From Pseudomonadota bacterium (GTDB taxonomy: Bacteria; Pseudomonadota; Gammaproteobacteria; Burkholderiales; JAJZQI01): a DNA stretch of 48,866 bases. The stretch covers positions 1 through 48,866 of the forward strand of contig JAJZTZ010000002.1 in the NCBI GenBank assembly GCA_021847305.1, written 5' to 3'. The position numbers were made by a program, and so were the translations under genes. A model generated the notes under the pieces. That model searched no databases. It saw only the letters and a list, made by a program, of their open reading frames with translations, and was not told where the DNA came from. Shown piece after piece: positions 1 through 48,866 of the stretch. Position 1 is the stretch's first letter. Each line of letters opens with the position of its first letter.

Positions 1-410
1 GGAATACTCTTTTGCCGTGTGAATTTTGCATAATCAGCCCTTTGTGATGAATTCGGAGTTGCTGAACGCGGAGGAGGCAGCTGTGCCGCCCGGAAATACA
101 TATAAAGACGATAGATTCGCAGAGTGATGTTTTGACATAACAAAGGCGAGTTTTTCGCCTTTGCGATAACCCACCAATGCCAATACAGGAGATTTGCGGG
201 AAAACTGCGAAGTTTGACATTGGCCAGAATCGCAGCCACAAAAAGGCAAAAAATGCCCGCTAGCATAAACAGCCAAAAATCTGACCACTCCTGCGGGAAG
301 ATGAGATTTATCGATTGGCCATTGCTTCGGTAGAGTGTGGCGATCATTGATCTTTTCGGCGGATATTTATGCCGAGTTAGGCGGCATTGGCTGAAAAATT
401 ACCTGATCGC

Positions 411-1007
411 TCATGGATGTATCTTTTCGTTTTTTGCCAGCATTTGCACAAATTGCGCAATCTTCTTTGCGCGAGTTTCGGCATTCTTTGCTGTTTGAAT
501 CCTGAACAGAACGGCATATCTATTACGACGATCAAGCGTTTCGAAGAACTGCTTTGCCGGCGCGTTGTCATTCAGGGCTGATTGAAAATCTTCGGGCACA
601 GAAGACCTGCTTGCAGAGTCGTAAGCAGCATCCCAGCGACCATCAAGCTGGGCTCGCTTGATCTCTTTGAGCCCGGCGGGGGTCATCTTGCCTGATTGGA
701 TGAGAGCAAGCGCCTTTTCTTTGTTGAGTTTTGACCAAACGCTCTTCACCGAACGTGGCGTGACCTTTTGCAGCCAGTACTGATCGTCTTGCGCTTTTTT
801 CTGTCCATCGATCCAGCCGAAGCAAAGCGCCACTTCAATAGCCTCATCGTATGACATTGACCGCACAGTCCCCCCTTTTTTCGCTAATTGCAGCCACACG
901 CCGGATGACGTGCTATGGTTTTCCGTTAGCCATTTGAGCCAGTCCGGTTGCTGTTCAAAAAGCCGGACTGGCAGGGTGTCGGGTTTTTTCTGCGAATTGT
1001 TTTCCAT
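411..1007 (-). CDS. YdeI/OmpD-associated (DUF1801-type) family protein, 198 aa
   Basis: ORF track 411..1100(-). Start trimmed to the in-frame ATG at 1007 (MENNSQKK...), where the family-like core begins (WLKWLTENH..GVWLQLAKKG...SYDEAIEVALCFGWIDGQKK...TPR..KSVWSKLN). The family call is from memory of YdeI-like proteins, not a search. Confidence 0.7.
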   Translation of the reverse strand: MENNSQKKPDTLPVRLFEQQPDWLKWLTENHSTSSGVWLQLAKKGGTVRSMSYDEAIEVALCFGWIDGQKKAQDDQYWLQKVTPRSVKSVWSKLNKEKALALIQSGKMTPAGLKEIKRAQLDGRWDAAYDSASRSSVPEDFQSALNDNAPAKQFFETLDRRNRYAVLFRIQTAKNAETRAKKIAQFVQMLAKNEKIHP

Positions 1008-1105
1008 TGCTATGCCTAACTTTGAATTCACAGGCTGGCGCGGCTTGGCGTGCGGATCCGGTGCATAATCAGTTGCCCCATACCGATCTGGCGACTGCAT
1101 GGGGT

Positions 1106-1570
1106 TTATTTCAACGGCAAATAAACATCGGTAATCATTTCTTCTTCATGCACATTCGGCCCGACATTGACGTAGTGGAAGAACATCGGGAAATCGCCGG
1201 GTAACTCGCCACTCATCGGTAACCACGTTTCATACAGATAGACGGCCGCTTTGTTGTTCGAACGAGAGCCAATATCTCGCGCAAGAGCGCAGCGCCGACT
1301 CGGAATGATTTTGTTCAAGATGCCATAAGGGTTGGCCCCAACCTCATGTTCGATGGACAGGCAGAAGTCGACGCGATGCTGGGAGGCTGGAGTAGTCCGG
1401 GGATCCGTGTAATGAACCCCATAGCTTCTGTATTTCGATTGATCCAGAAGGCGGTGCTCAAGTTTCCAGGCGATAAGCTTGCGCGCAGTGTCATATTCGA
1501 GCGCAGGCGATCCATAATGTTCAATTGCAGCAACCTTCGTTTCCGGGAAAACGATAATCTTGACGTCCAT
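1106..1570 (-). CDS. GyrI-like small-molecule-binding domain protein (SbmC/AraC-effector-domain fold), 154 aa
   Basis: ORF track 1106..1624(-). Start trimmed to the ATG at 1570 (MDVKIIVFPETKVAAIEHYG...), a typical opening of stand-alone GyrI-like domains. The C-terminal ...EEMITDVYLPLK is also typical. No HTH domain is attached. Confidence 0.7.
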   Translation of the reverse strand: MDVKIIVFPETKVAAIEHYGSPALEYDTARKLIAWKLEHRLLDQSKYRSYGVHYTDPRTTPASQHRVDFCLSIEHEVGANPYGILNKIIPSRRCALARDIGSRSNNKAAVYLYETWLPMSGELPGDFPMFFHYVNVGPNVHEEEMITDVYLPLK

Positions 1571-1675
1571 AAGAACAGAAATCCTGGTGTGAGGCCTGAC
1601 GTTTGAGATAACCGGACCGCCCAACAGCGCAGCTGTTGGGCGGTCCGGTTGATTGAGGGGTTAGAGTCCATATGG

Positions 1676-2080
1676 TTATGGTTTGACTGACATATCAATG
1701 ACGATGGGCAACGCGCCACTATCGCAGGTGGGCGGTGGTGGCGCGCGAAGCAATTCCATAGCGGCGGCGAAACATGCGGCGGTATTGGTGTTTGGCTCGT
1801 AGGCTATGTGCGTGAACTGGCCGTCTTGTGAGACGTCCGCGACGACGGTGAATTTTTCTGTGCTAGCGCCAGCTCGCGACGTGCACTCTTGCATTGCGGA
1901 CGCCAAAGAGGGGCCAATGGCCGGGTACATCCCATTTTTGAAATACTCGGCGGTGGCCTTCTGCTCTTCAACCCTTTTTGCCAAGGCGACACGCTCCGCA
2001 AACGATGTGGCTTCGGCAGCACTTGCCTGAAAGGCCAAGATGCTGAACGCGACAATGTATGCACGGCATAGGTGGCTCAT
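1676..2080 (-). CDS. Hypothetical exported protein, 134 aa
   Basis: Signal-peptide-like N-terminus (MSHLCRAYIVAFSILAFQASA/AEA) followed by a soluble, Cys-containing body. No family recognised. The palindrome cluster lies directly upstream. Confidence 0.5.
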   Translation of the reverse strand: MSHLCRAYIVAFSILAFQASAAEATSFAERVALAKRVEEQKATAEYFKNGMYPAIGPSLASAMQECTSRAGASTEKFTVVADVSQDGQFTHIAYEPNTNTAACFAAAMELLRAPPPPTCDSGALPIVIDMSVKP

Positions 2081-2098
2081 GGGCTCTAACTCTAATTA

Positions 2099-2235
2099 GA
2101 CACCCTAAAAGGTGTCATCAAACACACCTTCAAGGTGTATAAAAAGGTGTAACTAAAAAATTTAATCATAATATCAATTAATTAGGATTTTTCTCGTCTT
2201 TTAGGGCACCCTAAATGAACCGACAAAGACACCTT
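2099..2235. promoter_or_regulatory. Cluster of ACACCTT/AAGGTGT 7-mer half-sites (putative operator array)
   Basis: ACACCTT on the + strand at 2124 and 2229, plus a 1-mismatch ACACCCT at 2100. AAGGTGT at 2109, 2132 and 2144. These form a perfect 7-1-7 palindrome ACACCTTcAAGGTGT (2124-2138) and GACACC-N6-GGTGTC (2099-2116). A separate perfect palindrome TTTAGGG-ca-CCCTAAA lies at 2200-2215. The 9-mer CACCCTAAA is repeated at 2101 and 2207. The cluster sits 19-155 nt upstream of the ATG at 2080(-). Confidence 0.4.
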
Positions 2236-2381
2236 GCTTCTGGCAGTACTGCAGTATTGGCATGTTCATTTTATTGGTGTTAGGCGTGAGCCTGATCTTT
2301 AGGAATCATATCTTTTCGATGCATTTGTGACAAACTGGTGTGGCTATTCACCGTTTCTCACTTTTTCGGTGCAATGGAAAT

Positions 2382-2414
2382 AAAAAAGGCGAAGGTGTTA
2401 CCCTTCGCCTTTTT
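2382..2414 (-). terminator. Rho-independent terminator after lysS (symmetric, potentially bidirectional)
   Basis: AAGGCGAAGG (2386-2395) pairs with CCTTCGCCTT (2402-2411) around a 6-nt loop. The stem is flanked by an A-run on one side and a T-run on the other. On the minus strand the stem is followed by TTTTTTATTT, 26 nt after the lysS stop. Confidence 0.8.
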
Positions 2415-2439
2415 CTGTTCGCTGCTTACAGCTCGCCAC

Positions 2440-3966
<1,527 letters not shown>

Positions 3967-3970
3967 CGGA

Positions 3971-4312
3971 TTATTCCTTAAAAATGAAGTACACCGCGCC
4001 CATCAGGCACAGTGACGCCCACAGATAATTGAGGGTGAGCTGCTGGCGCATGTAGAGCATGGCAAACGGAGCGAACACGGCCAGGGTGATCACTTCCTGC
4101 ATGATTTTCAGCTGCGGCAGGGACAGCGCGGTAAAGCCGATGCGGTTGGCCGGCACCTGCAGCATGTATTCGGCCAGCGCGATGCACCAGCTGATGAGGG
4201 CGGCCGTCCACCAGGGCTTGTCGGCCAGGTTTTTCAGATGCGCGTACCAGGCAAAGGTCATGAACACGTTGGATAACGTGAGCAGGATGGCGGTTTGCAG
4301 GACGACGGGCAT
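3971..4312 (-). CDS. DMT-superfamily small membrane protein (DUF486 family), 113 aa
   Basis: Four hydrophobic segments and the DUF486-like signature [14 protein letters not shown]...[13 protein letters not shown]...[10 protein letters not shown]. Wedged between prfB and lysS with 23-nt and 4-nt gaps. Confidence 0.75.
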
Positions 4313-4335
4313 GGTGACTGGGCCGGGGCAAGTGG

Positions 4336-5440
4336 TTAAACGCCCTGCTTGAGGCTGGCGGCGATGAAGTCGTCCAGCGCGCCATCAAGCACGGCCTGGG
4401 TGTTGCCGACTTCGTGGTTGGTGCGCAGATCCTTGATGCGCGACTGGTCGAGCACGTAAGAGCGGATCTGGTGGCCCCAGCCGATGTCGGTTTTGGAGTC
4501 TTCCAGCTGTTGCTGCTCGGACTGGCGCTTGCGCAGCTCGGCCTCATACAGGCGCGATTTCAGCATGGCCATGGCTTCGGCACGGTTGCGGTGCTGCGAA
4601 CGGTCGTTCTGACACTGCACCACGATACCGGACGGCGCGTGGGTAATCCGCACGGCGGAGTCGGTTTTGTTGATGTGCTGACCACCGGCGCCGGATGCGC
4701 GATAGGTGTCGATGCGCAGGTCGGCCGGGTTGATTTCGATTTCAATCGACTCGTCCACCTCGGGGTAGACGAATACGCTGCAGAACGAGGTGTGGCGGCG
4801 CGCGTTGGAGTCGAACGGCGACTTGCGTACCAGGCGGTGTACGCCGGTTTCGGTGCGCAGGTAACCGTAGGCGTATTCGCCGGAAACCTTGATGGTGGCA
4901 CTCTTGATACCGGCCACTTCACCCTCGGATTCTTCCAGCAGTTCAACGGTGAAGCCTTTGCGCTCGCAGTAGCGCAGATACATGCGCTCGAGCATGGAGG
5001 CCCAGTCCTGCGCTTCGGTACCGCCGGAGCCCGACTGGATGTCGATAAAGCAGTTGTTGGGGTCCATCGGGTTGGAGAACATGCGGCGGAATTCCAGCCC
5101 GCCGATCACCTGTTCAATGGCTTCGGCGTCTGCGGCGACGCTTTGCAGGGTGTCGTCGTCATTTTCTTCGCGCGCCATGTCAAACAGCTCTTGGGCGGCG
5201 GCGATGTCGGATTCGGCTTTTTGCAGGGTGTTGACCACACCCTCAAGTTCGGCGCGTTCGCGGCCGAGGTCCTGGGCTTTTTTGGCGTCATCCCAGATCT
5301 TGGGATCTTCCAGCAGGCGGCTTACTTCTTCGAGGCGGTCTTTTTTGCGGTCGTAGTCAAAGATACCCCCGTAACCCACGTTCGCGCTGGGCGAGGTCGG
5401 TCAGGTGGTTGGACAGTTGGTTGAGTTGTTCTGCTTCCAT
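4336..5440 (-). CDS. prfB: Peptide chain release factor 2 (programmed +1 frameshift)
   Basis: Frame 0 from the ATG at 5440 reads [27 protein letters not shown] then TGA. A +1 shift at CTT TGA C joins the 347-aa ORF (..[12 protein letters not shown]...). The span is 1105 nt, i.e. 368 codons plus 1 skipped nt. RF2 motifs SPF (VRKSPFD) and GGQ ([11 protein letters not shown]) are present. Confidence 0.95.
5356..5362 (-). promoter_or_regulatory. prfB autoregulatory +1 frameshift site CTTTGAC with upstream SD-like GGGGG
   Basis: The minus strand reads CGG GGG TAT CTT TGA CTA C. The in-frame TGA is at 5359..5357. The GGGGG lies 3 nt upstream of CTT, as in the E. coli prfB site. Confidence 0.9.
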
Positions 5441-5475
5441 GGCTGCGTCCGGCAAAAAGTACGTCGAAACCGTAC

Positions 5476-5505
5476 ATTATAACGCAAGCGGGGGTGTGCT
5501 GTCAG
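5476..5505 (-). promoter_or_regulatory. Candidate sigma70 promoter for prfB
   Basis: The minus strand reads CTGACA (5505..5500), an 18-nt spacer, then TATAAT (5481..5476), about 36 nt upstream of the prfB ATG. The -35 element overlaps the recJ stop codon. This is a motif match only. Confidence 0.45.
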
Positions 5506-7205
5506 GCCGGTGCGGCGGCTTCGAAGTACTGCAAAGTCAGTTGGGCGGTACGCTGGCCGTTGTACTCGTTTACCCCTAAACGATACACCGCGTGGATGCG
5601 CTGCGGTAACGGCGTGTTGTGGCGGAACAGCATGGCATCGACCATGTGGCGATTGGCTTGCAGTTGCAGTTTCAGGTGGTTGCCGCCGACTACGCGCTGC
5701 TGCGCCACGGTGAATTCGCCGTAAAACAGCGGCGGGGGGAAACCCTGGCCCCAGACTTCCTGTTCCAGCTGCTCGGCGGCGCGCAGGGTGAGTTCGCTTT
5801 CCAGCAGTTCGCCGTCAATCTCGACAATCTGGTCCAGGTCGGATTTGTTCAGCCATTCCTGCGCCACGCTTTCGAAGGCGGCAGCGAAATCGGCCAGCCG
5901 GTCGGCGACCAGTGTCAGGCCGGCGGCAGCGGCGTGGCCGCCGAAGCGGATGATCATGCCGGGGTGGCGTTTGGCCACCAGGTCGAGCGCGTCGCGCAGG
6001 TGAAAGCGGCTGATGGAACGGCCGGAGCCTTTCAGCTCGCCGTTGTCGCCGGCGGCAAAGGTGATGACCGGGCGGTGAAACTGGTCTTTCAGGCGCGAGG
6101 CGAGGATGCCGATGACGCCCATGTGCCAGTCCGGTTCGAACAGCACCAGCGAGAAGCGTTCACCCGGATCAAACTGCTCCAGCGTGGCCAGGGCGCTGGC
6201 CTGCATGTCGCCTTCAATTTCCTGCCGCTCGCGGTTGAGCCGGTCGAGGTCTTGCGCCAGCTGGATGGCGGCGGCTTCATTGTCGGCCAGCAGGCAGGCG
6301 ATACCCAGGCCCATGTCGTCCATGCGGCCGGCGGCATTGAGGCGCGGCCCGGCGGCAAAGCCGAGGTCGGTGGCGCTGACCTTGGCCGGGTTGCGCCCCG
6401 CTACCTGCAGCAGGGCGACCATGCCGGGGTTGCCGCGCCCGGCGCGCAGGCGTGCCAGGCCCTGGGAGACGAGCAGGCGGTTGTTGCTGTCGAGGCGGGC
6501 GACGTCGGCCACGGTGCCCAGGGCCACCAGATCAAGCAGGGCGGACAGATTGGGCTCGGGCTTGTCGGCGAAGGCGCCACGGTTGCGCAGTTCGGCGCGC
6601 AGCGCCAGCATGACGTAGAAAATCACGCCCACGCCGGCCATGGCCTTGCTGGGAAAGGTGCAACCGGGCTGGTTGGGGTTGACGATGGCGTCGGCCTTGG
6701 GCAGTTCGTCGCCCGGCAGGTGATGGTCGGTGATGACGACCTGCATGCCCAGCTGGTGGGCTTCGTCCACGCCTTCGATGCTGGCGATGCCGTTGTCCAC
6801 GGTGATCAGCACGTCGGCGCCGCGCTGGTGGGCGCTGTTGACGATGGAGGGGGTGAGACCGTAGCCGTCGGTGAAGCGGTTGGGCACCAGATAATCGACC
6901 TGGGCGCCCATTTGCCGCAGCGCTTTGATGCCGACGGCACAGCTGGTGGCGCCGTCGGCGTCGTAGTCGGCGACGATGAGCAGTTTTTTACCGGCGGCTA
7001 TGGCGTCTGCCAGCAGTACGGCAGCCTGCTCGACACCCATGAGCTGGGTGGGCGGCAACAGTTTGTCCAACTGGCCGGGCAGCTGGTCGGCTGACTGAAT
7101 GCCACGGGCGGCAAACAGCCGGGCCAGCAAGGGCGCAATGCCGGCCTGTTCCAGGTTGCGGGCGGCTGCGGCGTCGGCCAGACGGGTTTGCAGAGTGGGG
7201 ATCAT
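5502..7205 (-). CDS. recJ: Single-stranded-DNA-specific exonuclease RecJ, 567 aa
   Basis: DHH-family motifs are present: LIVADYDADGATS, ITVDNG, VVITDHH, and DHHA1 FGGHAAAAG. Start placed at the ATG at 7205 (MIPTLQTRL...), which overlaps the upstream gene's stop as ATGA. The track ORF extends to 7307. Confidence 0.93.
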   Translation of the reverse strand: MIPTLQTRLADAAAARNLEQAGIAPLLARLFAARGIQSADQLPGQLDKLLPPTQLMGVEQAAVLLADAIAAGKKLLIVADYDADGATSCAVGIKALRQMGAQVDYLVPNRFTDGYGLTPSIVNSAHQRGADVLITVDNGIASIEGVDEAHQLGMQVVITDHHLPGDELPKADAIVNPNQPGCTFPSKAMAGVGVIFYVMLALRAELRNRGAFADKPEPNLSALLDLVALGTVADVARLDSNNRLLVSQGLARLRAGRGNPGMVALLQVAGRNPAKVSATDLGFAAGPRLNAAGRMDDMGLGIACLLADNEAAAIQLAQDLDRLNRERQEIEGDMQASALATLEQFDPGERFSLVLFEPDWHMGVIGILASRLKDQFHRPVITFAAGDNGELKGSGRSISRFHLRDALDLVAKRHPGMIIRFGGHAAAAGLTLVADRLADFAAAFESVAQEWLNKSDLDQIVEIDGELLESELTLRAAEQLEQEVWGQGFPPPLFYGEFTVAQQRVVGGNHLKLQLQANRHMVDAMLFRHNTPLPQRIHAVYRLGVNEYNGQRTAQLTLQYFEAAAPA

Positions 7206-8224
7206 GGCAGAAACTGCTTCATGGGTTTGCTGCGGCGCCAGAACTGCCACAGGTTGAGCGGTTTGACGGTGATTTCGGCGTTGACCAGACCGGTGCTGAC
7301 GATGCACAGTGAGCTGATGCGCCCCTTTTTGAGCGCCTCGACCAGCGGGGCGAACCAGTTTTGTTCCAGTTTTTGCATGGATTCGTGCCAGCCGTACAGG
7401 TCGTTGTACTGCACCGCGCCACGGGCATTGTCGAGCACCACCAGGGCAGACGGGTCGTTTTCCGCCAGTACCTCGGCAACGTTGTCCGGCAGGTGCGCCA
7501 GCGGGGTGTCGCTGCCCAGTGCCAGCGCGGCGGCAACCGGGTCATGGGCGTAAATGCGCTGGAACGGCGGAGCGGATAAGGTCGGCAGTGTACCGCCACC
7601 CCATACCCAGACGCTGTTGACCGGCGTTTCGCCGCGTTCCTCGCGTGCTTCGTTGACCGGGTGGCTGAACAGCAGCATCTGGATTTCGTTGAACCAGGCG
7701 TGCCATTTGAGCCCGTCTTCGCCTTTGGGCAGGTAGGGATCGATATGCTTGCCGGCCACTGCTTCGGGCGGCGTGGTGATGAGCCGGGGCGGCTGATCGA
7801 AACGCAGGTACCAGCGCGTGGGGTGCAATGGATAGAACAGCAGGCCGTCTTCGGCGAAATGGCGGTTGAGCGCATCGGTGAGTTCGGTGGCTTCCTGCTG
7901 GCTCAGACTGAAAGCATCGCTGGTGACCAGGCTGAGCTGATCGCGCATAACGTTGAGATAAACCGGGTCGGCACGCAGCCACCATGCGCTGCCCGGCTCG
8001 CCGCCATCCATGGCGAGCGTGAGCGGCGCCAGCGGCGGATTGTCGCCGCTGAGACCGAACTGGCGGCACAGCCAGGCTTCCGCGGAACTGGCGCTCTGCT
8101 TCTGCCAGCTTCCGCGCGACAGCAGCGTGGACAGGGCAGGCAGGTCGACCGACTGATAAATGTCCACCTGGCGCAGCGGCGGGAAAAACAGATCGGGAAC
8201 AAGCAAGGTGACAGCGGGCTTCAT
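7202..8224 (-). CDS. Conserved hypothetical protein, 340 aa (possibly the recJ-linked family sometimes annotated RpfE-type / phosphoglycerate-mutase-like)
   Basis: Long ORF with normal composition, translationally coupled to recJ (ATGA overlap at 7202-7205). The family suggestion comes only from remembering that rpfE sits next to recJ in Xanthomonas. No catalytic motif was recognised. Confidence 0.6.
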   Translation of the reverse strand: MKPAVTLLVPDLFFPPLRQVDIYQSVDLPALSTLLSRGSWQKQSASSAEAWLCRQFGLSGDNPPLAPLTLAMDGGEPGSAWWLRADPVYLNVMRDQLSLVTSDAFSLSQQEATELTDALNRHFAEDGLLFYPLHPTRWYLRFDQPPRLITTPPEAVAGKHIDPYLPKGEDGLKWHAWFNEIQMLLFSHPVNEAREERGETPVNSVWVWGGGTLPTLSAPPFQRIYAHDPVAAALALGSDTPLAHLPDNVAEVLAENDPSALVVLDNARGAVQYNDLYGWHESMQKLEQNWFAPLVEALKKGRISSLCIVSTGLVNAEITVKPLNLWQFWRRSKPMKQFLP

Positions 8225-8269
8225 GCGTCTATTGTACGCGAAGTTGCCGCTGCCGGTGGGGCAGGTCGT

Positions 8270-9472
8270 TCAGGTGGCCAGCAGGCCGATATTTTCGATG
8301 GACATGGGTTTGCCTAGGGCATAACCCTGGCCGATATTGACGCCGAGGTTCTTCAGCAGCTCTGCGGTCTCCAGGTGTTCAATGCCTTCCGCCACGGTGC
8401 GCAGGCCGAGTTTCTGCGCCAGGGCAATGGTCGATTCGACAATGATGCGGTCTTTCTGGCCGTTCCACAGATCGGCGACGAAAGACTGGTCGATTTTCAG
8501 CTCGGTGATGGGCAGCTGACGCAGTTGCTGCAGCGTGGCGCTGCCGGTGCCGAAATCGTCGATGGACATGCCGAAGCCCTTGAGCCGCAGGCGTGTGAGG
8601 ATGTCCAGCGCTACCGTCAGGTTGCGCAAAATGCCGGTTTCGGTGATTTCAATAATGATGCGCTGCGGGTCAATATAGAACTGCCGGATCAGGCTGGTGA
8701 GGTTGTCCGGCAGGCTCAGGTCGGACAGCTGGTCCGGGGAAAGGTTGATGGACAGGGTGCAGCCGGGGGCGATCCAGTCGAGCGTTTTGAAATCGAGCAG
8801 CGAGTGTTCCAGGGTGCTCCAGGTCAGTTCGCCGATCTGGCCGGATTTTTCCGCTACCGGGATGAAGTTGGCCGGCGCGACCATGCTGCCATCCTGCTGC
8901 GGCCAGCGCATCAGTGCCTCAAAGCCGATGATTTTCTGTTCGCCCAGGCAAACTTGCGGCTGGTAGTAGAAGCAGAAATCGCCGCGTTTCATGGCGTAAT
9001 TGAGTTCGGTAGGGGAGATCAGGCGCGATGGGACTGCGTTTTTCTGCCCCAGCGAGACGGTCTGTTGCTGAATTTTGTCCAGAATCGCCTTCATTTCGCC
9101 AATGCGAAAGGGTTTGCTGATGGAGCCGACGATATCCAGCCCGTGGGCACTGGCAAGCTGGTTGGCTGTGTACAGGGTGGCACCGTCAAAGCCGCTCATC
9201 AAAACGATGTGTGCTTCGCTGCGCAGCGAAGCGAGCTGGCGGAGAATTTCGATGCCATCGAGTTCGGGCATGACAAGGTCAAGGACAATGGTGTTGAAAC
9301 TGCCCTGGCGGTAAATTGCTTCGAATTGCCGCGAATCGGTCAGGGTGAAGGGAGAGAATCCGGCCATTTCAGCAACGCTGGCTACCAGGTCGGTTATGTC
9401 TGCTTCGTCGTCGATGACCAACAGGTTGGGTGGCAGGGCAATGTCGGGGGGAGTGGAGGTTGTCGGGGTCAT
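8270..9472 (-). CDS. Response regulator with EAL domain (c-di-GMP phosphodiesterase), 400 aa
   Basis: N-terminal REC domain (LLVIDDE..., phosphoacceptor context IVLDLVMPELDG, SKPF). The EAL domain keeps its full catalytic set: EALMRW, SINLS, EITE, DDFGTG, KID, EGIE, QGY. Its start overlaps the upstream stop (ATGA at 9469-9472). Confidence 0.93.
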   Translation of the reverse strand: MTPTTSTPPDIALPPNLLVIDDEADITDLVASVAEMAGFSPFTLTDSRQFEAIYRQGSFNTIVLDLVMPELDGIEILRQLASLRSEAHIVLMSGFDGATLYTANQLASAHGLDIVGSISKPFRIGEMKAILDKIQQQTVSLGQKNAVPSRLISPTELNYAMKRGDFCFYYQPQVCLGEQKIIGFEALMRWPQQDGSMVAPANFIPVAEKSGQIGELTWSTLEHSLLDFKTLDWIAPGCTLSINLSPDQLSDLSLPDNLTSLIRQFYIDPQRIIIEITETGILRNLTVALDILTRLRLKGFGMSIDDFGTGSATLQQLRQLPITELKIDQSFVADLWNGQKDRIIVESTIALAQKLGLRTVAEGIEHLETAELLKNLGVNIGQGYALGKPMSIENIGLLAT

Positions 9473-11805
9473 GACTGTACCGTTTCTGTCGTATGGGCGA
9501 TGAACAGGTTTTCTACCGCTGCAAGCAGGTCGCGCTTGCGAAACGGTTTTTGCAGAATGGGTGTATCCAGAATGCCGCCGGTCCTGGCCTTGATGGCATC
9601 TTCAGAAAAGCCGGACGCGAACAGGATGGGCAGATGCGGGGCCAGTTCGAGAATTCGCTGGCGCAGTTCCATGCCGTCCAGATTGCCGGGCATGACCAGA
9701 TCGGATACCACCATGTCGAAACGCTGGCCCTGGCGAATCAGGTCCAGAGCCGCGTTTGAGTGCGTCAGTACAGTGACCTGGTAACCGGCCGATTCCAGAT
9801 GGGTGCGGGCGATTTCTGCCAGTTCGGCTTCGTCGTCGACAACCAGAATGTGACGGCCGGCGGGCGTGAAGGTGCTGCCCGGCTGAGGAGATTCAGTCGG
9901 CCCAGTGAGCGTGTTGCGCGCATCATCCGCAGCGGGCAAATAGATGTGTACAACCGTGCCGTGACCGGGCTCGCTGTAGATGCGGATATGTCCCTGCGAC
10001 TGTTTGATGAAGCCATACACCATGGCCAGCCCCAGGCCCGTGCCCTTGCCTTTGCCCTTGGTGGTAAAAAACGGCTCGAATATATGATCGATGACCTCGG
10101 CGGGAATGCCGTAGCCGGTGTCCGTCAGGCTGATGCGCACGTAGTCGCCCGGCTGGAAGTCGCTGCCCAGGTGGCGGGTATCTTCTTCGGCAAATGTCAC
10201 CGCGGCGGCGGAAATAAGGAATGAGCCGCCGTCGGGCATGGCATCGCGCGCGTTGATGGCGAGGTTGAGCAGGGCGTTTTCAAATTCAGACGGGTCGATG
10301 TTGACCGCTGGCAGGCTGTCGGCAATGGACAGGCTGATGTGGTAATCGCCTTTCATAACCCGTTCGATGAGCGGCAGGGTCTCTTCGATTTCCGTGTTCA
10401 TGTTGATGAGGCGCGGCGAAAGCGTCTGCTTGCGGGCAAACGCCAGCAGGCGTTTGGTCAGATCGGCGCCGAGGAGGGCGGCCTTGAGCGATGAGGTGAT
10501 TTTTTTGCGCGCGCTGTCGTTGCCCTGCAGCTCCAGTTCCAGCAGGTCGAGATTGCCGATGATGATACCGAGCATGTTGTTGAAGTCATGTGCCAGGCCG
10601 CCGGTGAGTTGGCCGATGGCTTCCATTTTCTGGCTTTGGCGGAATTGGTGTTCCAGACTGCGCTGCTCAGTGACGTCACGTACCACGGTGAGGCCGTATT
10701 GCTGGCCCGGCAGGGTCATGCTGTTGTAGAGGATTTCGGCGGGGAATTCGCCGCCGTCCTGACGGTAGCCGGTGACGTTTTCGCGCTGTTCGCGGCTGGT
10801 TGGCCGCTGTTGCCGGGCCGGATGGCTGGACATCAGCTGGTCAAGAGAGAGGCCTTGCAGCGGTCTGCCGAAGATTTTTTCCGCCATGGGGTTGGCCAGG
10901 GTGATGGTGCCGTCCGGCTTGCTCAGCAGAATGCCGTCCGGGGTGGTGTCGAGAATGTTGCGGAACAGGGCTTCGCTATGGCGTAGCGCGTCTTCCATGA
11001 TTTTGCGGGCGCTGATGTCGCGGGCAATGGTGGACAGGTATTGCAGTTCGCCATGCGGATCTTTGTGGGCGATGATTACCTGCGAAACGGGGAGGGTGCT
11101 GCCGTCGGTCCGCACAAAAGTGGTTTCGCCTTGCCAGGTGCCGTTGTGAATGGCGTCGGGAATGCCGTGACGGGTAATGTCGGCAGCCGCATCGGGCGGA
11201 TAAATGTCGGCCAGTTTCAGGTCGTGAAGCGGTTGGTCTGGGCTTAGCCCGAGCATCAGCCGGGCACCGGGGTTGCAGTAGAGTATGCGGCCGCTCGGCG
11301 TGGAGGTGGCAATAAAATCAGGCGTGGCCTCCATGATCGCCATCAGGCGATTTTCCGTGTCGCGCGAGGTCTGCAGCGCCTGCCTTTCGTGCACTTCGGC
11401 GATGGCCCGGTTGACGCAGGAAGCGAGGCGCTGCAGGCGCTGCTTCAGGACGTAATCAGTCGCGCCGTTTTTCAGGCAGCCGACAGCTTCTTCTTCGTCC
11501 AGTGTGCCGGAGATGATAATGACCGGCGTGGTCGGTTTGATGCTGCGTGCCAGACGCAAGGCAGTCAGACCGTCCAGCCCGGGCACATTGTAGTCGCACA
11601 GAATCAGGTCGAACGGCTGCTGTAGCAGCGCCTGACGGAAAGTGTCCTGATCAACGACCAAAGTGATGTCGCAGGCCACCCCGTTGCCGGCCAGCTTTTT
11701 GCCGATCAGTTCCGCATCCAGCCGATCGTCCTCCAGATGCAGGATGCGTATACGGGCGCTGGCGGCGCCCGTTTCAGTTGTGAGCGGTACCGGGTGGCGG
11801 CTCAT
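9469..11805 (-). CDS. Hybrid sensor histidine kinase REC-PAS-PAS-HisKA-HATPase-REC, about 778 aa
   Basis: N-terminal REC (IRILHLEDD...LILCDYNVPGLDG). Two PAS-like blocks follow. H-box LAHDFNNML; N/G boxes NLAINARDAM, DTGYGIP, GKGTGLGLAMV. C-terminal REC (ILVVDDE...MVVSDLVMPG...QKPF). Start uncertain: the ATG at 11805 (MSRHPVPL) is chosen, which still overlaps the upstream gene by 32 nt; the track ORF begins at 11847. Confidence 0.9.
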   Translation of the reverse strand: MSRHPVPLTTETGAASARIRILHLEDDRLDAELIGKKLAGNGVACDITLVVDQDTFRQALLQQPFDLILCDYNVPGLDGLTALRLARSIKPTTPVIIISGTLDEEEAVGCLKNGATDYVLKQRLQRLASCVNRAIAEVHERQALQTSRDTENRLMAIMEATPDFIATSTPSGRILYCNPGARLMLGLSPDQPLHDLKLADIYPPDAAADITRHGIPDAIHNGTWQGETTFVRTDGSTLPVSQVIIAHKDPHGELQYLSTIARDISARKIMEDALRHSEALFRNILDTTPDGILLSKPDGTITLANPMAEKIFGRPLQGLSLDQLMSSHPARQQRPTSREQRENVTGYRQDGGEFPAEILYNSMTLPGQQYGLTVVRDVTEQRSLEHQFRQSQKMEAIGQLTGGLAHDFNNMLGIIIGNLDLLELELQGNDSARKKITSSLKAALLGADLTKRLLAFARKQTLSPRLINMNTEIEETLPLIERVMKGDYHISLSIADSLPAVNIDPSEFENALLNLAINARDAMPDGGSFLISAAAVTFAEEDTRHLGSDFQPGDYVRISLTDTGYGIPAEVIDHIFEPFFTTKGKGKGTGLGLAMVYGFIKQSQGHIRIYSEPGHGTVVHIYLPAADDARNTLTGPTESPQPGSTFTPAGRHILVVDDEAELAEIARTHLESAGYQVTVLTHSNAALDLIRQGQRFDMVVSDLVMPGNLDGMELRQRILELAPHLPILFASGFSEDAIKARTGGILDTPILQKPFRKRDLLAAVENLFIAHTTETVQS

Positions 11806-12223
11806 TGATGACTCCCCAGAAGGCCCCGATCTGCTTGATGGCCTCAAGAAACTCGGAAAAACTCAGCGGCTTGACCACATAGGCATTTACGCCCAGTTCG
11901 TAGCTGCGGATCAGGTCCTGCTCTTCCCGCGAGGATGTCATTACCACCACGGGAATGGAACGCAGATGCGGGTCGGATTTAACCTGGCGCAGCACTTCCA
12001 GACCGTCGACGCGGGGCATTTTCAGATCAAGCAGCATTACCGCCGGGTTGCCGGGCGGACGGCTGGCATATTTGCCGCGCATATACAGATAGTCCAGCGC
12101 ATCTTCGCCATCTTCGGCAGTGACCACGTCGTTTGCCAGATTGTTTTTTTTCAGTGCTGTCAGTGCCAGTTCGGTATCGCGCGGGTTATCGTCAACATAA
12201 AAAATCCGCCGCAGTTCAATCAT
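11774..12223 (-). CDS. Single-domain CheY-like response regulator (Rcp1-like), 149 aa
   Basis: REC motifs: IFYVDDNPRD, MLLDLKMPRVDG, VVVMTSS, AYVVKP. No output domain. ATGA overlap with the upstream kinase stop (12220-12223). Confidence 0.92.
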   Translation of the reverse strand: MIELRRIFYVDDNPRDTELALTALKKNNLANDVVTAEDGEDALDYLYMRGKYASRPPGNPAVMLLDLKMPRVDGLEVLRQVKSDPHLRSIPVVVMTSSREEQDLIRSYELGVNAYVVKPLSFSEFLEAIKQIGAFWGVINEPPPGTAHN

Positions 12224-14349
12224 GAGTTTGTCTCCTGTGTACAGGTGGATTGCTCTTCACCGAACGGCAGGGTGAAGTAGAAAGTGGCGCCCTGGTCGAC
12301 CGCGCCTTCTGCCCACACAGTGCCGCCGTGTTTAGTGATGATGCGCCTTACGTTGGCCAGGCCGATGCCGGTGCCCTCGAATTCGCTATGACGATGCAGG
12401 CGCTGGAACACGCCGAACAGCTTGTCGATGTATTTCATGTCGAAGCCGGCGCCATTGTCCTTGACGTAGTACGCCTGTTCGCCTGCGGGGGTGGGACGGA
12501 AACCGATTTCGATCCGCGCCGGATCGCGCTGGCGGGTGTACTTGATGGCGTTGCCAACCAGATTGAGCATGGCGAGCTTGAGCAGTGCCGGATCGCCGCA
12601 TACGGCCGGCAGTGTGCCGATGTTCCATTCGATGGAGCGATTGCGGAAATCCTGCCGCAGGCTATCTATTGTTGTTTGCACCAGTGCTTCCAGGTCGACG
12701 GGCTGCATTTGCATTTCGGCCCGGCTGATGCGCGAGAAGGCCAGCAGGTCGTCGATCAGCGTGTTCATTTCCCGGCTGGAAGATGTGACGATGTCAAGGT
12801 AGCGTTTACCTTCGTCGGTCAACTGGTTGGCCGGATCTTCATTGAGCAGTTCAAGGTAGCCCTGAATGTGGCGCAGTGGCGCACGCAGGTCGTGCGAGAC
12901 CGAGTAGGTGAAGGCTTCCAGCTCCTTGTTGGTGTCATTCAGTTCGGCGGTGCGGTTCTGTACCCGTTGCTCCAGCTCGGCATTGAGGTTACGGATTTCC
13001 GTCTCGATTTGCTTGCGCTGGGTGATGTCGATGACTGTAGCTACCACCGCCGGTCCGCTAGAGGTGACAAGAGGAGCCAGGGCGATTTCTACCGGGAAGG
13101 TGCTGCCGTCCCGGCGCAGTGCCAGCAAATCGCGCCCCTTGCCCATCTGACGCGAGGATGGCGCCTGGGCAAAGTGTTGCCGATATTTGGCATGCTGGGC
13201 GCGCATTTCTGCAGGCAGCAGCATGTCCACCGAAAGGCCGTTCATTTCTTCCGGCGCATAGCCGAATTGCTGACAGGCCTGCGGATTGGTCATTTGGATG
13301 CGTCCGTCCATATCGGCGACGACAATGCCGTAAGGAGCGACTTCGACCAGGTCGCGAAAGCGACTCTCACTCTCGGTCAGCTCTGCGGTACGCAGCTCGA
13401 TGCGATGTTCCAGATCGTCATTCAGTTCGCGCAGGGCACTTTCCGCCTTGCGCCGTTTCAGATCCAGAGCGTAGCCGGCCTTGGCAGTGGTGAGTGCGGC
13501 TATGGCAAACAGCAGCGAGGTGACCAGCACTTCGATAAAAATGCCGGTTTGCCGGTCGATCATGTGGTTTGACCGCAGCCACAGTTGTGTGGCGCCGAGC
13601 AAGAATGGCACGCTCAGGCCGATGGGCAGCATCCATCTGAGTGCCAGCGAGGCAAAGCCGGGCTCGCCCAGAATACGCATGAGGCCCAAATCAGGACGAC
13701 TGCAAAATAAGGAAATGGTCAGCAGACAGGCAGTGATGGAACCATGTACCGAGGTGAATAGAGTGAACTGGTCGTCAACGTCAAATACATGGCCGGCAAA
13801 GGAAATGAGTCCAATAGCCGCAGGAAACAGGCTGATCCACTGACCTACCTCGACTATGTTCTGTTGCGGCTGGCTGATCAGCAGGGCGGACAGACTGAGG
13901 CTCAGAATCAGCACGGCGACAACCGGATACATGTGCGCGGCGGCAGGCAGCTCTTTGTGTGGCAGACCGGGGAACAGCAGATCGTCGAGCAGGACCGGGC
14001 TGGAGAATAGATACAACAGCAGTTGCAGCGTGCTAATGACAACGATGCTCCACAGCAGCGTACGCTTGAAAGAGTGGGGTTTGCCCAGCAATACCAGAGC
14101 GATGGCGAGGTAGCAGAGTGCACTGAGCGGGTGGGTGGCCAGGCCGGTTGAGCGGCCGCGGATCAGTAGATCGGAATCCACCAGCCAGCCGAGTAACACG
14201 ATGAGCGCTCCGATGACGGCCAGTGTGCTGGTCAACGTCCTGACTCGCAGACAGCCTTTTGCCCAGCCCGCAAGCGGCGCGGTGGATTGGGCCGCAGTGC
14301 GGGGCAAATCCAGCGGGGAAGTCAGGGTATCGGTAAGCGGTGCGGGCAA
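12220..14349 (-). CDS. Membrane sensor histidine kinase (multi-TM N-terminal domain, PAS, HisKA, HATPase), 709 aa
   Basis: About 280 N-terminal residues form several hydrophobic helices. A coiled-coil linker and a PAS domain (FRDLVEVAPYGIVVADMDGRI...) follow. H-box SHDLRAPLRHI; NLVGNAIKYT, DNGAGFD, GTGIGLANV. The exact start was not verified. Confidence 0.9.
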   Translation of the reverse strand: MPAPLTDTLTSPLDLPRTAAQSTAPLAGWAKGCLRVRTLTSTLAVIGALIVLLGWLVDSDLLIRGRSTGLATHPLSALCYLAIALVLLGKPHSFKRTLLWSIVVISTLQLLLYLFSSPVLLDDLLFPGLPHKELPAAAHMYPVVAVLILSLSLSALLISQPQQNIVEVGQWISLFPAAIGLISFAGHVFDVDDQFTLFTSVHGSITACLLTISLFCSRPDLGLMRILGEPGFASLALRWMLPIGLSVPFLLGATQLWLRSNHMIDRQTGIFIEVLVTSLLFAIAALTTAKAGYALDLKRRKAESALRELNDDLEHRIELRTAELTESESRFRDLVEVAPYGIVVADMDGRIQMTNPQACQQFGYAPEEMNGLSVDMLLPAEMRAQHAKYRQHFAQAPSSRQMGKGRDLLALRRDGSTFPVEIALAPLVTSSGPAVVATVIDITQRKQIETEIRNLNAELEQRVQNRTAELNDTNKELEAFTYSVSHDLRAPLRHIQGYLELLNEDPANQLTDEGKRYLDIVTSSSREMNTLIDDLLAFSRISRAEMQMQPVDLEALVQTTIDSLRQDFRNRSIEWNIGTLPAVCGDPALLKLAMLNLVGNAIKYTRQRDPARIEIGFRPTPAGEQAYYVKDNGAGFDMKYIDKLFGVFQRLHRHSEFEGTGIGLANVRRIITKHGGTVWAEGAVDQGATFYFTLPFGEEQSTCTQETNS

Positions 14350-14610
14350 TTCAGTCCCTCGGTTTACATTGTGTTTGATGCTAAGGGTTCGGGTGCGGAA
14401 AAAGGCCTGGGTTCAAGTCGATTGCACTTTATTCTAGCGTATCGACTGTATCTTTCCAGATAAAATTTTTTGCATAAGTGATGAAGTATTCGACGGCAAA
14501 GATGGTTATAAATTCCACTTTTGTGCTGAGTCGAGAGCGTCTGCCTGGATTTGCCCTGCTGCAGTACAATAGAAACCGTACCGGTTACGGGGGTGAAGAG
14601 AAATCGTTTT

Positions 14611-15030
14611 ATGCGGCAAATGCACAAGGAATTACTGATTGAAACGCGCGGCAAGGGCCTCTATGCCCTGACCGGCTATCTGCATGAATGGCTGCGCGGC
14701 AGTGGCATCCGTGAGGGTATGCTGACGCTGTTTGTACGTCATACTTCAGCCAGCCTGCTGATTCAGGAAAACGCCGACACCGACGTGCAGGTGGATCTGG
14801 AAAATTTTCTCTCGCGCCTGGTGCCGGAAGGGGACCCGCTGTATCAGCATGTGATGGAAGGCCCGGACGACATGCCAGCACACATACGCGCCGCGCTGAC
14901 GCAGACCAGCCTGTCGATTCCGCTGATAGCCGGAGGCTTGGCGCTGGGTACCTGGCAGGCAATTTATCTTTGGGAACACCGCAAGGCGCCGCAACGCAGG
15001 CGAGTGGTGGCCCACCTGCTGGGTGAATGA
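14611..15030 (+). CDS. yjbQ: YjbQ/UPF0047 family protein (secondary thiamine-phosphate synthase type), 139 aa
   Basis: Family-typical text: LFVRHTSASLLIQENADTDVQVDLENFLSRLVPE...GPDDMPAHIRAALT..SLSIPL..G.LALGTWQAIYLWEHR. Start moved to the ATG at 14611 (MRQMHKE), which gives the usual family length. Confidence 0.85.
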   Translation: MRQMHKELLIETRGKGLYALTGYLHEWLRGSGIREGMLTLFVRHTSASLLIQENADTDVQVDLENFLSRLVPEGDPLYQHVMEGPDDMPAHIRAALTQTSLSIPLIAGGLALGTWQAIYLWEHRKAPQRRRVVAHLLGE

Positions 15031-15144
15031 GAAAAGCGCCTGTGTACAGGTGCTGGCGTTATATAATGGCGCAAAATAAACGGAACGGATCTGCCTGTTG
15101 CAGGTCTGTATAACCTTCTGCCTACCCTGACTGAAGCCCAAAGC

Positions 15145-16389
15145 GTGCGCCCATTCGAACTCTTTATCGGTCTGCGTTATACCCGCGCCAAGCGGCGTAA
15201 CCATTTCATCTCTTTCATATCACTGATTTCCATGCTGGGCGTGACGCTGGGCGTGATGGCGCTGATTGTTGTTCTGTCGGTCATGAACGGTTTTCAGGAT
15301 GAGCTGCGCAACCGTATTCTGGCGGTTGCCTCGCATGCCACCATCAGCGGGCCGGATAACTTGCTGTATGACTGGCAGGGACTGGATCGGAAAGTGCTGC
15401 GTGATCCCGATGTGGTAGGCGCCGCGCCTTATGTGATGCAGCAGGGCATGCTGTCGTACGGCCAGTCGGTCCAGGGCGCGCTGATACGCGGCGTGGATCC
15501 GCAGATGGAAAACCAGGTGGCGGATTTTTCCTCGAAAATGAAGGTTGGCCGCTTTGATAGTTTGCAGCCCGGTCACTACGGCATTGTGCTGGGCATTGAG
15601 CTGGCGCGTAATCTGGGCGTGGGCGTGGGCGACAAGGTGGTGCTGATCGCGCCGCAGGGGCAGGTGACCCTGGCCGGTGTGGTGCCGCGCCTGAAAACAT
15701 TTACCGTGACCGGGGTGTTTGAGGCCGGTATGTACGAATTCGACAGCGGCCTGGCGCTGATCAACATCCGTGATGCCCAGGTGCTCTATCGCATGGGCAG
15801 TGCGGTATCAGGCCTGCGCCTGAAGGTGAAGGACATGTTCGACGCGCCGCGCGTGGTGCAGGAACTGGCCGTGGGCCTCCCGGCCGACATGTATTTTTCC
15901 GACTGGACCAAGGAGCACGCCAACTTCTTCCGTGCGGTGCAGATCGAGAAGCGCATGATGTTTATCATCCTGCTGCTGATTGTCGCCGTGGCTTCGTTCA
16001 ACATCGTTTCCACGCTGGTGATGGCGGTGACGGACAAGGAGGCGGATATTGCCATTCTGCGCACCCTGGGTGCCGCGCCGCGCAGCATTATGGCGATCTT
16101 CATGATCCAGGGGGCGGTGATCGGCGTGATCGGCACCTTGCTGGGGCTGTTGTCCGGCGTGCTGATCGCCTTGAATATCGAAACCATTGTGCCGGCCATT
16201 GAGCGCCTGTTCCATACGCAGTTCCTCGCCAAGGACGTTTACTACATCAGTGAATTGCCGTCCAAGCTGGAATGGAGCGATGTGGGCGTGATCGGCATCG
16301 TTTCCCTGCTGCTGTCGCTGCTGGCGACGCTTTACCCAAGCTGGCGCGCATCGCGCACCCACCCGGCGGAGGCCTTGCGCTATGAGTGA
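15145..16389 (+). CDS. lolC: Lipoprotein-releasing ABC transporter permease, LolC/LolE family, 414 aa
   Basis: GTG start. Typical N-terminus [30 protein letters not shown], a large periplasmic loop, and a C-terminal FtsX-type TM bundle ending [16 protein letters not shown]. Overlaps lolD by 8 nt. Confidence 0.9.
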
Positions 16390-17065
16390 TGCAGTTATTG
16401 TTTGCACCGGCCTGACCAAAATTTATGGCCGCGGCGAGCAGGCCGTGCCGGTTTTGCAGGGCATCGATTTCGAACTGCGCGCGGGCGAGCGCGTGGCCAT
16501 TGTCGGCAGCTCCGGGTCCGGCAAGAGTACTTTGCTGCATGTGCTGGGCGGGCTGGATAGCCCGACTGCCGGTACGGTCCGGGTCAAGGGACAGGACTGG
16601 GCGACCCTGGACGAAACAGCCAAGGGCCTGCTGCGCAACAAGACGCTGGGTTTCGTGTACCAGTTTCACCATCTGTTGCCGGAATTCAGCGCACTGGAAA
16701 ACGTCGCCATGCCGCTCCTGATTCGTCGCGAAGCACGTGCAACGGCTTACCAGCAAGCCACTGAGGCGCTGCAAGCGGTGGGGCTGGGGCACCGGCTGAC
16801 GCACAAACCGGGCGAGCTGTCAGGTGGCGAACGTCAGCGCACCGCCATAGCCCGCGCTCTGGTCACCCGTCCGTCAGCCGTGCTGATGGACGAGCCGACC
16901 GGTAATCTGGACGAAAACACGGCTGCATCGATCCAGCAATTACTGCTGCAGTTGAACGAGCAGAGCGGCGTCAGCTTCCTGATTGTTACCCACGACACGC
17001 GCTTTGCGGCCAAAATGCAGCGCGTGCTGACTCTGCACGAAGGGCGCTTGTCCGGCAACGGATAG
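16382..17065 (+). CDS. lolD: Lipoprotein-releasing system ATP-binding protein LolD
   Basis: Walker [10 protein letters not shown], signature LSGGERQR, Walker [12 protein letters not shown]. Immediately follows the Lol permease gene. Confidence 0.92.
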
Positions 17066-17070
17066 CGCTG

Positions 17071-18267
17071 CTAATCGAGCAGCGCTTGCCAGAGCGCAGC
17101 TCCTCGCAGATAGGCGTCTTCCCATGCGCGCGCGGCAACCGGCAAACGCGCGTCATTCTGCATTGCCATGGCTTGCTGCAGTGCGCCCCCCAGTTCTTCA
17201 ACCCCGATACAGTGGGGCATTCCGTCTATTTCCCAGGTTTCCGCGTAGGCAGATTGTTTGGTGGTTTTATCCATCAGGGTCGGGTGTCGCAGGTTTACGC
17301 GCGGCAGGCCGTAGGCCATGGCCACGATACGGCCGTGCAGGCTGCTGCCGCAATAAAGCCGGCTAGAGGCAAGCAGCGCACAGATGTTCCAGATATTGAG
17401 ATTCTCATAGATAAGCGCCATGCCGGGCGGCAGACGGGTTAGCAGGCGCCGGTAAGGCTCCAGGTCGTCATGCCAGGGGGCGGCCCCGGCGCGGAACAGG
17501 ACAATGCCAAGTTTTTCGCTGACAGCAAACTGCTGCAGCTGCCGGGCCAACTGGTCAAGCGTGGCGTCATCAGCAAAGTCGGCGCTGAACTGTACGGCCA
17601 GATAGCCATTGGGCCAGTTGGCGCGGATCGTCGCCAGGCATGCGTCCTGCGCGACAGCCGCAATCCGGTACTGAAACAGGTGGCGTACAAGTACGGCCGA
17701 GTCGGGCAGCAAATGGGCAGCGATACCTGCTGCATGCACGGCGGCGAGCGTGACGCGATCGCGCACACCGAGGAAATCGGCGGCGCGCAGAGTCTGCAGT
17801 GTGGTGTCGGCTACATCGTGCTTTGCCAGTTCGATTCCGCCCACGGCATTGAATATCCAGCGCCCCGGTTGCCTGAAAACTGAAGGTGGTACCGCGTAGG
17901 GGGCGGCACGCTGGCTGCCGGTTTGCGTTGCCGCCCATTGCTCGCGTGCGCCCGGGTCAGGTTCGTAGCGGGCGATGGCATGGGCGGCGTCGGTTTCGTT
18001 TTGCAGCATCACGGCCGCATCCCAGTTGCTGCAGGTCAGCAGCTCGCCACCGGCGTGAATGAAGTGCACACGCTGCCCGGCGGTCTGGTCCATGGCTTGT
18101 GTCAGGGAAAGAGTCTGATGTCCGCCCCATTGCGACAGGTCGCGTCTCGCGAGCCCTGTGATGATGCAGGGGCGGTCGTGCAGCAGGGTTTGTACGATGT
18201 GGGGGAAAAGCAGGTCGCCCAGGTTGTGCCGGTCAAACGCGCCGAAAACGATGACGGGCGTAGCCAT
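17071..18267 (-). CDS. Polysaccharide pyruvyl transferase family-like protein, 398 aa
   Basis: N-terminal VIVFGAFDRHNLGDLLF and C-terminal SRLYCGSSLHGRIVAMAYGLPRV resemble the two conserved blocks of the pyruvyl-transferase (CsaB/WcaK) fold. The call is motif memory only. Confidence 0.5.
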   Translation of the reverse strand: MATPVIVFGAFDRHNLGDLLFPHIVQTLLHDRPCIITGLARRDLSQWGGHQTLSLTQAMDQTAGQRVHFIHAGGELLTCSNWDAAVMLQNETDAAHAIARYEPDPGAREQWAATQTGSQRAAPYAVPPSVFRQPGRWIFNAVGGIELAKHDVADTTLQTLRAADFLGVRDRVTLAAVHAAGIAAHLLPDSAVLVRHLFQYRIAAVAQDACLATIRANWPNGYLAVQFSADFADDATLDQLARQLQQFAVSEKLGIVLFRAGAAPWHDDLEPYRRLLTRLPPGMALIYENLNIWNICALLASSRLYCGSSLHGRIVAMAYGLPRVNLRHPTLMDKTTKQSAYAETWEIDGMPHCIGVEELGGALQQAMAMQNDARLPVAARAWEDAYLRGAALWQALLD

Positions 18268-18273
18268 ATCGGG

Positions 18274-18819
18274 TTACTGGACGCGGTCTTGCCGCCGGCG
18301 CCAATACCACAGTACATACAGGCGCCAGCCCAGCCGCGACAGCAGGTAGCCGAGCAGGGCTGACAGGCTGGCCAGCATCAGCAGACCGAGCAGGAACGAC
18401 GGTCCGAGCGAGACAACCCAGCTTAGCAGGGCCGGCAGCAGTTTCGACCAGTCGGTATCGTGCCAGTCGAAGTCCAGGCTGGGCAGTGCGCCGACACTTT
18501 GTCCGGTGACCAGGCTGCCGAGCCAGTAAGCCAGGGCAAACAGAAAAGGGGTCGTGACAGGGTTGGTGATCCAGGTGGACGCCACGGCTACCGGCAGATT
18601 GACGCGAAAGGCGATGGCCAGCAATGCAGCGGTGAGCATCTGCAGCGGCAGTGGGTTGTAGGCGGCGAAAAGGCCGAGGGCAAGGCCGGCAGAAACCGAT
18701 TTGCGATTGAGATGCCACAGGTTCGGGTGATGCAGAAAGCGGGTGAAGCGCGCAAGGTGCGGATGGTTGCGTACCATCTCGTGGCTGGGTAAAAATTTAC
18801 GCAACAGCTTGCGCGGCAT
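18274..18819 (-). CDS. DUF2062 family membrane protein, 181 aa
   Basis: Signature opening RKFLPSHEMVRNHP.L..F...LHHPNLWHLNRKSVS.G.A.GLF....P.P.Q, followed by 3-4 TM helices. Sits 7 nt upstream of the pyruvyl-transferase-like gene. Confidence 0.8.
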   Translation of the reverse strand: MPRKLLRKFLPSHEMVRNHPHLARFTRFLHHPNLWHLNRKSVSAGLALGLFAAYNPLPLQMLTAALLAIAFRVNLPVAVASTWITNPVTTPFLFALAYWLGSLVTGQSVGALPSLDFDWHDTDWSKLLPALLSWVVSLGPSFLLGLLMLASLSALLGYLLSRLGWRLYVLWYWRRRQDRVQ

Positions 18820-18873
18820 TGTCTGTCCCTGAAAAATGTTTGCTGCAAAAACTTAAGCAGCTATGCTTTTTGC

Positions 18874-18915
18874 GCCTCACGCCTCACGCCTCACGCCTCA
18901 CGCCTCACGCCTCAC
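18874..18915. repeat. Perfect tandem heptanucleotide repeat (GCCTCAC)x6; GTGAGGC on the coding strand
   Basis: Six exact units run from 18874 to 18915, followed by a partial GCC. The first unit on the minus strand contains the gltX stop codon (TGA at 18914..18912). The array ends 55 nt upstream of the DUF2062 ATG (18819). Confidence 0.95.
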
Positions 18916-20303
18916 GCCGGATAGGCATCCAGCATTGCCTTCATGCGCGCCAGAACCCGTTCCTTGCCGATGACGAACAAAGTGGCATCGACACCCGGAG
19001 TCTGGGTTTGGCCCGTAACCATCAGACGCAGCGGCATGGCCAGCTTGGGGAATTTGAGACTGTGCTCTGCCACGGCGGCTTTAAGGGCGTCGTGAATAGC
19101 CGTTTTATCCCATTGCAGTTGCGACAGTGTGACATAAAACGCCTGCAACGGGGCCTTTACGTCTGCAGTCAGGTGCTGCGCCACGGTGTCCGCATCGGGA
19201 TGTGCCGGCACGAAGAAGCAGCGGGCTGCATCGGCGAGTTCTTCCAGGGTGTTGGCACGCTCTTTCAGCAGCTCGCACACTTCGGCCAGATCCGGACCGT
19301 CGGTCGGATCGCAGCCGTCACGGCGCAGGAAAGGCTCCACCAGCGGAGCCAGGCGCGCACCGCTGGCCTGCTTCATGTGCTGCTGGTTCAACCACAGCAG
19401 CTTTTCCGGGTTGAACTTGGCCGGTGATTTGCTGATGCCGCCAAGGTCGAACATCTGCACGAATTCGTCCATGCTGAAGAACTCGGCATCGCCGCTGGCC
19501 CAGCCAAGACGCGCCAGGTAGTTGAGCAGCGCTTCCGGCAGGTAACCGTCTTCCGGATACTGCATCACACTCACGGCGCCGTGACGCTTGGACAGGCGCT
19601 CGCCGTCTTCACCCAGAATCATGGGGACGTGGGCGTATTGCGGCAGGGTGGCGCCCAGTGCCTTGAGAATGTTGATCTGGCGCGGGGTGTTGTTGACGTG
19701 ATCGTCGCCGCGGATCACGTGGGTGATGTTCATGTCCCAGTCGTCAATGACCACGCAGAAGTTGTAGGTCGGGGTGCCGTCAGAGCGGGCAATGATCAGG
19801 TCGTCGAGCTCAGCATTCTGGAAGCTGATGCGGCCTTTGACCATGTCATCAAACGCGACTTCGCCATCCAGCGGGGTCTTGAAGCGCACCACGGGGCTGA
19901 CTCCGGTCGGCGGCGTGGCCGAGGAATCACGCCAGCGCCGGTCGTAGCGGGGCTTTTCGCCGCGGGCTTCCTGCTCGGCACGCATGGCCTCCAGCTCTTC
20001 CTTGCTGCAGTAGCAGTAATAGGCCTTGCCCTCGTCCAGCAGTTGCTGGATCACCTCTTTGTAGCGGTCCATGCGCTGCATCTGGTAGAACGGGCCTTCG
20101 TCGTAATCCAGACCCAGCCAGTTCATGCCATCAAGAATCGCTTGCACGGACTCCGGCGTGGAACGCTCCAGATCGGTATCCTCGATCCGCAGAATGAACG
20201 TGCCGCCAAATTTTCTGGCAAAAGCCCAGGAAAACAGCGCAGTACGCGCGCCGCCAATATGAAGGTAACCGGTGGGGCTGGGGGCAAAACGGGTGCGGAT
20301 CAT
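18912..20303 (-). CDS. gltX: Glutamate--tRNA ligase
   Basis: Class I aaRS HIGH motif ([14 protein letters not shown]) and KMSKS variant (RLSKRHG). 463 aa, a typical bacterial GluRS length and domain order. Confidence 0.97.
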
Positions 20304-20377
20304 GCGAAACTCGGCAACAGGTTGGCAAAGATGCTATTTTACGACAGAGTCAAACAACAACGATAGCCGCATTGTCG

Positions 20378-22153
20378 ATGACCACACCTGTTGACCCATT
20401 GTTTCAGGCCTTTCTTGAACAGGCCCGGCTGGCAGATGAATTTCTGGCGGCGGGCCGCTTTGCCGATGCGCGTCAGCTGATAGGCGATTTGCTGCTGGTG
20501 GATCCAGCTAATGCGGTTTTGCACCTGCAACTGGGCGCCTGCTGTCACGCTCTGCTTGATTATCCGGCTGCCCGCGCGGCACTGGAACGGGCCGTAGCGC
20601 TTGATCCACTGCTGGCCGACGGCTGGGCTGATCTCGGCGCCGTGCTGCAGACTCAGCGGGCCACGGCCGAGGCGGAGGCGGCATTTCGCCGGGCCCTGCA
20701 GCTTGATCCGGGTCACCCCCAGGCACTGCTTAATCTGGGACACCTGCTGCGCGACAAGGGGCGTCTGATGGAAGCACGGCAGTGCTACAGCGCTTTACTC
20801 GAACAGGGGCACTATCCTTTGCTGGCAATACGGCTCGCGACCCTGTTGCCGGCGGTTTATGCTTCAAGCGAAGAAGCGGAATCGTGTTTTGCTAACATTC
20901 ATAACAAACTGGCTGCTCTGGAGCACCAGTCTCTCTCCAGTTGCCTGGACCCCATTGCGTGCGGCGGTGGCAACGCCTTTTATCTGGCCTATCAGGGTAG
21001 GCCGGTTGCTGCTTATCAGCGGCGCATTGCCGCACTTTATCGACGCATGTACGATCCGCCGTATAAAGTTGCCCGCAAGCCGAGCAAGGAGCAGAAGCGC
21101 CGGGTAGCTTTTGTGTCTGCCTTTTTGCGTGAACATACCATCGGCCATTTGCTGGCAGGCGTGATCAGCCGTTTGCCCCCCGACCGTTTTGATGTGTTTG
21201 TACTGTTGCTGGGAGCGCCGCCGGATGATTTAAGCCAGCAGCTGGCTGCAGGAGTACAGCATTTCGAGCATCTTCCGGGCAGCGACGTCAATGCAATTGC
21301 CGGGCGCATTGCTGCTTTGCAGCTGGATGTGCTGGTGTATGCCGATATCGGTATGGAACCGGTCAGTTACTTCCTGGCATTCAACCGGCTTGCTCCGGTG
21401 CAGGCCGTACTGTGGGGGCACCCCGTTACGACGGGAATTGATACAGTTGATTATTATGTCAGCAGCGAGGCGCAGGAAACGCCGGGCAGCGAGGCGGAGT
21501 ACAGCGAGCAACTGGTGCGCCTGCCACGTTTGCTGAGCTGGTATGAGGCGCCGCCGCAGGTGCAACGCAGCGCTCAAGATTTTGGCTTGAATGCCGATAG
21601 TTTTCTCTATGTTTGCCCGCAGAGTCTGTTCAAGTTTCACCCTGACTTTGATGTGCTGCTGCGGCAGATATTGTTGCAGGATCCGTCCGGTTATCTCGTG
21701 TTGATGCAAGGTCATCAACCGGAGTGGACGGAGCAATTACAGGCGCGTTTCAGCAACACTCTGCCGGATGTGTTCGACAGGATCGTCTGGCTGCCCAGGC
21801 TGGCATATGCAGAGTACCTTGGTTTGCTGACGTGTGCCCATGTGATGCTCGACCCGCTGTATTTCGGCGGCGGAAAAACGACGCTCGATGCCTTGTCTGT
21901 GGGTTTGCCGGTAGTGACGTTACCCGGTAGGACAATGCGTAGCCGTGGGACCGTAGCGTGTTGTGCGCAGATCGGCTGGTTTGCCGGTGTGGCTCAGTCG
22001 CCGGATGACTACGTCAAACGGGCTGTCGCCCTGGCACGCGAATTTGGGGCTACCGAGAGGCAGGCGCTGGCCGAGTTGGCACGCGGTTTGCAAAAAGACC
22101 AGTTGGCTGTAAATGCGTTCGCCGATTGGTTGAGTGCCGCTGCAGTCGGCTAA
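20378..22153 (+). CDS. TPR-repeat protein fused to a SPINDLY/OGT-like (GT41) glycosyltransferase domain, about 591 aa
   Basis: The N-terminal ~150 aa are TPR repeats. The C-terminal blocks are typical of bacterial GT41: RVAFVSAFLREHTIGHLL, WGHPVTTGIDTVDYYVSS, YSEQLVRLP, FKFHPDFD, LDPLYFGGGKTTLDALSVGLPVVTLPG. The track ORF starts at TTG 20372; the ATG at 20378 is preferred. Confidence 0.85.
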   Translation: MTTPVDPLFQAFLEQARLADEFLAAGRFADARQLIGDLLLVDPANAVLHLQLGACCHALLDYPAARAALERAVALDPLLADGWADLGAVLQTQRATAEAEAAFRRALQLDPGHPQALLNLGHLLRDKGRLMEARQCYSALLEQGHYPLLAIRLATLLPAVYASSEEAESCFANIHNKLAALEHQSLSSCLDPIACGGGNAFYLAYQGRPVAAYQRRIAALYRRMYDPPYKVARKPSKEQKRRVAFVSAFLREHTIGHLLAGVISRLPPDRFDVFVLLLGAPPDDLSQQLAAGVQHFEHLPGSDVNAIAGRIAALQLDVLVYADIGMEPVSYFLAFNRLAPVQAVLWGHPVTTGIDTVDYYVSSEAQETPGSEAEYSEQLVRLPRLLSWYEAPPQVQRSAQDFGLNADSFLYVCPQSLFKFHPDFDVLLRQILLQDPSGYLVLMQGHQPEWTEQLQARFSNTLPDVFDRIVWLPRLAYAEYLGLLTCAHVMLDPLYFGGGKTTLDALSVGLPVVTLPGRTMRSRGTVACCAQIGWFAGVAQSPDDYVKRAVALAREFGATERQALAELARGLQKDQLAVNAFADWLSAAAVG

Positions 22154-22220
22154 GATGCCTTCATGGTGTTGCGGTTGTTCTGTAACGCCATGATTGTAAA
22201 TATTAATTATAAGGACGGGG

Positions 22221-23675
22221 ATGCCAGACGGAATGACTGACGGTAATTGGCTCGAGCAGGGCATTACTGCTCACGACAGGGGAGATTTTGCCGGTGCGGT
22301 TGCCGCCTACCGGCAATTTTTGTCATTGACTCCAGGAAACGTCGACGTCCTGACCTTGCTTGGCAACGCCTTGCAGCAATCCGGCGATTACCCCGGAGCC
22401 ATTGCAGTCTATGCCGATGCGCTTACATTGCAGCCGGAAAATGCTGTGCTGCAAAACAATACCGGCGTGGCTTTGCGGCAGCAGGGCTATCTGGACGATG
22501 CGCTGGATTGCTTTCTCAATGCCATCAACCTGGCACCCTCTTATGTTGATGCCTGGTTGAATATCGGTTCAGTGTTGAATATCCAGGGGCGGTTGGAGCA
22601 TGCTGCCACGGCTTTCAACCGCGTGCTTGATCTGGAGCCGCAAAATCCCAAAGTGCATGTTGGCCTGGGCAATACCTTGTCGCGCGCAGGTTTGTTTGAT
22701 GCTGCTCTCACTTCATACGAAACGGCTTTGCTGCTTGAGCCCGGTAATACCGATGCCCGCTGGGGGCGCGGTCTGGTTAATTTGAGTCTGGGGCAATGGG
22801 ACACTGCCTGGCAGGATTACGAACTGCGTTTCCGTGTGCAGACAGCCTATCCGTTTACCTATGACAAGCCGCGCTGGCGGGGTGAAGGCTTTGCCGGCAA
22901 AACTCTGCTGATACACGATGAAATCGGTTACGGCGATGTGTTCCAGTTTTCGCGCTATTTCCCTCGTGTGAAACAGCGCGGCGGGCGGGTTTTGCTGGAA
23001 GTGAAGCCAGGTCTCAAGCATCTGTTTGAGGGTTTTCCTGGAGTCGACGAAGTGCGCGAGCGCGGCACTCAGCCGCAGTCTGAAGCCGATTTTGATCTGG
23101 TTGTGCCACTGGAAAGCCTGCCCGGCATCTTTGCCACGCGTGTTGATACGATTCCACCTGTTGTGGCTCCTGCCGTGCCCGAGTCGTTGCAGGTGGTCTG
23201 GCAGGAAAGACTGGCTGCCCTGTCCGGCCGTAAAGTCGGCATCGTCTGGGCGGGCAATCCCAACAGCGCCTTCGATGCCGAGCGTTCCATGCAACTCACG
23301 GACTTGCTGCCGCTGCTGCGCGCCGCGAGTGATTGCAGTTTTGTCAGCTTGCAGGTGGGGGCGTCCAGCGAGCAGTTGCAGCATGCTGATCTAGCCATTC
23401 TTGATGCTTCGTCATGGCTGACTGATTTTTCCGAGACAGCCGCAGCCATCCAGTCGCTGGATCTGGTGATTACGGTGGAAACCTCCGTCGCGCATCTGGC
23501 CGGCATGCTTGGCAAGCCCACTTGGGTCATGCTGGCCAAAGTGCCGGCATGGCGCTGGGGGGTAGATGGCGACGGTACGCCCTGGTATCCGAGCATGAAA
23601 CTCTATCGCCAGACTGAAAGCGGCAATTGGAGCAGCGTGCTGGATGCTGTGGCCAAAGACCTCGGAGCTATCTGA
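22221..23675 (+). CDS. TPR-repeat protein fused to a GT9-like (heptosyltransferase-fold) glycosyltransferase domain, 484 aa
   Basis: About 200 aa of TPR repeats, then the GT9-like blocks [26 protein letters not shown], and [23 protein letters not shown]...WRW. It is a paralog of 33772..35463. Confidence 0.85.
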
Positions 23676-24445
23676 TGAAGGCTGTCATTCTGGCCGGCGG
23701 CCTGGGTACGCGCATCAGCGAGGAATCCCACCTGAAACCGAAGCCGATGATCGAAATCGGCGGCAAGCCGATTCTCTGGCACATCATGAAATCGTACTCG
23801 CACCACGGCATCAATGATTTCATCATTTGCCTGGGTTACAAGGGCTATGTCATCAAGGAATACTTCGCCAACTATTTCCTGCACATGTCCAATGTCACGT
23901 TCGATATGGCGAACAACAAGATGGAAATCCACCAGAATTATGCCGAACCCTGGCGCGTGACGCTGGTCGATACCGGCGCTGAGACGATGACCGGCGGGCG
24001 CCTCAAGCGGGTGCAAGAGTATCTGGGTGACGAAACGTTCTGTTTTACCTATGGCGATGGCGTTTCCGATGTGAATATTTCGGAGTTGGTGCGTTTTCAC
24101 GAAGCGCATGGCAAAAAAGCCACTGTGACGGCGATTCAGCCGCCGGGTCGATACGGCGCCTTGAAGCTGGATGATTCTGCTTCGGTAATGCACTTTCAGG
24201 AAAAGCCTGCCGGGGACGGAGCCTGGATCAACGGCGGTTTCTTCGTACTGCAGCCCTCTGTCATTGACTATATTGCCGGTGATCACTCCAGTTGGGAAGG
24301 GGAGGCACTTGAACGCATTGCGGCTGAAGGCGAATTGAAAGCTTATCAGCATCGCGGATTCTGGCAGGCGATGGATACGCTACGCGACAAAACCCAGTTG
24401 GAAGAACTTTGGGCAAGGACGAACCCGCCGTGGAAGGTCTGGTAG
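23675..24445 (+). CDS. rfbF: Glucose-1-phosphate cytidylyltransferase, 256 aa
   Basis: [59 protein letters not shown]... is near-canonical RfbF/DdhA. The ATG at 23675 overlaps the upstream TGA by 1 nt. Confidence 0.92.
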
Positions 24446-24448
24446 AGC

Positions 24449-25519
24449 ATGTTCGGCGGCGTATATTCTGGTAAACGGGTACTGATTACCGGGCATACCG
24501 GCTTCAAGGGTAGCTGGCTGGCGCTATGGCTTAAAGAGCTGGGCGCGACAGTGACAGGCCTGGCGCTCGAGCCGGAAGCCGCTCCCAGTCACTGGGAAGC
24601 GCTCGGACTCGGCATTGACAGTCACATTGTCGATATCCGTGATTACCCGGCAGTGCAGCGGGTGTTTGACGCAACACAGCCAGAAATTGTGTTTCATCTT
24701 GCCGCCCAGTCTCTTGTTCGCCGCTCCTATCGCAATCCGCTGGATACCTGGTCGGCTAATGTCATGGGTACTGCCTGCCTGCTGGAAGCCTGTCGCAATA
24801 CGCCAGCTGTACGCGCAGTTGTGGTCGTTACGACGGATAAGGTGTACGACAATCAGGAATGGCCCTGGGGCTATCGGGAGAACGATCGACTCGGTGGTCA
24901 TGATCCCTACAGCGCTTCCAAGGCAGCTAGCGAACTGGTGGCTGACAGCTACCGCAAGTCTTTTTTCTCCGCTGCTAGTGCGCCCTTGCTGGCAACGGCG
25001 CGGGCCGGTAATGTCATAGGCGGCGGAGACTGGTCAGAAGACCGACTTATTCCCGATCTGGTACGCGCTGTAAACCGGTCGGTAAATCTGGAAATCCGTT
25101 CGCCCAATGCCACGCGACCATGGCAGCATGTACTCGACTGCCTGTCCGGCTATTTGCAGCTCGGACAGGGGCTGTTACAGGGCAACCCGGATCTCGCAAC
25201 AGCATGGAATTTCGGTCCTGCAGCCAGTGACAACCGCACGGTCGCGCAGATACTGGCCATGCTGACGGAGCACTGGCCTGAAGTCCGCTGGTCGCTTGCT
25301 GCCAATGCTGATCTTCACGAAGCCAGCCAGCTTTATCTCGATAGCGCCAAGGCAAAGCAGGTGCTGCGCTGGCGGCCTGTGTGGGGACTTGAAGGGGCTG
25401 TCGCTGCGACGGCAGCATGGTATCGAGCTTATGCAGTGGGTCAGATAGAGTCGCGCCAGCAGCTGGCCGACTATTTTCGCGCGGCACAGGGTGCGGGTGT
25501 GGAATGGGCCAAAACTTGA
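24449..25519 (+). CDS. rfbG: CDP-glucose 4,6-dehydratase, 356 aa
   Basis: KRVLITGHTGFKGSWLALWL..LGA.VTG (Rossmann), the catalytic YSASKA (YxxxK), and a length and C-terminus typical of RfbG/DdhB. Directly follows rfbF. Confidence 0.92.
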   Translation: MFGGVYSGKRVLITGHTGFKGSWLALWLKELGATVTGLALEPEAAPSHWEALGLGIDSHIVDIRDYPAVQRVFDATQPEIVFHLAAQSLVRRSYRNPLDTWSANVMGTACLLEACRNTPAVRAVVVVTTDKVYDNQEWPWGYRENDRLGGHDPYSASKAASELVADSYRKSFFSAASAPLLATARAGNVIGGGDWSEDRLIPDLVRAVNRSVNLEIRSPNATRPWQHVLDCLSGYLQLGQGLLQGNPDLATAWNFGPAASDNRTVAQILAMLTEHWPEVRWSLAANADLHEASQLYLDSAKAKQVLRWRPVWGLEGAVAATAAWYRAYAVGQIESRQQLADYFRAAQGAGVEWAKT

Positions 25520-26067
25520 AAATTCATGCTACCGCGATTGAAGGCGTGGTTTTAGTCGATACCCGGGTGTTAGAAGATGAGCGAGGTGCTTTTTCGCGTT
25601 TGTATTGCGAACGAGAGCTGGCATCTGTACTGAGGCAACGTCATATAGTGCAGGTCAACCGGTCGCTTACGCGAAAGTCCGGCGCTATCCGTGGCATGCA
25701 TTTCCAGCATGCGCCTCATGCTGAAATGAAGCTGATCCGCTGTCTCCGCGGGCGAGTGTGGGATGTCGCTGTGGATATTCGGGCAGGATCCCCGACATTT
25801 CTGCACTGGCATGCCGAGGAACTGACGCCTAATAACGGCAGAATGATGGTAGTGCCGGAGGGGTGCGCGCATGGTTTTCAGGTGCTGGAAGACGATAGCG
25901 AACTGCTTTATCTGCATACGGCGTTTTATGAGCCGAGCGCAGAAGCCGGCTTGCTTTTCGATGATCCCCGTCTGGCGATCAAATGGCCCTTGCCGGTAAC
26001 TGAACTTTCCCGGCGTGATCGTGAACATGCTCCCATTGCCGGTGATTTTGCGGGAATTCGCTTATGA
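25504..26067 (+). CDS. RmlC-like cupin sugar-nucleotide 3,5- (or 5-/3-) epimerase, 187 aa
   Basis: Start placed at the ATG at 25504 (MGQNLKIHATAIEGVV...), overlapping rfbG by 16 nt. RmlC-type blocks: DERG.F, RGMHFQ..PHAE.KLIRC..G.VWDVAVDIR, VPEG.AHGF..L.D....LY....Y.P..E.G...DDP.L.I.WP. Confidence 0.85.
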   Translation: MGQNLKIHATAIEGVVLVDTRVLEDERGAFSRLYCERELASVLRQRHIVQVNRSLTRKSGAIRGMHFQHAPHAEMKLIRCLRGRVWDVAVDIRAGSPTFLHWHAEELTPNNGRMMVVPEGCAHGFQVLEDDSELLYLHTAFYEPSAEAGLLFDDPRLAIKWPLPVTELSRRDREHAPIAGDFAGIRL

Positions 26068-27287
26068 AATGCCGTCACTGCGGTCAGCCGCTGGAAAATG
26101 TCTTTCTCGATCTGGGTTTTGCCCCGCCATCGAATGCCTATTTGAATGAAGCTGATCTGACTGCACCGGAACTCTATTTCCCCCTCAAACTGTATGTGTG
26201 CGACCATTGCTGGCTGGTGCAGACGATCGATTACAGTCGTGCTGACGAACTGTTCAGTCATGACTACGCCTATTTTTCCTCTGTTTCAAAAACCTGGCTT
26301 GATCATGCCGAGCGCTACAGTGTGAAGATGATCGACCGGTTCGGTCTGGGGCCGCACAGTCATGTGGTCGAAATCGCCTCCAACGACGGTTATCTGCTGA
26401 AAAATTTCGTCGCCCGGAATATTCCTTGCCTGGGTATAGAACCTACTGCCAGCACCGCACAAGCTGCGCGTGCGCTGGGAATCCCCGTGCTGCAAGAGTT
26501 TTTCGGCGAGTCTTTGGCTCATCGTCTGGCCGGCGAAGGCAGGCAAGCTGATCTGCTGGCGGGTAACAACGTGTTTGCCCATGTACCCGATATCAATGAC
26601 TTTACCCGCGGCCTGAAGGTTCTCCTAAAGCCGGGTGGGGTGGTCACGCTCGAATTTCCGCATTTGATGCGCCTGCTGGAGTTCGGTCAATTTGATACGG
26701 TTTATCACGAGCATTTTTCCTACCTGTCTCTGTATACCGTTTCACACATTTTTGCCGAAGCGGGTTTGCGCGTTTGGCTGGTCGAAGAGCTGCCGACACA
26801 TGGCGGCAGTCTGCGAGTGTATGGCTGCCATGACGAGGATGCTCGGGCTGAAGATGAATCGGTGGCGCGCATTCTGGCTGAAGAAGAACACCGCAGAATG
26901 CGCGATTTGGCTTTGTATCTTGCCTTTCAGGCGACGGCAAACCGCATCAAGGACGATTTGCTGACGTTTCTGCTTGAGCAGAAACGCGCAGGGAAACGGG
27001 TCATGGCCTATGGTGCAGCAGCTAAGGGCAACACGCTGCTCAACTATGCCGGTGTGAAACCGGATCTGCTGGCTGGCGTGTATGACGCCGCTCCGTCGAA
27101 GCAGGGCAAGTTCATGCCCGGCAGCCATATCCCCATTTTGGATCCGCAACGCATTATTGAAGACAGGCCTGATTACCTGCTCATTCTGCCCTGGAATATT
27201 GCCGCAGAAGTACGGACACAGCAGGCAGTTATTACTTCATGGGGTGGACATTTCGCGGTGGCGGTACCGTCATTGGAGGTGAGTTGA
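26064..27287 (+). CDS. SAM-dependent NDP-hexose C-methyltransferase (TylC3/TcaB9-like), 407 aa
   Basis: N-terminal four-Cys motif (CRHCG...CDHC), a class I SAM fold (VVEIASNDGYLL), and the family-typical EHFSYLSL...GGSLRVY and C-terminal YGAAAKGNTLLNY...PGSHIPI blocks. ATGA overlap with the epimerase gene. Confidence 0.8.
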   Translation: MKCRHCGQPLENVFLDLGFAPPSNAYLNEADLTAPELYFPLKLYVCDHCWLVQTIDYSRADELFSHDYAYFSSVSKTWLDHAERYSVKMIDRFGLGPHSHVVEIASNDGYLLKNFVARNIPCLGIEPTASTAQAARALGIPVLQEFFGESLAHRLAGEGRQADLLAGNNVFAHVPDINDFTRGLKVLLKPGGVVTLEFPHLMRLLEFGQFDTVYHEHFSYLSLYTVSHIFAEAGLRVWLVEELPTHGGSLRVYGCHDEDARAEDESVARILAEEEHRRMRDLALYLAFQATANRIKDDLLTFLLEQKRAGKRVMAYGAAAKGNTLLNYAGVKPDLLAGVYDAAPSKQGKFMPGSHIPILDPQRIIEDRPDYLLILPWNIAAEVRTQQAVITSWGGHFAVAVPSLEVS

Positions 27288-28156
27288 TGCGGATTGCCGT
27301 GACCGGAGCCAACGGATTTATCGGTAAACACGTGGTGGCGCAGTTGCTGGAGCGTGGATGTGAGGTTGTTGCTTTGTTGCGGGAACCCGCCAGGCGGCCC
27401 GAAACATGGTCTGGACGGGTAGAGATTGTGCCATTTGATCTCGGCGAAGCGAGTGTCGGGATGTATGACCGGCTGCAGCGCCCTGATGTGCTTATTCACT
27501 TGGCTTGGGGTGGTTTGCCCAACTACCGTTCGTTGCAGCATTTTGAAGTTGAGTTGCCCCGCCAGTACCAATTCCTATCGACGCTTGTGCGCGAGGGGCT
27601 GCCGGCGATGCTGGTTGCCGGGACTTGTTTCGAGTACGGCATGCAAGCCGGTATGCTGCGTCCGTCCATGCCGTCCATGCCGACTAACCCCTATGGCTAC
27701 GCTAAAGATGCATTGCGGCGACAATTGCAAATGCTGCAAATCGAGCAAAGTTTTAATCTGATTTGGGGACGAGTATTTTACCTGTATGGTGAAGGGCAAT
27801 CGCCCACATCACTTTATCCCAAACTGGAAGCCGCTGTCGCAGCGGGTGCCAGCGTATTCGATATGTCCGGCGGTGAACAGCTAAGAGACTATCTGCCTGT
27901 CGCCGAGGTTGCCAGGCGAATTGTCGTGATGGCTCTGTCCGGCCGAAATCTGGGAGTGCAGAATATCTGTTCGGGCCAGCCTATTTCCGTGCGCCGATTG
28001 GTTGAGACATGGATCGAGGCAAACAATTGGACTATCCGGCTCAATCTGGGTGCATTTCCGTACCCGGACTACGAACCCATGGCATTCTGGGGCGAGGATT
28101 CATTTTCGCTGCTGCGGCTTGAACAGGCGAAAGTGGCCGCTGAAGGGGTTGCATGA
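27287..28156 (+). CDS. NAD(P)-dependent SDR epimerase/reductase (probable sugar 4-ketoreductase), 289 aa
   Basis: MRIAVTGANGFIGKHVV Rossmann motif and the YGYAK catalytic YxxxK. The ATG at 27287 overlaps the upstream TGA by 1 nt. Confidence 0.85.
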   Translation: MRIAVTGANGFIGKHVVAQLLERGCEVVALLREPARRPETWSGRVEIVPFDLGEASVGMYDRLQRPDVLIHLAWGGLPNYRSLQHFEVELPRQYQFLSTLVREGLPAMLVAGTCFEYGMQAGMLRPSMPSMPTNPYGYAKDALRRQLQMLQIEQSFNLIWGRVFYLYGEGQSPTSLYPKLEAAVAAGASVFDMSGGEQLRDYLPVAEVARRIVVMALSGRNLGVQNICSGQPISVRRLVETWIEANNWTIRLNLGAFPYPDYEPMAFWGEDSFSLLRLEQAKVAAEGVA

Positions 28157-28812
28157 GCGAAGTAAAATTGCGCGCAGGTTCGGTGAGTCAGTTGGCTGAT
28201 TATGTGATTCGTCAGCTCGATCATCTGTTTCCGGTTGAGCCGAATGGTGCTGAACTGTTGCAATTGCATGTGCCCGGAGCTCTGCAGCGTATCCGGCCGA
28301 TTCTTTCAGCTTGTCGGGCGTTTCGGCAGGACGAGTTCGATCATTTTAACTCCATGCAATATGCCACTTTCGTGTACTTGCTTGCCAACGAATTGTGGGT
28401 ACACGGTCTGGACCAGGAACAGTTTGCTCTGTGCGAGAGACTGTTCCTGCTTAATAAGGCGTTGGCCGGGCTGGATATGTATTACAAAATTGACATGCCT
28501 GAAGTTTTTTTTCTCTCGCATGGCAGCGGTTCGGTACTGGCCAATACTGTCTACGGCAACAAGCTCGTACTCTTCCACAACGTGACGGTCGGCCGCTATG
28601 GCGCAAGTCGGCCGACCATCGGGCAGCGGGTTATTTTATTTCCCAATTCAATTGTTGCCGGTAATTCCGTTATCGGGGATGGGGCGGTAATTTCCGCTGG
28701 AGTCTCTGTTATCAACCAGACGGTACCGGATGAATGTCTGGTATTTGCCGGTCCTCAGGGATTGGTGTTCAAACCCAAGAAAAAAAACTACGAGTCAGAG
28801 TTTTTCCGATGA
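28153..28812 (+). CDS. Left-handed beta-helix (hexapeptide-repeat) acyl/acetyltransferase, serine-acetyltransferase-like, 219 aa
   Basis: Helical N-terminal half, then hexapeptide repeats (VTVGRYG...IGQRVILFPNSIVAGNSVIGDGAVISAGVSVINQTVPDECLVFAG). ATGA overlap with the reductase gene. Confidence 0.8.
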   Translation: MSEVKLRAGSVSQLADYVIRQLDHLFPVEPNGAELLQLHVPGALQRIRPILSACRAFRQDEFDHFNSMQYATFVYLLANELWVHGLDQEQFALCERLFLLNKALAGLDMYYKIDMPEVFFLSHGSGSVLANTVYGNKLVLFHNVTVGRYGASRPTIGQRVILFPNSIVAGNSVIGDGAVISAGVSVINQTVPDECLVFAGPQGLVFKPKKKNYESEFFR

Positions 28813-28854
28813 GATTGCTGCGTCGGCAATGCCAATTTAGAAAGTACTGAGTAC

Positions 28855-31800
28855 ATGAAAAGTAAAAGTCCTCAATTAACCGTAGGTTTGCCTGTTTTTA
28901 ACGGCGAGAAGTTTGTCGGCAATGCAATCGAGTGCATGCTGGAACAAACTTATTCGGACTTTGTTTTCATTATTTCCGACAACGCTTCCACCGATGCAAC
29001 AGAAGAAATTTGTCGTCAATACGAGAAGTTCGACAAGCGCATCAAGTACTACCGCAATGAACAAAATCTCGGGGCGGCGAAGAATTTCGAGCTTCTCTAT
29101 CAAAAGGTCGAGACGCCTTTCTGGACGCCAATCTCACATGATGATTATTTTTCTCTCAATTTTCTCGAGTCCTGTCTCGGCAAACTGATCGACAATCCGG
29201 ATGCTGTTTTGGCCGCCCCGGCGCAGATTGCCGCAATTAATGCAAATGGTTTTATCAAGCGGATTGAGCGGAATTTCAACACTGAAGGCATGGGGCTCTC
29301 GGAAAGGCTGTGCCATTTACTCGACCGCATTATGTGGGTGTCGTTCTACGGTGTCAGCCGTACCTCCGTGTTTGGCGAGGTCTGGTCGAAAATCGGACCC
29401 TACAAGACGCGTTTTGGCGCCGACGTGATATTTCTGGCCGGTATGCTGCTGAAAGGGCAGATTGTTTCGGCTGATGGGGCGACATTTTTTTACCGTGAAG
29501 CGGATGCGGAAAAGCCCGCGGCCGTTTACGCACAGGATTTACTGCCAGGTCAGGCTGTGTCATCGATGCCGTACACAGGACTGCTGGAGTCGATTCTTGA
29601 AGTGCTGTTCCTGTTTGCCGACGTGGCCGTGGAGCAAAGAGCGATAATCAGCAATGACATCCTTCAAACCGTATTGAAACAGCCTGGGTGGGCTTATCAA
29701 CTGGAGCGGGAACAACGTAATCAGGAAGGTGACACAGCTGCCCCTGCTTCTGCGGCGGCAGAACAGATTACCTCAGCTCCCGTCGCAGTTGTTCCGGCTT
29801 CGACCAATCAATTGCCGCATTCAACTGCTGCTGCCGTAACAGAGAAACCCGGTTTTACGGCGAATTTCGGCATCAATGTGGTCGGGCATGTCTCTGGCAA
29901 TCTTGGTTTGGGCGTGTCGGCTCGAAGTGTCATCAAGTCTTTACTGGAAAATGGTATTCCACTGGCAATTTTTGATGTCGACCCAGGTCTAGGGCGAGGG
30001 CGCAAAGATCTGACTTTTGCCCAGTATCATGTAAAGTCGCTGGAAGAATTGGTTTACCCGATAACACTGTTCATGATGCCCCCAACCATTGGCTGGCTGA
30101 AAGAGGCAATACCCGAACTTTTTCCCGCTGACAAGCTTTTGATTGCATACAGTATGTGGGAATTGCCTGTCCTGCCGCCTCAATGGATGGAGTCGCTGGA
30201 GACATTTGATGTGCTGGTGGCCGGCTCAGAGTTTATTCGGCATGCGTTTGAATTCAATTTGTCCAAAGTTCAGACAATTGTAACCAAGCACCCGCTTTAT
30301 TTGCCCGATAACATTGTGGGGGATCGGGCCCGATTCAACCTGCCTGCTGATAAAACCATTTTTGTCACCGCTTTTGAGCCGAATAGCGATCCGATGAGAA
30401 AAAACCCTCGTGGAACTCTGCGCGCCTTTCTTTCAGCATTTCCGGATGATGATTCTGTTTGTCTAGTCGTTAAAGTCAATAATGCCTATGCGGATGGAAT
30501 TCTGCATTCATCGGTGGTCGAATTGCAGAGTATCGCAAGTGATGACAAGCGGATTGTCTTTATCACAGCGAGCATGCCGTATGTCGACGTGCTGAGACTT
30601 TATGCCTCCTGCGATGTTTTTGTCTCACTTCATCGGGCGGAGGGATTGGGCCTTGGCTTAATGGAGGCCATGGCGTTGGGTAAGCCGGTTATAGCAACTG
30701 GCTGGTCAGGCAATATGTCCTTCATGGATCATACCTGTGCCTGTCTGGTGCCCTATGTGCTTATTCCCGTCAACGGCAGTATTCCCGCATACACAAGTGC
30801 GGAGCTTGGGCGTGAGGCAAAGTGGGCAGAGCCTTCGCTCGCGCATGCCTCAGCCTGGATGCGGCAATTAGCGGCTTCCCAGGAGCTGCGCAGTGAAATA
30901 GGGCAGGCTGCAGCTCGTGCTATGGCTAGGCATCACAAGGAGGCAAGCGCAGCCGAGTTTGTACGCGAGCTGCACTCGATCTGGCAGCATCAACAATTCC
31001 TGCCCCGTTCTGTTGAAATTGACGAAGGCGCAGGTGCCATTGCTGGTCTAAATGCGGTCGACCAAGCATATCAGATATGGCGCAATAAGCATTCAATGCA
31101 GGAAATCGATGCCCAGATTCTGGCCGAGCGTATGGTGACCCAATGGCAATCCAAACCGGTCTTCCATTTTGTGGTTCTGGTGGTGCAGGGGCAGGAGCAG
31201 GAACTGGCGGATGCCATTGATAATTTGGCTGGTCAGATGTATGGCAGCTGGCATTTGACCGTGATTGCTGATTTCCCCTCGCCGGACAGCGCCTTCGGTC
31301 AGGCTGAACACCTCCAGTGGATTCGGATGCAGCCAGATTGGCTGCTATCCGACGTGCTGAATGTTGTAGTTGATCGCAGAAAAGGCGACTGGTTTGCCGT
31401 CACCGCTCCGGGGTTTGTCCTGGAGCCGCAAACCTTGCTGGTGCTGGCCAACTACATCAATGCCTATCCCGACTGGAAGCTGATTTATACAGATGAAGAC
31501 CGGTTAAACAAAAACGGCCGCCATGTGTTGGCCCGTTTCAAGCCGGAGTTCAACCTGGAGTGGCTGCGTGCGTCCAATTTTCTGGGTGACCTGGTTTTCT
31601 GCAGTGGGGAGGCAATTGAGGCCGTAGGCGGGTTCGTCAATTTGCCGGGCGCCTATCAGTATGACCTGACGCTTCGACTCTATGAGATGTTCGGTGAAAG
31701 CGTTATGGGGCATGTGGATGACGTGCTGGTATCTTTCTCTGAACAATTCTGGTCTTTGGTCGATGGCGAGGCGGAAGAGGAAGCCGTGCGTCAGCATTTG

Positions 31801-33768
31801 CAACGATTGAATGTGTCGGCGGATGTGTCGGCGGGTTATCAGCCGGGTACGCGCAGGGTGATGTACCAGTGGGATACCCAGCCCGCTGTTTCGATCATTG
31901 TTCCCAACAAGGATAGCCTCGAATATTTGCAACCTTGCCTGCAGAGCCTGTTCGAGAAGACCGCTTACCCGGATTTCGAAGTTCTGGTGGTGGACAACGG
32001 CAGTACCGACCCGGATGTGCTTGAGTTTTATGAGCAGATGCTGGCGCAGGAGCCGCGACTGCGGCTGTTAAAGTATCCGCAGCCGTTCAACTTCTCGGTG
32101 ATGAACAATCTGGCTGCACGGGAAGCCCGCGGCGACTATCTGGTGCTCCTCAACAATGATACCCAGATTGTTCAAGCGGACTGGCTGACTCGTCTGATGT
32201 CCTATGGGCAGCGGCCGGATGTCGGCATCGTCGGTGCCCGCCTGGTCTATCCGGAAACAGGCATACTACAGCATGCAGGGGTTGTTCTGGGCATGCAGGG
32301 CATTGCAGACCACATATTCAATGGCCAGCTCAAAATGGACGAGCCGGGGTATCTTGGCCGTGCGCATGTCGATCAGGAATATTCGGCGGTGACAGCCGCC
32401 TGCTTGCTGGTGCGCAAATCCCTGTACGATCAGGTGGGGGGGCTGGATGAAGAAGCCTTCAAGGTTTCCTATAACGATGTAGACCTGTGCCTGAAGATCA
32501 GGCAGTTGAATTACAAAATCATCTGGACGCCTTATGCGACTGTGGTCCATCACGGGTCGGTGTCGCAGAAGGCTTCAAATGTCGATCTGATGAAGCGGGC
32601 ACTGAATGCCCAGCGCTTTGAGGCGGAGCAGCATGCCATGATGAGAAAATGGCTGCCGCAACTTGCCAATGATCCCGCATACAACCGCCATCTAAGCCTG
32701 ATGACGCCGGATTGTCGCGCGGAAAGCAGCATCGTCATTGACTGGGATACCCGCTTCCATGATCGCCGCCGGATTCTCGGGGTGCCATTGACCGGAGGGT
32801 CGGGCGAGTACCGGGTAATCAGCCCGTTTAGGGCGATCAGTCGTGCCGGTTTGGCTCAGACAGCGATTGTGCAGGCGGCCAAAATGTTTGAGACGCGGGT
32901 CATACTGCCGGTTGAGCTTGAACGCGCGGCTCCGGATGTTCTGGTGTTGCAGTCCGCTGTAGATGACAGGCAGCTGCAAGCCTTGCAGGAATACAAGGAA
33001 TTCAATCCCTCGGTGAAACGCATTTTCACGCTGGATGATCTGGTTACTCAGATTCCGCAGAAAAGCGCCTCGTATCGACACTCCTACCGCGATGCAAAAC
33101 CGCGTTTGCGGAAAGCATTGGCCCTGTGTGACAGGGCCATAGTGAGTACCGAGCCGCTGGCGGAACTGTGCCGTTCCATGATCGACGATGTCAGGGTGCT
33201 GCCCAACAGGCTGGAGGCAGCTATCTGGGGTGGGCTGACTTCACAGCGTGGTCATGGCAAGAAACCTCGAGTAGGCTGGGCAGGCGCGCAGCAGCATGCC
33301 GGTGATCTGGCCTGGATAACTGATGTGGTTAGAGAGACGGCGGGCGAAGTGGAGTGGGTGTTTCTGGGTATGTGCCCGGATGAAATCCGGCCGTTTGTCC
33401 ATGAGGTCCATGATTTCGTACTGTCTTTCTACGATTACCCGGCCAAATTGGCCAGCCTGAATCTTGATCTGGCGATTGCACCGCTGGAAATGCTCGCTTT
33501 CAATGAGGCGAAGAGCAACTTGCGTCTGCTCGAGTATGGGGCAATGGGGTGGCCGGTCATTTGTACCGATATTTACCCCTATCAGACCAATGCCGCACCG
33601 GTATGCCGTCTGCCGAACGATGTGGCTGCATGGGTCAATGCAATTCGCGAACGGATCTATGATCTTGATGCCGCCTACAGGGAAGGCGATAGGCTGAAGG
33701 CCTGGGTGGCGCAGCATTACATTCTTGAGAATAAGCTGGATGACTGGTTTGACGCCCTGGCCCGATGA
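28855..33768 (+). CDS. Giant multi-module glycosyltransferase, 1637 aa (GT2, GT4-like GT-B, degenerate GT2-like, GT2, C-terminal GT-B-like)
   Basis: Module 1 (about 28870-29500): GLPVFNGEKFV...IISDNASTD...SHDDY. Ala/Pro/Ser/Thr linker (about 29720-29860). Module 2 (about 29866-30960): GT4 EX7E motif, RAEGLGLGLMEAMALGKPVIAT. Module 3 (about 31160-31800): FHFVVLVV...LIYTDEDRL. Module 4 (about 31885-32560): VSIIVPNKD...VVDNGSTD...LLNNDT...GIVGARLVYP. Module 5 (about 32760-33765): PRVGWAGAQQH...LDLAIAPL...NEAKSNLRLLEYGAMGWPVICT. Confidence 0.85.
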   Translation: MKSKSPQLTVGLPVFNGEKFVGNAIECMLEQTYSDFVFIISDNASTDATEEICRQYEKFDKRIKYYRNEQNLGAAKNFELLYQKVETPFWTPISHDDYFSLNFLESCLGKLIDNPDAVLAAPAQIAAINANGFIKRIERNFNTEGMGLSERLCHLLDRIMWVSFYGVSRTSVFGEVWSKIGPYKTRFGADVIFLAGMLLKGQIVSADGATFFYREADAEKPAAVYAQDLLPGQAVSSMPYTGLLESILEVLFLFADVAVEQRAIISNDILQTVLKQPGWAYQLEREQRNQEGDTAAPASAAAEQITSAPVAVVPASTNQLPHSTAAAVTEKPGFTANFGINVVGHVSGNLGLGVSARSVIKSLLENGIPLAIFDVDPGLGRGRKDLTFAQYHVKSLEELVYPITLFMMPPTIGWLKEAIPELFPADKLLIAYSMWELPVLPPQWMESLETFDVLVAGSEFIRHAFEFNLSKVQTIVTKHPLYLPDNIVGDRARFNLPADKTIFVTAFEPNSDPMRKNPRGTLRAFLSAFPDDDSVCLVVKVNNAYADGILHSSVVELQSIASDDKRIVFITASMPYVDVLRLYASCDVFVSLHRAEGLGLGLMEAMALGKPVIATGWSGNMSFMDHTCACLVPYVLIPVNGSIPAYTSAELGREAKWAEPSLAHASAWMRQLAASQELRSEIGQAAARAMARHHKEASAAEFVRELHSIWQHQQFLPRSVEIDEGAGAIAGLNAVDQAYQIWRNKHSMQEIDAQILAERMVTQWQSKPVFHFVVLVVQGQEQELADAIDNLAGQMYGSWHLTVIADFPSPDSAFGQAEHLQWIRMQPDWLLSDVLNVVVDRRKGDWFAVTAPGFVLEPQTLLVLANYINAYPDWKLIYTDEDRLNKNGRHVLARFKPEFNLEWLRASNFLGDLVFCSGEAIEAVGGFVNLPGAYQYDLTLRLYEMFGESVMGHVDDVLVSFSEQFWSLVDGEAEEEAVRQHLQRLNVSADVSAGYQPGTRRVMYQWDTQPAVSIIVPNKDSLEYLQPCLQSLFEKTAYPDFEVLVVDNGSTDPDVLEFYEQMLAQEPRLRLLKYPQPFNFSVMNNLAAREARGDYLVLLNNDTQIVQADWLTRLMSYGQRPDVGIVGARLVYPETGILQHAGVVLGMQGIADHIFNGQLKMDEPGYLGRAHVDQEYSAVTAACLLVRKSLYDQVGGLDEEAFKVSYNDVDLCLKIRQLNYKIIWTPYATVVHHGSVSQKASNVDLMKRALNAQRFEAEQHAMMRKWLPQLANDPAYNRHLSLMTPDCRAESSIVIDWDTRFHDRRRILGVPLTGGSGEYRVISPFRAISRAGLAQTAIVQAAKMFETRVILPVELERAAPDVLVLQSAVDDRQLQALQEYKEFNPSVKRIFTLDDLVTQIPQKSASYRHSYRDAKPRLRKALALCDRAIVSTEPLAELCRSMIDDVRVLPNRLEAAIWGGLTSQRGHGKKPRVGWAGAQQHAGDLAWITDVVRETAGEVEWVFLGMCPDEIRPFVHEVHDFVLSFYDYPAKLASLNLDLAIAPLEMLAFNEAKSNLRLLEYGAMGWPVICTDIYPYQTNAAPVCRLPNDVAAWVNAIRERIYDLDAAYREGDRLKAWVAQHYILENKLDDWFDALAR

Positions 33769-33771
33769 TTT

Positions 33772-35463
33772 ATGGGGTATGGCCTAGTGGAAGCCGGGCA
33801 GGAGCTCGCGCAGGCAATTTCGCTGCATATGGCCGAGCGGTTGGACGAGGCCGGCGCAATTTATATGCAGCTGCTGGCGCAGCAGCCTGAAAATCCAGAT
33901 CTACTGTTTCTGCTCGGGACACTCAGGGTGCAACAGGGGGCCCTGCATGATGCGCAGGCAGCCCTGTCAAATCTTCTGCGGGTCCATCCGCGGCATGTCG
34001 ATGGATGGGCGCAGCTGGCCGAAGTTTACCGCTCCATGGGGCAGATCGCCGAGGCGTTGCATTGCTATCGGCAGGTTCTGCTGCTGGCGCCGGAAAATGT
34101 GGCAGCGCGCACGGGTGAAGCCGCGTGCCTGGACGAGTTGCTCGCCAGTGCGCAGCAAGCCATGCAGGCGGCGCTGGATGCCTATCAGCAACGAGACTTT
34201 CCTGCAGCCATTCAATGGGCAACAGAATCCCTCAATCGCTTCCCAAGCGCAGTGGCCTGGAACAACTTGGGGGTGGTCTATAAAGAGCAGGGCAATCTGC
34301 CTGAAGCGGAAAATGCCCTGCGGCAGGCAATCAGCTTGGCACCGGATTATGCCGAGGCCTGGAGTAATCTGGGCAACGTCTATTGGGTGCAGTACCGCTA
34401 TGCAGATGCACTCGACCCATATGAAAGGGCTGTAAAACTGCAGCCGAACAACCCGGTTTCCTGGAATAACCTTGGCAATGGTTTGCAGGCGGCAGGTCGC
34501 CTGGATGAAGCTGTTGAGGCGTTTGAACGGGCGCTGCAACTTCAGCCTGACTTCGCCATGGCGCATTGGAATCATGGTATTGCGGCGTTGCTTAAAGGGG
34601 ATTACCGCACCGGCTGGGATGAATACGAGTGGGGGTTTGCCTGTGGGTTGCGTCCGTTAAAATTTCAATCTGTTCCGGTTTGGCAGGGTGAATCGGGCGC
34701 GCGCCTGATTGTGTATGCGGAACAGGGTTTTGGCGATGTGTTGCAGTTCGTTCGCTTCATGCATGTTTTGCCGGCCAAAGTAACCCGGCTGGCACTGGTT
34801 GTGCCGGTAGAGCTGCAGCGGCTCTTGCAGCGATCCTTTCCGGCGGTTCAAGTTGCCACAGAGTCGGGAGTGAATACGCAAGAATATACTGCCGTACTGC
34901 CCTTGATGAGTGTGCCGCATCGCTTGGGCCTGGTGGAGACGGCTGATTTGACCATCCCGGCACCCTATTTGAAAGTTGATCAGGCTAAAGCGACGCGCTG
35001 GCGGGAACGCATCTCCGGCAATGCCGGTATGCAGATCGGCATTGCCTGGCAGGGGAGTCGCAAGCACAAAAGTGACTTGCTTCGATCTGTACCGGCTGAG
35101 CAGCTGGTGCAGGCGTTGGCCGGAGGAGGTGTGTCGCTTCACAGTTTGCAGGCGGGGCCTGATGCGCCTGAAGCACCGCAGAACGTGACGGATTGGCGGG
35201 CAGAAATTCAAGATTTCGATGACCTTGCCGCTATAGTCAATGAGCTTGATTGTGTGGTAACGGTAGACACGGCCGTTGCACATCTGGCGGGTGCGCTGGG
35301 TAAACATGTCTACCTGCTTTTGCCTTTTGCACCTGACTGGAGGTGGGGGCGGTACTCTGAAAGTTGCGTCTGGTACGATCGGATGCACTTGATCAGACAG
35401 CCGTCACCAGGGGAGTGGGATGCAGTCATGCAGCGCCTGGAAGACGCGCTGATAAAAAAATAA
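33772..35463 (+). CDS. TPR-repeat protein fused to a GT9-like glycosyltransferase domain, 563 aa (paralog of 22221..23675)
   Basis: About 290 aa of TPR repeats, then LIVYAEQGFGDVLQFVRF, GIAWQGS, and VVTVDTAVAHLAGALGKHVYLLLP..PDWRW. Last gene before fliC. Confidence 0.85.
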   Translation: MGYGLVEAGQELAQAISLHMAERLDEAGAIYMQLLAQQPENPDLLFLLGTLRVQQGALHDAQAALSNLLRVHPRHVDGWAQLAEVYRSMGQIAEALHCYRQVLLLAPENVAARTGEAACLDELLASAQQAMQAALDAYQQRDFPAAIQWATESLNRFPSAVAWNNLGVVYKEQGNLPEAENALRQAISLAPDYAEAWSNLGNVYWVQYRYADALDPYERAVKLQPNNPVSWNNLGNGLQAAGRLDEAVEAFERALQLQPDFAMAHWNHGIAALLKGDYRTGWDEYEWGFACGLRPLKFQSVPVWQGESGARLIVYAEQGFGDVLQFVRFMHVLPAKVTRLALVVPVELQRLLQRSFPAVQVATESGVNTQEYTAVLPLMSVPHRLGLVETADLTIPAPYLKVDQAKATRWRERISGNAGMQIGIAWQGSRKHKSDLLRSVPAEQLVQALAGGGVSLHSLQAGPDAPEAPQNVTDWRAEIQDFDDLAAIVNELDCVVTVDTAVAHLAGALGKHVYLLLPFAPDWRWGRYSESCVWYDRMHLIRQPSPGEWDAVMQRLEDALIKK

Positions 35464-35473
35464 AAATAGGGCC

Positions 35474-35500
35474 TAAAGTTCTTGGTGGCACTGCCGATAA
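35474..35500 (+). promoter_or_regulatory. Sigma28 (FliA) class III flagellar promoter for fliC
   Basis: TAAAGTTC-N11-GCCGATAA (35474-35481 / 35493-35500). This has one mismatch to the enterobacterial consensus TAAAGTTT-N11-GCCGATAA. It lies about 97 nt upstream of the fliC ATG. Confidence 0.85.
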
Positions 35501-35596
35501 CCAACATGACAGCGGTTGAAATGTGGTTTGAGCCTCAACCGGGGTCTAAGGCTTAAACCTTGTTTTAATTGGTTCATCCGGTTAAGGAGAAAGAAA

Positions 35597-36451
35597 ATGG
35601 CACTCGTCGTCAATACTAATATTGCTTCGCTGATTGCTCAGAACAACCTGAATAATTCGCAAAGCGCACTGCAAGTTTCCCTGCAACGTCTGTCTTCCGG
35701 TCTGCGTGTAAACAGCGCCAAGGATGACGCAGCAGGTCTGGCAATTTCCCAGGCATTCACCGCACAAATTCGTGGTAACAACCAGGCGATCCGTAACGCT
35801 AACGACGGTATCTCTCTGGGTCAAACCGCTGAAGGCGCGCTGGGTCAGATTGCTAACAACGTACAACGTATTCGTGAAATTGCCGTACAGGCAGCCAACG
35901 GTACCATCAGCGATACCAACCGTTCTCAGCTGCAGAACGAGGTGAACCAGCTGACCCAGGAAATTTCCCGTATCGTTCAGACCACCAACTTCAACGGCAC
36001 CAACCTGCTGTCCGGTGCAAGCACCCTGACCTTCCAGGTGGGCGCTTCCGGTTCCAGCAACAACCAGGTAAGCATTACCACTACCAACCTGGCACAAAGC
36101 GGTTCCGCTGGTCTGTATTCCTACGCTACCAGCCTGACTGCAACCGGTACTGTGGATATCACCACCTCCGGCAATGCTTCTGCTGCGATTGCCAATCTGG
36201 ATGCCGATATTTCCCAGATTTCCACCGTACGCTCCACCTTCGGTGCGGTTCAGAACCGTTTCGAGGCTGTGGTTGCCAACCTGCAGAACTACGTGCAGAA
36301 CCTGACTGCAGCAAACAGCCGTATCATTGACGCTGACTTTGCTTCGGAAACGGCTAACCTGACGCGTAACCAGATTCTGCAGCAAGCTGGTACCGCGATC
36401 CTGTCTCAGGCAAATGCTCTGCCGCAGACTGCACTGACCCTGTTGCGTTAA
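35597..36451 (+). CDS. fliC: Flagellin, 284 aa
   Basis: ATG at 35597 preceded by AAGGAG. Canonical N-terminus [18 protein letters not shown]...[20 protein letters not shown] and C-terminus ...[34 protein letters not shown]. The central region is short. Confidence 0.96.
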
Positions 36452-36474
36452 TTCTTCAGCGGGTAAGTGAAAAG

Positions 36475-36509
36475 GCCGGGACCTTCTATAAAGGAAGTGT
36501 CCCGGCTTT
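36475..36509 (+). terminator. Stem-loop terminator/attenuator after fliC
   Basis: GCCGGGAC (36475-36482) pairs with GTCCCGGC (36499-36506). The 16-nt loop contains an inner CTTC/GAAG pairing, and TTT follows the stem. It starts 24 nt after the fliC stop and ends 22 nt before the flaG ATG. Confidence 0.65.
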
Positions 36510-36530
36510 GACCGTTAAAGGAGTGTGAAA

Positions 36531-36902
36531 ATGGAAATTCAGTCCGTTGCAGTATCACCTCAGACGCTGACTTCCACCCCAAACAGTCAGACACCAGTTT
36601 CTCATGAGGTTGCAACCGGTGGGGTTGCAGCAGCTCAGCATGCACTTCAGCAATCGGCTGAGGCACATAAACCTGTCGACGCAAAGTCCTTGCAACAGGC
36701 GGTCGATCAGGCGAATGAAACCATCCAGAACCTGTCCAATGAGTTACAGTTTAGCGTGGACAAGGGGACCGGCGAATACGTCGTTAAAGTCGTCGACAAG
36801 CAGACAAATGAAGTTGTTCGGCAGATTCCGTCAAAAGAAATGCTGGAGATCGCCAAACGTTTGGATGAATTGCATGGATTGCTTATCCAGCAAAAGGCAT
36901 GA
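36531..36902 (+). CDS. flaG: FlaG family flagellar protein, 123 aa
   Basis: C-terminal FlaG signature: LQFSVDKGTGEYVVKVVDKQTNEVVRQIPSKEMLEIAKRLDEL. The ATG at 36531 lies 7 nt after GGAG; the track ORF starts at GTG 36525. Confidence 0.8.
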   Translation: MEIQSVAVSPQTLTSTPNSQTPVSHEVATGGVAAAQHALQQSAEAHKPVDAKSLQQAVDQANETIQNLSNELQFSVDKGTGEYVVKVVDKQTNEVVRQIPSKEMLEIAKRLDELHGLLIQQKA

Positions 36903-36937
36903 GCGTCTATAATAGACACTGTGCGAGGAGGTAGGTC

Positions 36938-38242
36938 ATGGCTATTACAGCAGCAGGTGTTGGTTCCGGCATAGACGTTAACTCGATTGTAAGCCAGTTG
37001 ATGGCGATCGAACGTCAGCCACTTGATGCCTTGAATCAGACGCAATCGCAATACAACGCGCAGTTGTCTGCTTATGGCAAAATCAAGAGCGACTTGGCAG
37101 CGTTCCAGTCTGCAGCGCAAGCCATGCAGTACAGCAGCAGTTTTTCGCTCTTCAGTGCGACACCATCCAACACGAGTGTACTGACTGCAACTGCCTCAAC
37201 CAGTGCCTTGCCGGGCACGCACAGCGTTACCGTAAATTCCTTGGCTAAGCCGCAAATTCAGGTGGCAACGACGGGTTTTGCGGATACCAGCACTACAGCA
37301 GTTGGTAATGTGGGCGATACGCTTACCTTTACCACTGGTACGAATACCTTCACAGTTACCCTGGACAGCACAAACAACACCTTGCAAGGCTTGCAGAACG
37401 CGATCAATTCGGCGGCAGGCAATTATGGTGTAAGTGCATCCATTCTGAATGATGGCACGACCAATGGTAATCGCCTGGTAATCACTGCCAATTCTTCCGG
37501 CACCGCCAATGCGGTTACGCTGTCGGGTACGTTGGCAACCAGTCTCAATTTTGCAACCACTCAGGCTGCTGCAGACGCAAGCCTGACGGTTGATGGCGTC
37601 ACGGGAATTACCAAGTCGAGCAATACGATCAGTGATGTGTTGCAGGGGGTGACGTTGAACCTGCAAAGCACGGGTACCAGCAACGTAACAGTTCAAACAG
37701 ACAATGCTGCTGTTACAAGCCTGGCAAACAATTTTGTTTCTGCATATAACGCCCTGCAGAAAGATATCACCAGTTTGCATGGCAAGGGCGGAACGCTCGA
37801 GGCAGATAACACGATTCTGACCATTAACAGCGTACTGGACAATGTATTCAACAGCGGCACCAGCAGCGGTGCATACAATTACCTGTCGCAGATCGGTATT
37901 TCGCTACAGAAGGATGGGACGCTGGCTCTTGATAGCGCAGCCTTCAGTTCTGCCTTGACGACAAACTATTCCGATGTGGTCAACCTGTTTACCAATACGA
38001 CAGATGGTTTTTCCAACCGGTTTAACGATGCGCTGAACAGTCTTTTACAGACCAATGGTATCGTGACGGCGGCGACTGACGGCATCAATGCTAACCTGAA
38101 TTTGCTGCAGGACCGGATCGATCAGATGCAGACCCGTTTAGACCAGACCCAGCAAAGTCTGCAGGCGCAGTATTCGGCGCTTGATGCAATGCTTGGCTCC
38201 ATGCAATCGTCAGCCAATTTTCTGCTGTCTCAGTTGAGGTAA
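36938..38242 (+). CDS. fliD: Flagellar filament capping protein FliD, 434 aa
   Basis: N-terminal GVGSGIDVNSIVSQLMAIERQPL....Q......LSAYG.IKS.L, a C-terminal coiled-coil ending QYSALDAMLGSMQSSANFL, and an SD (GAGGAGG) upstream. Confidence 0.93.
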   Translation: MAITAAGVGSGIDVNSIVSQLMAIERQPLDALNQTQSQYNAQLSAYGKIKSDLAAFQSAAQAMQYSSSFSLFSATPSNTSVLTATASTSALPGTHSVTVNSLAKPQIQVATTGFADTSTTAVGNVGDTLTFTTGTNTFTVTLDSTNNTLQGLQNAINSAAGNYGVSASILNDGTTNGNRLVITANSSGTANAVTLSGTLATSLNFATTQAAADASLTVDGVTGITKSSNTISDVLQGVTLNLQSTGTSNVTVQTDNAAVTSLANNFVSAYNALQKDITSLHGKGGTLEADNTILTINSVLDNVFNSGTSSGAYNYLSQIGISLQKDGTLALDSAAFSSALTTNYSDVVNLFTNTTDGFSNRFNDALNSLLQTNGIVTAATDGINANLNLLQDRIDQMQTRLDQTQQSLQAQYSALDAMLGSMQSSANFLLSQLR

Positions 38243-38247
38243 ATCCA

Positions 38248-38694
38248 ATGAATACACATTCCGTCAAAAATGCCCTTAATGCCTATGGCCAGGTAGACGT
38301 GGATGCCTCACTCATGACGGCCAATCCAGTACAGTTGATCGTGATGCTGTACGATGGCGCGGTGGGGGCGATTGCCAAGGCCAAGGGCTTGTTGCTGCAG
38401 CAGCAATATGCGGAAAAAAGCCAGCAGATTTCCCTGGCGATCGGCATCATCGATGGCCTCGCTTCGGTGCTGGACATGGAGAAGGGCGGAGAAATATCGG
38501 CCAATCTGTCGGCTTTATACGATTACATGCGCCGACGCCTCTTGGTGGCCAATTTGCAAAATGATGTGGCTCCCTTGGATGAGGTATCCGGACTTCTGCT
38601 CAGTATCAATGAATCATGGAAAGTCCTGGCAAACCGTTCAGCGGTGGCGCAGTCCAAAGCTGCCGAAGACATGGATGGACGCAGGTCAGCGTGA
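38248..38694 (+). CDS. fliS: Flagellar export chaperone FliS, 148 aa
   Basis: AYGQVDVDASLMTANPVQLIVMLYDGA...A......K...I..A..II..L...LD...GGEI..NL..LY.Y is the FliS four-helix core. Sits 5 nt after fliD. Confidence 0.92.
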   Translation: MNTHSVKNALNAYGQVDVDASLMTANPVQLIVMLYDGAVGAIAKAKGLLLQQQYAEKSQQISLAIGIIDGLASVLDMEKGGEISANLSALYDYMRRRLLVANLQNDVAPLDEVSGLLLSINESWKVLANRSAVAQSKAAEDMDGRRSA

Positions 38695-38999
38695 GTCCGG
38701 CTGAGTTGCTAAGCAGTTATCGCAGGGTTCTGGAGCTCACTCTGCAGATGAAAGCCCTGGCTGAGACGGAAAAATGGGACCAGTTCATGCAGACTGAGGC
38801 GGCCCGGCGAGAGGTGCTGGCATCGGTTGAGCAGGAAAAAATCGGTAAGGATGAGGTGCTGCGCGAAATAGTGCAGGAAATTCTTGATCTGGACCGGGAA
38901 ATCACGCAAAAGGTACAGGTATGGATGGACGAACTCCGCTCAATCCTGTCGCAAATGTCCACTGTAGAGCGCCTCAACAAGGCCTACCAGAAGCGCTAG
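38691..38999 (+). CDS. fliT: Flagellar chaperone FliT-like protein, 102 aa
   Basis: A GTG start at 38691 overlaps the fliS stop (GTGA). It aligns by eye to Salmonella FliT landmarks: ALAETEKWDQFMQTE resembles ELAQRGEWDLLLQQE, and MDELRSILSQMSTVERLNKAYQ resembles [22 protein letters not shown]. Confidence 0.7.
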   Translation: MSPAELLSSYRRVLELTLQMKALAETEKWDQFMQTEAARREVLASVEQEKIGKDEVLREIVQEILDLDREITQKVQVWMDELRSILSQMSTVERLNKAYQKR

Positions 39000-39225
39000 G
39001 CCTGTTCCTCGCCGCTGACGATCCGGTGGGGCCATTGGCGCCGACAGTGCCGTCCCACGGTGATGTGCCGCTGCGCTGGCCCGAGAATTCCGGCCGCAAA
39101 CGCAAGGCCCCGCGCAAACCGGATAACAGGCAATCCCCGGTTGATACCCCTCAGCATCCCACGCCACCAGATAATCACATCATCGATGAATATGCGCGGG
39201 CGCGCGGAGAATCCCTGCGGATCAG

Positions 39226-40074
39226 TTACTGCGGCGCAAACAGACCGAGTAAACCATCCAAACCGACATGGTTGAATGCATAGCTTGCCTGAGCACGTAC
39301 CACCGGCTTGGCATGGTAGGCGATGGAATAACCGGCTTCGGCCATCATCTTCAGGTCGTTGGCGCCGTCACCCATGGCAATGACCTGTTCCTTGCGCAGT
39401 CCCAGTTTACCGCGCACTTCGTTTAATTTGTCTGCTTTGCCCTGGGCATCGAGAATTTCGCTGGCGACTTTGCCGGTGAGTTTCCCGTCCACAATTTCCA
39501 GCAGATTCGAATGGGCATAATCCAGCCCCAGACGCTTCTGCAGGCGTTCGGTAAAAAAGGTGAAGCCGCCGGACACCAGCAGGGTTTTTACGCCGTGCTT
39601 TTGCAGGGTTTTCAGCATCAGTTCGCCGCCCGGGTTGATATTCAGACGTTCCGCGTAAACGTGCTCCAGCGCCCCGGCATCCAGTCCCTTGAGCAGGGCG
39701 ACGCGACGGGTCAGACTTTCCTTGAAGTCGATTTCACCGCGCATGGCCGCTTCGGTGACTTCGGATACCTGCGGCTTGATGCCGGCAAAGTCGGCAATTT
39801 CGTCGATGCACTCGATGTTAATCAGCGTTGAATCCATGTCCATCACTACCAGGCCGATATCCGTGAGACTTTGGGTGGTTTTGACGAAGCCAAAATCCAG
39901 TTGCGCCTGTTCACAATAGGCGGCCACCTCTGCGTGGCTGTCATCTTGGGCATGGGTCAGGCGGAATGCCTTGGGATTGATTGCCTGGATCATGTCGGCA
40001 CGGCTGATTTTGGCCAGCTGTTTGAGGTCCTGTGTGGCAATCTCATTGCCCAGAATGACAAGGTGCGAGGTCAT
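39226..40074 (-). CDS. serB: Phosphoserine phosphatase SerB, 282 aa
   Basis: HAD motif I VVMDMDSTLI, motif II VSGGF, motif IV GDGANDL. An N-terminal ACT-like extension is present. ATGA overlap with the mfd stop (40071-40074). Confidence 0.9.
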   Translation of the reverse strand: MTSHLVILGNEIATQDLKQLAKISRADMIQAINPKAFRLTHAQDDSHAEVAAYCEQAQLDFGFVKTTQSLTDIGLVVMDMDSTLINIECIDEIADFAGIKPQVSEVTEAAMRGEIDFKESLTRRVALLKGLDAGALEHVYAERLNINPGGELMLKTLQKHGVKTLLVSGGFTFFTERLQKRLGLDYAHSNLLEIVDGKLTGKVASEILDAQGKADKLNEVRGKLGLRKEQVIAMGDGANDLKMMAEAGYSIAYHAKPVVRAQASYAFNHVGLDGLLGLFAPQ

Positions 40075-43000
40075 GCAAGTTCTTTCAATAAGGTCTGGAT
40101 AGCCTGGATACGCTCGTTGAGGCTGAGGGTTTTTACCTCAACCTTGAGCTTGTCCTGGCCGTTTAATTTGTAATTTCTGCGGGTCTGTATCAGGGTTATC
40201 AGCTTCATCGGGTCGATGGGCGGATTGGGTACAAAGTGTAATTGTACCGCTTCGCTGTGTGCGTCGATTTTGGTGATGCCGTAAAGTTTTGCCTGCAGGC
40301 GCAACCGGTGCGAGGCCAGCAGGGCCTGGGTTGGCTCTGGCAACAGGCCGAAGCGGTCAATCAGTTCTACCTGCAGTTCGTCGAGCTCTTCAGCGGATTC
40401 GCAGTTGGCCAGTCGCTTGTACAGCGTCAGCCGCTCGTTGATATCGCCGCAATAGTCTTCCGGAAGCAGGGCCGGCTGGTGCAGGTTGATTTCGGTGGTT
40501 ACGCCCAGAGGCGCGTCAATGTCTGGCTCCTTGCCCGCCTTGAGTGCCTTGACGGCATTATTGAGCATGTCGGCATAGAGATTGAAGCCGATTTCCTGCA
40601 TCTCTCCCGATTGCGATTCGCCCAGCACTTCACCGGCGCCGCGGATCTCCAGATCATGCATGGCCAGATAAAAGCCGGCACCGAGTTCTTCCATAGCCTG
40701 AATCGCCTCCAGGCGCTTTTTCGCCTGGGCTGTGAGCCCAGCCGGCTCGGGCGTCAGTAGATAGGCATAGGCCTGATGGTGCGAACGCCCCACACGCCCG
40801 CGCAACTGGTGCAGCTGGGCCAGGCCGAAATGGTCGGCGCGGTTGATGAGGATGGTGTTGGCGTTGGGAATATCGATGCCGGTTTCAATGATGGTGGTAC
40901 ACAGCAACACGTTAAAGCGCAGCTGATGGAAGTCGCGCATGGCGTGTTCCAGCTCGCGCTCGGGCATCTGTCCGTGGGCGACGCCGATGCGGGCTTCCGG
41001 CAGCAGGCCGGCGAGCTTTTCGCGCATGGCGTGAATGGTGTCGACTTCATTGTGCAGGAAATACACCTGACCGCCGCGTTTCAGCTCGCGCAGCACCGCT
41101 TCACGGATGATGCCGGTGTTGTACTGGGTCACAAAGGTCTTGATGGCAAGGCGTTTCTGCGGGGCCGTGGCAATGACCGAGAAATCGCGCATACCTTCCA
41201 GCGACATGGCCAGCGTGCGGGGAATCGGCGTGGCTGTGAGCGTCAGCATGTCGACCTCGGCGCGCAGGGCCTTGAGCTTTTCTTTCTGTCTGACGCCAAA
41301 GCGGTGCTCTTCGTCGATGATTACCAGCCCCAGATTCTTGAAACGTATATCTTCCTGTAGCAGTCGGTGCGTGCCGATAATGATGTCTACTTTGCCATCG
41401 GCAACACCCTGCAGGGCGAGTTTCTGTTCCTTGGCACTGCGAAAACGCGACAGTTCGTCAAGTTTCACCGGCCAGTCGGCAAACCGGTCGCAAAAGTTCT
41501 GATAATGCTGCTCGGCCAGCAAAGTGGTGGGCACAAGAACGGCTACCTGGGTGCCTGCGGCAACGGCGATAAAGGCGGCGCGCAAGGCCACTTCAGTCTT
41601 GCCGAAGCCGACATCGCCGCATACCAGCCGGTCCATCGGACGAGGCGATTGCATGTCGTCCATCACGGCGCGGATGGCTGCCGCCTGGTCCGGGGTTTCC
41701 TCAAAGCCAAACCCCTCGGCAAAGGCTTCGTAATCGTGCTCATTGATTTCGAACTGGCGCCCCTGGCGGGCCTGGCGCCGCGCATACAGATTAAGCAGTT
41801 CGGCTGCCGTGTCGCGCACCTGCTCGAAAGCCTTGCGTCGGGCTTTTTCCCATTGACCGCTGCCGAGCCGGTGCAGCGGCGCGGATTCCGGGGCCGCCCC
41901 GCTGTAGCGGCTGATAACGTGCAATTGGGATACCGGCACATAAAGCATGTCGCCGCCGGCATATTCAAGCTGCAGCAATTCCGTCGGGCCTTCGCCCAGG
42001 TCCATGCTGATGAGGCCGAGGTAGCGGCCGATGCCGTGCTGTTCATGCACGACGGGATCGCCGGGTTTGACTTCCGACAGGTCCTTGAGCAGATTTTCCG
42101 TATCGCGCCGTTTGCCTTCGCGGCTTTGTTTTTGCCGGACCTGTTGGGCAAACAGCTCGTTCTCGGTGATGAAGGCCAGCCCGGTATCGGGCAGGATAAA
42201 TCCCTTCGACAGGTTGCCGGTAGTGATGACGAAGCGGGCATCCTGGGACAGCGCGTCGGCACAGGTTTCGCAGATTTGCGGGTTCAGACCGTACTGACGC
42301 AGGTACGGCAGCAGCGCTTCGCGTCGCCCCAGGCTGTCTGCCAACAGAACAGTCTTGCCTTTGAACGTGGCAATGAAGCTGTCCAGGCGCAGCAGCGGGT
42401 TTTCGGCCCGCCGCTCCACCTGCAGGGGGGGGAGGGATTCGGTATGCTCAGCCTGGGCGTCGCCGGTAAACTCAATACGCGGATACGGCTTGAGGGCGGA
42501 AAAGAACTCATCCGCGCGCAGGAACAGTTGCGGCGGTGACAGCAACGGGCGGTCGGGGTCGCCCTGCAGCAGGTTATAGCGCGACTGGGTGTCGCGCCAG
42601 AAGACCTCGGCGGCGCTGGCAATGTCGCCGTGCAGTATCAGCCGGGCCTCGGGGGGTATATAGTCGAACAGGGTGGCCGTCGTTTCAAAGAACAGCGGCA
42701 GATAGTATTCGATACCGGCCGGCGCGATGGCATTGCTGACATCCTTGTAGATGCGACTGCGGGAGAAGTCGCCCTCAAATGTGGCGCGGAAATTCTGCCT
42801 GAACCGGGCGATACCGTCCTCATCCAGAGGAAATTCCCGCGCCGGCAGAAGGCGGATTTCCTTGACCGGGTAAATGCTGCGCTGGGTGTCGACGTCGAAG
42901 GTACGAATGGTTTCGATTTCGTCGTCGAACAGGTCGATCCGGTAGGGAACCGCCGAACCCATGGGAAGCAGGTCGATAATACCGCCGCGCACGCTGAATT

Positions 43001-43469
43001 CGCCCGGGCTGTATACCTGGCTGACCGCATGGTAGCCGGCCAGCGCCAACTGGGTTTTCAGGCTGTCCAGCTGCAGCGTGTTGCCGGCGCGCAAAAAGAA
43101 TGTATGCGCCGCCAGGTAAGCGACCGGCGCAAGGCGGGTCAGTGCCGTGGCCACCGGTGCAAGAAAAATGTCGACCTGCTGCTGCAACAACTGGTAAAGA
43201 GCTGCTTGCCGTTCGGATACCAGATCGTGATGAGGCGAGAAACTGTCGTATGGCAGGGTTTCCCAGTCAGGGAAAACGTATACGCGCAACTTCGGGTTGA
43301 ACCAGGCCAGTTCTCCGGCCAGCCGCTGCGCGTCCTGGGCGTTGGCGGTAAATACCACAATCGGACCACCTCCGGCCAGTTCTGCCAGCGCATGGGCGTC
43401 GGCCGATCCATGCGGAATCGGGTAACTGCGGCGTTGGCCGGCGGGTGGAAAAACGTGGGACGGAGACAT
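40071..43469 (-). CDS. mfd: Transcription-repair coupling factor Mfd, about 1132 aa
   Basis: UvrB-homology N-terminus, CarD/RNAP-interacting domain (GDPVVHEQHGIGRY), SF2 helicase motifs (GDVGFGKTEVA, IIDEEHRFG), and TRG-motif region (QLHQLRGRVGRS). Start set at the ATG at 43469 (MSPSHVF...); the track ORF extends to 43559. Confidence 0.96.
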   Translation of the reverse strand: MSPSHVFPPAGQRRSYPIPHGSADAHALAELAGGGPIVVFTANAQDAQRLAGELAWFNPKLRVYVFPDWETLPYDSFSPHHDLVSERQAALYQLLQQQVDIFLAPVATALTRLAPVAYLAAHTFFLRAGNTLQLDSLKTQLALAGYHAVSQVYSPGEFSVRGGIIDLLPMGSAVPYRIDLFDDEIETIRTFDVDTQRSIYPVKEIRLLPAREFPLDEDGIARFRQNFRATFEGDFSRSRIYKDVSNAIAPAGIEYYLPLFFETTATLFDYIPPEARLILHGDIASAAEVFWRDTQSRYNLLQGDPDRPLLSPPQLFLRADEFFSALKPYPRIEFTGDAQAEHTESLPPLQVERRAENPLLRLDSFIATFKGKTVLLADSLGRREALLPYLRQYGLNPQICETCADALSQDARFVITTGNLSKGFILPDTGLAFITENELFAQQVRQKQSREGKRRDTENLLKDLSEVKPGDPVVHEQHGIGRYLGLISMDLGEGPTELLQLEYAGGDMLYVPVSQLHVISRYSGAAPESAPLHRLGSGQWEKARRKAFEQVRDTAAELLNLYARRQARQGRQFEINEHDYEAFAEGFGFEETPDQAAAIRAVMDDMQSPRPMDRLVCGDVGFGKTEVALRAAFIAVAAGTQVAVLVPTTLLAEQHYQNFCDRFADWPVKLDELSRFRSAKEQKLALQGVADGKVDIIIGTHRLLQEDIRFKNLGLVIIDEEHRFGVRQKEKLKALRAEVDMLTLTATPIPRTLAMSLEGMRDFSVIATAPQKRLAIKTFVTQYNTGIIREAVLRELKRGGQVYFLHNEVDTIHAMREKLAGLLPEARIGVAHGQMPERELEHAMRDFHQLRFNVLLCTTIIETGIDIPNANTILINRADHFGLAQLHQLRGRVGRSHHQAYAYLLTPEPAGLTAQAKKRLEAIQAMEELGAGFYLAMHDLEIRGAGEVLGESQSGEMQEIGFNLYADMLNNAVKALKAGKEPDIDAPLGVTTEINLHQPALLPEDYCGDINERLTLYKRLANCESAEELDELQVELIDRFGLLPEPTQALLASHRLRLQAKLYGITKIDAHSEAVQLHFVPNPPIDPMKLITLIQTRRNYKLNGQDKLKVEVKTLSLNERIQAIQTLLKELA

Positions 43470-43578
43470 GGTCTGAAGCACAATGCGGCAAAATGTCCGC
43501 ATTATACCGAATGCGGCAGAGCGGGTCAGCCACGTCTGCGGGTAGAGGGTGGCCCTCATGCAGCCGTTAACAAAAAGC

Positions 43579-43610
43579 GCTGATTTATTCCTTTTATGGA
43601 ATAAATCAGC
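43579..43610 (-). terminator. 13-bp perfect inverted repeat, probable terminator for the upstream (minus-strand) gene
   Basis: GCTGATTTATTCC (43579-43591), loop TTTTAT, GGAATAAATCAGC (43598-43610). On the minus strand the stem is followed by GCGCTTTTTGTT. It lies between the 43723 stop and the mfd start. Confidence 0.55.
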
Positions 43611-43722
43611 AAGGTGGCTGCGGGTACATGTCCGCCAGCCTCACGCTTTCAATGACTTGCGTCATTGAGCGGCCGGGCAAAAAATTTGCCCGGCACGGAA
43701 ACGCGATTAAATCATCGCTTCC

Positions 43723-44481
43723 TTAATGTGCTCCGTCTGCCAGGATATGGGCCGAACGGATAAAAGGTTTGAGTTCGCGGATGCGGGTCTGGTCGGTTTC
43801 GTGCGCAGCAGCAATACCGCCGCCTGACTCGTCAGTATTTGAATGCAAAAAGGCAATTGCGCCTTTCTCAATGGTGCAGCCGCAAGCTTGTGCCGCCAGA
43901 AGCGAGCCGGCCCAGTCGGCCTCGTGCTCTTCCGCCTCCCAATAAGGCGACATTTTCAGGGCCAGAGAAAAATCGCCGTCCAGCATCTGAATGATATCGT
44001 CCCCGTTTGCGCCGGGAATAACCGGCTGGTGCGCCAGAAAGGCCAGAGTAACAACATCCTGATCATAGTGGCGCAAAGCCAGATGGGTGATTTCGTGGCC
44101 GATCACGAAGCTGAGGGCGCAGCGGCTCAGGCTCAGTGCCGCTGGCGACAGTACGATGGTCGCAGGCGCGACTGAGTAAGCAATTCCGTTGCGCTCGTCA
44201 GGTGCACGCAGAAAATGTACTCTGCCGATGCCCGCCAGACTGGCCATTTTGCGCCATGGTGTGGCTGGCGTCAGTTCGGTACAGGACGGACATGGGCGCG
44301 GCCGCCAGGAAAAGTGAGGTACAGGCGGTGTATCTGGAAACCAGCCGGCCTTGCCATCTTTGTGATGCGAATTTTCAGTGTCGCTGGCCGGCGCTGCGAC
44401 GGCACAGCAGACTCCGGCCAGAACAATGCTGGCTTTGATCAGGAAGGAACGGACAGTCGGGTAACGGGTCCATTTTTGCAT
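43723..44481 (-). CDS. Putative exported zinc metallopeptidase (HExxH; M48-like), 252 aa
   Basis: Hydrophobic signal-like N-terminus (IKASIVLAGVCCAVAAPA) and the motif FVIGHEITHLALRHYD. The family assignment is tentative. Confidence 0.55.
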   Translation of the reverse strand: MQKWTRYPTVRSFLIKASIVLAGVCCAVAAPASDTENSHHKDGKAGWFPDTPPVPHFSWRPRPCPSCTELTPATPWRKMASLAGIGRVHFLRAPDERNGIAYSVAPATIVLSPAALSLSRCALSFVIGHEITHLALRHYDQDVVTLAFLAHQPVIPGANGDDIIQMLDGDFSLALKMSPYWEAEEHEADWAGSLLAAQACGCTIEKGAIAFLHSNTDESGGGIAAAHETDQTRIRELKPFIRSAHILADGAH

Positions 44482-44723
44482 GCGGCACCTACCACAACCA
44501 TATTACAACAGTATGATTTGTTTATAGCTGATGCTGCAGCGGCCAGCCAGTAAACAGTGAAATAGCATGAAATTGGCAGCATTCGTGGCGCTTGCGGCTA
44601 TATTGAACAATAAGGGTTAGTGCGGAGCATTTTACGCTGCTGGATTGCTCGGCAGGATGAAGAAAGGCATACTTCACCGCTTGTTTCCGCAAAACAAATG
44701 TATAACAGGTTTAAAGGTTCAGT

Positions 44724-47123
44724 GTGGCAGCTTCAAAATTGCAAATCGGCCGGTTTCATATTGTAAAAGTGCTGGGGGAGGGGACCCAGGGCAAGGTCTA
44801 TCTTGCCGATGACTCAAAACTGGGCCGCCAGGTTGCCATCAAAACGGTAAAGCTCGATCCTTCGCAAGAGCGTGAAAAGCAGATAAAAATACTGCTCGAT
44901 GAGGCTCGTATTGTCAGCCGGATGCAACATGCCAATATCGTCACCCTGTATGACGCCGGTGAAGATCAGAATGAACCCTACCTGGTTTTTGAATATGTTC
45001 CAGGCATGACTTTGTCGGAACGGATGCAGTGGGACGGTCTGGTGGAAAAAACACAGGCCGTAGAGCTGACCTTGCAGATCCTCGCCGGTGTTGCCTTTGC
45101 ACACAGCAAGGGGGTGGTGCACCGTGATCTGAAGCCTTCCAATATCATTCTGGATAGCAATAATGTTCCCCGGATCATGGATTTCGGCATTGCCCGTCAG
45201 GTGGAAAAGGGCGGTGGCAAAGTCTCGCTGATGGGGACGCCGCTTTATCTGGCGCCGGAAACAGTGGGTGAACGGATTGTCAGCCCGCGATCCGACGTGT
45301 TTTCTGTCGGGATGATTCTGTTTGAGATGCTGACGGGCCGCAATCCGGTGCGGGCGCCGACTCTGAAAGAGGTGCTGGAGCGGATCACCCGTCATGAGAT
45401 CCCCGCGCCATCGAGCCTTAATCCGGCGATTGATGAACGCCTCGACAGCATTGTGCTGCGTGCCTTGGCACGCAACGCTGACGATCGCTACCAGTCGGCC
45501 AGCCAGATGGCAGAGGCCCTGGAGGCGTACTTGCGGCCGGAGACGAATCAGGCGCAGTCGACCACAGGGCAAAGTACGCTCGACTTTCTGCTGCGGCGCA
45601 TGCGGCACAAAAGCGACTTTCCGGCGATTTCGCAATCCATTTCCGCGATCAATCAGATTGTTTCGTCCGACTCGGACAGTGTGGCCGATCTGTCCAACGT
45701 CATCCTGCGTGACTTTTCGCTCACCAACAAACTGCTCAAGCTGGTCAACACTGCCTTCTATGGCCAGTTCGGCGGCAGTATCAGCACCATTTCCCGCGCT
45801 ATCGTCATTCTCGGTTTCGACACCGTGCGCAATATCGCTGTAAGCCTGATGCTGTTCGAGCATTTGCAGAACAAGTCGCAGGCCCAGCAACTCAAGGATC
45901 AGGTCATTGCCACATTCTTCACTGGTCTGATCGGTCGTGAGCTGGCCATCCGCACGAAAATGCGCGATGTCGAAGAAGCGCTGATTTGTGCCATGTTTCA
46001 TAACCTCGGCAAGCTCCTGGCGACCTTTTATTTCCATGAAGAAGTCACCGAAATCGAGAAGCTTGTGGCTTCCGGAACGGAGGAAAACCGCGCAGTGCTT
46101 GAGGTGCTGGGTACCGGCTATCAGGAACTGGGAGTGGGGGTGGCGCGTACCTGGCATTTTCCGGACAAGATCATCACCAGTATGCGCGAAGTAACCGATG
46201 AGAAGGTCAAGGCGCCGCAGACCGACGCGGAAAAGCTGCGGGTCATCGCCGGTTTGTCCAAGTCGCTGGTCGGCGTTGCCGGCTACACCGACCCGCAGCA
46301 AAAGCATTTGCATGTGCAGGCTCTGGTCGGTCGTTATGGTGGGGCGCTTGGGGTAACCGACCGGACGCTGACTTCGGTGGTGGAAGAGTCCATGAACGAA
46401 TTCCGTCGCGAAGCCAGCGTGCTTGAGGTGAATGCTCAGGAGAGCATCTTCCTGGGCAAGGTAACCAAGTGGAGCGGCACGCGCCAGTCCATGGAGAGTG
46501 CGGCGGGGGGTAAAACGGCCGACACCTTGTCGGATACGCTGAAAAATACTGTGCTGGTGAGCGAGAGCGGTTTGGCCGATGCGACGGTCACGACCAACGG
46601 CATTCCGGACAACGCCCAGTCCGTGCTTGCGGCAGGCATTCAGGATATCACCAGTACTCTGGTTGATGACTATTCGCTGAATGACCTGTTGCGCATGATT
46701 CTTGAGACGATGTACCGTGGGATGAACTTTTCCCGTGTTGTCTTGTGCATCCGCGATGCCAAGCAGAACAGCATGAACGCGCGTTTCGGTTTTGGCAAAG
46801 ATATCGGCGCAATCATTCCGAAGTTCCGCTTTCCCCTCAGTGGTGCGCCCAATGTATTCCAGATTGCTCTGACGCAGGCGCTGGACATCCACATTGAAGA
46901 CATCAATGCGGCGAATATCCGCGATCGCATCCCGCAGTGGTATCGGGACGCGATCGACGCCAATTCATTCATCCTGTTTCCGTTGGTCATCGACAAAAAG
47001 CCGGTTGGAATGCTGTATGCGGATCGTCAGGGTAAAGAGGGTATGAGTATTCCGCAAAAAGAGTTGAGTTTGCTCAAAACTCTGCGCAATCAGGCTGTGC
47101 TGGCAATCAAGCAGAAAATGTAA
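44724..47123 (+). CDS. Hanks-type Ser/Thr protein kinase fused to HDOD and GAF domains, 799 aa
   Basis: GTG start. Kinase: GEGTQGKVY, VAIK, HRDLKPSNI, DFGIAR, GTPLYLAPE. HDOD-like: FPAISQSISAINQIVSSDSDSVADLSNVILRDFSLTNKLLKLVNTAFYG...ISRAIVILGFDTVRNIA...HNLGKL. C-terminal GAF-like: LNDLLRMILETMYRGMNFSRVVLCI...FPLVIDKKPVGMLYADR. No TM segment. Confidence 0.88.
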   Translation: MAASKLQIGRFHIVKVLGEGTQGKVYLADDSKLGRQVAIKTVKLDPSQEREKQIKILLDEARIVSRMQHANIVTLYDAGEDQNEPYLVFEYVPGMTLSERMQWDGLVEKTQAVELTLQILAGVAFAHSKGVVHRDLKPSNIILDSNNVPRIMDFGIARQVEKGGGKVSLMGTPLYLAPETVGERIVSPRSDVFSVGMILFEMLTGRNPVRAPTLKEVLERITRHEIPAPSSLNPAIDERLDSIVLRALARNADDRYQSASQMAEALEAYLRPETNQAQSTTGQSTLDFLLRRMRHKSDFPAISQSISAINQIVSSDSDSVADLSNVILRDFSLTNKLLKLVNTAFYGQFGGSISTISRAIVILGFDTVRNIAVSLMLFEHLQNKSQAQQLKDQVIATFFTGLIGRELAIRTKMRDVEEALICAMFHNLGKLLATFYFHEEVTEIEKLVASGTEENRAVLEVLGTGYQELGVGVARTWHFPDKIITSMREVTDEKVKAPQTDAEKLRVIAGLSKSLVGVAGYTDPQQKHLHVQALVGRYGGALGVTDRTLTSVVEESMNEFRREASVLEVNAQESIFLGKVTKWSGTRQSMESAAGGKTADTLSDTLKNTVLVSESGLADATVTTNGIPDNAQSVLAAGIQDITSTLVDDYSLNDLLRMILETMYRGMNFSRVVLCIRDAKQNSMNARFGFGKDIGAIIPKFRFPLSGAPNVFQIALTQALDIHIEDINAANIRDRIPQWYRDAIDANSFILFPLVIDKKPVGMLYADRQGKEGMSIPQKELSLLKTLRNQAVLAIKQKM

Positions 47124-47210
47124 CGCCGGTTAGTCGCTGCCGGTGCCGCCTGCAGATTTGGAGGCAAATTTACGGTATGATACGCGCTGTTTCCACCAAG
47201 TATCGCTTTC

Positions 47211-48176
47211 ATGAAGACTACATTTCTTGATTTCGAACAGCCCATTGCGGAGCTGGAAGGAAAAATCGAAGAACTGCGCTACGTGCAGGATGACTCGGCT
47301 CTGGATATTTCCGAGGAAATCGCCCGTTTGCAGAAAAAAAACGAAGAGCTGACCAAGGATATCTACAGCAAACTCACCGCCTGGCAGATTTCCCAGGTGG
47401 CGCGTCACCCGCAGCGGCCCTACACGCTTGATTACATTCAGGGCATGTTTACCGATTTCCACGAACTGCACGGTGATCGTGCCTATGCAGATGATCCTGC
47501 CATTGTCGGGGGGGTAGCCCGTTTTAATGGTCAGAGCGTGATGGTGATCGGCCACCAGAAGGGCCGCGATACCAAGGAAAAGATCTACCGCAATTTTGGT
47601 ATGCCGCGCCCGGAAGGGTATCGCAAGGCTTTGCGGCTCATGCGTCTGGCCGAGAAATTCAACTTGCCGATCATGACCTTCATCGACACACCCGGTGCTT
47701 ATCCCGGTATCGGCGCAGAAGAACGTGGCCAGTCCGAAGCCATCGCCCGCAATTTGTACGTCATGAGCGAACTCAAAGTGCCGGTTATCTGCACCATTAT
47801 CGGTGAAGGCGGTTCAGGTGGCGCTCTGGCAGTGGGGGTCGGCGATACAACCCTGATGCTGCAATACTCGACCTATTCAGTGATTTCACCGGAAGGCTGT
47901 GCTTCCATTCTGTGGAAGAGTGCCGCCAAGGCCGCCGATGCGGCCGAAACGCTCGGCATCACAGCGACTCGCCTGAAGAGCCTGGGGCTGATCGATAAAG
48001 TGGTCAGCGAACCGCTGGGCGGTGCTCAGCGCAATCCGGAAGCCATGATGCAAACGCTGAAGAAAGCACTCAACGATGCATTGCGCGCACTGGCTGACAA
48101 GCCTCGGGATGGATTGCTCGCGGCACGCTACGAGCGGCTGATGAGCTATGGCAAGTTCAAGGAAGCTGCAGTCTGA
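47211..48176 (+). CDS. accA: Acetyl-CoA carboxylase carboxyltransferase subunit alpha
   Basis: [23 protein letters not shown]..., the [46 protein letters not shown] core, and a 321-aa length. Confidence 0.97.
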
Positions 48177-48866
48177 TAGCCTTATTACCCCCTTGCTGGA
48201 GTCGTTGCGCCAGAATGGCGTAAACAGCCGGCATCAGGTCACTGTCGCCTTGTCTGGCGGCGTGGATTCAGTCGTGCTGCTGCATTTGGCCAGCCGGGCC
48301 GCTGGCCTGCTCGGTTTCCGTCTTTCCGCCATTCACGTCAACCATCAATTGCAAATCCAGGCAGATGCCTGGGTTTGCTTCTGTCAGCAGCTCTGTGACG
48401 ACCTGGGTGTTCCGCTGCACGTTTCTACTCCAAAGATCGTAAGGTCGGGTGGCGAAAGTCTGGAAGCAGTTGCCCGCAGCGCCCGTTATGCCGCTTTTGC
48501 GCACCACGCGACGGATTTTCTGCTGCTCGCGCACCATGCCGATGACCAGGCTGAAACCCTTCTGCTGCAGCTCTTGCGAGGTGCGGGGGTGGCAGGGTTG
48601 GCGGCTATGCCGGTGCGGCAGACGCATGGCGGGCAAGTCTGGTTAAGGCCGCTTTTAACCAGCACGCGGCAGGATATCGAGAACTACGCAAGAAAAAATA
48701 AACTGACCTGGGTTGAAGACCCGTCCAACCGCAATTGCAATTTCGATCGCAATTTTCTCCGTCAAAGCATCATGCCGCTGCTGCTGGAGCGTTTTCCCGC
48801 TGCGCGGCAGACCATCGGGCGCAGCGCACGCCACATGGCGGAAGCACAGGTTCTGCTGCAAAGCTA
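48148..48866 (+). CDS. tilS: tRNA(Ile)-lysidine synthase TilS, 5' part (runs off the window end)
   Basis: Not in the ORF track because no stop occurs before 48866. The frame with pos mod 3 = 1 reads ...[17 protein letters not shown] (PP-loop SGGxDS), ...[21 protein letters not shown], ...RPLL..TR.DIE.Y, ...WVEDPSN. Start uncertain: the ATG at 48148 overlaps accA by 29 nt; in-frame TTG codons at 48193 and 48205 are alternatives. Confidence 0.85.

Follow-up and report, generated by a model that had tools for sequence, protein, structure and literature searches.

Ten closely spaced glycan genes lie upstream of the flagellin gene fliC in the 48,866-nt stretch of DNA that we analyzed (hereafter the window), and their position raises the question of what they glycosylate. 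A first-pass annotation had taken flagellin to be the target from position and architecture, and had called the gene set unfamiliar. The latter holds for the CDP-branched-sugar pathway and the combination of enzyme modules, which are unusual, but not for the central enzyme, which by homology falls into a known family. Most probably the locus is an island of the known FgtA kind whose enzymes O-glycosylate flagellin in the cytoplasm, set apart by its sugar pathway and by extra enzyme modules.

A soluble gene set between gltX and fliC

ORF calling placed ten tightly packed plus-strand ORFs at 20378-35463 (Table 1), with successive junctions of +67, -1, +3, -16, -4, -1, -4, +42, and +3 nt and a gap of 133 nt to the fliC ATG at 35597. 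Since gltX lies on the minus strand, it is divergent from the island. The co-directional, close-set run between gltX and fliC, the three TPR-glycosyltransferase fusions, the six-gene CDP-hexose modification pathway, and the five-module enzyme that the first-pass annotation had described all stand, with the start of rfbF amended to the ATG at 23675.

Domain searches found no Wzx, Wzy, or Wzz, no ABC or OPX exporter, and no polyprenyl-phosphate priming transferase, nor did they find Maf or NeuB domains, in line with the earlier view that export and polymerization machinery and a pseudaminic or legionaminic acid route are missing. None of the island proteins has a transmembrane-like segment (maximum KD19 1.73, versus 2.66 for the FtsX control). 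The soluble protein set and the missing export genes agree with the cytoplasmic glycosylation that had been proposed.

Table 1. Features of the glycan island and neighboring genes in the window
Feature	Position	Strand	Basis or remark
gltX	18912-20303	-	
TPR + GT41 (OGT/SPINDLY-type) glycosyltransferase, 591 aa	20378-22153	+	Glyco_transf_41, 66 bits (cut-off 25); TPR families
Second sigma28-type motif, TCAAGATT-N11-GCCGATAG	21574-21600	+	in 3' third of GT41 ORF
tprA, TPR + GT9-like GT-B, 484 aa	22221-23675	+	TPR families
rfbF, glucose-1-phosphate cytidylyltransferase	23675-24445	+	TIGR02623 equivalog, 470 bits (cut-off 300)
rfbG, CDP-glucose 4,6-dehydratase	24449-25519	+	TIGR02622 equivalog, 471 bits (cut-off 278)
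RmlC-family 3,5-epimerase of NDP-4-keto-6-deoxyhexose	25504-26067	+	PF00908, E 2e-60
NDP-sugar 3-C-methyltransferase (TcaB9/KijD1/mycarose C3-methyltransferase family)	26064-27287	+	Methyltransf_13, Methyltransf_14
SDR, putative 4-ketoreductase	27287-28156	+	Epimerase/GDP_Man_Dehyd families
Hexapeptide-repeat acyltransferase (CysE/WcaB-like), putative O-acetyltransferase	28153-28812	+	Hexapep
1637-aa multi-module glycosyltransferase	28855-33768	+	five modules
Module 1, N-terminal GT2, residues 1-300	28855-29754	+	PF00535
Module 2, GT4-type GT-B, residues 330-700	29842-30954	+	Glycos_transf_1, Glyco_trans_1_4
Modules 3-5, FgtA-like core (GT2-like 735-1003; GT2 1004-1265; C-terminal GT-B 1290-1637)	31057-33768	+	FgtA alignment, hhalign, AF2, Foldseek
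tprB, TPR + GT9-like GT-B, 563 aa	33772-35463	+	TPR families, weak PF01075 match
Predicted sigma28 (FliA) promoter of fliC, TAAAGTTC-N11-GCCGATAA	35474-35500	+	one mismatch to consensus
fliC, 284-aa flagellin, presumed acceptor	35597-36451	+	Flagellin_N, Flagellin_C
flaG	36525-36902	+	ORF call, Pfam in L001
fliD	36938-38242	+	ORF call, Pfam in L001
fliS	38248-38694	+	ORF call, Pfam in L001
fliT	~38691-38999	+	ORF call, Pfam in L001

The central enzyme has an FgtA-like core that adjoins flagellin genes

Residues 773-1637 of the 1637-aa protein are collinear with residues 855-1687 of FgtA (WP_010793909.1), with 37% identity over 870 columns (E 2e-131); the match takes in the GT2-like, GT2, and GT-B parts in the C-terminal ~865 residues of the 1637-aa protein. 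Module 3 matched module 4 in hhalign (92%), and the C-terminal GT-B domain was modeled by AF2 with a pLDDT of 83.8 and gave Foldseek matches to GT4 enzymes (E 2e-13). The family of this domain comprises 1298 clusters at E<=1e-30, and the domain is almost always C-terminal in proteins of 1100-2500 aa; judged by these matches, the central enzyme is a member of a large, already exemplified family. Its DED and NND motifs and more than 100 invariant columns are conserved across ten homologs. NND is missing from the second GT2 module of FgtA but conserved in the 1637-aa protein, so that the start of the glycan can be assigned to the core but not confidently to one of its modules.

Comparison of the gltX-fliC interval with other loci, which had been suggested as a check, showed that the FgtA-like core or its C-terminal domain adjoins a flagellin gene in 13 of the 14 loci examined (the window, L001, L004, L087-L092, and L094-L097). 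These take in Acidithiobacillus, Pseudomonas, and eight metagenomic contigs picked regardless of context; the sole exception is L093, with no flagellin gene nearby. Both the FgtA homology of the C-terminal 865 residues and this linkage support flagellin as the target.

The P. aeruginosa b-type island (PA1088-PA1091; FgtA), in which a pa1091 mutant makes non-glycosylated flagellin (PMC11833859), resembles the window in having a large multi-module soluble enzyme just upstream of fliC, small donor-synthesis genes including a nucleotidyltransferase upstream, and the same sigma28 motif at fliC. It differs in position (between flgL and fliC, rather than gltX and fliC), in having no TPR transferases, whereas the window has three, and in its donor genes, which serve a CDP-threonine route instead of a CDP-hexose C-methyl route. 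At its N-terminus FgtA carries a TagF-like phosphotransferase, which adds phospho-N,N-dimethylthreonine, whereas the 1637-aa protein has GT2 and GT4 modules there. We propose that the FgtA-like core (residues ~735-1637) is most likely the glycan starter and that the GT2 and GT4 modules fused to it would lengthen the glycan.

A predicted CDP-linked branched sugar

The six genes between tprA and the central enzyme predict a CDP-6-deoxy-3-C-methylhexose, possibly O-acetylated. RfbF would convert Glc-1-P to CDP-glucose and RfbG would convert this to CDP-4-keto-6-deoxyglucose, after which C3-methylation, 3,5-epimerization, and 4-reduction would give the branched sugar, the order of methylation and epimerization and the final stereochemistry not being readable from the sequence. 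The earlier statement that the island has no rml genes is too strong because the epimerase scores 167.9 against the NCBIfam rmlC cut-off (TIGR01221) of 155.75; it also has PDB matches to RmlC (E 1e-36). The C-methyltransferase has full-length PDB matches (5T64, 4RV9, and 3NDI; E 1e-65 to 1e-70), and the SDR has weak ones, GDP-6-deoxy-4-hexulose reductases among them. For the hexapeptide acyltransferase, which probably O-acetylates the sugar or the finished glycan, matches to EpsC, CysE, and WcaB fell under the cut-off. A Pfam search of the window did not find rfbH/ddhC and ddhD, which are required for 3,6-dideoxyhexoses.

Pathways of the TcaB9, KijD1, and TylC3 (mycarose) type have a full-length homolog of this methyltransferase and likewise combine it with a 4,6-dehydratase, an RmlC-type epimerase, and a ketoreductase, but they make dTDP sugars for actinomycete antibiotics, whereas activation here would be by CTP in a flagellar context. 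In C. difficile type A (CD0240-CD0244), a GT2-family flagellin glycosyltransferase and accessory genes also use a CDP-activated donor; CD0240, however, is single-module, and CDP-(methyl)threonine is moved as a phosphodiester, not as a CDP-sugar. In the 1960s, CDP-vinelose, a CDP-linked 6-deoxy-3-C-methyl-2-O-methyl-hexose, was reportedly isolated from Azotobacter vinelandii, and no acceptor was assigned to it; a search of a literature collection for vinelose gave no hits. The branched sugar of this pathway is not known to have been described on flagella.

The pathway and the large enzyme also occur together elsewhere. Between flgL and fliC, Acidithiobacillus thiooxidans (L004) has the five-module enzyme together with the same six sugar genes, including a 38%-identical gene at the position of the hexapeptide acyltransferase. 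All three lineages with the C-methyltransferase pathway carry the N-terminal GT2 module, which is missing from 9-10 core-bearing loci without the pathway (rough Fisher p 0.0035) and is our best candidate for the transferase of the branched sugar. The rfbF-rfbG-C-methyltransferase-epimerase set is also found away from flagellin genes (L056 and L057).

TPR-glycosyltransferase fusions and their possible targets

All three TPR proteins combine TPRs with a GT-B domain. PDB matches of the GT41 protein include human OGT, SPINDLY, XcOGT, and HMW1C. tprA and tprB encode paralogs that are 34% identical over their full length; the C-terminal domain of TprB was modeled (AF2 pLDDT 88.8) with WaaF, GT9, WaaC, and TibC as best Foldseek matches, and that of TprA was assigned as GT9-like by homology. 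The best structural or sequence matches thus include soluble cytoplasmic protein-glycosylating enzymes, TibC/BAHT (GT9) and OGT/SPINDLY/HMW1C (GT41), although TibC shares only 11-14% sequence identity and the acceptors of these enzymes are autotransporter adhesins or nucleocytoplasmic proteins, in contrast to the flagellin proposed here.

A parallel in domain architecture is Caulobacter FlmG, a proven flagellin transferase, soluble, cytoplasmic, and encoded with flagellar genes, in which ~200-300 residues of N-terminal TPRs precede a GT-B domain of ~280 residues; its TPR domain binds flagellin (PMC7591256). FlmG has been reported as confined to Caulobacterales and transfers pseudaminic or legionaminic acid, for which the window has no pathway, and the TPR proteins of the window have GT-B domains of GT9-like and GT41 type. 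The TPR arms of the three proteins may grip flagellin or another protein and add more sugars as FlmG does.

It is possible, if rather doubtful, that the targets are split, with only the large enzyme and its CDP-sugar pathway acting on flagellin, while the TPR transferases, tied to the island by nothing but co-regulation, would act on other cytoplasmic or secreted proteins or serve a regulatory, GmaR-like function. The A. thiooxidans locus has no TPR genes; by tblastn, L087 has the enzyme beside fliC with no TPR-GT9-like or GT41 domain detected, and L088 likewise lacks a separate gene of either kind. At least 6775 proteins belong to the TPR-GT9-like family, many of them with PF01075 and some from Cyanobacteria, Scalindua, and Tepidisphaerales; with this breadth, the family is not specific to flagellin. 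The GT41 gene survives only as remnants in the close, 83%-identical relative L001 and is therefore dispensable for the island's other work. Against such a split, tprA and tprB bracket the island and are kept in L001 at 73-80% identity, genes resembling them flank fliC in L090 and the Fibrobacterota contig L039, and FlmG shares their TPR plus GT-B architecture.

Predicted sigma28-type promoters and conservation of the island

In the flagellin, 28 of the 77 residues at 119-195 are Ser/Thr, as had been noted. Flagellin would be produced from the FliA promoter and glycosylated on Ser/Thr of this short exposed central segment before flagellar type III export. The near-consensus promoter reported ahead of fliC holds up (shuffled sequence gave 0.13 matches at <=3 mismatches), and the motif also precedes fliC in L001-L003 and P. 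aeruginosa. A second motif of this type is found 620 nt ahead of the gene at 22221. Only it and one other site in the window match YMAAG-N14-GCCGATAR (0.05 in shuffled sequence), and other matches across 92 loci lie only upstream of fliC or fliS. Homology between the window and L001 resumes exactly at this motif, its conserved blocks being identical at 16/16 positions and its spacer at 6/11. Both promoters are predicted to be active, and the second probably brings the operon from 22221 onward into the late flagellar regulon.

The lower GC content suspected for the island is real but modest (0.552, versus 0.584 outside; Mann-Whitney p 0.005). GC3 is ~0.52-0.68, below the 0.64-0.82 of flanking housekeeping genes, and the left border is unstable, with L001 lacking gltX as well as two thirds of the GT41 gene. 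A partly or wholly non-functional, decaying acquisition that leaves flagellin unmodified or minimally glycosylated could show these features, but we regard it as improbable: none of the ten ORFs is disrupted and their junctions are tight or overlapping, nine of the ten proteins are conserved at 72-94% identity in L001 while the DNA is 79.5% identical, and the motifs and invariant columns of the central enzyme are kept. Least probable of all, and very unlikely, is a cell-surface polysaccharide (O-antigen, capsule, or EPS) with a CDP-derived deoxysugar and a chance position beside fliC, which would fit rfbF and rfbG as classic O-antigen genes, a polysaccharide pyruvyl transferase gene 2 kb upstream, and the GT4 and GT2 modules, most of whose distant relatives occur in loci lacking flagellin genes, but not the missing assembly genes, membrane segments, and dideoxyhexose genes, the homology to FgtA, or the flagellin linkage.

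Downstream of fliC, flaG-fliD-fliS-fliT are collinear with L001 at 79.5% DNA identity, where Pfam identifies FlaG, FliD, FliS, and FliT, and the fliC-fliS block shares the island's lower GC.

Gene order, base composition and left border of the island

The ten genes between gltX and fliC run in the same direction on the plus strand (20378-35463), as the first-pass annotation had proposed, and neighbouring genes overlap by up to 16 nt or lie up to 67 nt apart. The fliC ATG at 35597 lies 133 nt past the last island gene; at the other end, gltX is on the minus strand and points away from the island. The encoded 284-aa FliC has the Ser/Thr-rich centre ascribed to it, with 28 Ser/Thr among residues 119-195. 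An early hint of low GC in the island also held up (0.552 vs 0.584 in the flanks, p 0.005), and the contrast is sharper at third codon positions, where values of 0.52-0.68 in the island compare with 0.64-0.82 in the flanks. The fliC-fliS genes have lower GC values, like the island.

The close relative L001, which is 83% identical, has neither gltX nor the first two thirds (5' side) of the TPR-GT41 gene (window 18823-21573 against L001 2621-2902), and fragments of the GT41 3' end at L001 2898-3288 are the sole remnant of that gene. Because of these losses, the left border of the island is unstable and GT41 is dispensable in L001, whose gltX must be located elsewhere in the genome. Just left of gltX in the window, genes for a polysaccharide pyruvyl transferase (PF04230) and for a DUF2062 protein occupy 17071-18819 on the minus strand; in L001, PF04230 pyruvyl transferase and DUF2062 genes directly adjoin the island.

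The 1637-aa glycosyltransferase shares its core with FgtA

Searching plasmid records by tblastn with the C-terminal domain of the 1637-aa protein matched a P. aeruginosa record with flagellar genes (L092), in the order flgK, flgL, methyltransferase, HAD phosphatase, NTP-transferase, 1694-aa protein, b-type fliC, flaG, fliD and fliS. This gene set is the PA1088-PA1091 island. Residues 773-1637 of the query align with residues 855-1687 of FgtA (PA1091) in a single collinear alignment (37% identity, 870 aligned columns, E 2e-131), and the two proteins have in common an FgtA-type glycosyltransferase core of a GT2-like, a GT2 and a C-terminal GT-B module. They differ in front of this core, where FgtA has a TagF-like phosphotransferase (PF04464 at residues 263-496), whereas the 1637-aa protein has PF00535 and GT4 domains and no match to PF04464 (TagF/CD0244-like phosphotransferase). 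The TagF-like N-terminus agrees with the published description of PA1091, a fusion of a GT2 glycosyltransferase with a CD0244-type phosphotransferase, and the flagellin of a P. aeruginosa pa1091 mutant is non-glycosylated (PMC11833859).

Within the core, FgtA (L092:4864-9948) keeps the DED of the first GT2-like module, and its second GT2 module has LGAGV at the position where NND is invariant in the window protein and nine homologs. The second GT2 module of FgtA may be inactive, and the loss of NND would fit a glycan of one sugar in Pseudomonas and a larger number of transfers in the window system. The core is presumably also homologous to P. syringae Fgt1/Fgt2. The L092 record itself (NZ_CP131792.1, 846,886 bp) has a plasmid label and conjugative typing, carries the core flagellar genes flgK-fleR including the b-type fliC, and could be either part of a chromosome or a megaplasmid of an unusual kind.

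The core is linked to flagellin genes across loci

In the window, a single gene separates the gene for the 1637-aa protein from fliC, 1.8 kb downstream. A flagellin gene adjoins the core or its C-terminal domain in 13 of the 14 examined loci carrying the core; in some of these loci the C-terminal domain has a gene of its own, which follows one for a 647-888-aa GT2 protein. Among family members picked solely by the length of their contig, five of six were flagellin-linked (L089, L090, L091, L094 and L095), L093 being the exception. The Acidithiobacillus thiooxidans locus (L004) has the same six sugar genes and the five-module enzyme between flgL and fliC, and no TPR genes.

This linkage emerged from searching with the C-terminal domain alone. 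An exhaustive profile search with that domain returned 1298 clusters at E<=1e-30, in which it nearly always forms the very C-terminal end of a protein 1100-2500 aa long; the 1637-aa enzyme thus belongs to a large family of variable architecture. A profile search of genome contigs with the whole-protein alignment returned mostly polysaccharide loci, since generic GT4/GT2 modules dominated, and distant relatives of these modules alone came mostly from loci without flagellin genes and without the C-terminal domain. Because they reflect generic-module matches and lack the C-terminal domain, such loci say little about the window system.

Several of the flagellin-linked loci have further features of their own. 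Giant multi-module enzymes lie beside an FgtA-like gene and short (277-281 aa) flagellins at L096 6994-12636 and L097 262-6600, one of 1880 aa (radical SAM plus several GT2 domains) and the other of 2112 aa (methyltransferases, GT2 and TPR). L090 (1-5412 and 9141-13519) is a flagellin locus with a split FgtA-like core, three radical-SAM genes and an SDR gene upstream, and two TPR proteins between core and fliC, one of 564 aa with a weak GT9 match and one of 894 aa. At L088 15424-18359 (Acidithiobacillus-like), the FgtA-like gene and fliC are separated by an inserted arsenic-resistance cassette that encodes ArsB, an ArsR-type HTH protein, an LMW phosphatase and a glyoxalase.

Type of glycan locus

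A Wzx/Wzy- or ABC-dependent surface polysaccharide locus would need a priming transferase, a flippase or polymerase, or an exporter. The island ORFs encode no Wzx/Wzy, priming or export domains, as had been noted at first pass, and on these missing genes such a locus is rejected. None of the ten proteins has membrane-like (hydrophobic) segments. A route to a CDP-3,6-dideoxyhexose, as in rfb/ddh O-antigen loci, finds rfbF and rfbG in place; the E1/E3 pair is missing, so the pathway is not the 3,6-dideoxyhexose route. A Maf/pseudaminic-acid system is ruled out by the lack of its defining genes, the ten ORFs having no NeuB/Pse/Leg or PF01973 (MAF_flag10) matches, in line with the earlier reading.

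Homology to FgtA and linkage to flagellin support the view of the first-pass annotation that this is a flagellin-glycosylation island. From the sequence we infer that the locus works like, and partly belongs to, the FgtA-type flagellin glycosylation islands of Pseudomonas, with flagellin as the predicted target and with a glycan and module roles that are likewise predictions.

N-terminal modules of the enzyme and the CDP-sugar pathway

No Pfam or NCBIfam model matches the C-terminal GT-B domain of the 1637-aa protein. The N-terminal part shows the lowest conservation in the family alignment. A fusion of modules would be expected to have a linker like the low-complexity one between the first two modules. 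The N-terminal GT2 module occurs only alongside the C-methyltransferase pathway (the window and L001, A. thiooxidans, and the Nitrospira loci L007 and L012) and is missing from nine to ten loci that have the core but not that pathway; the GT4 module is found both with and without it. The restriction of the N-terminal GT2 module to loci with the pathway makes it the leading candidate for the C-methyl-sugar transferase.

Features of the window, modules of the 1637-aa glycosyltransferase and loci with a flagellin-linked core
Feature	Position	Observation
ORF1, TPR-GT41	20378-22153	
Candidate FliA promoter within ORF1	21574-21600	
ORF2 (tprA)	22221-23675	
Five-module glycosyltransferase	28855-33768	1637 aa
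Module 1, GT2	residues 1-300	
Linker between GT2 and GT4 modules	29755-29841 (residues about 300-330)	Ala/Pro/Ser/Thr-rich, low complexity
Module 2, GT4	residues 330-700	
Module 3, GT2-like	residues 735-1003	hhalign 92%; DED motif invariant
Module 4, GT2	residues 1004-1265	NND motif invariant
Module 5, C-terminal GT-B	residues 1290-1637	model pLDDT 83.8; Foldseek GT4 matches down to E 2e-13
ORF9 (tprB)	33772-35463	
fliC promoter	35474-35500	TAAAGTTC-N11-GCCGATAA
Loci with flagellin-adjoining core or C-terminal domain		L001, L004, L087, L088, L089, L090, L091, L092, L094, L095, L096, L097 and the window

In the sugar pathway, rfbF and rfbG score far above the NCBIfam equivalog cut-offs and an RmlC-family epimerase gene scores above the rmlC cut-off. 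The methyltransferase is homologous over its full length to sugar 3-C-methyltransferases (KijD1, TcaB9 and the mycarose enzyme; E about 1e-70), and an SDR and a hexapeptide acyltransferase gene complete the set. Among the island ORFs there is no PMP-dependent dehydrase (rfbH/ddhC) and no reductase for it (ddhD), and the 3-C-methyltransferase stands in that place. Judged by these family functions, the predicted product is a CDP-6-deoxy-3-C-methylhexose, perhaps O-acetylated. Our literature search found no paper joining flagellin glycosylation to a CDP-glucose/C-methyltransferase route or to glucose-1-phosphate cytidylyltransferase, and a search on vinelose found nothing.

Three TPR proteins with FlmG-like architecture

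We classed the TPR proteins by TPR Pfam matches, GT41 sequence matches, a GT9-like model and the absence of transmembrane segments. ORF1 is a true GT41 enzyme, with PF13844 (the GT41 catalytic domain) at 66.1 bits against a cut-off of 25 and PDB matches to OGT and SPY at E 1e-34 to 1e-49. ORF2 and ORF9 are paralogs with 34% end-to-end identity, and their C-terminal domain gave nothing useful against PDB sequences from a single sequence or a 6-sequence profile. The model of this domain from ORF9 has a confident GT-B fold (pLDDT 88.8) and in structure matches GT9 enzymes best, namely WaaF, WaaC and TibC, the last a protein heptosyltransferase. At least 6775 proteins belong to the family, and many of them have a PF01075 tag. 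The ORF9 model and the Pfam tags of homologs suggest that the domain is GT9-like in both proteins.

All three window proteins have the build of the FlmG class, being soluble with an N-terminal TPR and a C-terminal GT-B part, a likeness of domain architecture. The TPR domain of FlmG binds flagellin (PMC7591256). FlmG belongs to a nonulosonic-acid system, whereas the window island has no such pathway.

The sigma28 promoter of fliC and a candidate one for the island

We took a TAAAGTTT-N11-GCCGATAA-type promoter 5' of genes as the mark of the FliA (sigma28) regulon. The motif in the fliC leader fits the sigma28 consensus with one mismatch, and shuffled sequence yields 0.13 matches at up to three mismatches. 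As a strict pattern (TMAAGNTT...) missed true fliC promoters, YMAAG-N14-GCCGATAR was used instead. It has two matches in the window (0.05 in shuffles), the fliC promoter and a site within the GT41 ORF, and its remaining matches in 92 loci lie only upstream of fliC or fliS. DNA homology between the window and L001 restarts exactly at the intragenic motif, in which both conserved blocks are identical and the spacer has diverged. Since the motif is conserved in L001, rare in shuffles and otherwise found only at fliC and fliS, we propose it as a candidate FliA promoter for the operon starting at 22221.

Predicted glycan and its meaning

Flagellin glycosylation affects the assembly of the filament, motility, the properties of the surface and how hosts and phages recognise it. 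Most of what is known of the mechanism was learned in nonulosonic-acid systems (Maf, FlmG) and in a few islands of Pseudomonas and Clostridioides. We tentatively suggest, as a model somewhat short of even odds, that the window flagellin would carry an O-glycan of several sugars, among them a CDP-derived 6-deoxy-3-C-methylhexose that may be O-acetylated and would be installed by the dedicated N-terminal GT2 fused to an FgtA-type core, and that the C-terminal GT-B would be the family's flagellin-recognition or priming module, a role like that of the TPR domain in FlmG/Maf-1 and of GlfM for Maf-2. That domain is common to more than 1000 giant enzymes, its flagellin linkage being seen in the loci examined (13/14). 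No such branched-chain sugar was found reported on flagellin in our literature search. The predicted methyl-deoxyhexose residue would give a mass shift of about 160.07 Da, and its acetylated form one of about 202.08 Da.

The locus suggests a biological acceptor for CDP-activated 3-C-methyl sugars and links the FgtA family with an environmental lineage not yet characterised. The conserved three-module core of this family takes interchangeable N-terminal modules (phosphotransferase, methyltransferase, GT2 or GT4), which suggests a rule for reading such islands: the core ties the enzyme to flagellin, and the N-terminal modules correspond to the neighbouring donor genes. With about 1300 clusters at E<=1e-30, the C-terminal GT-B domain would serve well as a marker when flagellin glycosylation islands are annotated.

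Elsewhere in the window, a gene for an EAL-domain response regulator adjoins those for two histidine kinases with PAS domains, of which one is a hybrid kinase that also has receiver domains (8270-14349, minus strand), possibly a c-di-GMP signalling module close to the flagellin locus. On the plus strand, 44724-47123 encodes a 799-aa protein with Ser/Thr protein kinase, HDOD and GAF domains.

Follow-up and report, generated by a model that had tools for sequence, protein, structure and literature searches.

The CDP-linked pathways to the 3,6-dideoxyhexoses abequose, paratose, tyvelose and ascarylose begin with RfbF/DdhA and RfbG/DdhB and continue through E1 (DdhC) and E3 (DdhD). In the dTDP-L-mycarose pathway, an NDP-4-keto-6-deoxyhexose is methylated at C-3 by TylC3/EryBIII, epimerised by the RmlC-fold 5-epimerase TylK/EryBVII and reduced by the 4-ketoreductase TylC2/EryBIV. 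The mycarose enzymes, as well as TcaB9, KijD1 and MtmC, use dTDP-linked, 2,6-dideoxy or 3-amino substrates and belong to antibiotic biosynthesis.

Two old 3-C-methyl sugars are closer in kind to the one considered here. Kansosamine is a 3-C-methyl sugar, and CDP-vinelose (CDP-6-deoxy-3-C-methyl-2-O-methyl-L-talose) was reportedly isolated from Azotobacter vinelandii by Okuda, Suzuki and Suzuki, in work said to have appeared in J Biol Chem in 1967-68; to our knowledge, genes for vinelose have never been assigned. Branched sugars of the 3-C-methyl type have been called rare in bacterial glycans (PMC9912281, PMC7203242). The LOS of Mycobacterium kansasii carries N-acyl-kansosamine, and the sugar genes of its LOS cluster were listed as unique to M. 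kansasii in a study whose experimental work was confined to the glycosyltransferase MKAN27435 (PMC4403928). We presume that these genes form the N-acyl-kansosamine pathway. On pSymB of Sinorhizobium meliloti, SMb21416-21418 are annotated as ddhA, ddhB and 'NDP-hexose 3-C-methyltransferase' (PMC4053727).

The 48,866-nt stretch analysed here (the window) comes from an uncultured betaproteobacterium that is related to Sulfuricellaceae and sulfur-oxidiser-like. ORF inspection and a profile search of the window revealed six intact, tightly packed genes on the + strand at 23675-28812, whose most likely product is a C-methylated 6-deoxy sugar activated by CDP. The module has the first two enzymes of the CDP-3,6-dideoxyhexose pathways, but it lacks E1 and E3 and would branch off through C-methylation rather than 3-deoxygenation. 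It shares with mycarose biosynthesis the logic of C-3 methylation, RmlC-fold epimerisation and 4-ketoreduction, but differs in its CDP carrier, the absence of 2-deoxygenation genes and its surface-glycan context.

The six-gene module and its enzymes

The module opens with rfbF/ddhA, encoding a glucose-1-phosphate cytidylyltransferase of 256 aa (23675-24445; TIGR02623 equivalog, 470 bits, cutoff 300), followed by rfbG/ddhB for CDP-glucose 4,6-dehydratase (24449-25519; TIGR02622, 471 bits, cutoff 278). The rfbG product contains TTDKVY and YSASK, corresponding to the [ST]DK...Yx3K signature of CDP-glucose 4,6-dehydratases (PMC8987622, Table 1). Next come an RmlC-fold sugar-nucleotide epimerase of 187 aa (25504-26067; PF00908, 203 bits; TIGR01221, 167 bits, cutoff 156), a TylC3/TcaB9-type SAM-dependent sugar C-methyltransferase (C-MT) of 407 aa (26064-27287), an extended SDR of 289 aa (27287-28156; PF01370, 97 bits) and a CysE/WcaB-like acyltransferase of 219 aa with a left-handed β-helix (hexapeptide) fold (28153-28812). 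The most likely starts, 25504 for the RmlC-like gene and 27287 for the SDR, are those chosen by gene callers on identical metagenome contigs. A preliminary description had named these six genes and linked them by overlapping start and stop codons. All six were recovered on the + strand at the coordinates it gave, and the overlaps exist at four of the five internal junctions (16 nt, ATGA, TGATG and ATGA), while rfbF and rfbG do not overlap and are separated by a 3-nt gap.

The C-MT has a complete three-domain architecture, with an N-terminal Cys4 zinc domain (PF08421, 78 bits), a class I SAM domain (PF13489, 46 bits) and a C-terminal C-methyltransferase domain (PF08484, 203 bits). All four zinc cysteines are kept, in a CxxC...CxxC arrangement at C3/C6 and C46/C49. 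The protein aligned end to end with C-3 methyltransferases of known structure, KijD1 (5t64, E 1.6e-70), MtmC (4rv9) and TcaB9 (3ndi), with E values from 1e-65 to 1e-70, and its motifs YAYF, AHVPD and YHEHF align with YPYH, CHIPY and YDEHF of KijD1. The conserved Tyr, His and Y-x-E-H motif are those to which catalytic roles have been assigned in TcaB9/KijD1. The homologue MtmC has been reported to be bifunctional, with a 4-ketoreductase activity of its own (PMC3539893).

Among PDB entries, the epimerase matched RmlC (1dzr, 129 bits), NovW (2c0z, 109 bits) and 5buv (74 bits), the latter deposited as a 'Putative epimerase', which we take to be Yersinia enterocolitica WbcA of the CDP-6-deoxy-D-gulose route. 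The match to 5buv also indicates that 3,6-dideoxyhexoses are not the sole destination of RfbF and RfbG, a point on which the earlier wording, that they normally feed that route, was too strong. The RmlC-like protein is a putative 5- or 3,5-epimerase with a CDP-4-keto sugar as its substrate. The SDR contains GANGFIGK (GxxGxxG) and YGYAK (YxxxK) and is a putative C-4 ketoreductase. Among PDB entries it matches the epimerase MoeE5 best (73 bits), its resemblance to known sugar 4-ketoreductases is weak, and an NCBIfam profile search returned no RmlD-family match. The hexapeptide protein scores barely above the cutoff for Pfam Hexapep (PF00132, 28.5 bits, cutoff 27); its NCBIfam EpsC/CysE/WcaB matches are weak and below cutoff, and its best PDB matches are serine acetyltransferases (34 bits). 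We regard it as a putative O-acetyltransferase.

Related cassettes and the predicted product

Of 75 evaluable species loci, drawn from many phyla, 54 carry rfbF, rfbG, the RmlC-like gene and the C-MT gene colinearly, and the cassette in the window has this same order and spacing, with the SDR in the downstream slot. Because order and spacing recur in so many related genomes, the arrangement is not a matter of chance, and the colinearity therefore argues that the methyltransferase works in a CDP context. Of 80 related genome loci, 29 have an SDR immediately behind the C-MT and 27 have a DegT aminotransferase there, as would be expected if the cassette yields a 4-ketosugar whose keto group undergoes either reduction or amination. 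In 54 of the 80, a CmcI-like gene is present within 7 kb, and relatives of the C-MT occur in at least 586 species of many phyla.

The M. kansasii LOS cluster (MKAN27440-27475 region) holds the same four genes in the same order, with identities of 69, 63, 60 and 68% for rfbF, rfbG, the RmlC-like gene and the C-MT, the last being 407 aa there as well. They are followed by a DegT aminotransferase, an ATP-grasp protein, an SDR and a TylF-type O-methyltransferase, next to a PKS. That cluster serves a glycolipid, whereas the module in the window ends with an SDR gene and a hexapeptide acyltransferase gene, lacks amination and O-methylation, and lies beside flagellin. S. meliloti pSymB has all six enzyme types of the window, with rfbF-rfbG-C-MT together and rfbC, the SDR and the acyltransferase nearby. 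Its C-MT, however, is only 51% identical to ours, the gene order differs in that the other three genes lie apart in a group of different orientation, a CmcI-like methyltransferase is also encoded there, and the locus does not adjoin flagellin. CDP-vinelose, as a CDP-linked 3-C-methyl-6-deoxy-L-hexose, is of the same class as the product predicted here but is 2-O-methylated, while no CmcI- or TylF-like O-methyltransferase, which a 2-O-methyl sugar such as vinelose or kansosamine requires, was found anywhere in the window, where an acyltransferase stands in its place.

The module is best read as one variant of a widespread CDP-linked 3-C-methyl-6-deoxyhexose cassette, other variants of which carry an aminotransferase and/or an O-methyltransferase and correspond to kansosamine-like and vinelose-like sugars. 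The product proposed in the preliminary description, a CDP-6-deoxy-3-C-methylhexose, possibly O-acetylated, gains support from the colinearity of the cassette, the C-4 slot and the M. kansasii cluster. Its view that a CDP-linked C-methyl sugar was undescribed fails in the face of the M. kansasii cassette, the S. meliloti pSymB annotation, the at least 586 species and the reported isolation of CDP-vinelose. With the core cassette widespread and the sugar type already known, the module is a further example rather than a new pathway.

In the proposed route, RfbF would form CDP-D-glucose and RfbG would convert it to CDP-4-keto-6-deoxy-D-glucose, both functions being assigned by equivalog models. 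The C-MT is predicted to use SAM to methylate C-3, which lies alpha to the 4-keto group; this regiochemistry is drawn from the 68% identity to the M. kansasii kansosamine-cluster enzyme, itself uncharacterised. The RmlC-like enzyme may epimerise C-5, and perhaps C-3 before methylation, to give an L-series 4-ketosugar, which the SDR would reduce at C-4 to CDP-6-deoxy-3-C-methyl-L-talose or -L-mannose, the C-4 stereochemistry not being predictable. The hexapeptide enzyme might O-acetylate the sugar or the growing glycan and is the weakest step of the route, which would proceed without 3-deoxygenation. In the searchable literature, we found no biochemical characterisation of any enzyme of the CDP C-methyl branch.

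Two other products were weighed against this one. The fold is no guide to the choice between C-3 and C-5, since each of them flanks the 4-keto group, and methylation at C-5, as by NovU, would yield a CDP-5-C-methyl (gem-dimethyl) 6-deoxyhexose. The gene order of the module mirrors novW-novU-novS (epimerase, C-methyltransferase, reductase), and the epimerase has one of its better PDB matches in NovW. True RmlC enzymes nevertheless outscore NovW, the C-MT is closely related to an enzyme whose cluster is linked to a 3-C-methyl sugar, and the noviose pathway (NovW/NovU/NovS) has a dTDP-glucose entry with RmlA/RmlB-type enzymes, whereas the entry enzymes in the window are of the CDP type. The presence of the cassette in hundreds of species also contrasts with the narrow occurrence of 5-C-methyl sugars, which we know from aminocoumarin antibiotics only. 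Noviose-like chemistry is therefore quite improbable.

The other candidate is an ordinary 3,6-dideoxyhexose pathway with ddhC/ddhD elsewhere and a methyltransferase that acts on O or N or is inactive. The visible genome being 49 kb, distant copies of these genes could exist. As the preliminary description had noted, they are missing here: tblastn found no DegT/E1-like (ddhC) gene in the window better than E = 0.04, Pfam scans of its large ORFs found no E1/E3 (ddhC/ddhD)-type domains, and no aminotransferase was found in its 49 kb. The cluster also has no paratose/abequose synthase context, the C-MT retains the full set of three domains along with the active-site residues that C-methyltransferases have, and the gene after it in the related loci, which were searched with query proteins other than E1/E3, is in most cases an SDR or a 4-aminotransferase. 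This scenario is scarcely credible. We lean towards the reading in which the nucleotide-sugar module of this flagellin island makes a CDP-linked 3-C-methyl-6-deoxyhexose, probably for a flagellin glycan.

If the cassette does make 3-C-methyl-6-deoxyhexoses, the two orphan sugars vinelose and kansosamine would gain genes, thousands of entries named "class I SAM-dependent methyltransferase" could be better annotated, and the glycoengineering toolbox would gain CDP-dependent C-methyltransferases and epimerases. In contrast to their reported rarity, the number of species with the cassette, spread over many phyla, would then imply that 3-C-methyl deoxysugars are common on bacterial surfaces and arise from a CDP pathway whose enzymes have yet to be characterised.

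The flagellin island and the probable use of the sugar

An uninterrupted series of genes at 20372-38242, all on the + strand, comprises TPR-glycosyltransferases, the sugar module, a three-domain glycosyltransferase, fliC and fliD. Upstream of the module lie a TPR and GT41-like glycosyltransferase of 593 aa, a candidate flagellin glycosyltransferase (20372-22153; PF13844, 66 bits, TPR families and an NCBIfam NGT-like match), and a 484-aa TPR protein with a C-terminal GT9-like domain (22221-23675; TPR families), whose stop codon overlaps the rfbF start. Downstream follow a giant GT2-GT4-GT2 glycosyltransferase of 1637 aa (28855-33768; PF00535 twice, PF13692/PF00534 and PF13641), homologues of which adjoin flagellin in loci L062 (47% over 899 aa) and L029, and a 563-aa TPR and GT9-like protein (33772-35463; TPR families and a weak PF01075 match). 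The two GT9-like proteins are paralogues, the C-terminal 279 aa of the former being 35% identical to the C-terminus of the latter (E 1e-42).

The last glycosyltransferase gene ends 130 nt before fliC (35597-36451; PF00669 and PF00700), which encodes a flagellin of 284 aa with a Ser/Thr-rich central segment and starts with an ATG behind a Shine-Dalgarno-like AAGGAGA. Upstream of it, at 35474-35500, we found an exact match to the sigma-28 (FliA)-type promoter consensus TAAA-N15-GCCGATAA, the sole one in the window. The filament cap gene fliD follows at 36938-38242 (PF07195 and PF02465). Within 20372-35463, no terminator-like signals above chance were detected.

This gene context is the basis on which we connect the sugar with flagellin. 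Of the 80 related loci, 17 have a flagellin gene, a TPR-GT41 gene or both near the cassette, and homologues of the 20372-22153 protein occur there in 13. The TPR GT41-like and GT9-like proteins and the 1637-aa glycosyltransferase probably assemble an O-linked glycan on the flagellin, at its Ser/Thr-rich surface segment. In the fuller picture, put forward tentatively, TPR-linked GT41/GT9-type enzymes would O-glycosylate the flagellin with an acetylated 6-deoxy-3-C-methyl-L-hexose taken from a CDP donor; if true, a flagellin C-methyl glycan would be a type of flagellar glycan not yet described.

Alternatively, the module could serve a cell-envelope polysaccharide (O-antigen, capsule or EPS), its adjacency to fliC being incidental. 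In 63 of the 80 related loci, the cassette has neither a flagellin nor a TPR-GT41 gene within 10 kb; the M. kansasii cassette serves a glycolipid, and a polysaccharide pyruvyl transferase gene is located at 17071-18267. In addition, O-polysaccharides with 3-C-methyl-rhamnose have been described (see references in PMC7203242 and PMC5644692). Against this, the start of the module overlaps a TPR-glycosyltransferase gene at its stop codon, and no above-chance terminator-like signal separates the module from the glycosyltransferase genes that end just before fliC. Pfam scans of the island found neither Wzx/Wzy/Wzz nor an ABC exporter, and no phosphotransferase that would initiate a polysaccharide, and TPR-glycosyltransferases are typical of protein-directed glycosylation. 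We consider a role in envelope polysaccharide unlikely and retain flagellin as the preferred target.

Two features set this copy of the cassette apart: its location within a flagellin glycosylation island, and an acyltransferase in place of the O-methyltransferase found in most relatives. The gain from the window itself is modest, a slightly different copy, with acetyltransferase for O-methyltransferase, in the flagellin island of an environmental bacterium. Homologues of the acyltransferase occur in just 2 of the 80 related loci. One of these, L023, also holds an aminotransferase, and N-acylation is possible in such other contexts.

Content of the sugar module

Six genes follow one another on the forward strand at positions 23675-28812, as seen in the ORF listing and in profile searches. 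The first two encode RfbF, which matches TIGR02623 with 470 bits (cutoff 300), and RfbG, which matches TIGR02622 with 471 bits (cutoff 278) and contains the motifs TDK and YSASK, described as the signature of CDP-glucose dehydratase (PMC8987622). The third gene, starting at 25504, encodes an RmlC-fold epimerase scoring 203 bits with PF00908 and 167 bits with TIGR01221 (cutoff 156). Reading its sequence by eye, we located a His, a Lys, a Tyr and an Asp, which presumably correspond to the catalytic residues of RmlC. The C-methyltransferase (407 aa, 26064-27287) comprises a PF08421 zinc domain, a SAM domain and PF08484, and carries two CxxC pairs; among the NCBIfam models, none matched it. Finally, an extended SDR (start 27287, PF01370) with the motifs GANGFIGK and YGYAK is followed by a left-handed β-helix acyltransferase, assigned through a Hexapep match of 28.5 bits and weak matches to EpsC, CysE and WcaB. 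ORFs, profile matches and motifs thus agree with the six-gene content given in the preliminary description.

With the starts at 25504 and 27287, which are those chosen by gene callers on identical metagenome contigs, neighboring genes overlap at four of the five internal junctions. The overlap of start and stop codons proposed earlier therefore holds at these four, while rfbF and rfbG are separated by 3 nt. An identical methyltransferase protein, beside the same neighbors, was found in several metagenome assemblies. ORF, profile and sequence searches of the window revealed no E1/E3 (DdhC/DdhD), DegT-type or O-methyltransferase gene, in line with the absence of DdhC and DdhD claimed before.

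The methyltransferase subfamily and its cassette

The C-methyltransferase aligned over its full length with KijD1 (E 1.6e-70), MtmC and TcaB9, all C-3 methyltransferases of solved structure. In the alignment, it retains the Y-x-E-H motif together with the Tyr and the His of KijD1-type enzymes, active-site residues with catalytic roles in enzymes of the TcaB9 type. On its domain architecture and the conservation of its active site, we rejected an O- or N-methyltransferase. All 120 matches listed in a protein search were at least 70% identical to it, and a genome scan returned at least 586 species-level relatives, the best 80 of which (60-71% identity) come from Proteobacteria, Bacteroidota, Planctomycetota, Acidobacteriota, Verrucomicrobiota, Mycobacterium and one Firmicute. 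Judging by these comparisons, the subfamily can be regarded as very large and unusually conserved. The literature searched offered no biochemical work on CDP-dependent sugar C-methyltransferases, and characterization seems to be lacking for every enzyme of the CDP branch.

We then ran the proteins of the window by tblastn against the loci of these best 80 of the at least 586 relatives and scored colinearity in the 75 with sufficient upstream sequence. The order and spacing of rfbF, rfbG, the RmlC-like gene and the C-methyltransferase gene were kept in 54 of the 75, and most of the others retained at least one CDP gene nearby. From this colinearity, the methyltransferase would therefore habitually work behind CDP-glucose synthesis and 4,6-dehydration. 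The gene directly 3' of it is an SDR in 29 of the 80 loci and a DegT-type aminotransferase in 27; in four a small acyltransferase precedes an SDR, and in the remaining 20 another gene or the contig end follows. By standard chemistry, a 4-keto group is either reduced or transaminated. The exchange of SDR and aminotransferase at this position is the best evidence we have that the product of the cassette would be a CDP-4-keto-6-deoxy-C-methylhexose, with the SDR of the window as its predicted 4-ketoreductase.

Two features set the window copy apart from most others: its flagellar setting, and an acyltransferase where those have an O-methyltransferase. In 54 of the best 80 loci a CmcI-like methyltransferase is present within 7 kb, whereas the window has none, and homologues of the window acyltransferase were present in only two of the 80 (L023 and L067). 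An SDR 43-55% identical to that of the window occurs in 12 of the 80; seven of these 12 lack the O-methyltransferase, including a Bradyrhizobium locus (L051) and a zetaproteobacterial one (L042), the latter with a flagellin nearby. In Cupriavidus necator, Neorhizobium galegae, Limnohabitans and Achromobacter, too, TPR-GT41 or flagellin genes are found near the cassette. Two divergent copies of the cassette lie back to back on one plasmid of Peteryoungia desertarenae (L084).

Related sugars and the predicted route

The lipooligosaccharide (LOS) cluster of M. kansasii has, beside a PKS, four genes that M. marinum lacks, annotated as glucose-1-phosphate cytidylyltransferase, epimerase/dehydratase, "rhamnose epimerase" and methyltransferase, and the unique sugar N-acyl-kansosamine is found in LOS IV-VII of this species (PMC4403928). 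The gene order at this locus is cytidylyltransferase, dehydratase, RmlC-like, C-methyltransferase, DegT aminotransferase, ATP-grasp, SDR, TylF-type methyltransferase and PKS, the first four proteins being 69, 63, 60 and 68% identical, in order, to those of the window. Both loci thus contain the four-gene cassette, whereas the aminotransferase, the ATP-grasp protein and the TylF-type methyltransferase belong to M. kansasii only. Kansosamine is 4-amino-4,6-dideoxy-3-C-methyl-2-O-methyl-L-mannose, and the M. kansasii gene set is what the synthesis of such a sugar would require. This fit argues for C-3 methylation and for an L-series, 5-epimerized product in the subfamily.

CDP-vinelose (CDP-6-deoxy-3-C-methyl-2-O-methyl-L-talose), which Okuda, Suzuki and Suzuki reportedly obtained from Azotobacter vinelandii in 1967-68, would correspond to a variant of the cassette with an SDR and an O-methyltransferase. 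On pSymB of S. meliloti, ddhA and ddhB are accompanied by an "NDP-hexose 3-C-methyltransferase" (PMC4053727). This protein is 51% identical to the C-methyltransferase of the window, and alongside it are an SDR, an acyltransferase, rfbC and a CmcI-like methyltransferase, the last of which is missing from the window. Papers cited in PMC7203242 and PMC5644692 report 3-C-methyl-rhamnose in the O-polysaccharides of Azorhizobium caulinodans, Phyllobacterium trifolii and Burkholderia andropogonis. The CDP-6-deoxy-3-C-methylhexose proposed in the preliminary description is probably the right product class. Its suggested novelty does not stand: both the class and this exact cassette have been recorded before, in chemistry and in genomes, and the cassette occurs commonly.

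In the proposed route, RfbF would form CDP-D-glucose and RfbG would convert it into CDP-4-keto-6-deoxy-D-glucose, both predicted from equivalog-level assignments. Judging from homology, synteny and the match with M. kansasii, the C-methyltransferase would then place a methyl group on C-3, the RmlC-like enzyme would epimerize C-5, before or after this methylation, and the SDR would reduce C-4 to yield CDP-6-deoxy-3-C-methyl-L-talose or -L-mannose. The SDR shows only distant kinship to characterized reductases, and extended SDR folds do not tell reductases from epimerases. For homologues of the methyltransferase, inversion at C-3 is summarized for TylC3, and MtmC is reported to carry out its own C-4 reduction (PMC3539893). 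O-acetylation and transfer to flagellin by the TPR-glycosyltransferases and a three-domain glycosyltransferase are putative final steps, read from gene context alone.

Given the lack of E1/E3 genes in the window and the intact, conserved C-methyltransferase, we rejected an ordinary 3,6-dideoxy pathway; a hidden route of this kind is very unlikely. Noviose-type methylation at C-5 would be chemically feasible, but both the link to M. kansasii and the broad occurrence of the cassette speak against it, and we consider it unlikely.

The flagellin island and its surroundings

The module belongs to a run of forward-strand genes at 20372-35463. It is preceded by a TPR-GT41-like candidate protein glycosyltransferase (20372-22153) and by a protein with an N-terminal TPR array and a GT9-like (heptosyltransferase-like) C-terminus (22221-23675). 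Directly after the six sugar genes come a single GT2-GT4-GT2 protein of 1637 aa (28855-33768) and a second TPR-GT9-like protein (33772-35463), a paralogue of the first, with 35% identity between their C-terminal GT9-like domains (E 1e-42). The island contains three TPR-linked candidate protein glycosyltransferases, one GT41-like and two GT9-like. Homologues of the 1637-aa protein adjoin flagellin genes in two related loci, L062 (47% over 899 aa) and L029, and this protein may assemble a multi-sugar flagellar glycan alone. The GC content drops to 0.50-0.52 at 28000-31000, against about 0.57-0.63 in most flanking sequence, which suggests that horizontal transfer brought in the acyltransferase gene and the first part of the giant glycosyltransferase gene. 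A promoter and terminator scan gave no signal above chance and no terminator-like signal breaking the run, from which we conclude only that no obvious terminator lies inside the run.

A perfect sigma-28/FliA consensus, TAAA-N15-GCCGATAA, lies at 35474-35500 (forward strand), ~95 nt 5' of the ATG of a short flagellin with a Ser/Thr-rich center (35597-36451, forward strand). This ATG stands behind AAGGAGA, and the flagellin is therefore probably the 284-aa protein rather than the 311-aa TTG-started ORF; fliD is located beyond it. The sugar could instead serve a cell-envelope polysaccharide, as 63 of the best 80 related loci carry the cassette without any flagellar gene up to 10 kb away. In the window, by contrast, the module occupies the stretch between protein-type glycosyltransferases and fliC, and polysaccharide export or polymerization genes were not found, making envelope use possible but rather unlikely and favoring flagellin as the putative acceptor.

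The island (20372-38242) is flanked by the housekeeping genes gltX, lysS, prfB, recJ, mfd and accA, and GltX finds its best named matches in Sulfuricellaceae, Sulfuricella and Sulfurimicrobium (72-77% identity), which places the source among the uncultured betaproteobacteria near these groups. Between LolCD-like ABC transporter genes and gltX, on the strand opposite to the island, are two genes (17071-18819, reverse strand), one for a protein resembling polysaccharide pyruvyl transferases (398 aa) and one for a DUF2062 protein. Upstream of the flagellar region, a run of signaling genes (8270-14349, reverse strand) encodes a response regulator with an EAL domain and two PAS histidine kinases, a hybrid one of 792 aa that includes a receiver domain and another of 709 aa, while a 799-aa protein at 44724-47123 (forward strand) combines Ser/Thr protein kinase, HDOD and GAF domains in an unusual mix. 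Finally, prfB (RF2, ~4336-5440, reverse strand) contains a programmed +1 frameshift site, CTT TGA C, at 5356-5362 after 25 codons, with a GGGGG Shine-Dalgarno-like element just before it and the downstream frame forming a 347-aa ORF.

Follow-up and report, generated by a model that had tools for sequence, protein, structure and literature searches.

A five-module glycosyltransferase encoded beside fliC and its place in the FgtA family

Flagellin glycans influence motility, surface properties and recognition by plants or the immune system, and to our knowledge the enzymes that attach them in most bacteria are known only as 'glycosyltransferase'. In Pseudomonas syringae, Fgt1 transfers the first rhamnose to serine, and the chain is lengthened by Fgt2; a delta-fgt1 mutant has unglycosylated flagellin, whereas that of a delta-fgt2 mutant is partly glycosylated. 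In P. aeruginosa PAO1, flagellin of a pa1091 mutant is unglycosylated, the b-type glycan consists of one deoxyhexose and a phospho-N,N-dimethylthreonine, and the glycosyltransferase activity of FgtA (PA1091, UniProt Q9I4N8) has been assigned by its authors to the GT2 family (PMC11833859). The window analysed here is a stretch of 48,866 nucleotides from a member of the Burkholderiales (contig JAJZTZ010000002.1 of assembly GCA_021847305.1), and it encodes, 1.8 kb upstream of the start of the flagellin gene fliC and with only a TPR gene between, a protein of 1637 aa composed of five glycosyltransferase modules (M1 to M5 from the N-terminus; Table 1). This protein is one ordinary member of a large, little-studied modular family that includes FgtA.

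Table 1. Positions of the gene, its modules and its neighbours in the window.
Feature	Position (nt)	Strand	Basis or remark
CDP-sugar cassette, six genes, upstream	23627..28812	+	TIGR02623 469.7 bits; TIGR02622 471.2 bits
Whole gene, five-module glycosyltransferase, 1637 aa	28855..33768 (stop codon included)	+	ORF call, ATG start
M1, GT-A fold, family GT2, residues 1-290	28855..29724	+	Pfam PF00535, residues 10-123; Foldseek
Linker, Ala/Pro/Ser/Thr-rich, predicted disordered, residues 291-335	29725..29859	+	Composition, pLDDT
M2, complete GT-B fold, GT4-type (retaining), residues 336-715	29860..30999	+	Pfam PF13692, PF00534; Foldseek
Helical connector, residues 716-765	31000..31149	+	Helices in model
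M3, GT2-derived degenerate GT-A, residues 766-1005	31150..31869	+	Profile, model, motif comparison
M4, canonical GT-A/GT2, residues 1006-1290	31870..32724	+	Pfam PF00535, PF13641, PF10111
M5, divergent GT-B without curated family, residues 1291-1637	32725..33765	+	Model, Foldseek
563-aa TPR protein, GT9/heptosyltransferase-like C-terminal domain, FlmG-like architecture	33772..35463	+	Domain matches
Flagellin gene fliC, 284 aa from ATG	35597..36451	+	Presumed acceptor, Ser/Thr-rich central region

The reading frame and its five modules

The gene runs from its ATG to its stop codon with zero internal stops, in agreement with the preliminary description of this DNA, which had reported a single uninterrupted frame, and every motif listed there was found in the protein at the place and in the order given. 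The same description had raised the concern that the length of the frame might reflect assembly or sequencing error joining separate genes. The Igneacidithiobacillus homologue cluster does contain forms of 907 and 992 aa alongside one of 1806 aa, so that splits or mis-calls happen in some assemblies, but here an identical 1637-aa product is called on eight contigs, each from a separate assembly (exact matches being found in metagenome assemblies only), and two diverged orthologues are full-length. One of these, of 1639 aa and 83% identity, is present in two GenBank (GCA) assemblies and one metagenome run, and the other, of 1644 aa, belongs to Acidithiobacillus thiooxidans; both match the 1637-aa protein in its five modules, in module order and in neighbouring genes. 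The nearest named relatives (Acidithiobacillus, Igneacidithiobacillus and Methylophaga) are 42-51% identical, and relatives of similar length number in the hundreds. Compared with the 83%-identical orthologue, dN/dS lies at 0.04-0.11 across all five modules (0.044 for M1, 0.038 for M4 and 0.111 for M3, the highest, the others falling at 0.038-0.054), at 0.17 in the connector and at 0.39 in the linker, where amino-acid identity drops to 27%; these values derive from one orthologue pair and are rough because dS between the two is saturated. Purifying selection thus acts on all five modules and spans every module junction. An artefactual fusion is consequently extremely improbable, and the frame is a real gene.

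The AlphaFold models (pLDDT 82 and pTM 0.78 for residues 709-1637; pLDDT 77.7 for residues 1-738), matched by Foldseek against the PDB, give the order GT-A, disordered linker, GT-B (GT4), GT-A, GT-A and GT-B. The five glycosyltransferase-like modules proposed from the letters alone thus correspond to five glycosyltransferase folds, including those of M3 and M5, which the preliminary description had left to structure prediction. Pfam models exceed their gathering thresholds for three modules (GT2 at residues 10-123, Glycos_transf_1/Glyco_trans_1_4 at 568-633 and GT2 at 1010-1233), and on the same frame Pfam returned no match for M3 and M5. M1 carries DNASTD at residues 42-47 (nt 28978-28995) and SHDD at 94-97 (nt 29134-29145), matches 6p61 (TMt 0.84) and SpsA as a GT-A fold, and ends in a helical bundle with an amphipathic helix at 241-259. 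M4 carries VDNGSTD at 1046-1052 (nt 31990-32010), LNNDT at 1099-1103 (nt 32149-32163), QHAG at 1139-1142 and YNDVD at 1206-1210, with motif residues that are invariant across relatives. Both M1 and M4 combine the Pfam model (PF00535 at 150.2 bits, cut-off 23.3), nucleotide-binding Asp, DXD-type motif and GT-A fold expected of inverting CAZy GT2/GT-A enzymes. M2 (PF13692 at 56.1 bits and PF00534 at 44.2 bits, both past the cut-off) has the C-terminal domain, EX7E motif and two-Rossmann GT-B fold of GT4; the motif, EGLGLGLME, lies at 596-604 (nt 30640-30666) with E596 and E604 nearly invariant, and the fold matches 3oy2 (TMt 0.70), BshA, MshA (TMt 0.63-0.70 for the three) and PimB'. The presence of inverting GT2 and retaining GT4 modules in one chain agrees with the mixed chemistry initially proposed. 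The linker is 28/56 A/P/S/T at residues 285-340 and has pLDDT <50 at 293-333, and the connector forms helices at model residues 16-55.

No convincing membrane anchor was detected in the protein with Kyte-Doolittle windows of 19 residues, again as first described. The top-scoring window (1.73), and the sole borderline one, comprises residues 241-259 (TGLLESILEVLFLFADVAV), and was rejected as a transmembrane segment on account of its borderline score, its three acidic residues and its modelling as a helix within M1. Recent internal duplication was likewise rejected as an origin of the modules, the best inter-module BLAST match being that of M1 with M4 (E 8e-4, 43 residues).

A core shared with FgtA

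Residues 773-1631, encompassing M3, M4 and M5, align with residues 851-1678 of FgtA at 36% identity over 873 aa (BLASTP, E 3e-115), and the homology extends, motif by motif, over the whole C-terminal core of ~860 aa. The FgtA sequence was machine-read from the PDF supplement of PMC11833859, in which single-letter errors are possible; they are unlikely to account for replacements of multi-residue motifs. The M3-M4-M5 core defines a family of >4353 clusters (90% identity) at E<=1e-100, with lengths of 763-2962 aa and a median of 1459 among 360 members, 121 of which reach at least 1600 aa. M1 (GT2) and M2 (GT4) are N-terminal accessory modules, in place of which relatives carry other transferases or methyltransferases. 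The preliminary description had considered a five-module fusion beside a flagellin gene unusual; given the very large size of the family and its interchangeable N-terminal additions, the arrangement is instead typical. That description contained no mention of the homology to the experimentally validated FgtA.

Within the core, M3 has undergone the most change. Its profile matches SpsA, RmlT, TarS and K4CP (E 2e-29 for the K4CP/PmHS2-type match) and its fold is GT-A, but where canonical relatives read ADD...DHDD...YSDED it reads ADF...TAPGF...YTDED, with TAPGF (residues 850-854, nt 31402-31416) occupying the DXD metal-binding position without any acidic residue. The module had been called degenerate, with its YTDEDRL string (878-884) cited; the loss of the DXD motif bears out the label, but YTDED itself (878-882, nt 31486-31500) is conserved, as are K896, D937 and H953, and the DXD site lies 28 residues upstream. 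No acidic residue is present at this site in 72/360 family members, a full DXD is found in 0/360, and throughout the flagellar clade the site has at most one acidic residue. M3 evolves roughly two to three times faster than the other four modules, and the lost DXD and highest dN/dS fit the earlier suggestion of a non-catalytic module, M3 being probably a scaffold or acceptor-binding module to judge from its sequence. Together, M3 and M4 fold as a tandem GT-A pair, with K4CP (Foldseek E 4e-20, 546-661 aligned columns) and PmHS2 as their best structural matches, a likeness in fold only, at 14-15% identity and TM-scores of 0.2-0.3. Such a likeness, together with the frequent occurrence of M3-M4 pairs with two canonical GT2 sites, often tandem-repeated, in polysaccharide-type loci, could indicate a bifunctional polymerase whose product, on flagellin or on a lipid carrier, would be a repeating polysaccharide and not a short, defined oligosaccharide. 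However, K4CP and PmHS2 have two catalytically competent GT-A domains, which the TAPGF site of M3, the paucity of acidic residues there in the flagellar clade and the relaxed constraint on M3 argue against in this case, and no export genes, transporter, Wzx/Wzy or lipid-carrier priming transferase were found in the island. A polymerase is hence very unlikely.

M5 is the near-invariant part of the FgtA-type core family. Its model comprises two Rossmann-like halves, with full GT-B matches to GlgM and BshA (~400 aligned columns, TMt 0.61-0.63), and its sequence contains the motifs GSGEYR (1315-1320), LDDL (1393-1396), RVGWAG (1472-1477), HAGD (1481-1484) and NEAKSNLRLLEYG (1550-1562). It does not reach the gathering thresholds of PF13692 (18.5 bits against 27) or PF13524, sub-threshold matches to which occur in 12/13 and 10/13 of M5 members, respectively, and a sequence search of the PDB with M5 gave nothing below E = 0.2. 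An alignment of 13 taxa has 60 invariant columns, and a search at E<=1e-30 yields 803 clusters (50% identity). Of the 150 best matches listed, nearly all have M5 at the C-terminus of a protein of 1150-2960 aa; one short match of 447 aa (P0200), considered as a free-standing M5, proved to be incomplete, cut off where its contig of 1.7 kb ends. Among 360 members, the DD/H/K/E residues of M5 are intact in 343 and the four Asp residues of M4 in 268, in a census that is not unbiased, since similarity searches supplied its sequences and M5 was the query in one of them. M5 is also the module that follows the flagellum: fliC, fliD or fliS lies within 10 kb of 10/17 loci with M5 and of 0/62 loci with M3 and M4 only (Fisher p = 1.3e-8), counting species-representative loci, with an unchanged outcome at a relaxed E-value.

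The comparison with PAO1 bears on what M5 does. In FgtA the motifs of M4 have been lost (VDN to VAS, NNDT to GLAV, QHAG to REAG and NDVD to ADVD), M3 reads YSDHV, and intact motifs remain in M5 alone. One intact glycosyltransferase module thus matches the one sugar of the PAO1 glycan, which supports M5 as the candidate priming transferase that attaches the first sugar to flagellin. M5 could instead be a flagellin-binding or regulatory domain, and M4 of FgtA could retain activity despite its degenerate appearance. Because FgtA contains a phosphotransferase domain, M5 was also considered as a TagF/CD0244-like phosphotransferase using a CDP-sugar; this was rejected since M5 and its relatives lack PF04464 and FgtA carries its phosphotransferase at the N-terminus, beyond the aligned core.

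The flagellin island and a proposed route of glycosylation

The upstream cassette encodes, in order, a glucose-1-phosphate cytidylyltransferase, a CDP-glucose 4,6-dehydratase, an RmlC-like 3,5-epimerase, a C-methyltransferase, an SDR reductase and a hexapeptide acetyltransferase, and is the single dedicated nucleotide-sugar pathway that had been noted next to the gene, here recognized as CDP-using. Four other lineages have the cassette beside homologous glycosyltransferase and fliC genes, and an M1-like GT2 is found in 4/5 cassette-bearing lineages against 1/14 cassette-free ones (p = 0.006), an association that involves very few lineages. Downstream, fliC is followed by flaG, fliD and fliS. 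The arrangement of the gene in a flagellin island is shared by 10/17 species-representative loci, and the core directly adjoins fliC in Methylophaga, Azoarcus, the beta-proteobacterium L13, Andreprevotia, Dyella, Lonsdalea and four Pseudomonas species. A literature search for flagellin glycosylation in Acidithiobacillus gave no result.

Flagellin is not necessarily the acceptor of every member. In 7/17 core-bearing loci, and for the P. fuscovaginae gene, the core is away from flagellar genes, so the family is not exclusively flagellar, and some homologues have been named 'O-antigen biosynthesis protein' by JGI. For the present protein, it is nonetheless very unlikely that some different molecule (for instance a second surface protein, LPS or exopolysaccharide) is the target and the adjacency to fliC incidental: the order of sugar cassette, glycosyltransferase and fliC is kept across classes of Proteobacteria, the homologous FgtA is needed for flagellin glycosylation, and a protein without a membrane anchor is encoded in a locus without export genes.

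The locus also holds three TPR-glycosyltransferase-like genes, at 20372-22153 (GT41-like), 22221-23675 and 33772-35463 (both GT9-like, the former a paralogue of the latter). These genes in the operon region, which are rival candidates for priming, were missed in the preliminary description. The last of them starts 3 nt past the stop codon that ends the five-module frame, a spacing suggestive of translational coupling; the C-terminal domain of this TPR protein gave no sequence match at all against the PDB. Any of the three might prime flagellin in the manner of FlmG, leaving the five-module enzyme only to elongate, with M5 as an elongating transferase or a docking domain. The TPR and GT-B architecture is that of FlmG, whose TPR domain binds flagellin, the 33772 gene and its paralogue at 22221 are both kept in the locus of the 83% orthologue, and GT41 enzymes are protein glycosyltransferases that are used in the flagellin glycosylation islands of Enterobacteriaceae. 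Against this, the TPR-GT41 gene persists only as fragments in the closest orthologous locus, loss of FgtA alone ends glycosylation in PAO1, and the loci of A. thiooxidans, Methylophaga, several Pseudomonas and PAO1 have the core beside fliC without a TPR-glycosyltransferase. In A. thiooxidans, Methylophaga and PAO1, therefore, the core enzyme must prime, and priming by a TPR protein in the present locus appears rather unlikely, if well worth bearing in mind.

The probable role of the 1637-aa protein is hence that of a soluble enzyme of the cytoplasm that uses several active sites to build an O-linked flagellin glycan before export, M5 priming, M4, M2 and M1 extending, and M3 being non-catalytic. 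M5 would recognise flagellin and place the first sugar on Ser/Thr residues of its central region, after which M4 (inverting GT2), M2 (retaining GT4) and M1 (inverting GT2) would each add one further sugar, acting sequentially, as on an assembly line. With four intact modules, and some four sugars, the predicted product is approximately a tetrasaccharide. M1 would be the best candidate for transfer of the CDP-6-deoxy-3-C-methyl-hexose encoded by the locus, and M3, its DXD lost, may support M4 structurally or by holding the acceptor.

A wider proposal, which is tentative and may well fail, is that M5 represents an uncurated GT-B family and is the domain truly responsible for priming Ser/Thr O-glycosylation of flagellin in FgtA-type enzymes, at present classed as GT2 on account of M4; that the count of intact modules predicts the count of sugars; and that M3 is a conserved pseudo-glycosyltransferase positioning the growing glycan. 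Should M5 prove to prime the protein, the catalysis of FgtA-type enzymes would have to be moved from GT2 to a new GT-B family, and M5 would become a useful genome marker for flagellin O-glycosylation. The placement of the protein in the FgtA family, with its fixed three-module core and swappable additions, offers a way of reading flagellin glycosylation islands, by counting intact modules and matching the additions to sugar cassettes.

Relation to known systems

The closest described system is FgtA, which is, like the 1637-aa protein, a large multifunctional fusion encoded in a flagellin glycosylation island; its C-terminal ~830 residues align with M3-M4-M5 and the M5 motifs are common to both. 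The two differ in their N-termini, a CD0244/FtaD-like phosphotransferase in FgtA and GT2 plus GT4 here, and in the state of M4, with degenerate GT2 motifs in FgtA and canonical ones here. In M3, FgtA keeps AGD and has lost ED, whereas in the present module not even the last acidic residue of the DXD remains. The PAO1 glycan consists of a deoxyhexose and phospho-dimethylthreonine, while the neighbours here encode a CDP-6-deoxy-C-methyl-hexose pathway and not CDP-threonine genes. Of the hallmarks of the b-type system, the TagB/TagF-like phosphotransferase domain (PF04464) is absent from the 1637-aa frame and from M5, occurring in other relatives, and PA1088-PA1090-like partner genes are absent from the neighbourhood.

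In P. syringae, too, large glycosyltransferases are described as encoded just upstream of a flagellin of similar size (~282 aa, against 284 aa here), but priming and extension, probably fused in the 1637-aa protein, are there split over Fgt1 and Fgt2, and no P. syringae protein was among the matches listed in the homologue searches. FlmG of Caulobacter and Brevundimonas and the Maf-type enzymes share the role of cytoplasmic flagellin O-glycosylation, and the catalytic domain of FlmG is a GT-B. FlmG differs in its N-terminal TPR domain, which binds flagellin, and in transferring nonulosonic acids; the five-module frame has no TPR match, TPRs being found in the three neighbouring genes. The MptE-like domain of Maf (PF01973) is likewise absent from the frame. 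A Maf/MptE-like domain was seen only in one distant relative (P0020).

The remaining comparisons concern architecture. K4CP, the chondroitin polymerase of E. coli K4, and Pasteurella PmHS2 carry two GT-A domains in tandem, as do M3 and M4, but both of their domains are catalytic and have a DXD, which M3 lacks, there is no C-terminal GT-B, and the product is a polysaccharide and not a protein-linked glycan. The multi-module O-antigen glycosyltransferases of ABC-transporter-dependent pathways, such as the Klebsiella O-polysaccharide enzymes (PMC11231755), also fuse several catalytic GT-A and GT-B modules in varied arrangements; they work on a lipid-linked acceptor at the membrane in association with export machinery, whereas the gene described here belongs to a flagellar filament operon without either.

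The 1637-codon gene and its modules

The single uninterrupted open reading frame of the preliminary description was recovered with an ATG start and 1637 codons, and a residue check found all of the motifs listed there, in the same order: DNASTD (residues 42–47) and SHDD (94–97) in module 1 (M1, a GT2), EGLGLGLME (596–604) in module 2 (M2, a GT4), YTDEDRL (878–884) in module 3 (M3), and VDNGSTD (1046–1052) and LNNDT (1099–1103) in module 4 (M4), followed by the C-terminal module 5 (M5). By composition, the Ala/Pro/Ser/Thr-rich linker between M1 and M2 spans residues 291–335 approximately. The identical 1637-aa product is called on eight contigs from separate assemblies. The gene order of the window is kept around a 1639-aa orthologue (83% identity) present in two GenBank (GCA) assemblies plus a metagenome run, and a 1644-aa homologue in A. 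thiooxidans has the same five modules, flanked by the same sugar cassette and flagellin. Compared codon by codon, the gene and its 83% orthologue yield dN/dS values of 0.044, 0.054, 0.111, 0.038 and 0.047 for M1 to M5, and 0.39 for the linker, all of them rough because dS is saturated. The eight contigs, the full-length orthologues and the codon comparison therefore exclude a fusion by assembly, and the reading frame is one gene. In Igneacidithiobacillus/Acidithiobacillus sp. S30A2, the homologue (1806 aa) joins a methyltransferase and a GT4 to the M3-M4-M5 block (hereafter, the core); its cluster also holds products of 907 and 992 aa, one of which is NCBI RefSeq WP_248886177.1, reflecting either a gene split in some strains or truncated calls.

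At curated thresholds, Pfam recognizes three regions of the protein (GT2, 10–123; Glycos_transf_1/Glyco_trans_1_4, 568–633; GT2, 1010–1233), with no match at about 740–1000 or 1290–1637. Structure was predicted from homologue alignments as two halves, covering residues 1–738 (pLDDT 77.7) and 709–1637 (pLDDT 82, pTM 0.78); pLDDT falls below 50 at residues 293–333, which suggests a disordered linker. Foldseek searches of the PDB match the M1 model to GT-A enzymes (6p61, TMt 0.84; SpsA), the M2 model to full GT-B enzymes of GT4 type (PBCV B736L, TMt 0.70; BshA, MshA, PimB'), the M3+M4 model to tandem GT-A pairs, led by K4CP (E 4e-20, 546–661 aligned columns) and PmHS2, and the M5 model to complete GT-B enzymes (GlgM and BshA, about 400 aligned columns, TMt 0.61–0.63). 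A sequence profile also ties M3 to SpsA, RmlT, TarS and K4CP. With M3 predicted as GT-A and M5 as GT-B, the five-module description holds. So does the lack of a membrane anchor: no convincing membrane segment was found, and the top hydropathy window (241–259, score 1.73) holds three acidic residues.

Gene neighbourhood and the CDP-sugar cassette

Genes and features of the window (approximate positions marked ~)
Feature	Position	Strand	Remarks
lysS	2440–3966	−	after prfB
Reading frame overlapping prfB 3' end	3978–4547	−	probably spurious; no family match
prfB (release factor 2)	~4336–5440	−	CTT TGA C at ~5362, after 26-codon leader
Signalling cluster	8270–14349	−	EAL response regulator; hybrid PAS histidine kinase with receiver; second PAS histidine kinase
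TPR + GT41/HMW1C-like gene	20372–22153	+	putative glycosyltransferase
TPR gene	22221–23675	+	GT9/heptosyltransferase-like C-terminal domain
CDP-sugar cassette (six genes)	23627–28812	+	in order: glucose-1-phosphate cytidylyltransferase, CDP-glucose 4,6-dehydratase, RmlC-like 3,5-epimerase, TylC3-type C-methyltransferase, SDR reductase, hexapeptide acetyltransferase
1637-codon gene	28855–33768	+	ATG start, no interruption
TPR gene, paralogue of 22221 gene	33772–35463	+	GT9/heptosyltransferase-like C-terminal domain; starts 3 nt past preceding stop codon
fliC (flagellin)	35516–36451	+	mechanical start TTG 35516
Ser/Thr kinase fused to HDOD + GAF domains	44724–47123	+	downstream of island

Both the cytidylyltransferase and the 4,6-dehydratase of the cassette pass NCBIfam equivalog cut-offs, and the product is presumably a CDP-6-deoxy-3-C-methyl-L-hexose (vinelose-like), possibly O-acetylated, which would be an unusual sugar for a flagellin. 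The same cassette adjoins the homologous glycosyltransferase and fliC in A. thiooxidans, Methylophaga, the beta-proteobacterium L13 and Pseudomonas chaetocerotis. Downstream of the last TPR gene lie fliC, flaG, fliD and fliS, and then HAD and mfd on the opposite strand. The true start of the flagellin is likely ATG 35597, as called in other assemblies, giving a short protein of 284 aa with a Ser/Thr-rich central stretch, comparable in size to the flagellin of P. syringae, which is glycosylated and has 282 aa. The remaining genes of the window are housekeeping and signalling genes. Among them, prfB carries the classic programmed +1 frameshift site of that gene, and nothing evident connects the signalling genes on either side of the island with glycosylation genes in the window.

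The FgtA core family and module 3

The sequence of FgtA (PA1091) from P. aeruginosa PAO1 is printed in the supplement of PMC11833859; as machine-read from the PDF, it aligns with residues 773–1631 of the window protein, 36% of 873 residues being identical (E 3e-115). This alignment places the window protein in the FgtA core family and, judged by sequence, the FgtA-type modular flagellin glycosyltransferases thereby gain a new member. A scan in which each species was represented by a single genome found the core within reading frames of 904–2061 aa; it directly adjoins fliC in Methylophaga, Azoarcus, the beta-proteobacterium L13, Andreprevotia, Dyella, Lonsdalea and four Pseudomonas species, three of these taxa also having the CDP-sugar cassette. 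Equivalents of residues 333–1637 exist alone as proteins of 1330–1349 aa, one homologue has a GT4 in place of M1, and others carry extra methyltransferase, RgpF, GT92, DUF563, TagB-like or Maf-like modules. The core retrieves more than 4353 clusters (90% identity) at E≤1e-100, with a median length of 1459 aa among 360 full-core members, and M5 by itself retrieves 803 clusters (50% identity) at E≤1e-30, forming the extreme C-terminus of a 1150–2960-aa protein in nearly all of the top 150 matches listed. The size of the family, its protein lengths and its adjacency to fliC thus make a five-module protein of 1637 aa beside a flagellin gene typical, and not unusual as first described.

Proteins joining RgpF to the core (1149–1166 aa; 1447 aa in P. 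simiae) occur in Pseudomonas sp. PB120, P. simiae and P. fuscovaginae. They are frequent across the P. fluorescens lineage but are encoded away from flagellar genes; in P. fuscovaginae, genes for a peptidase S24 and a GGDEF-EAL protein flank the gene. Dual-GT2 units of M3+M4 type are repeated two to four times in tandem at four loci of Oscillospiraceae, Lachnospiraceae and Clostridiales (L042, L047, L057, L080); these loci lack M5, have no flagellar genes close by, and appear to use the two-domain unit differently, in a polysaccharide-type role.

Among distant relatives with two GT2 modules, M3 has the form of a canonical GT2 (ADD, DHDD, YSDED). Its DXD site is cut down to xAGD/E in the flagellar clade and lacks any acidic residue (TAPGF) in the window protein, the 83% orthologue, Methylophaga and L13; YTDED, K896, D937 and H953 remain conserved. 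The loss of DXD, together with a dN/dS higher than in any other module, supports a non-catalytic yet still constrained M3; the degeneracy initially described is thus real, and the scaffold role proposed for it is plausible. K4CP and PmHS2 are bifunctional polymerases with the tandem GT-A fold predicted for M3+M4, but a K4CP-like polymerase role for this pair is unlikely because DXD is absent from M3.

Module 5 and its proposed priming of flagellin

Three kinds of evidence suggest that M5 is the domain directed at flagellin. Genes for fliC, fliD or fliS lie within 10 kb at 10 of 17 loci with M5, against none of 62 with M3+M4 only (p = 1.3e-8), an association unchanged at a relaxed threshold. 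In PAO1 FgtA, as machine-read, VAS, GLAV, REAG and ADVD stand in place of the M4 motifs of GT2 type, and M3 reads YSDHV, whereas every motif of M5 is intact. The pa1091 mutant has non-glycosylated flagellin, and the b-type glycan consists of one deoxyhexose that carries phospho-N,N-dimethylthreonine (PMC11833859); a protein in which only M5 retains its motifs matches a one-sugar glycan. Lastly, in a census drawn from similarity-search hits and not from a random sample, the DD/H/K/E set of M5 is intact in 343 of 360 members and the four Asp of M4 in 268, the corresponding counts being 80 and 45 of 84 in the subset not seeded with M5. M5 has no curated family, its matches to PF13692 and PF13524 falling below threshold, and its sequence finds no match in the PDB. 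The most interesting lead is that protein priming in the FgtA family may be catalysed by this uncurated C-terminal GT-B and not by the GT2 module. A target other than flagellin is unlikely for the window protein, given synteny and FgtA homology; for the family as a whole, non-flagellar targets are possible, since seven of the 17 loci, like the P. fuscovaginae gene, are non-flagellar.

As the main rival to priming by M5, flagellin could be primed in the manner of FlmG by one of the three putative TPR glycosyltransferases nearby, with the large enzyme only extending the chain. The precedent of FlmG, a TPR + GT-B flagellin glycosyltransferase whose architecture the three TPR genes of the window resemble, speaks for this alternative, but homologous loci and PAO1 are devoid of TPR glycosyltransferases, and only fragments of the GT41-like gene are left in the closest orthologous locus (L001, 2898–3288). 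The C-terminal domains of the two GT9-like paralogues are 35% identical to each other, with a heptosyltransferase-like motif in the 33772 gene, and have no sequence match in the PDB.

Under priming by M5, this module would first modify Ser/Thr in the central stretch of the flagellin, and M4, M2 and M1 would next lengthen the O-linked chain to about four residues, one of them expected to be a 6-deoxy-C-methyl-hexose that may be acetylated. GT2 enzymes invert and GT4 enzymes retain in the CAZy classification, and extension would use both chemistries. An M1-like GT2 occurs in four of the five lineages with the CDP-sugar cassette and in one of the 14 that lack it (p = 0.006, on few lineages), which makes M1 a candidate for transfer of the locus-specific sugar. 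The original interpretation is partly supported: GT2 and GT4 modules are both present, a multi-sugar assembly line of mixed chemistries is plausible, and its sequential mechanism is one that we infer. PA1091 is a glycosyltransferase fused to a CD0244-like phosphotransferase (PMC11833859), and where FgtA has this phosphotransferase, the window protein has a GT2 and a GT4.
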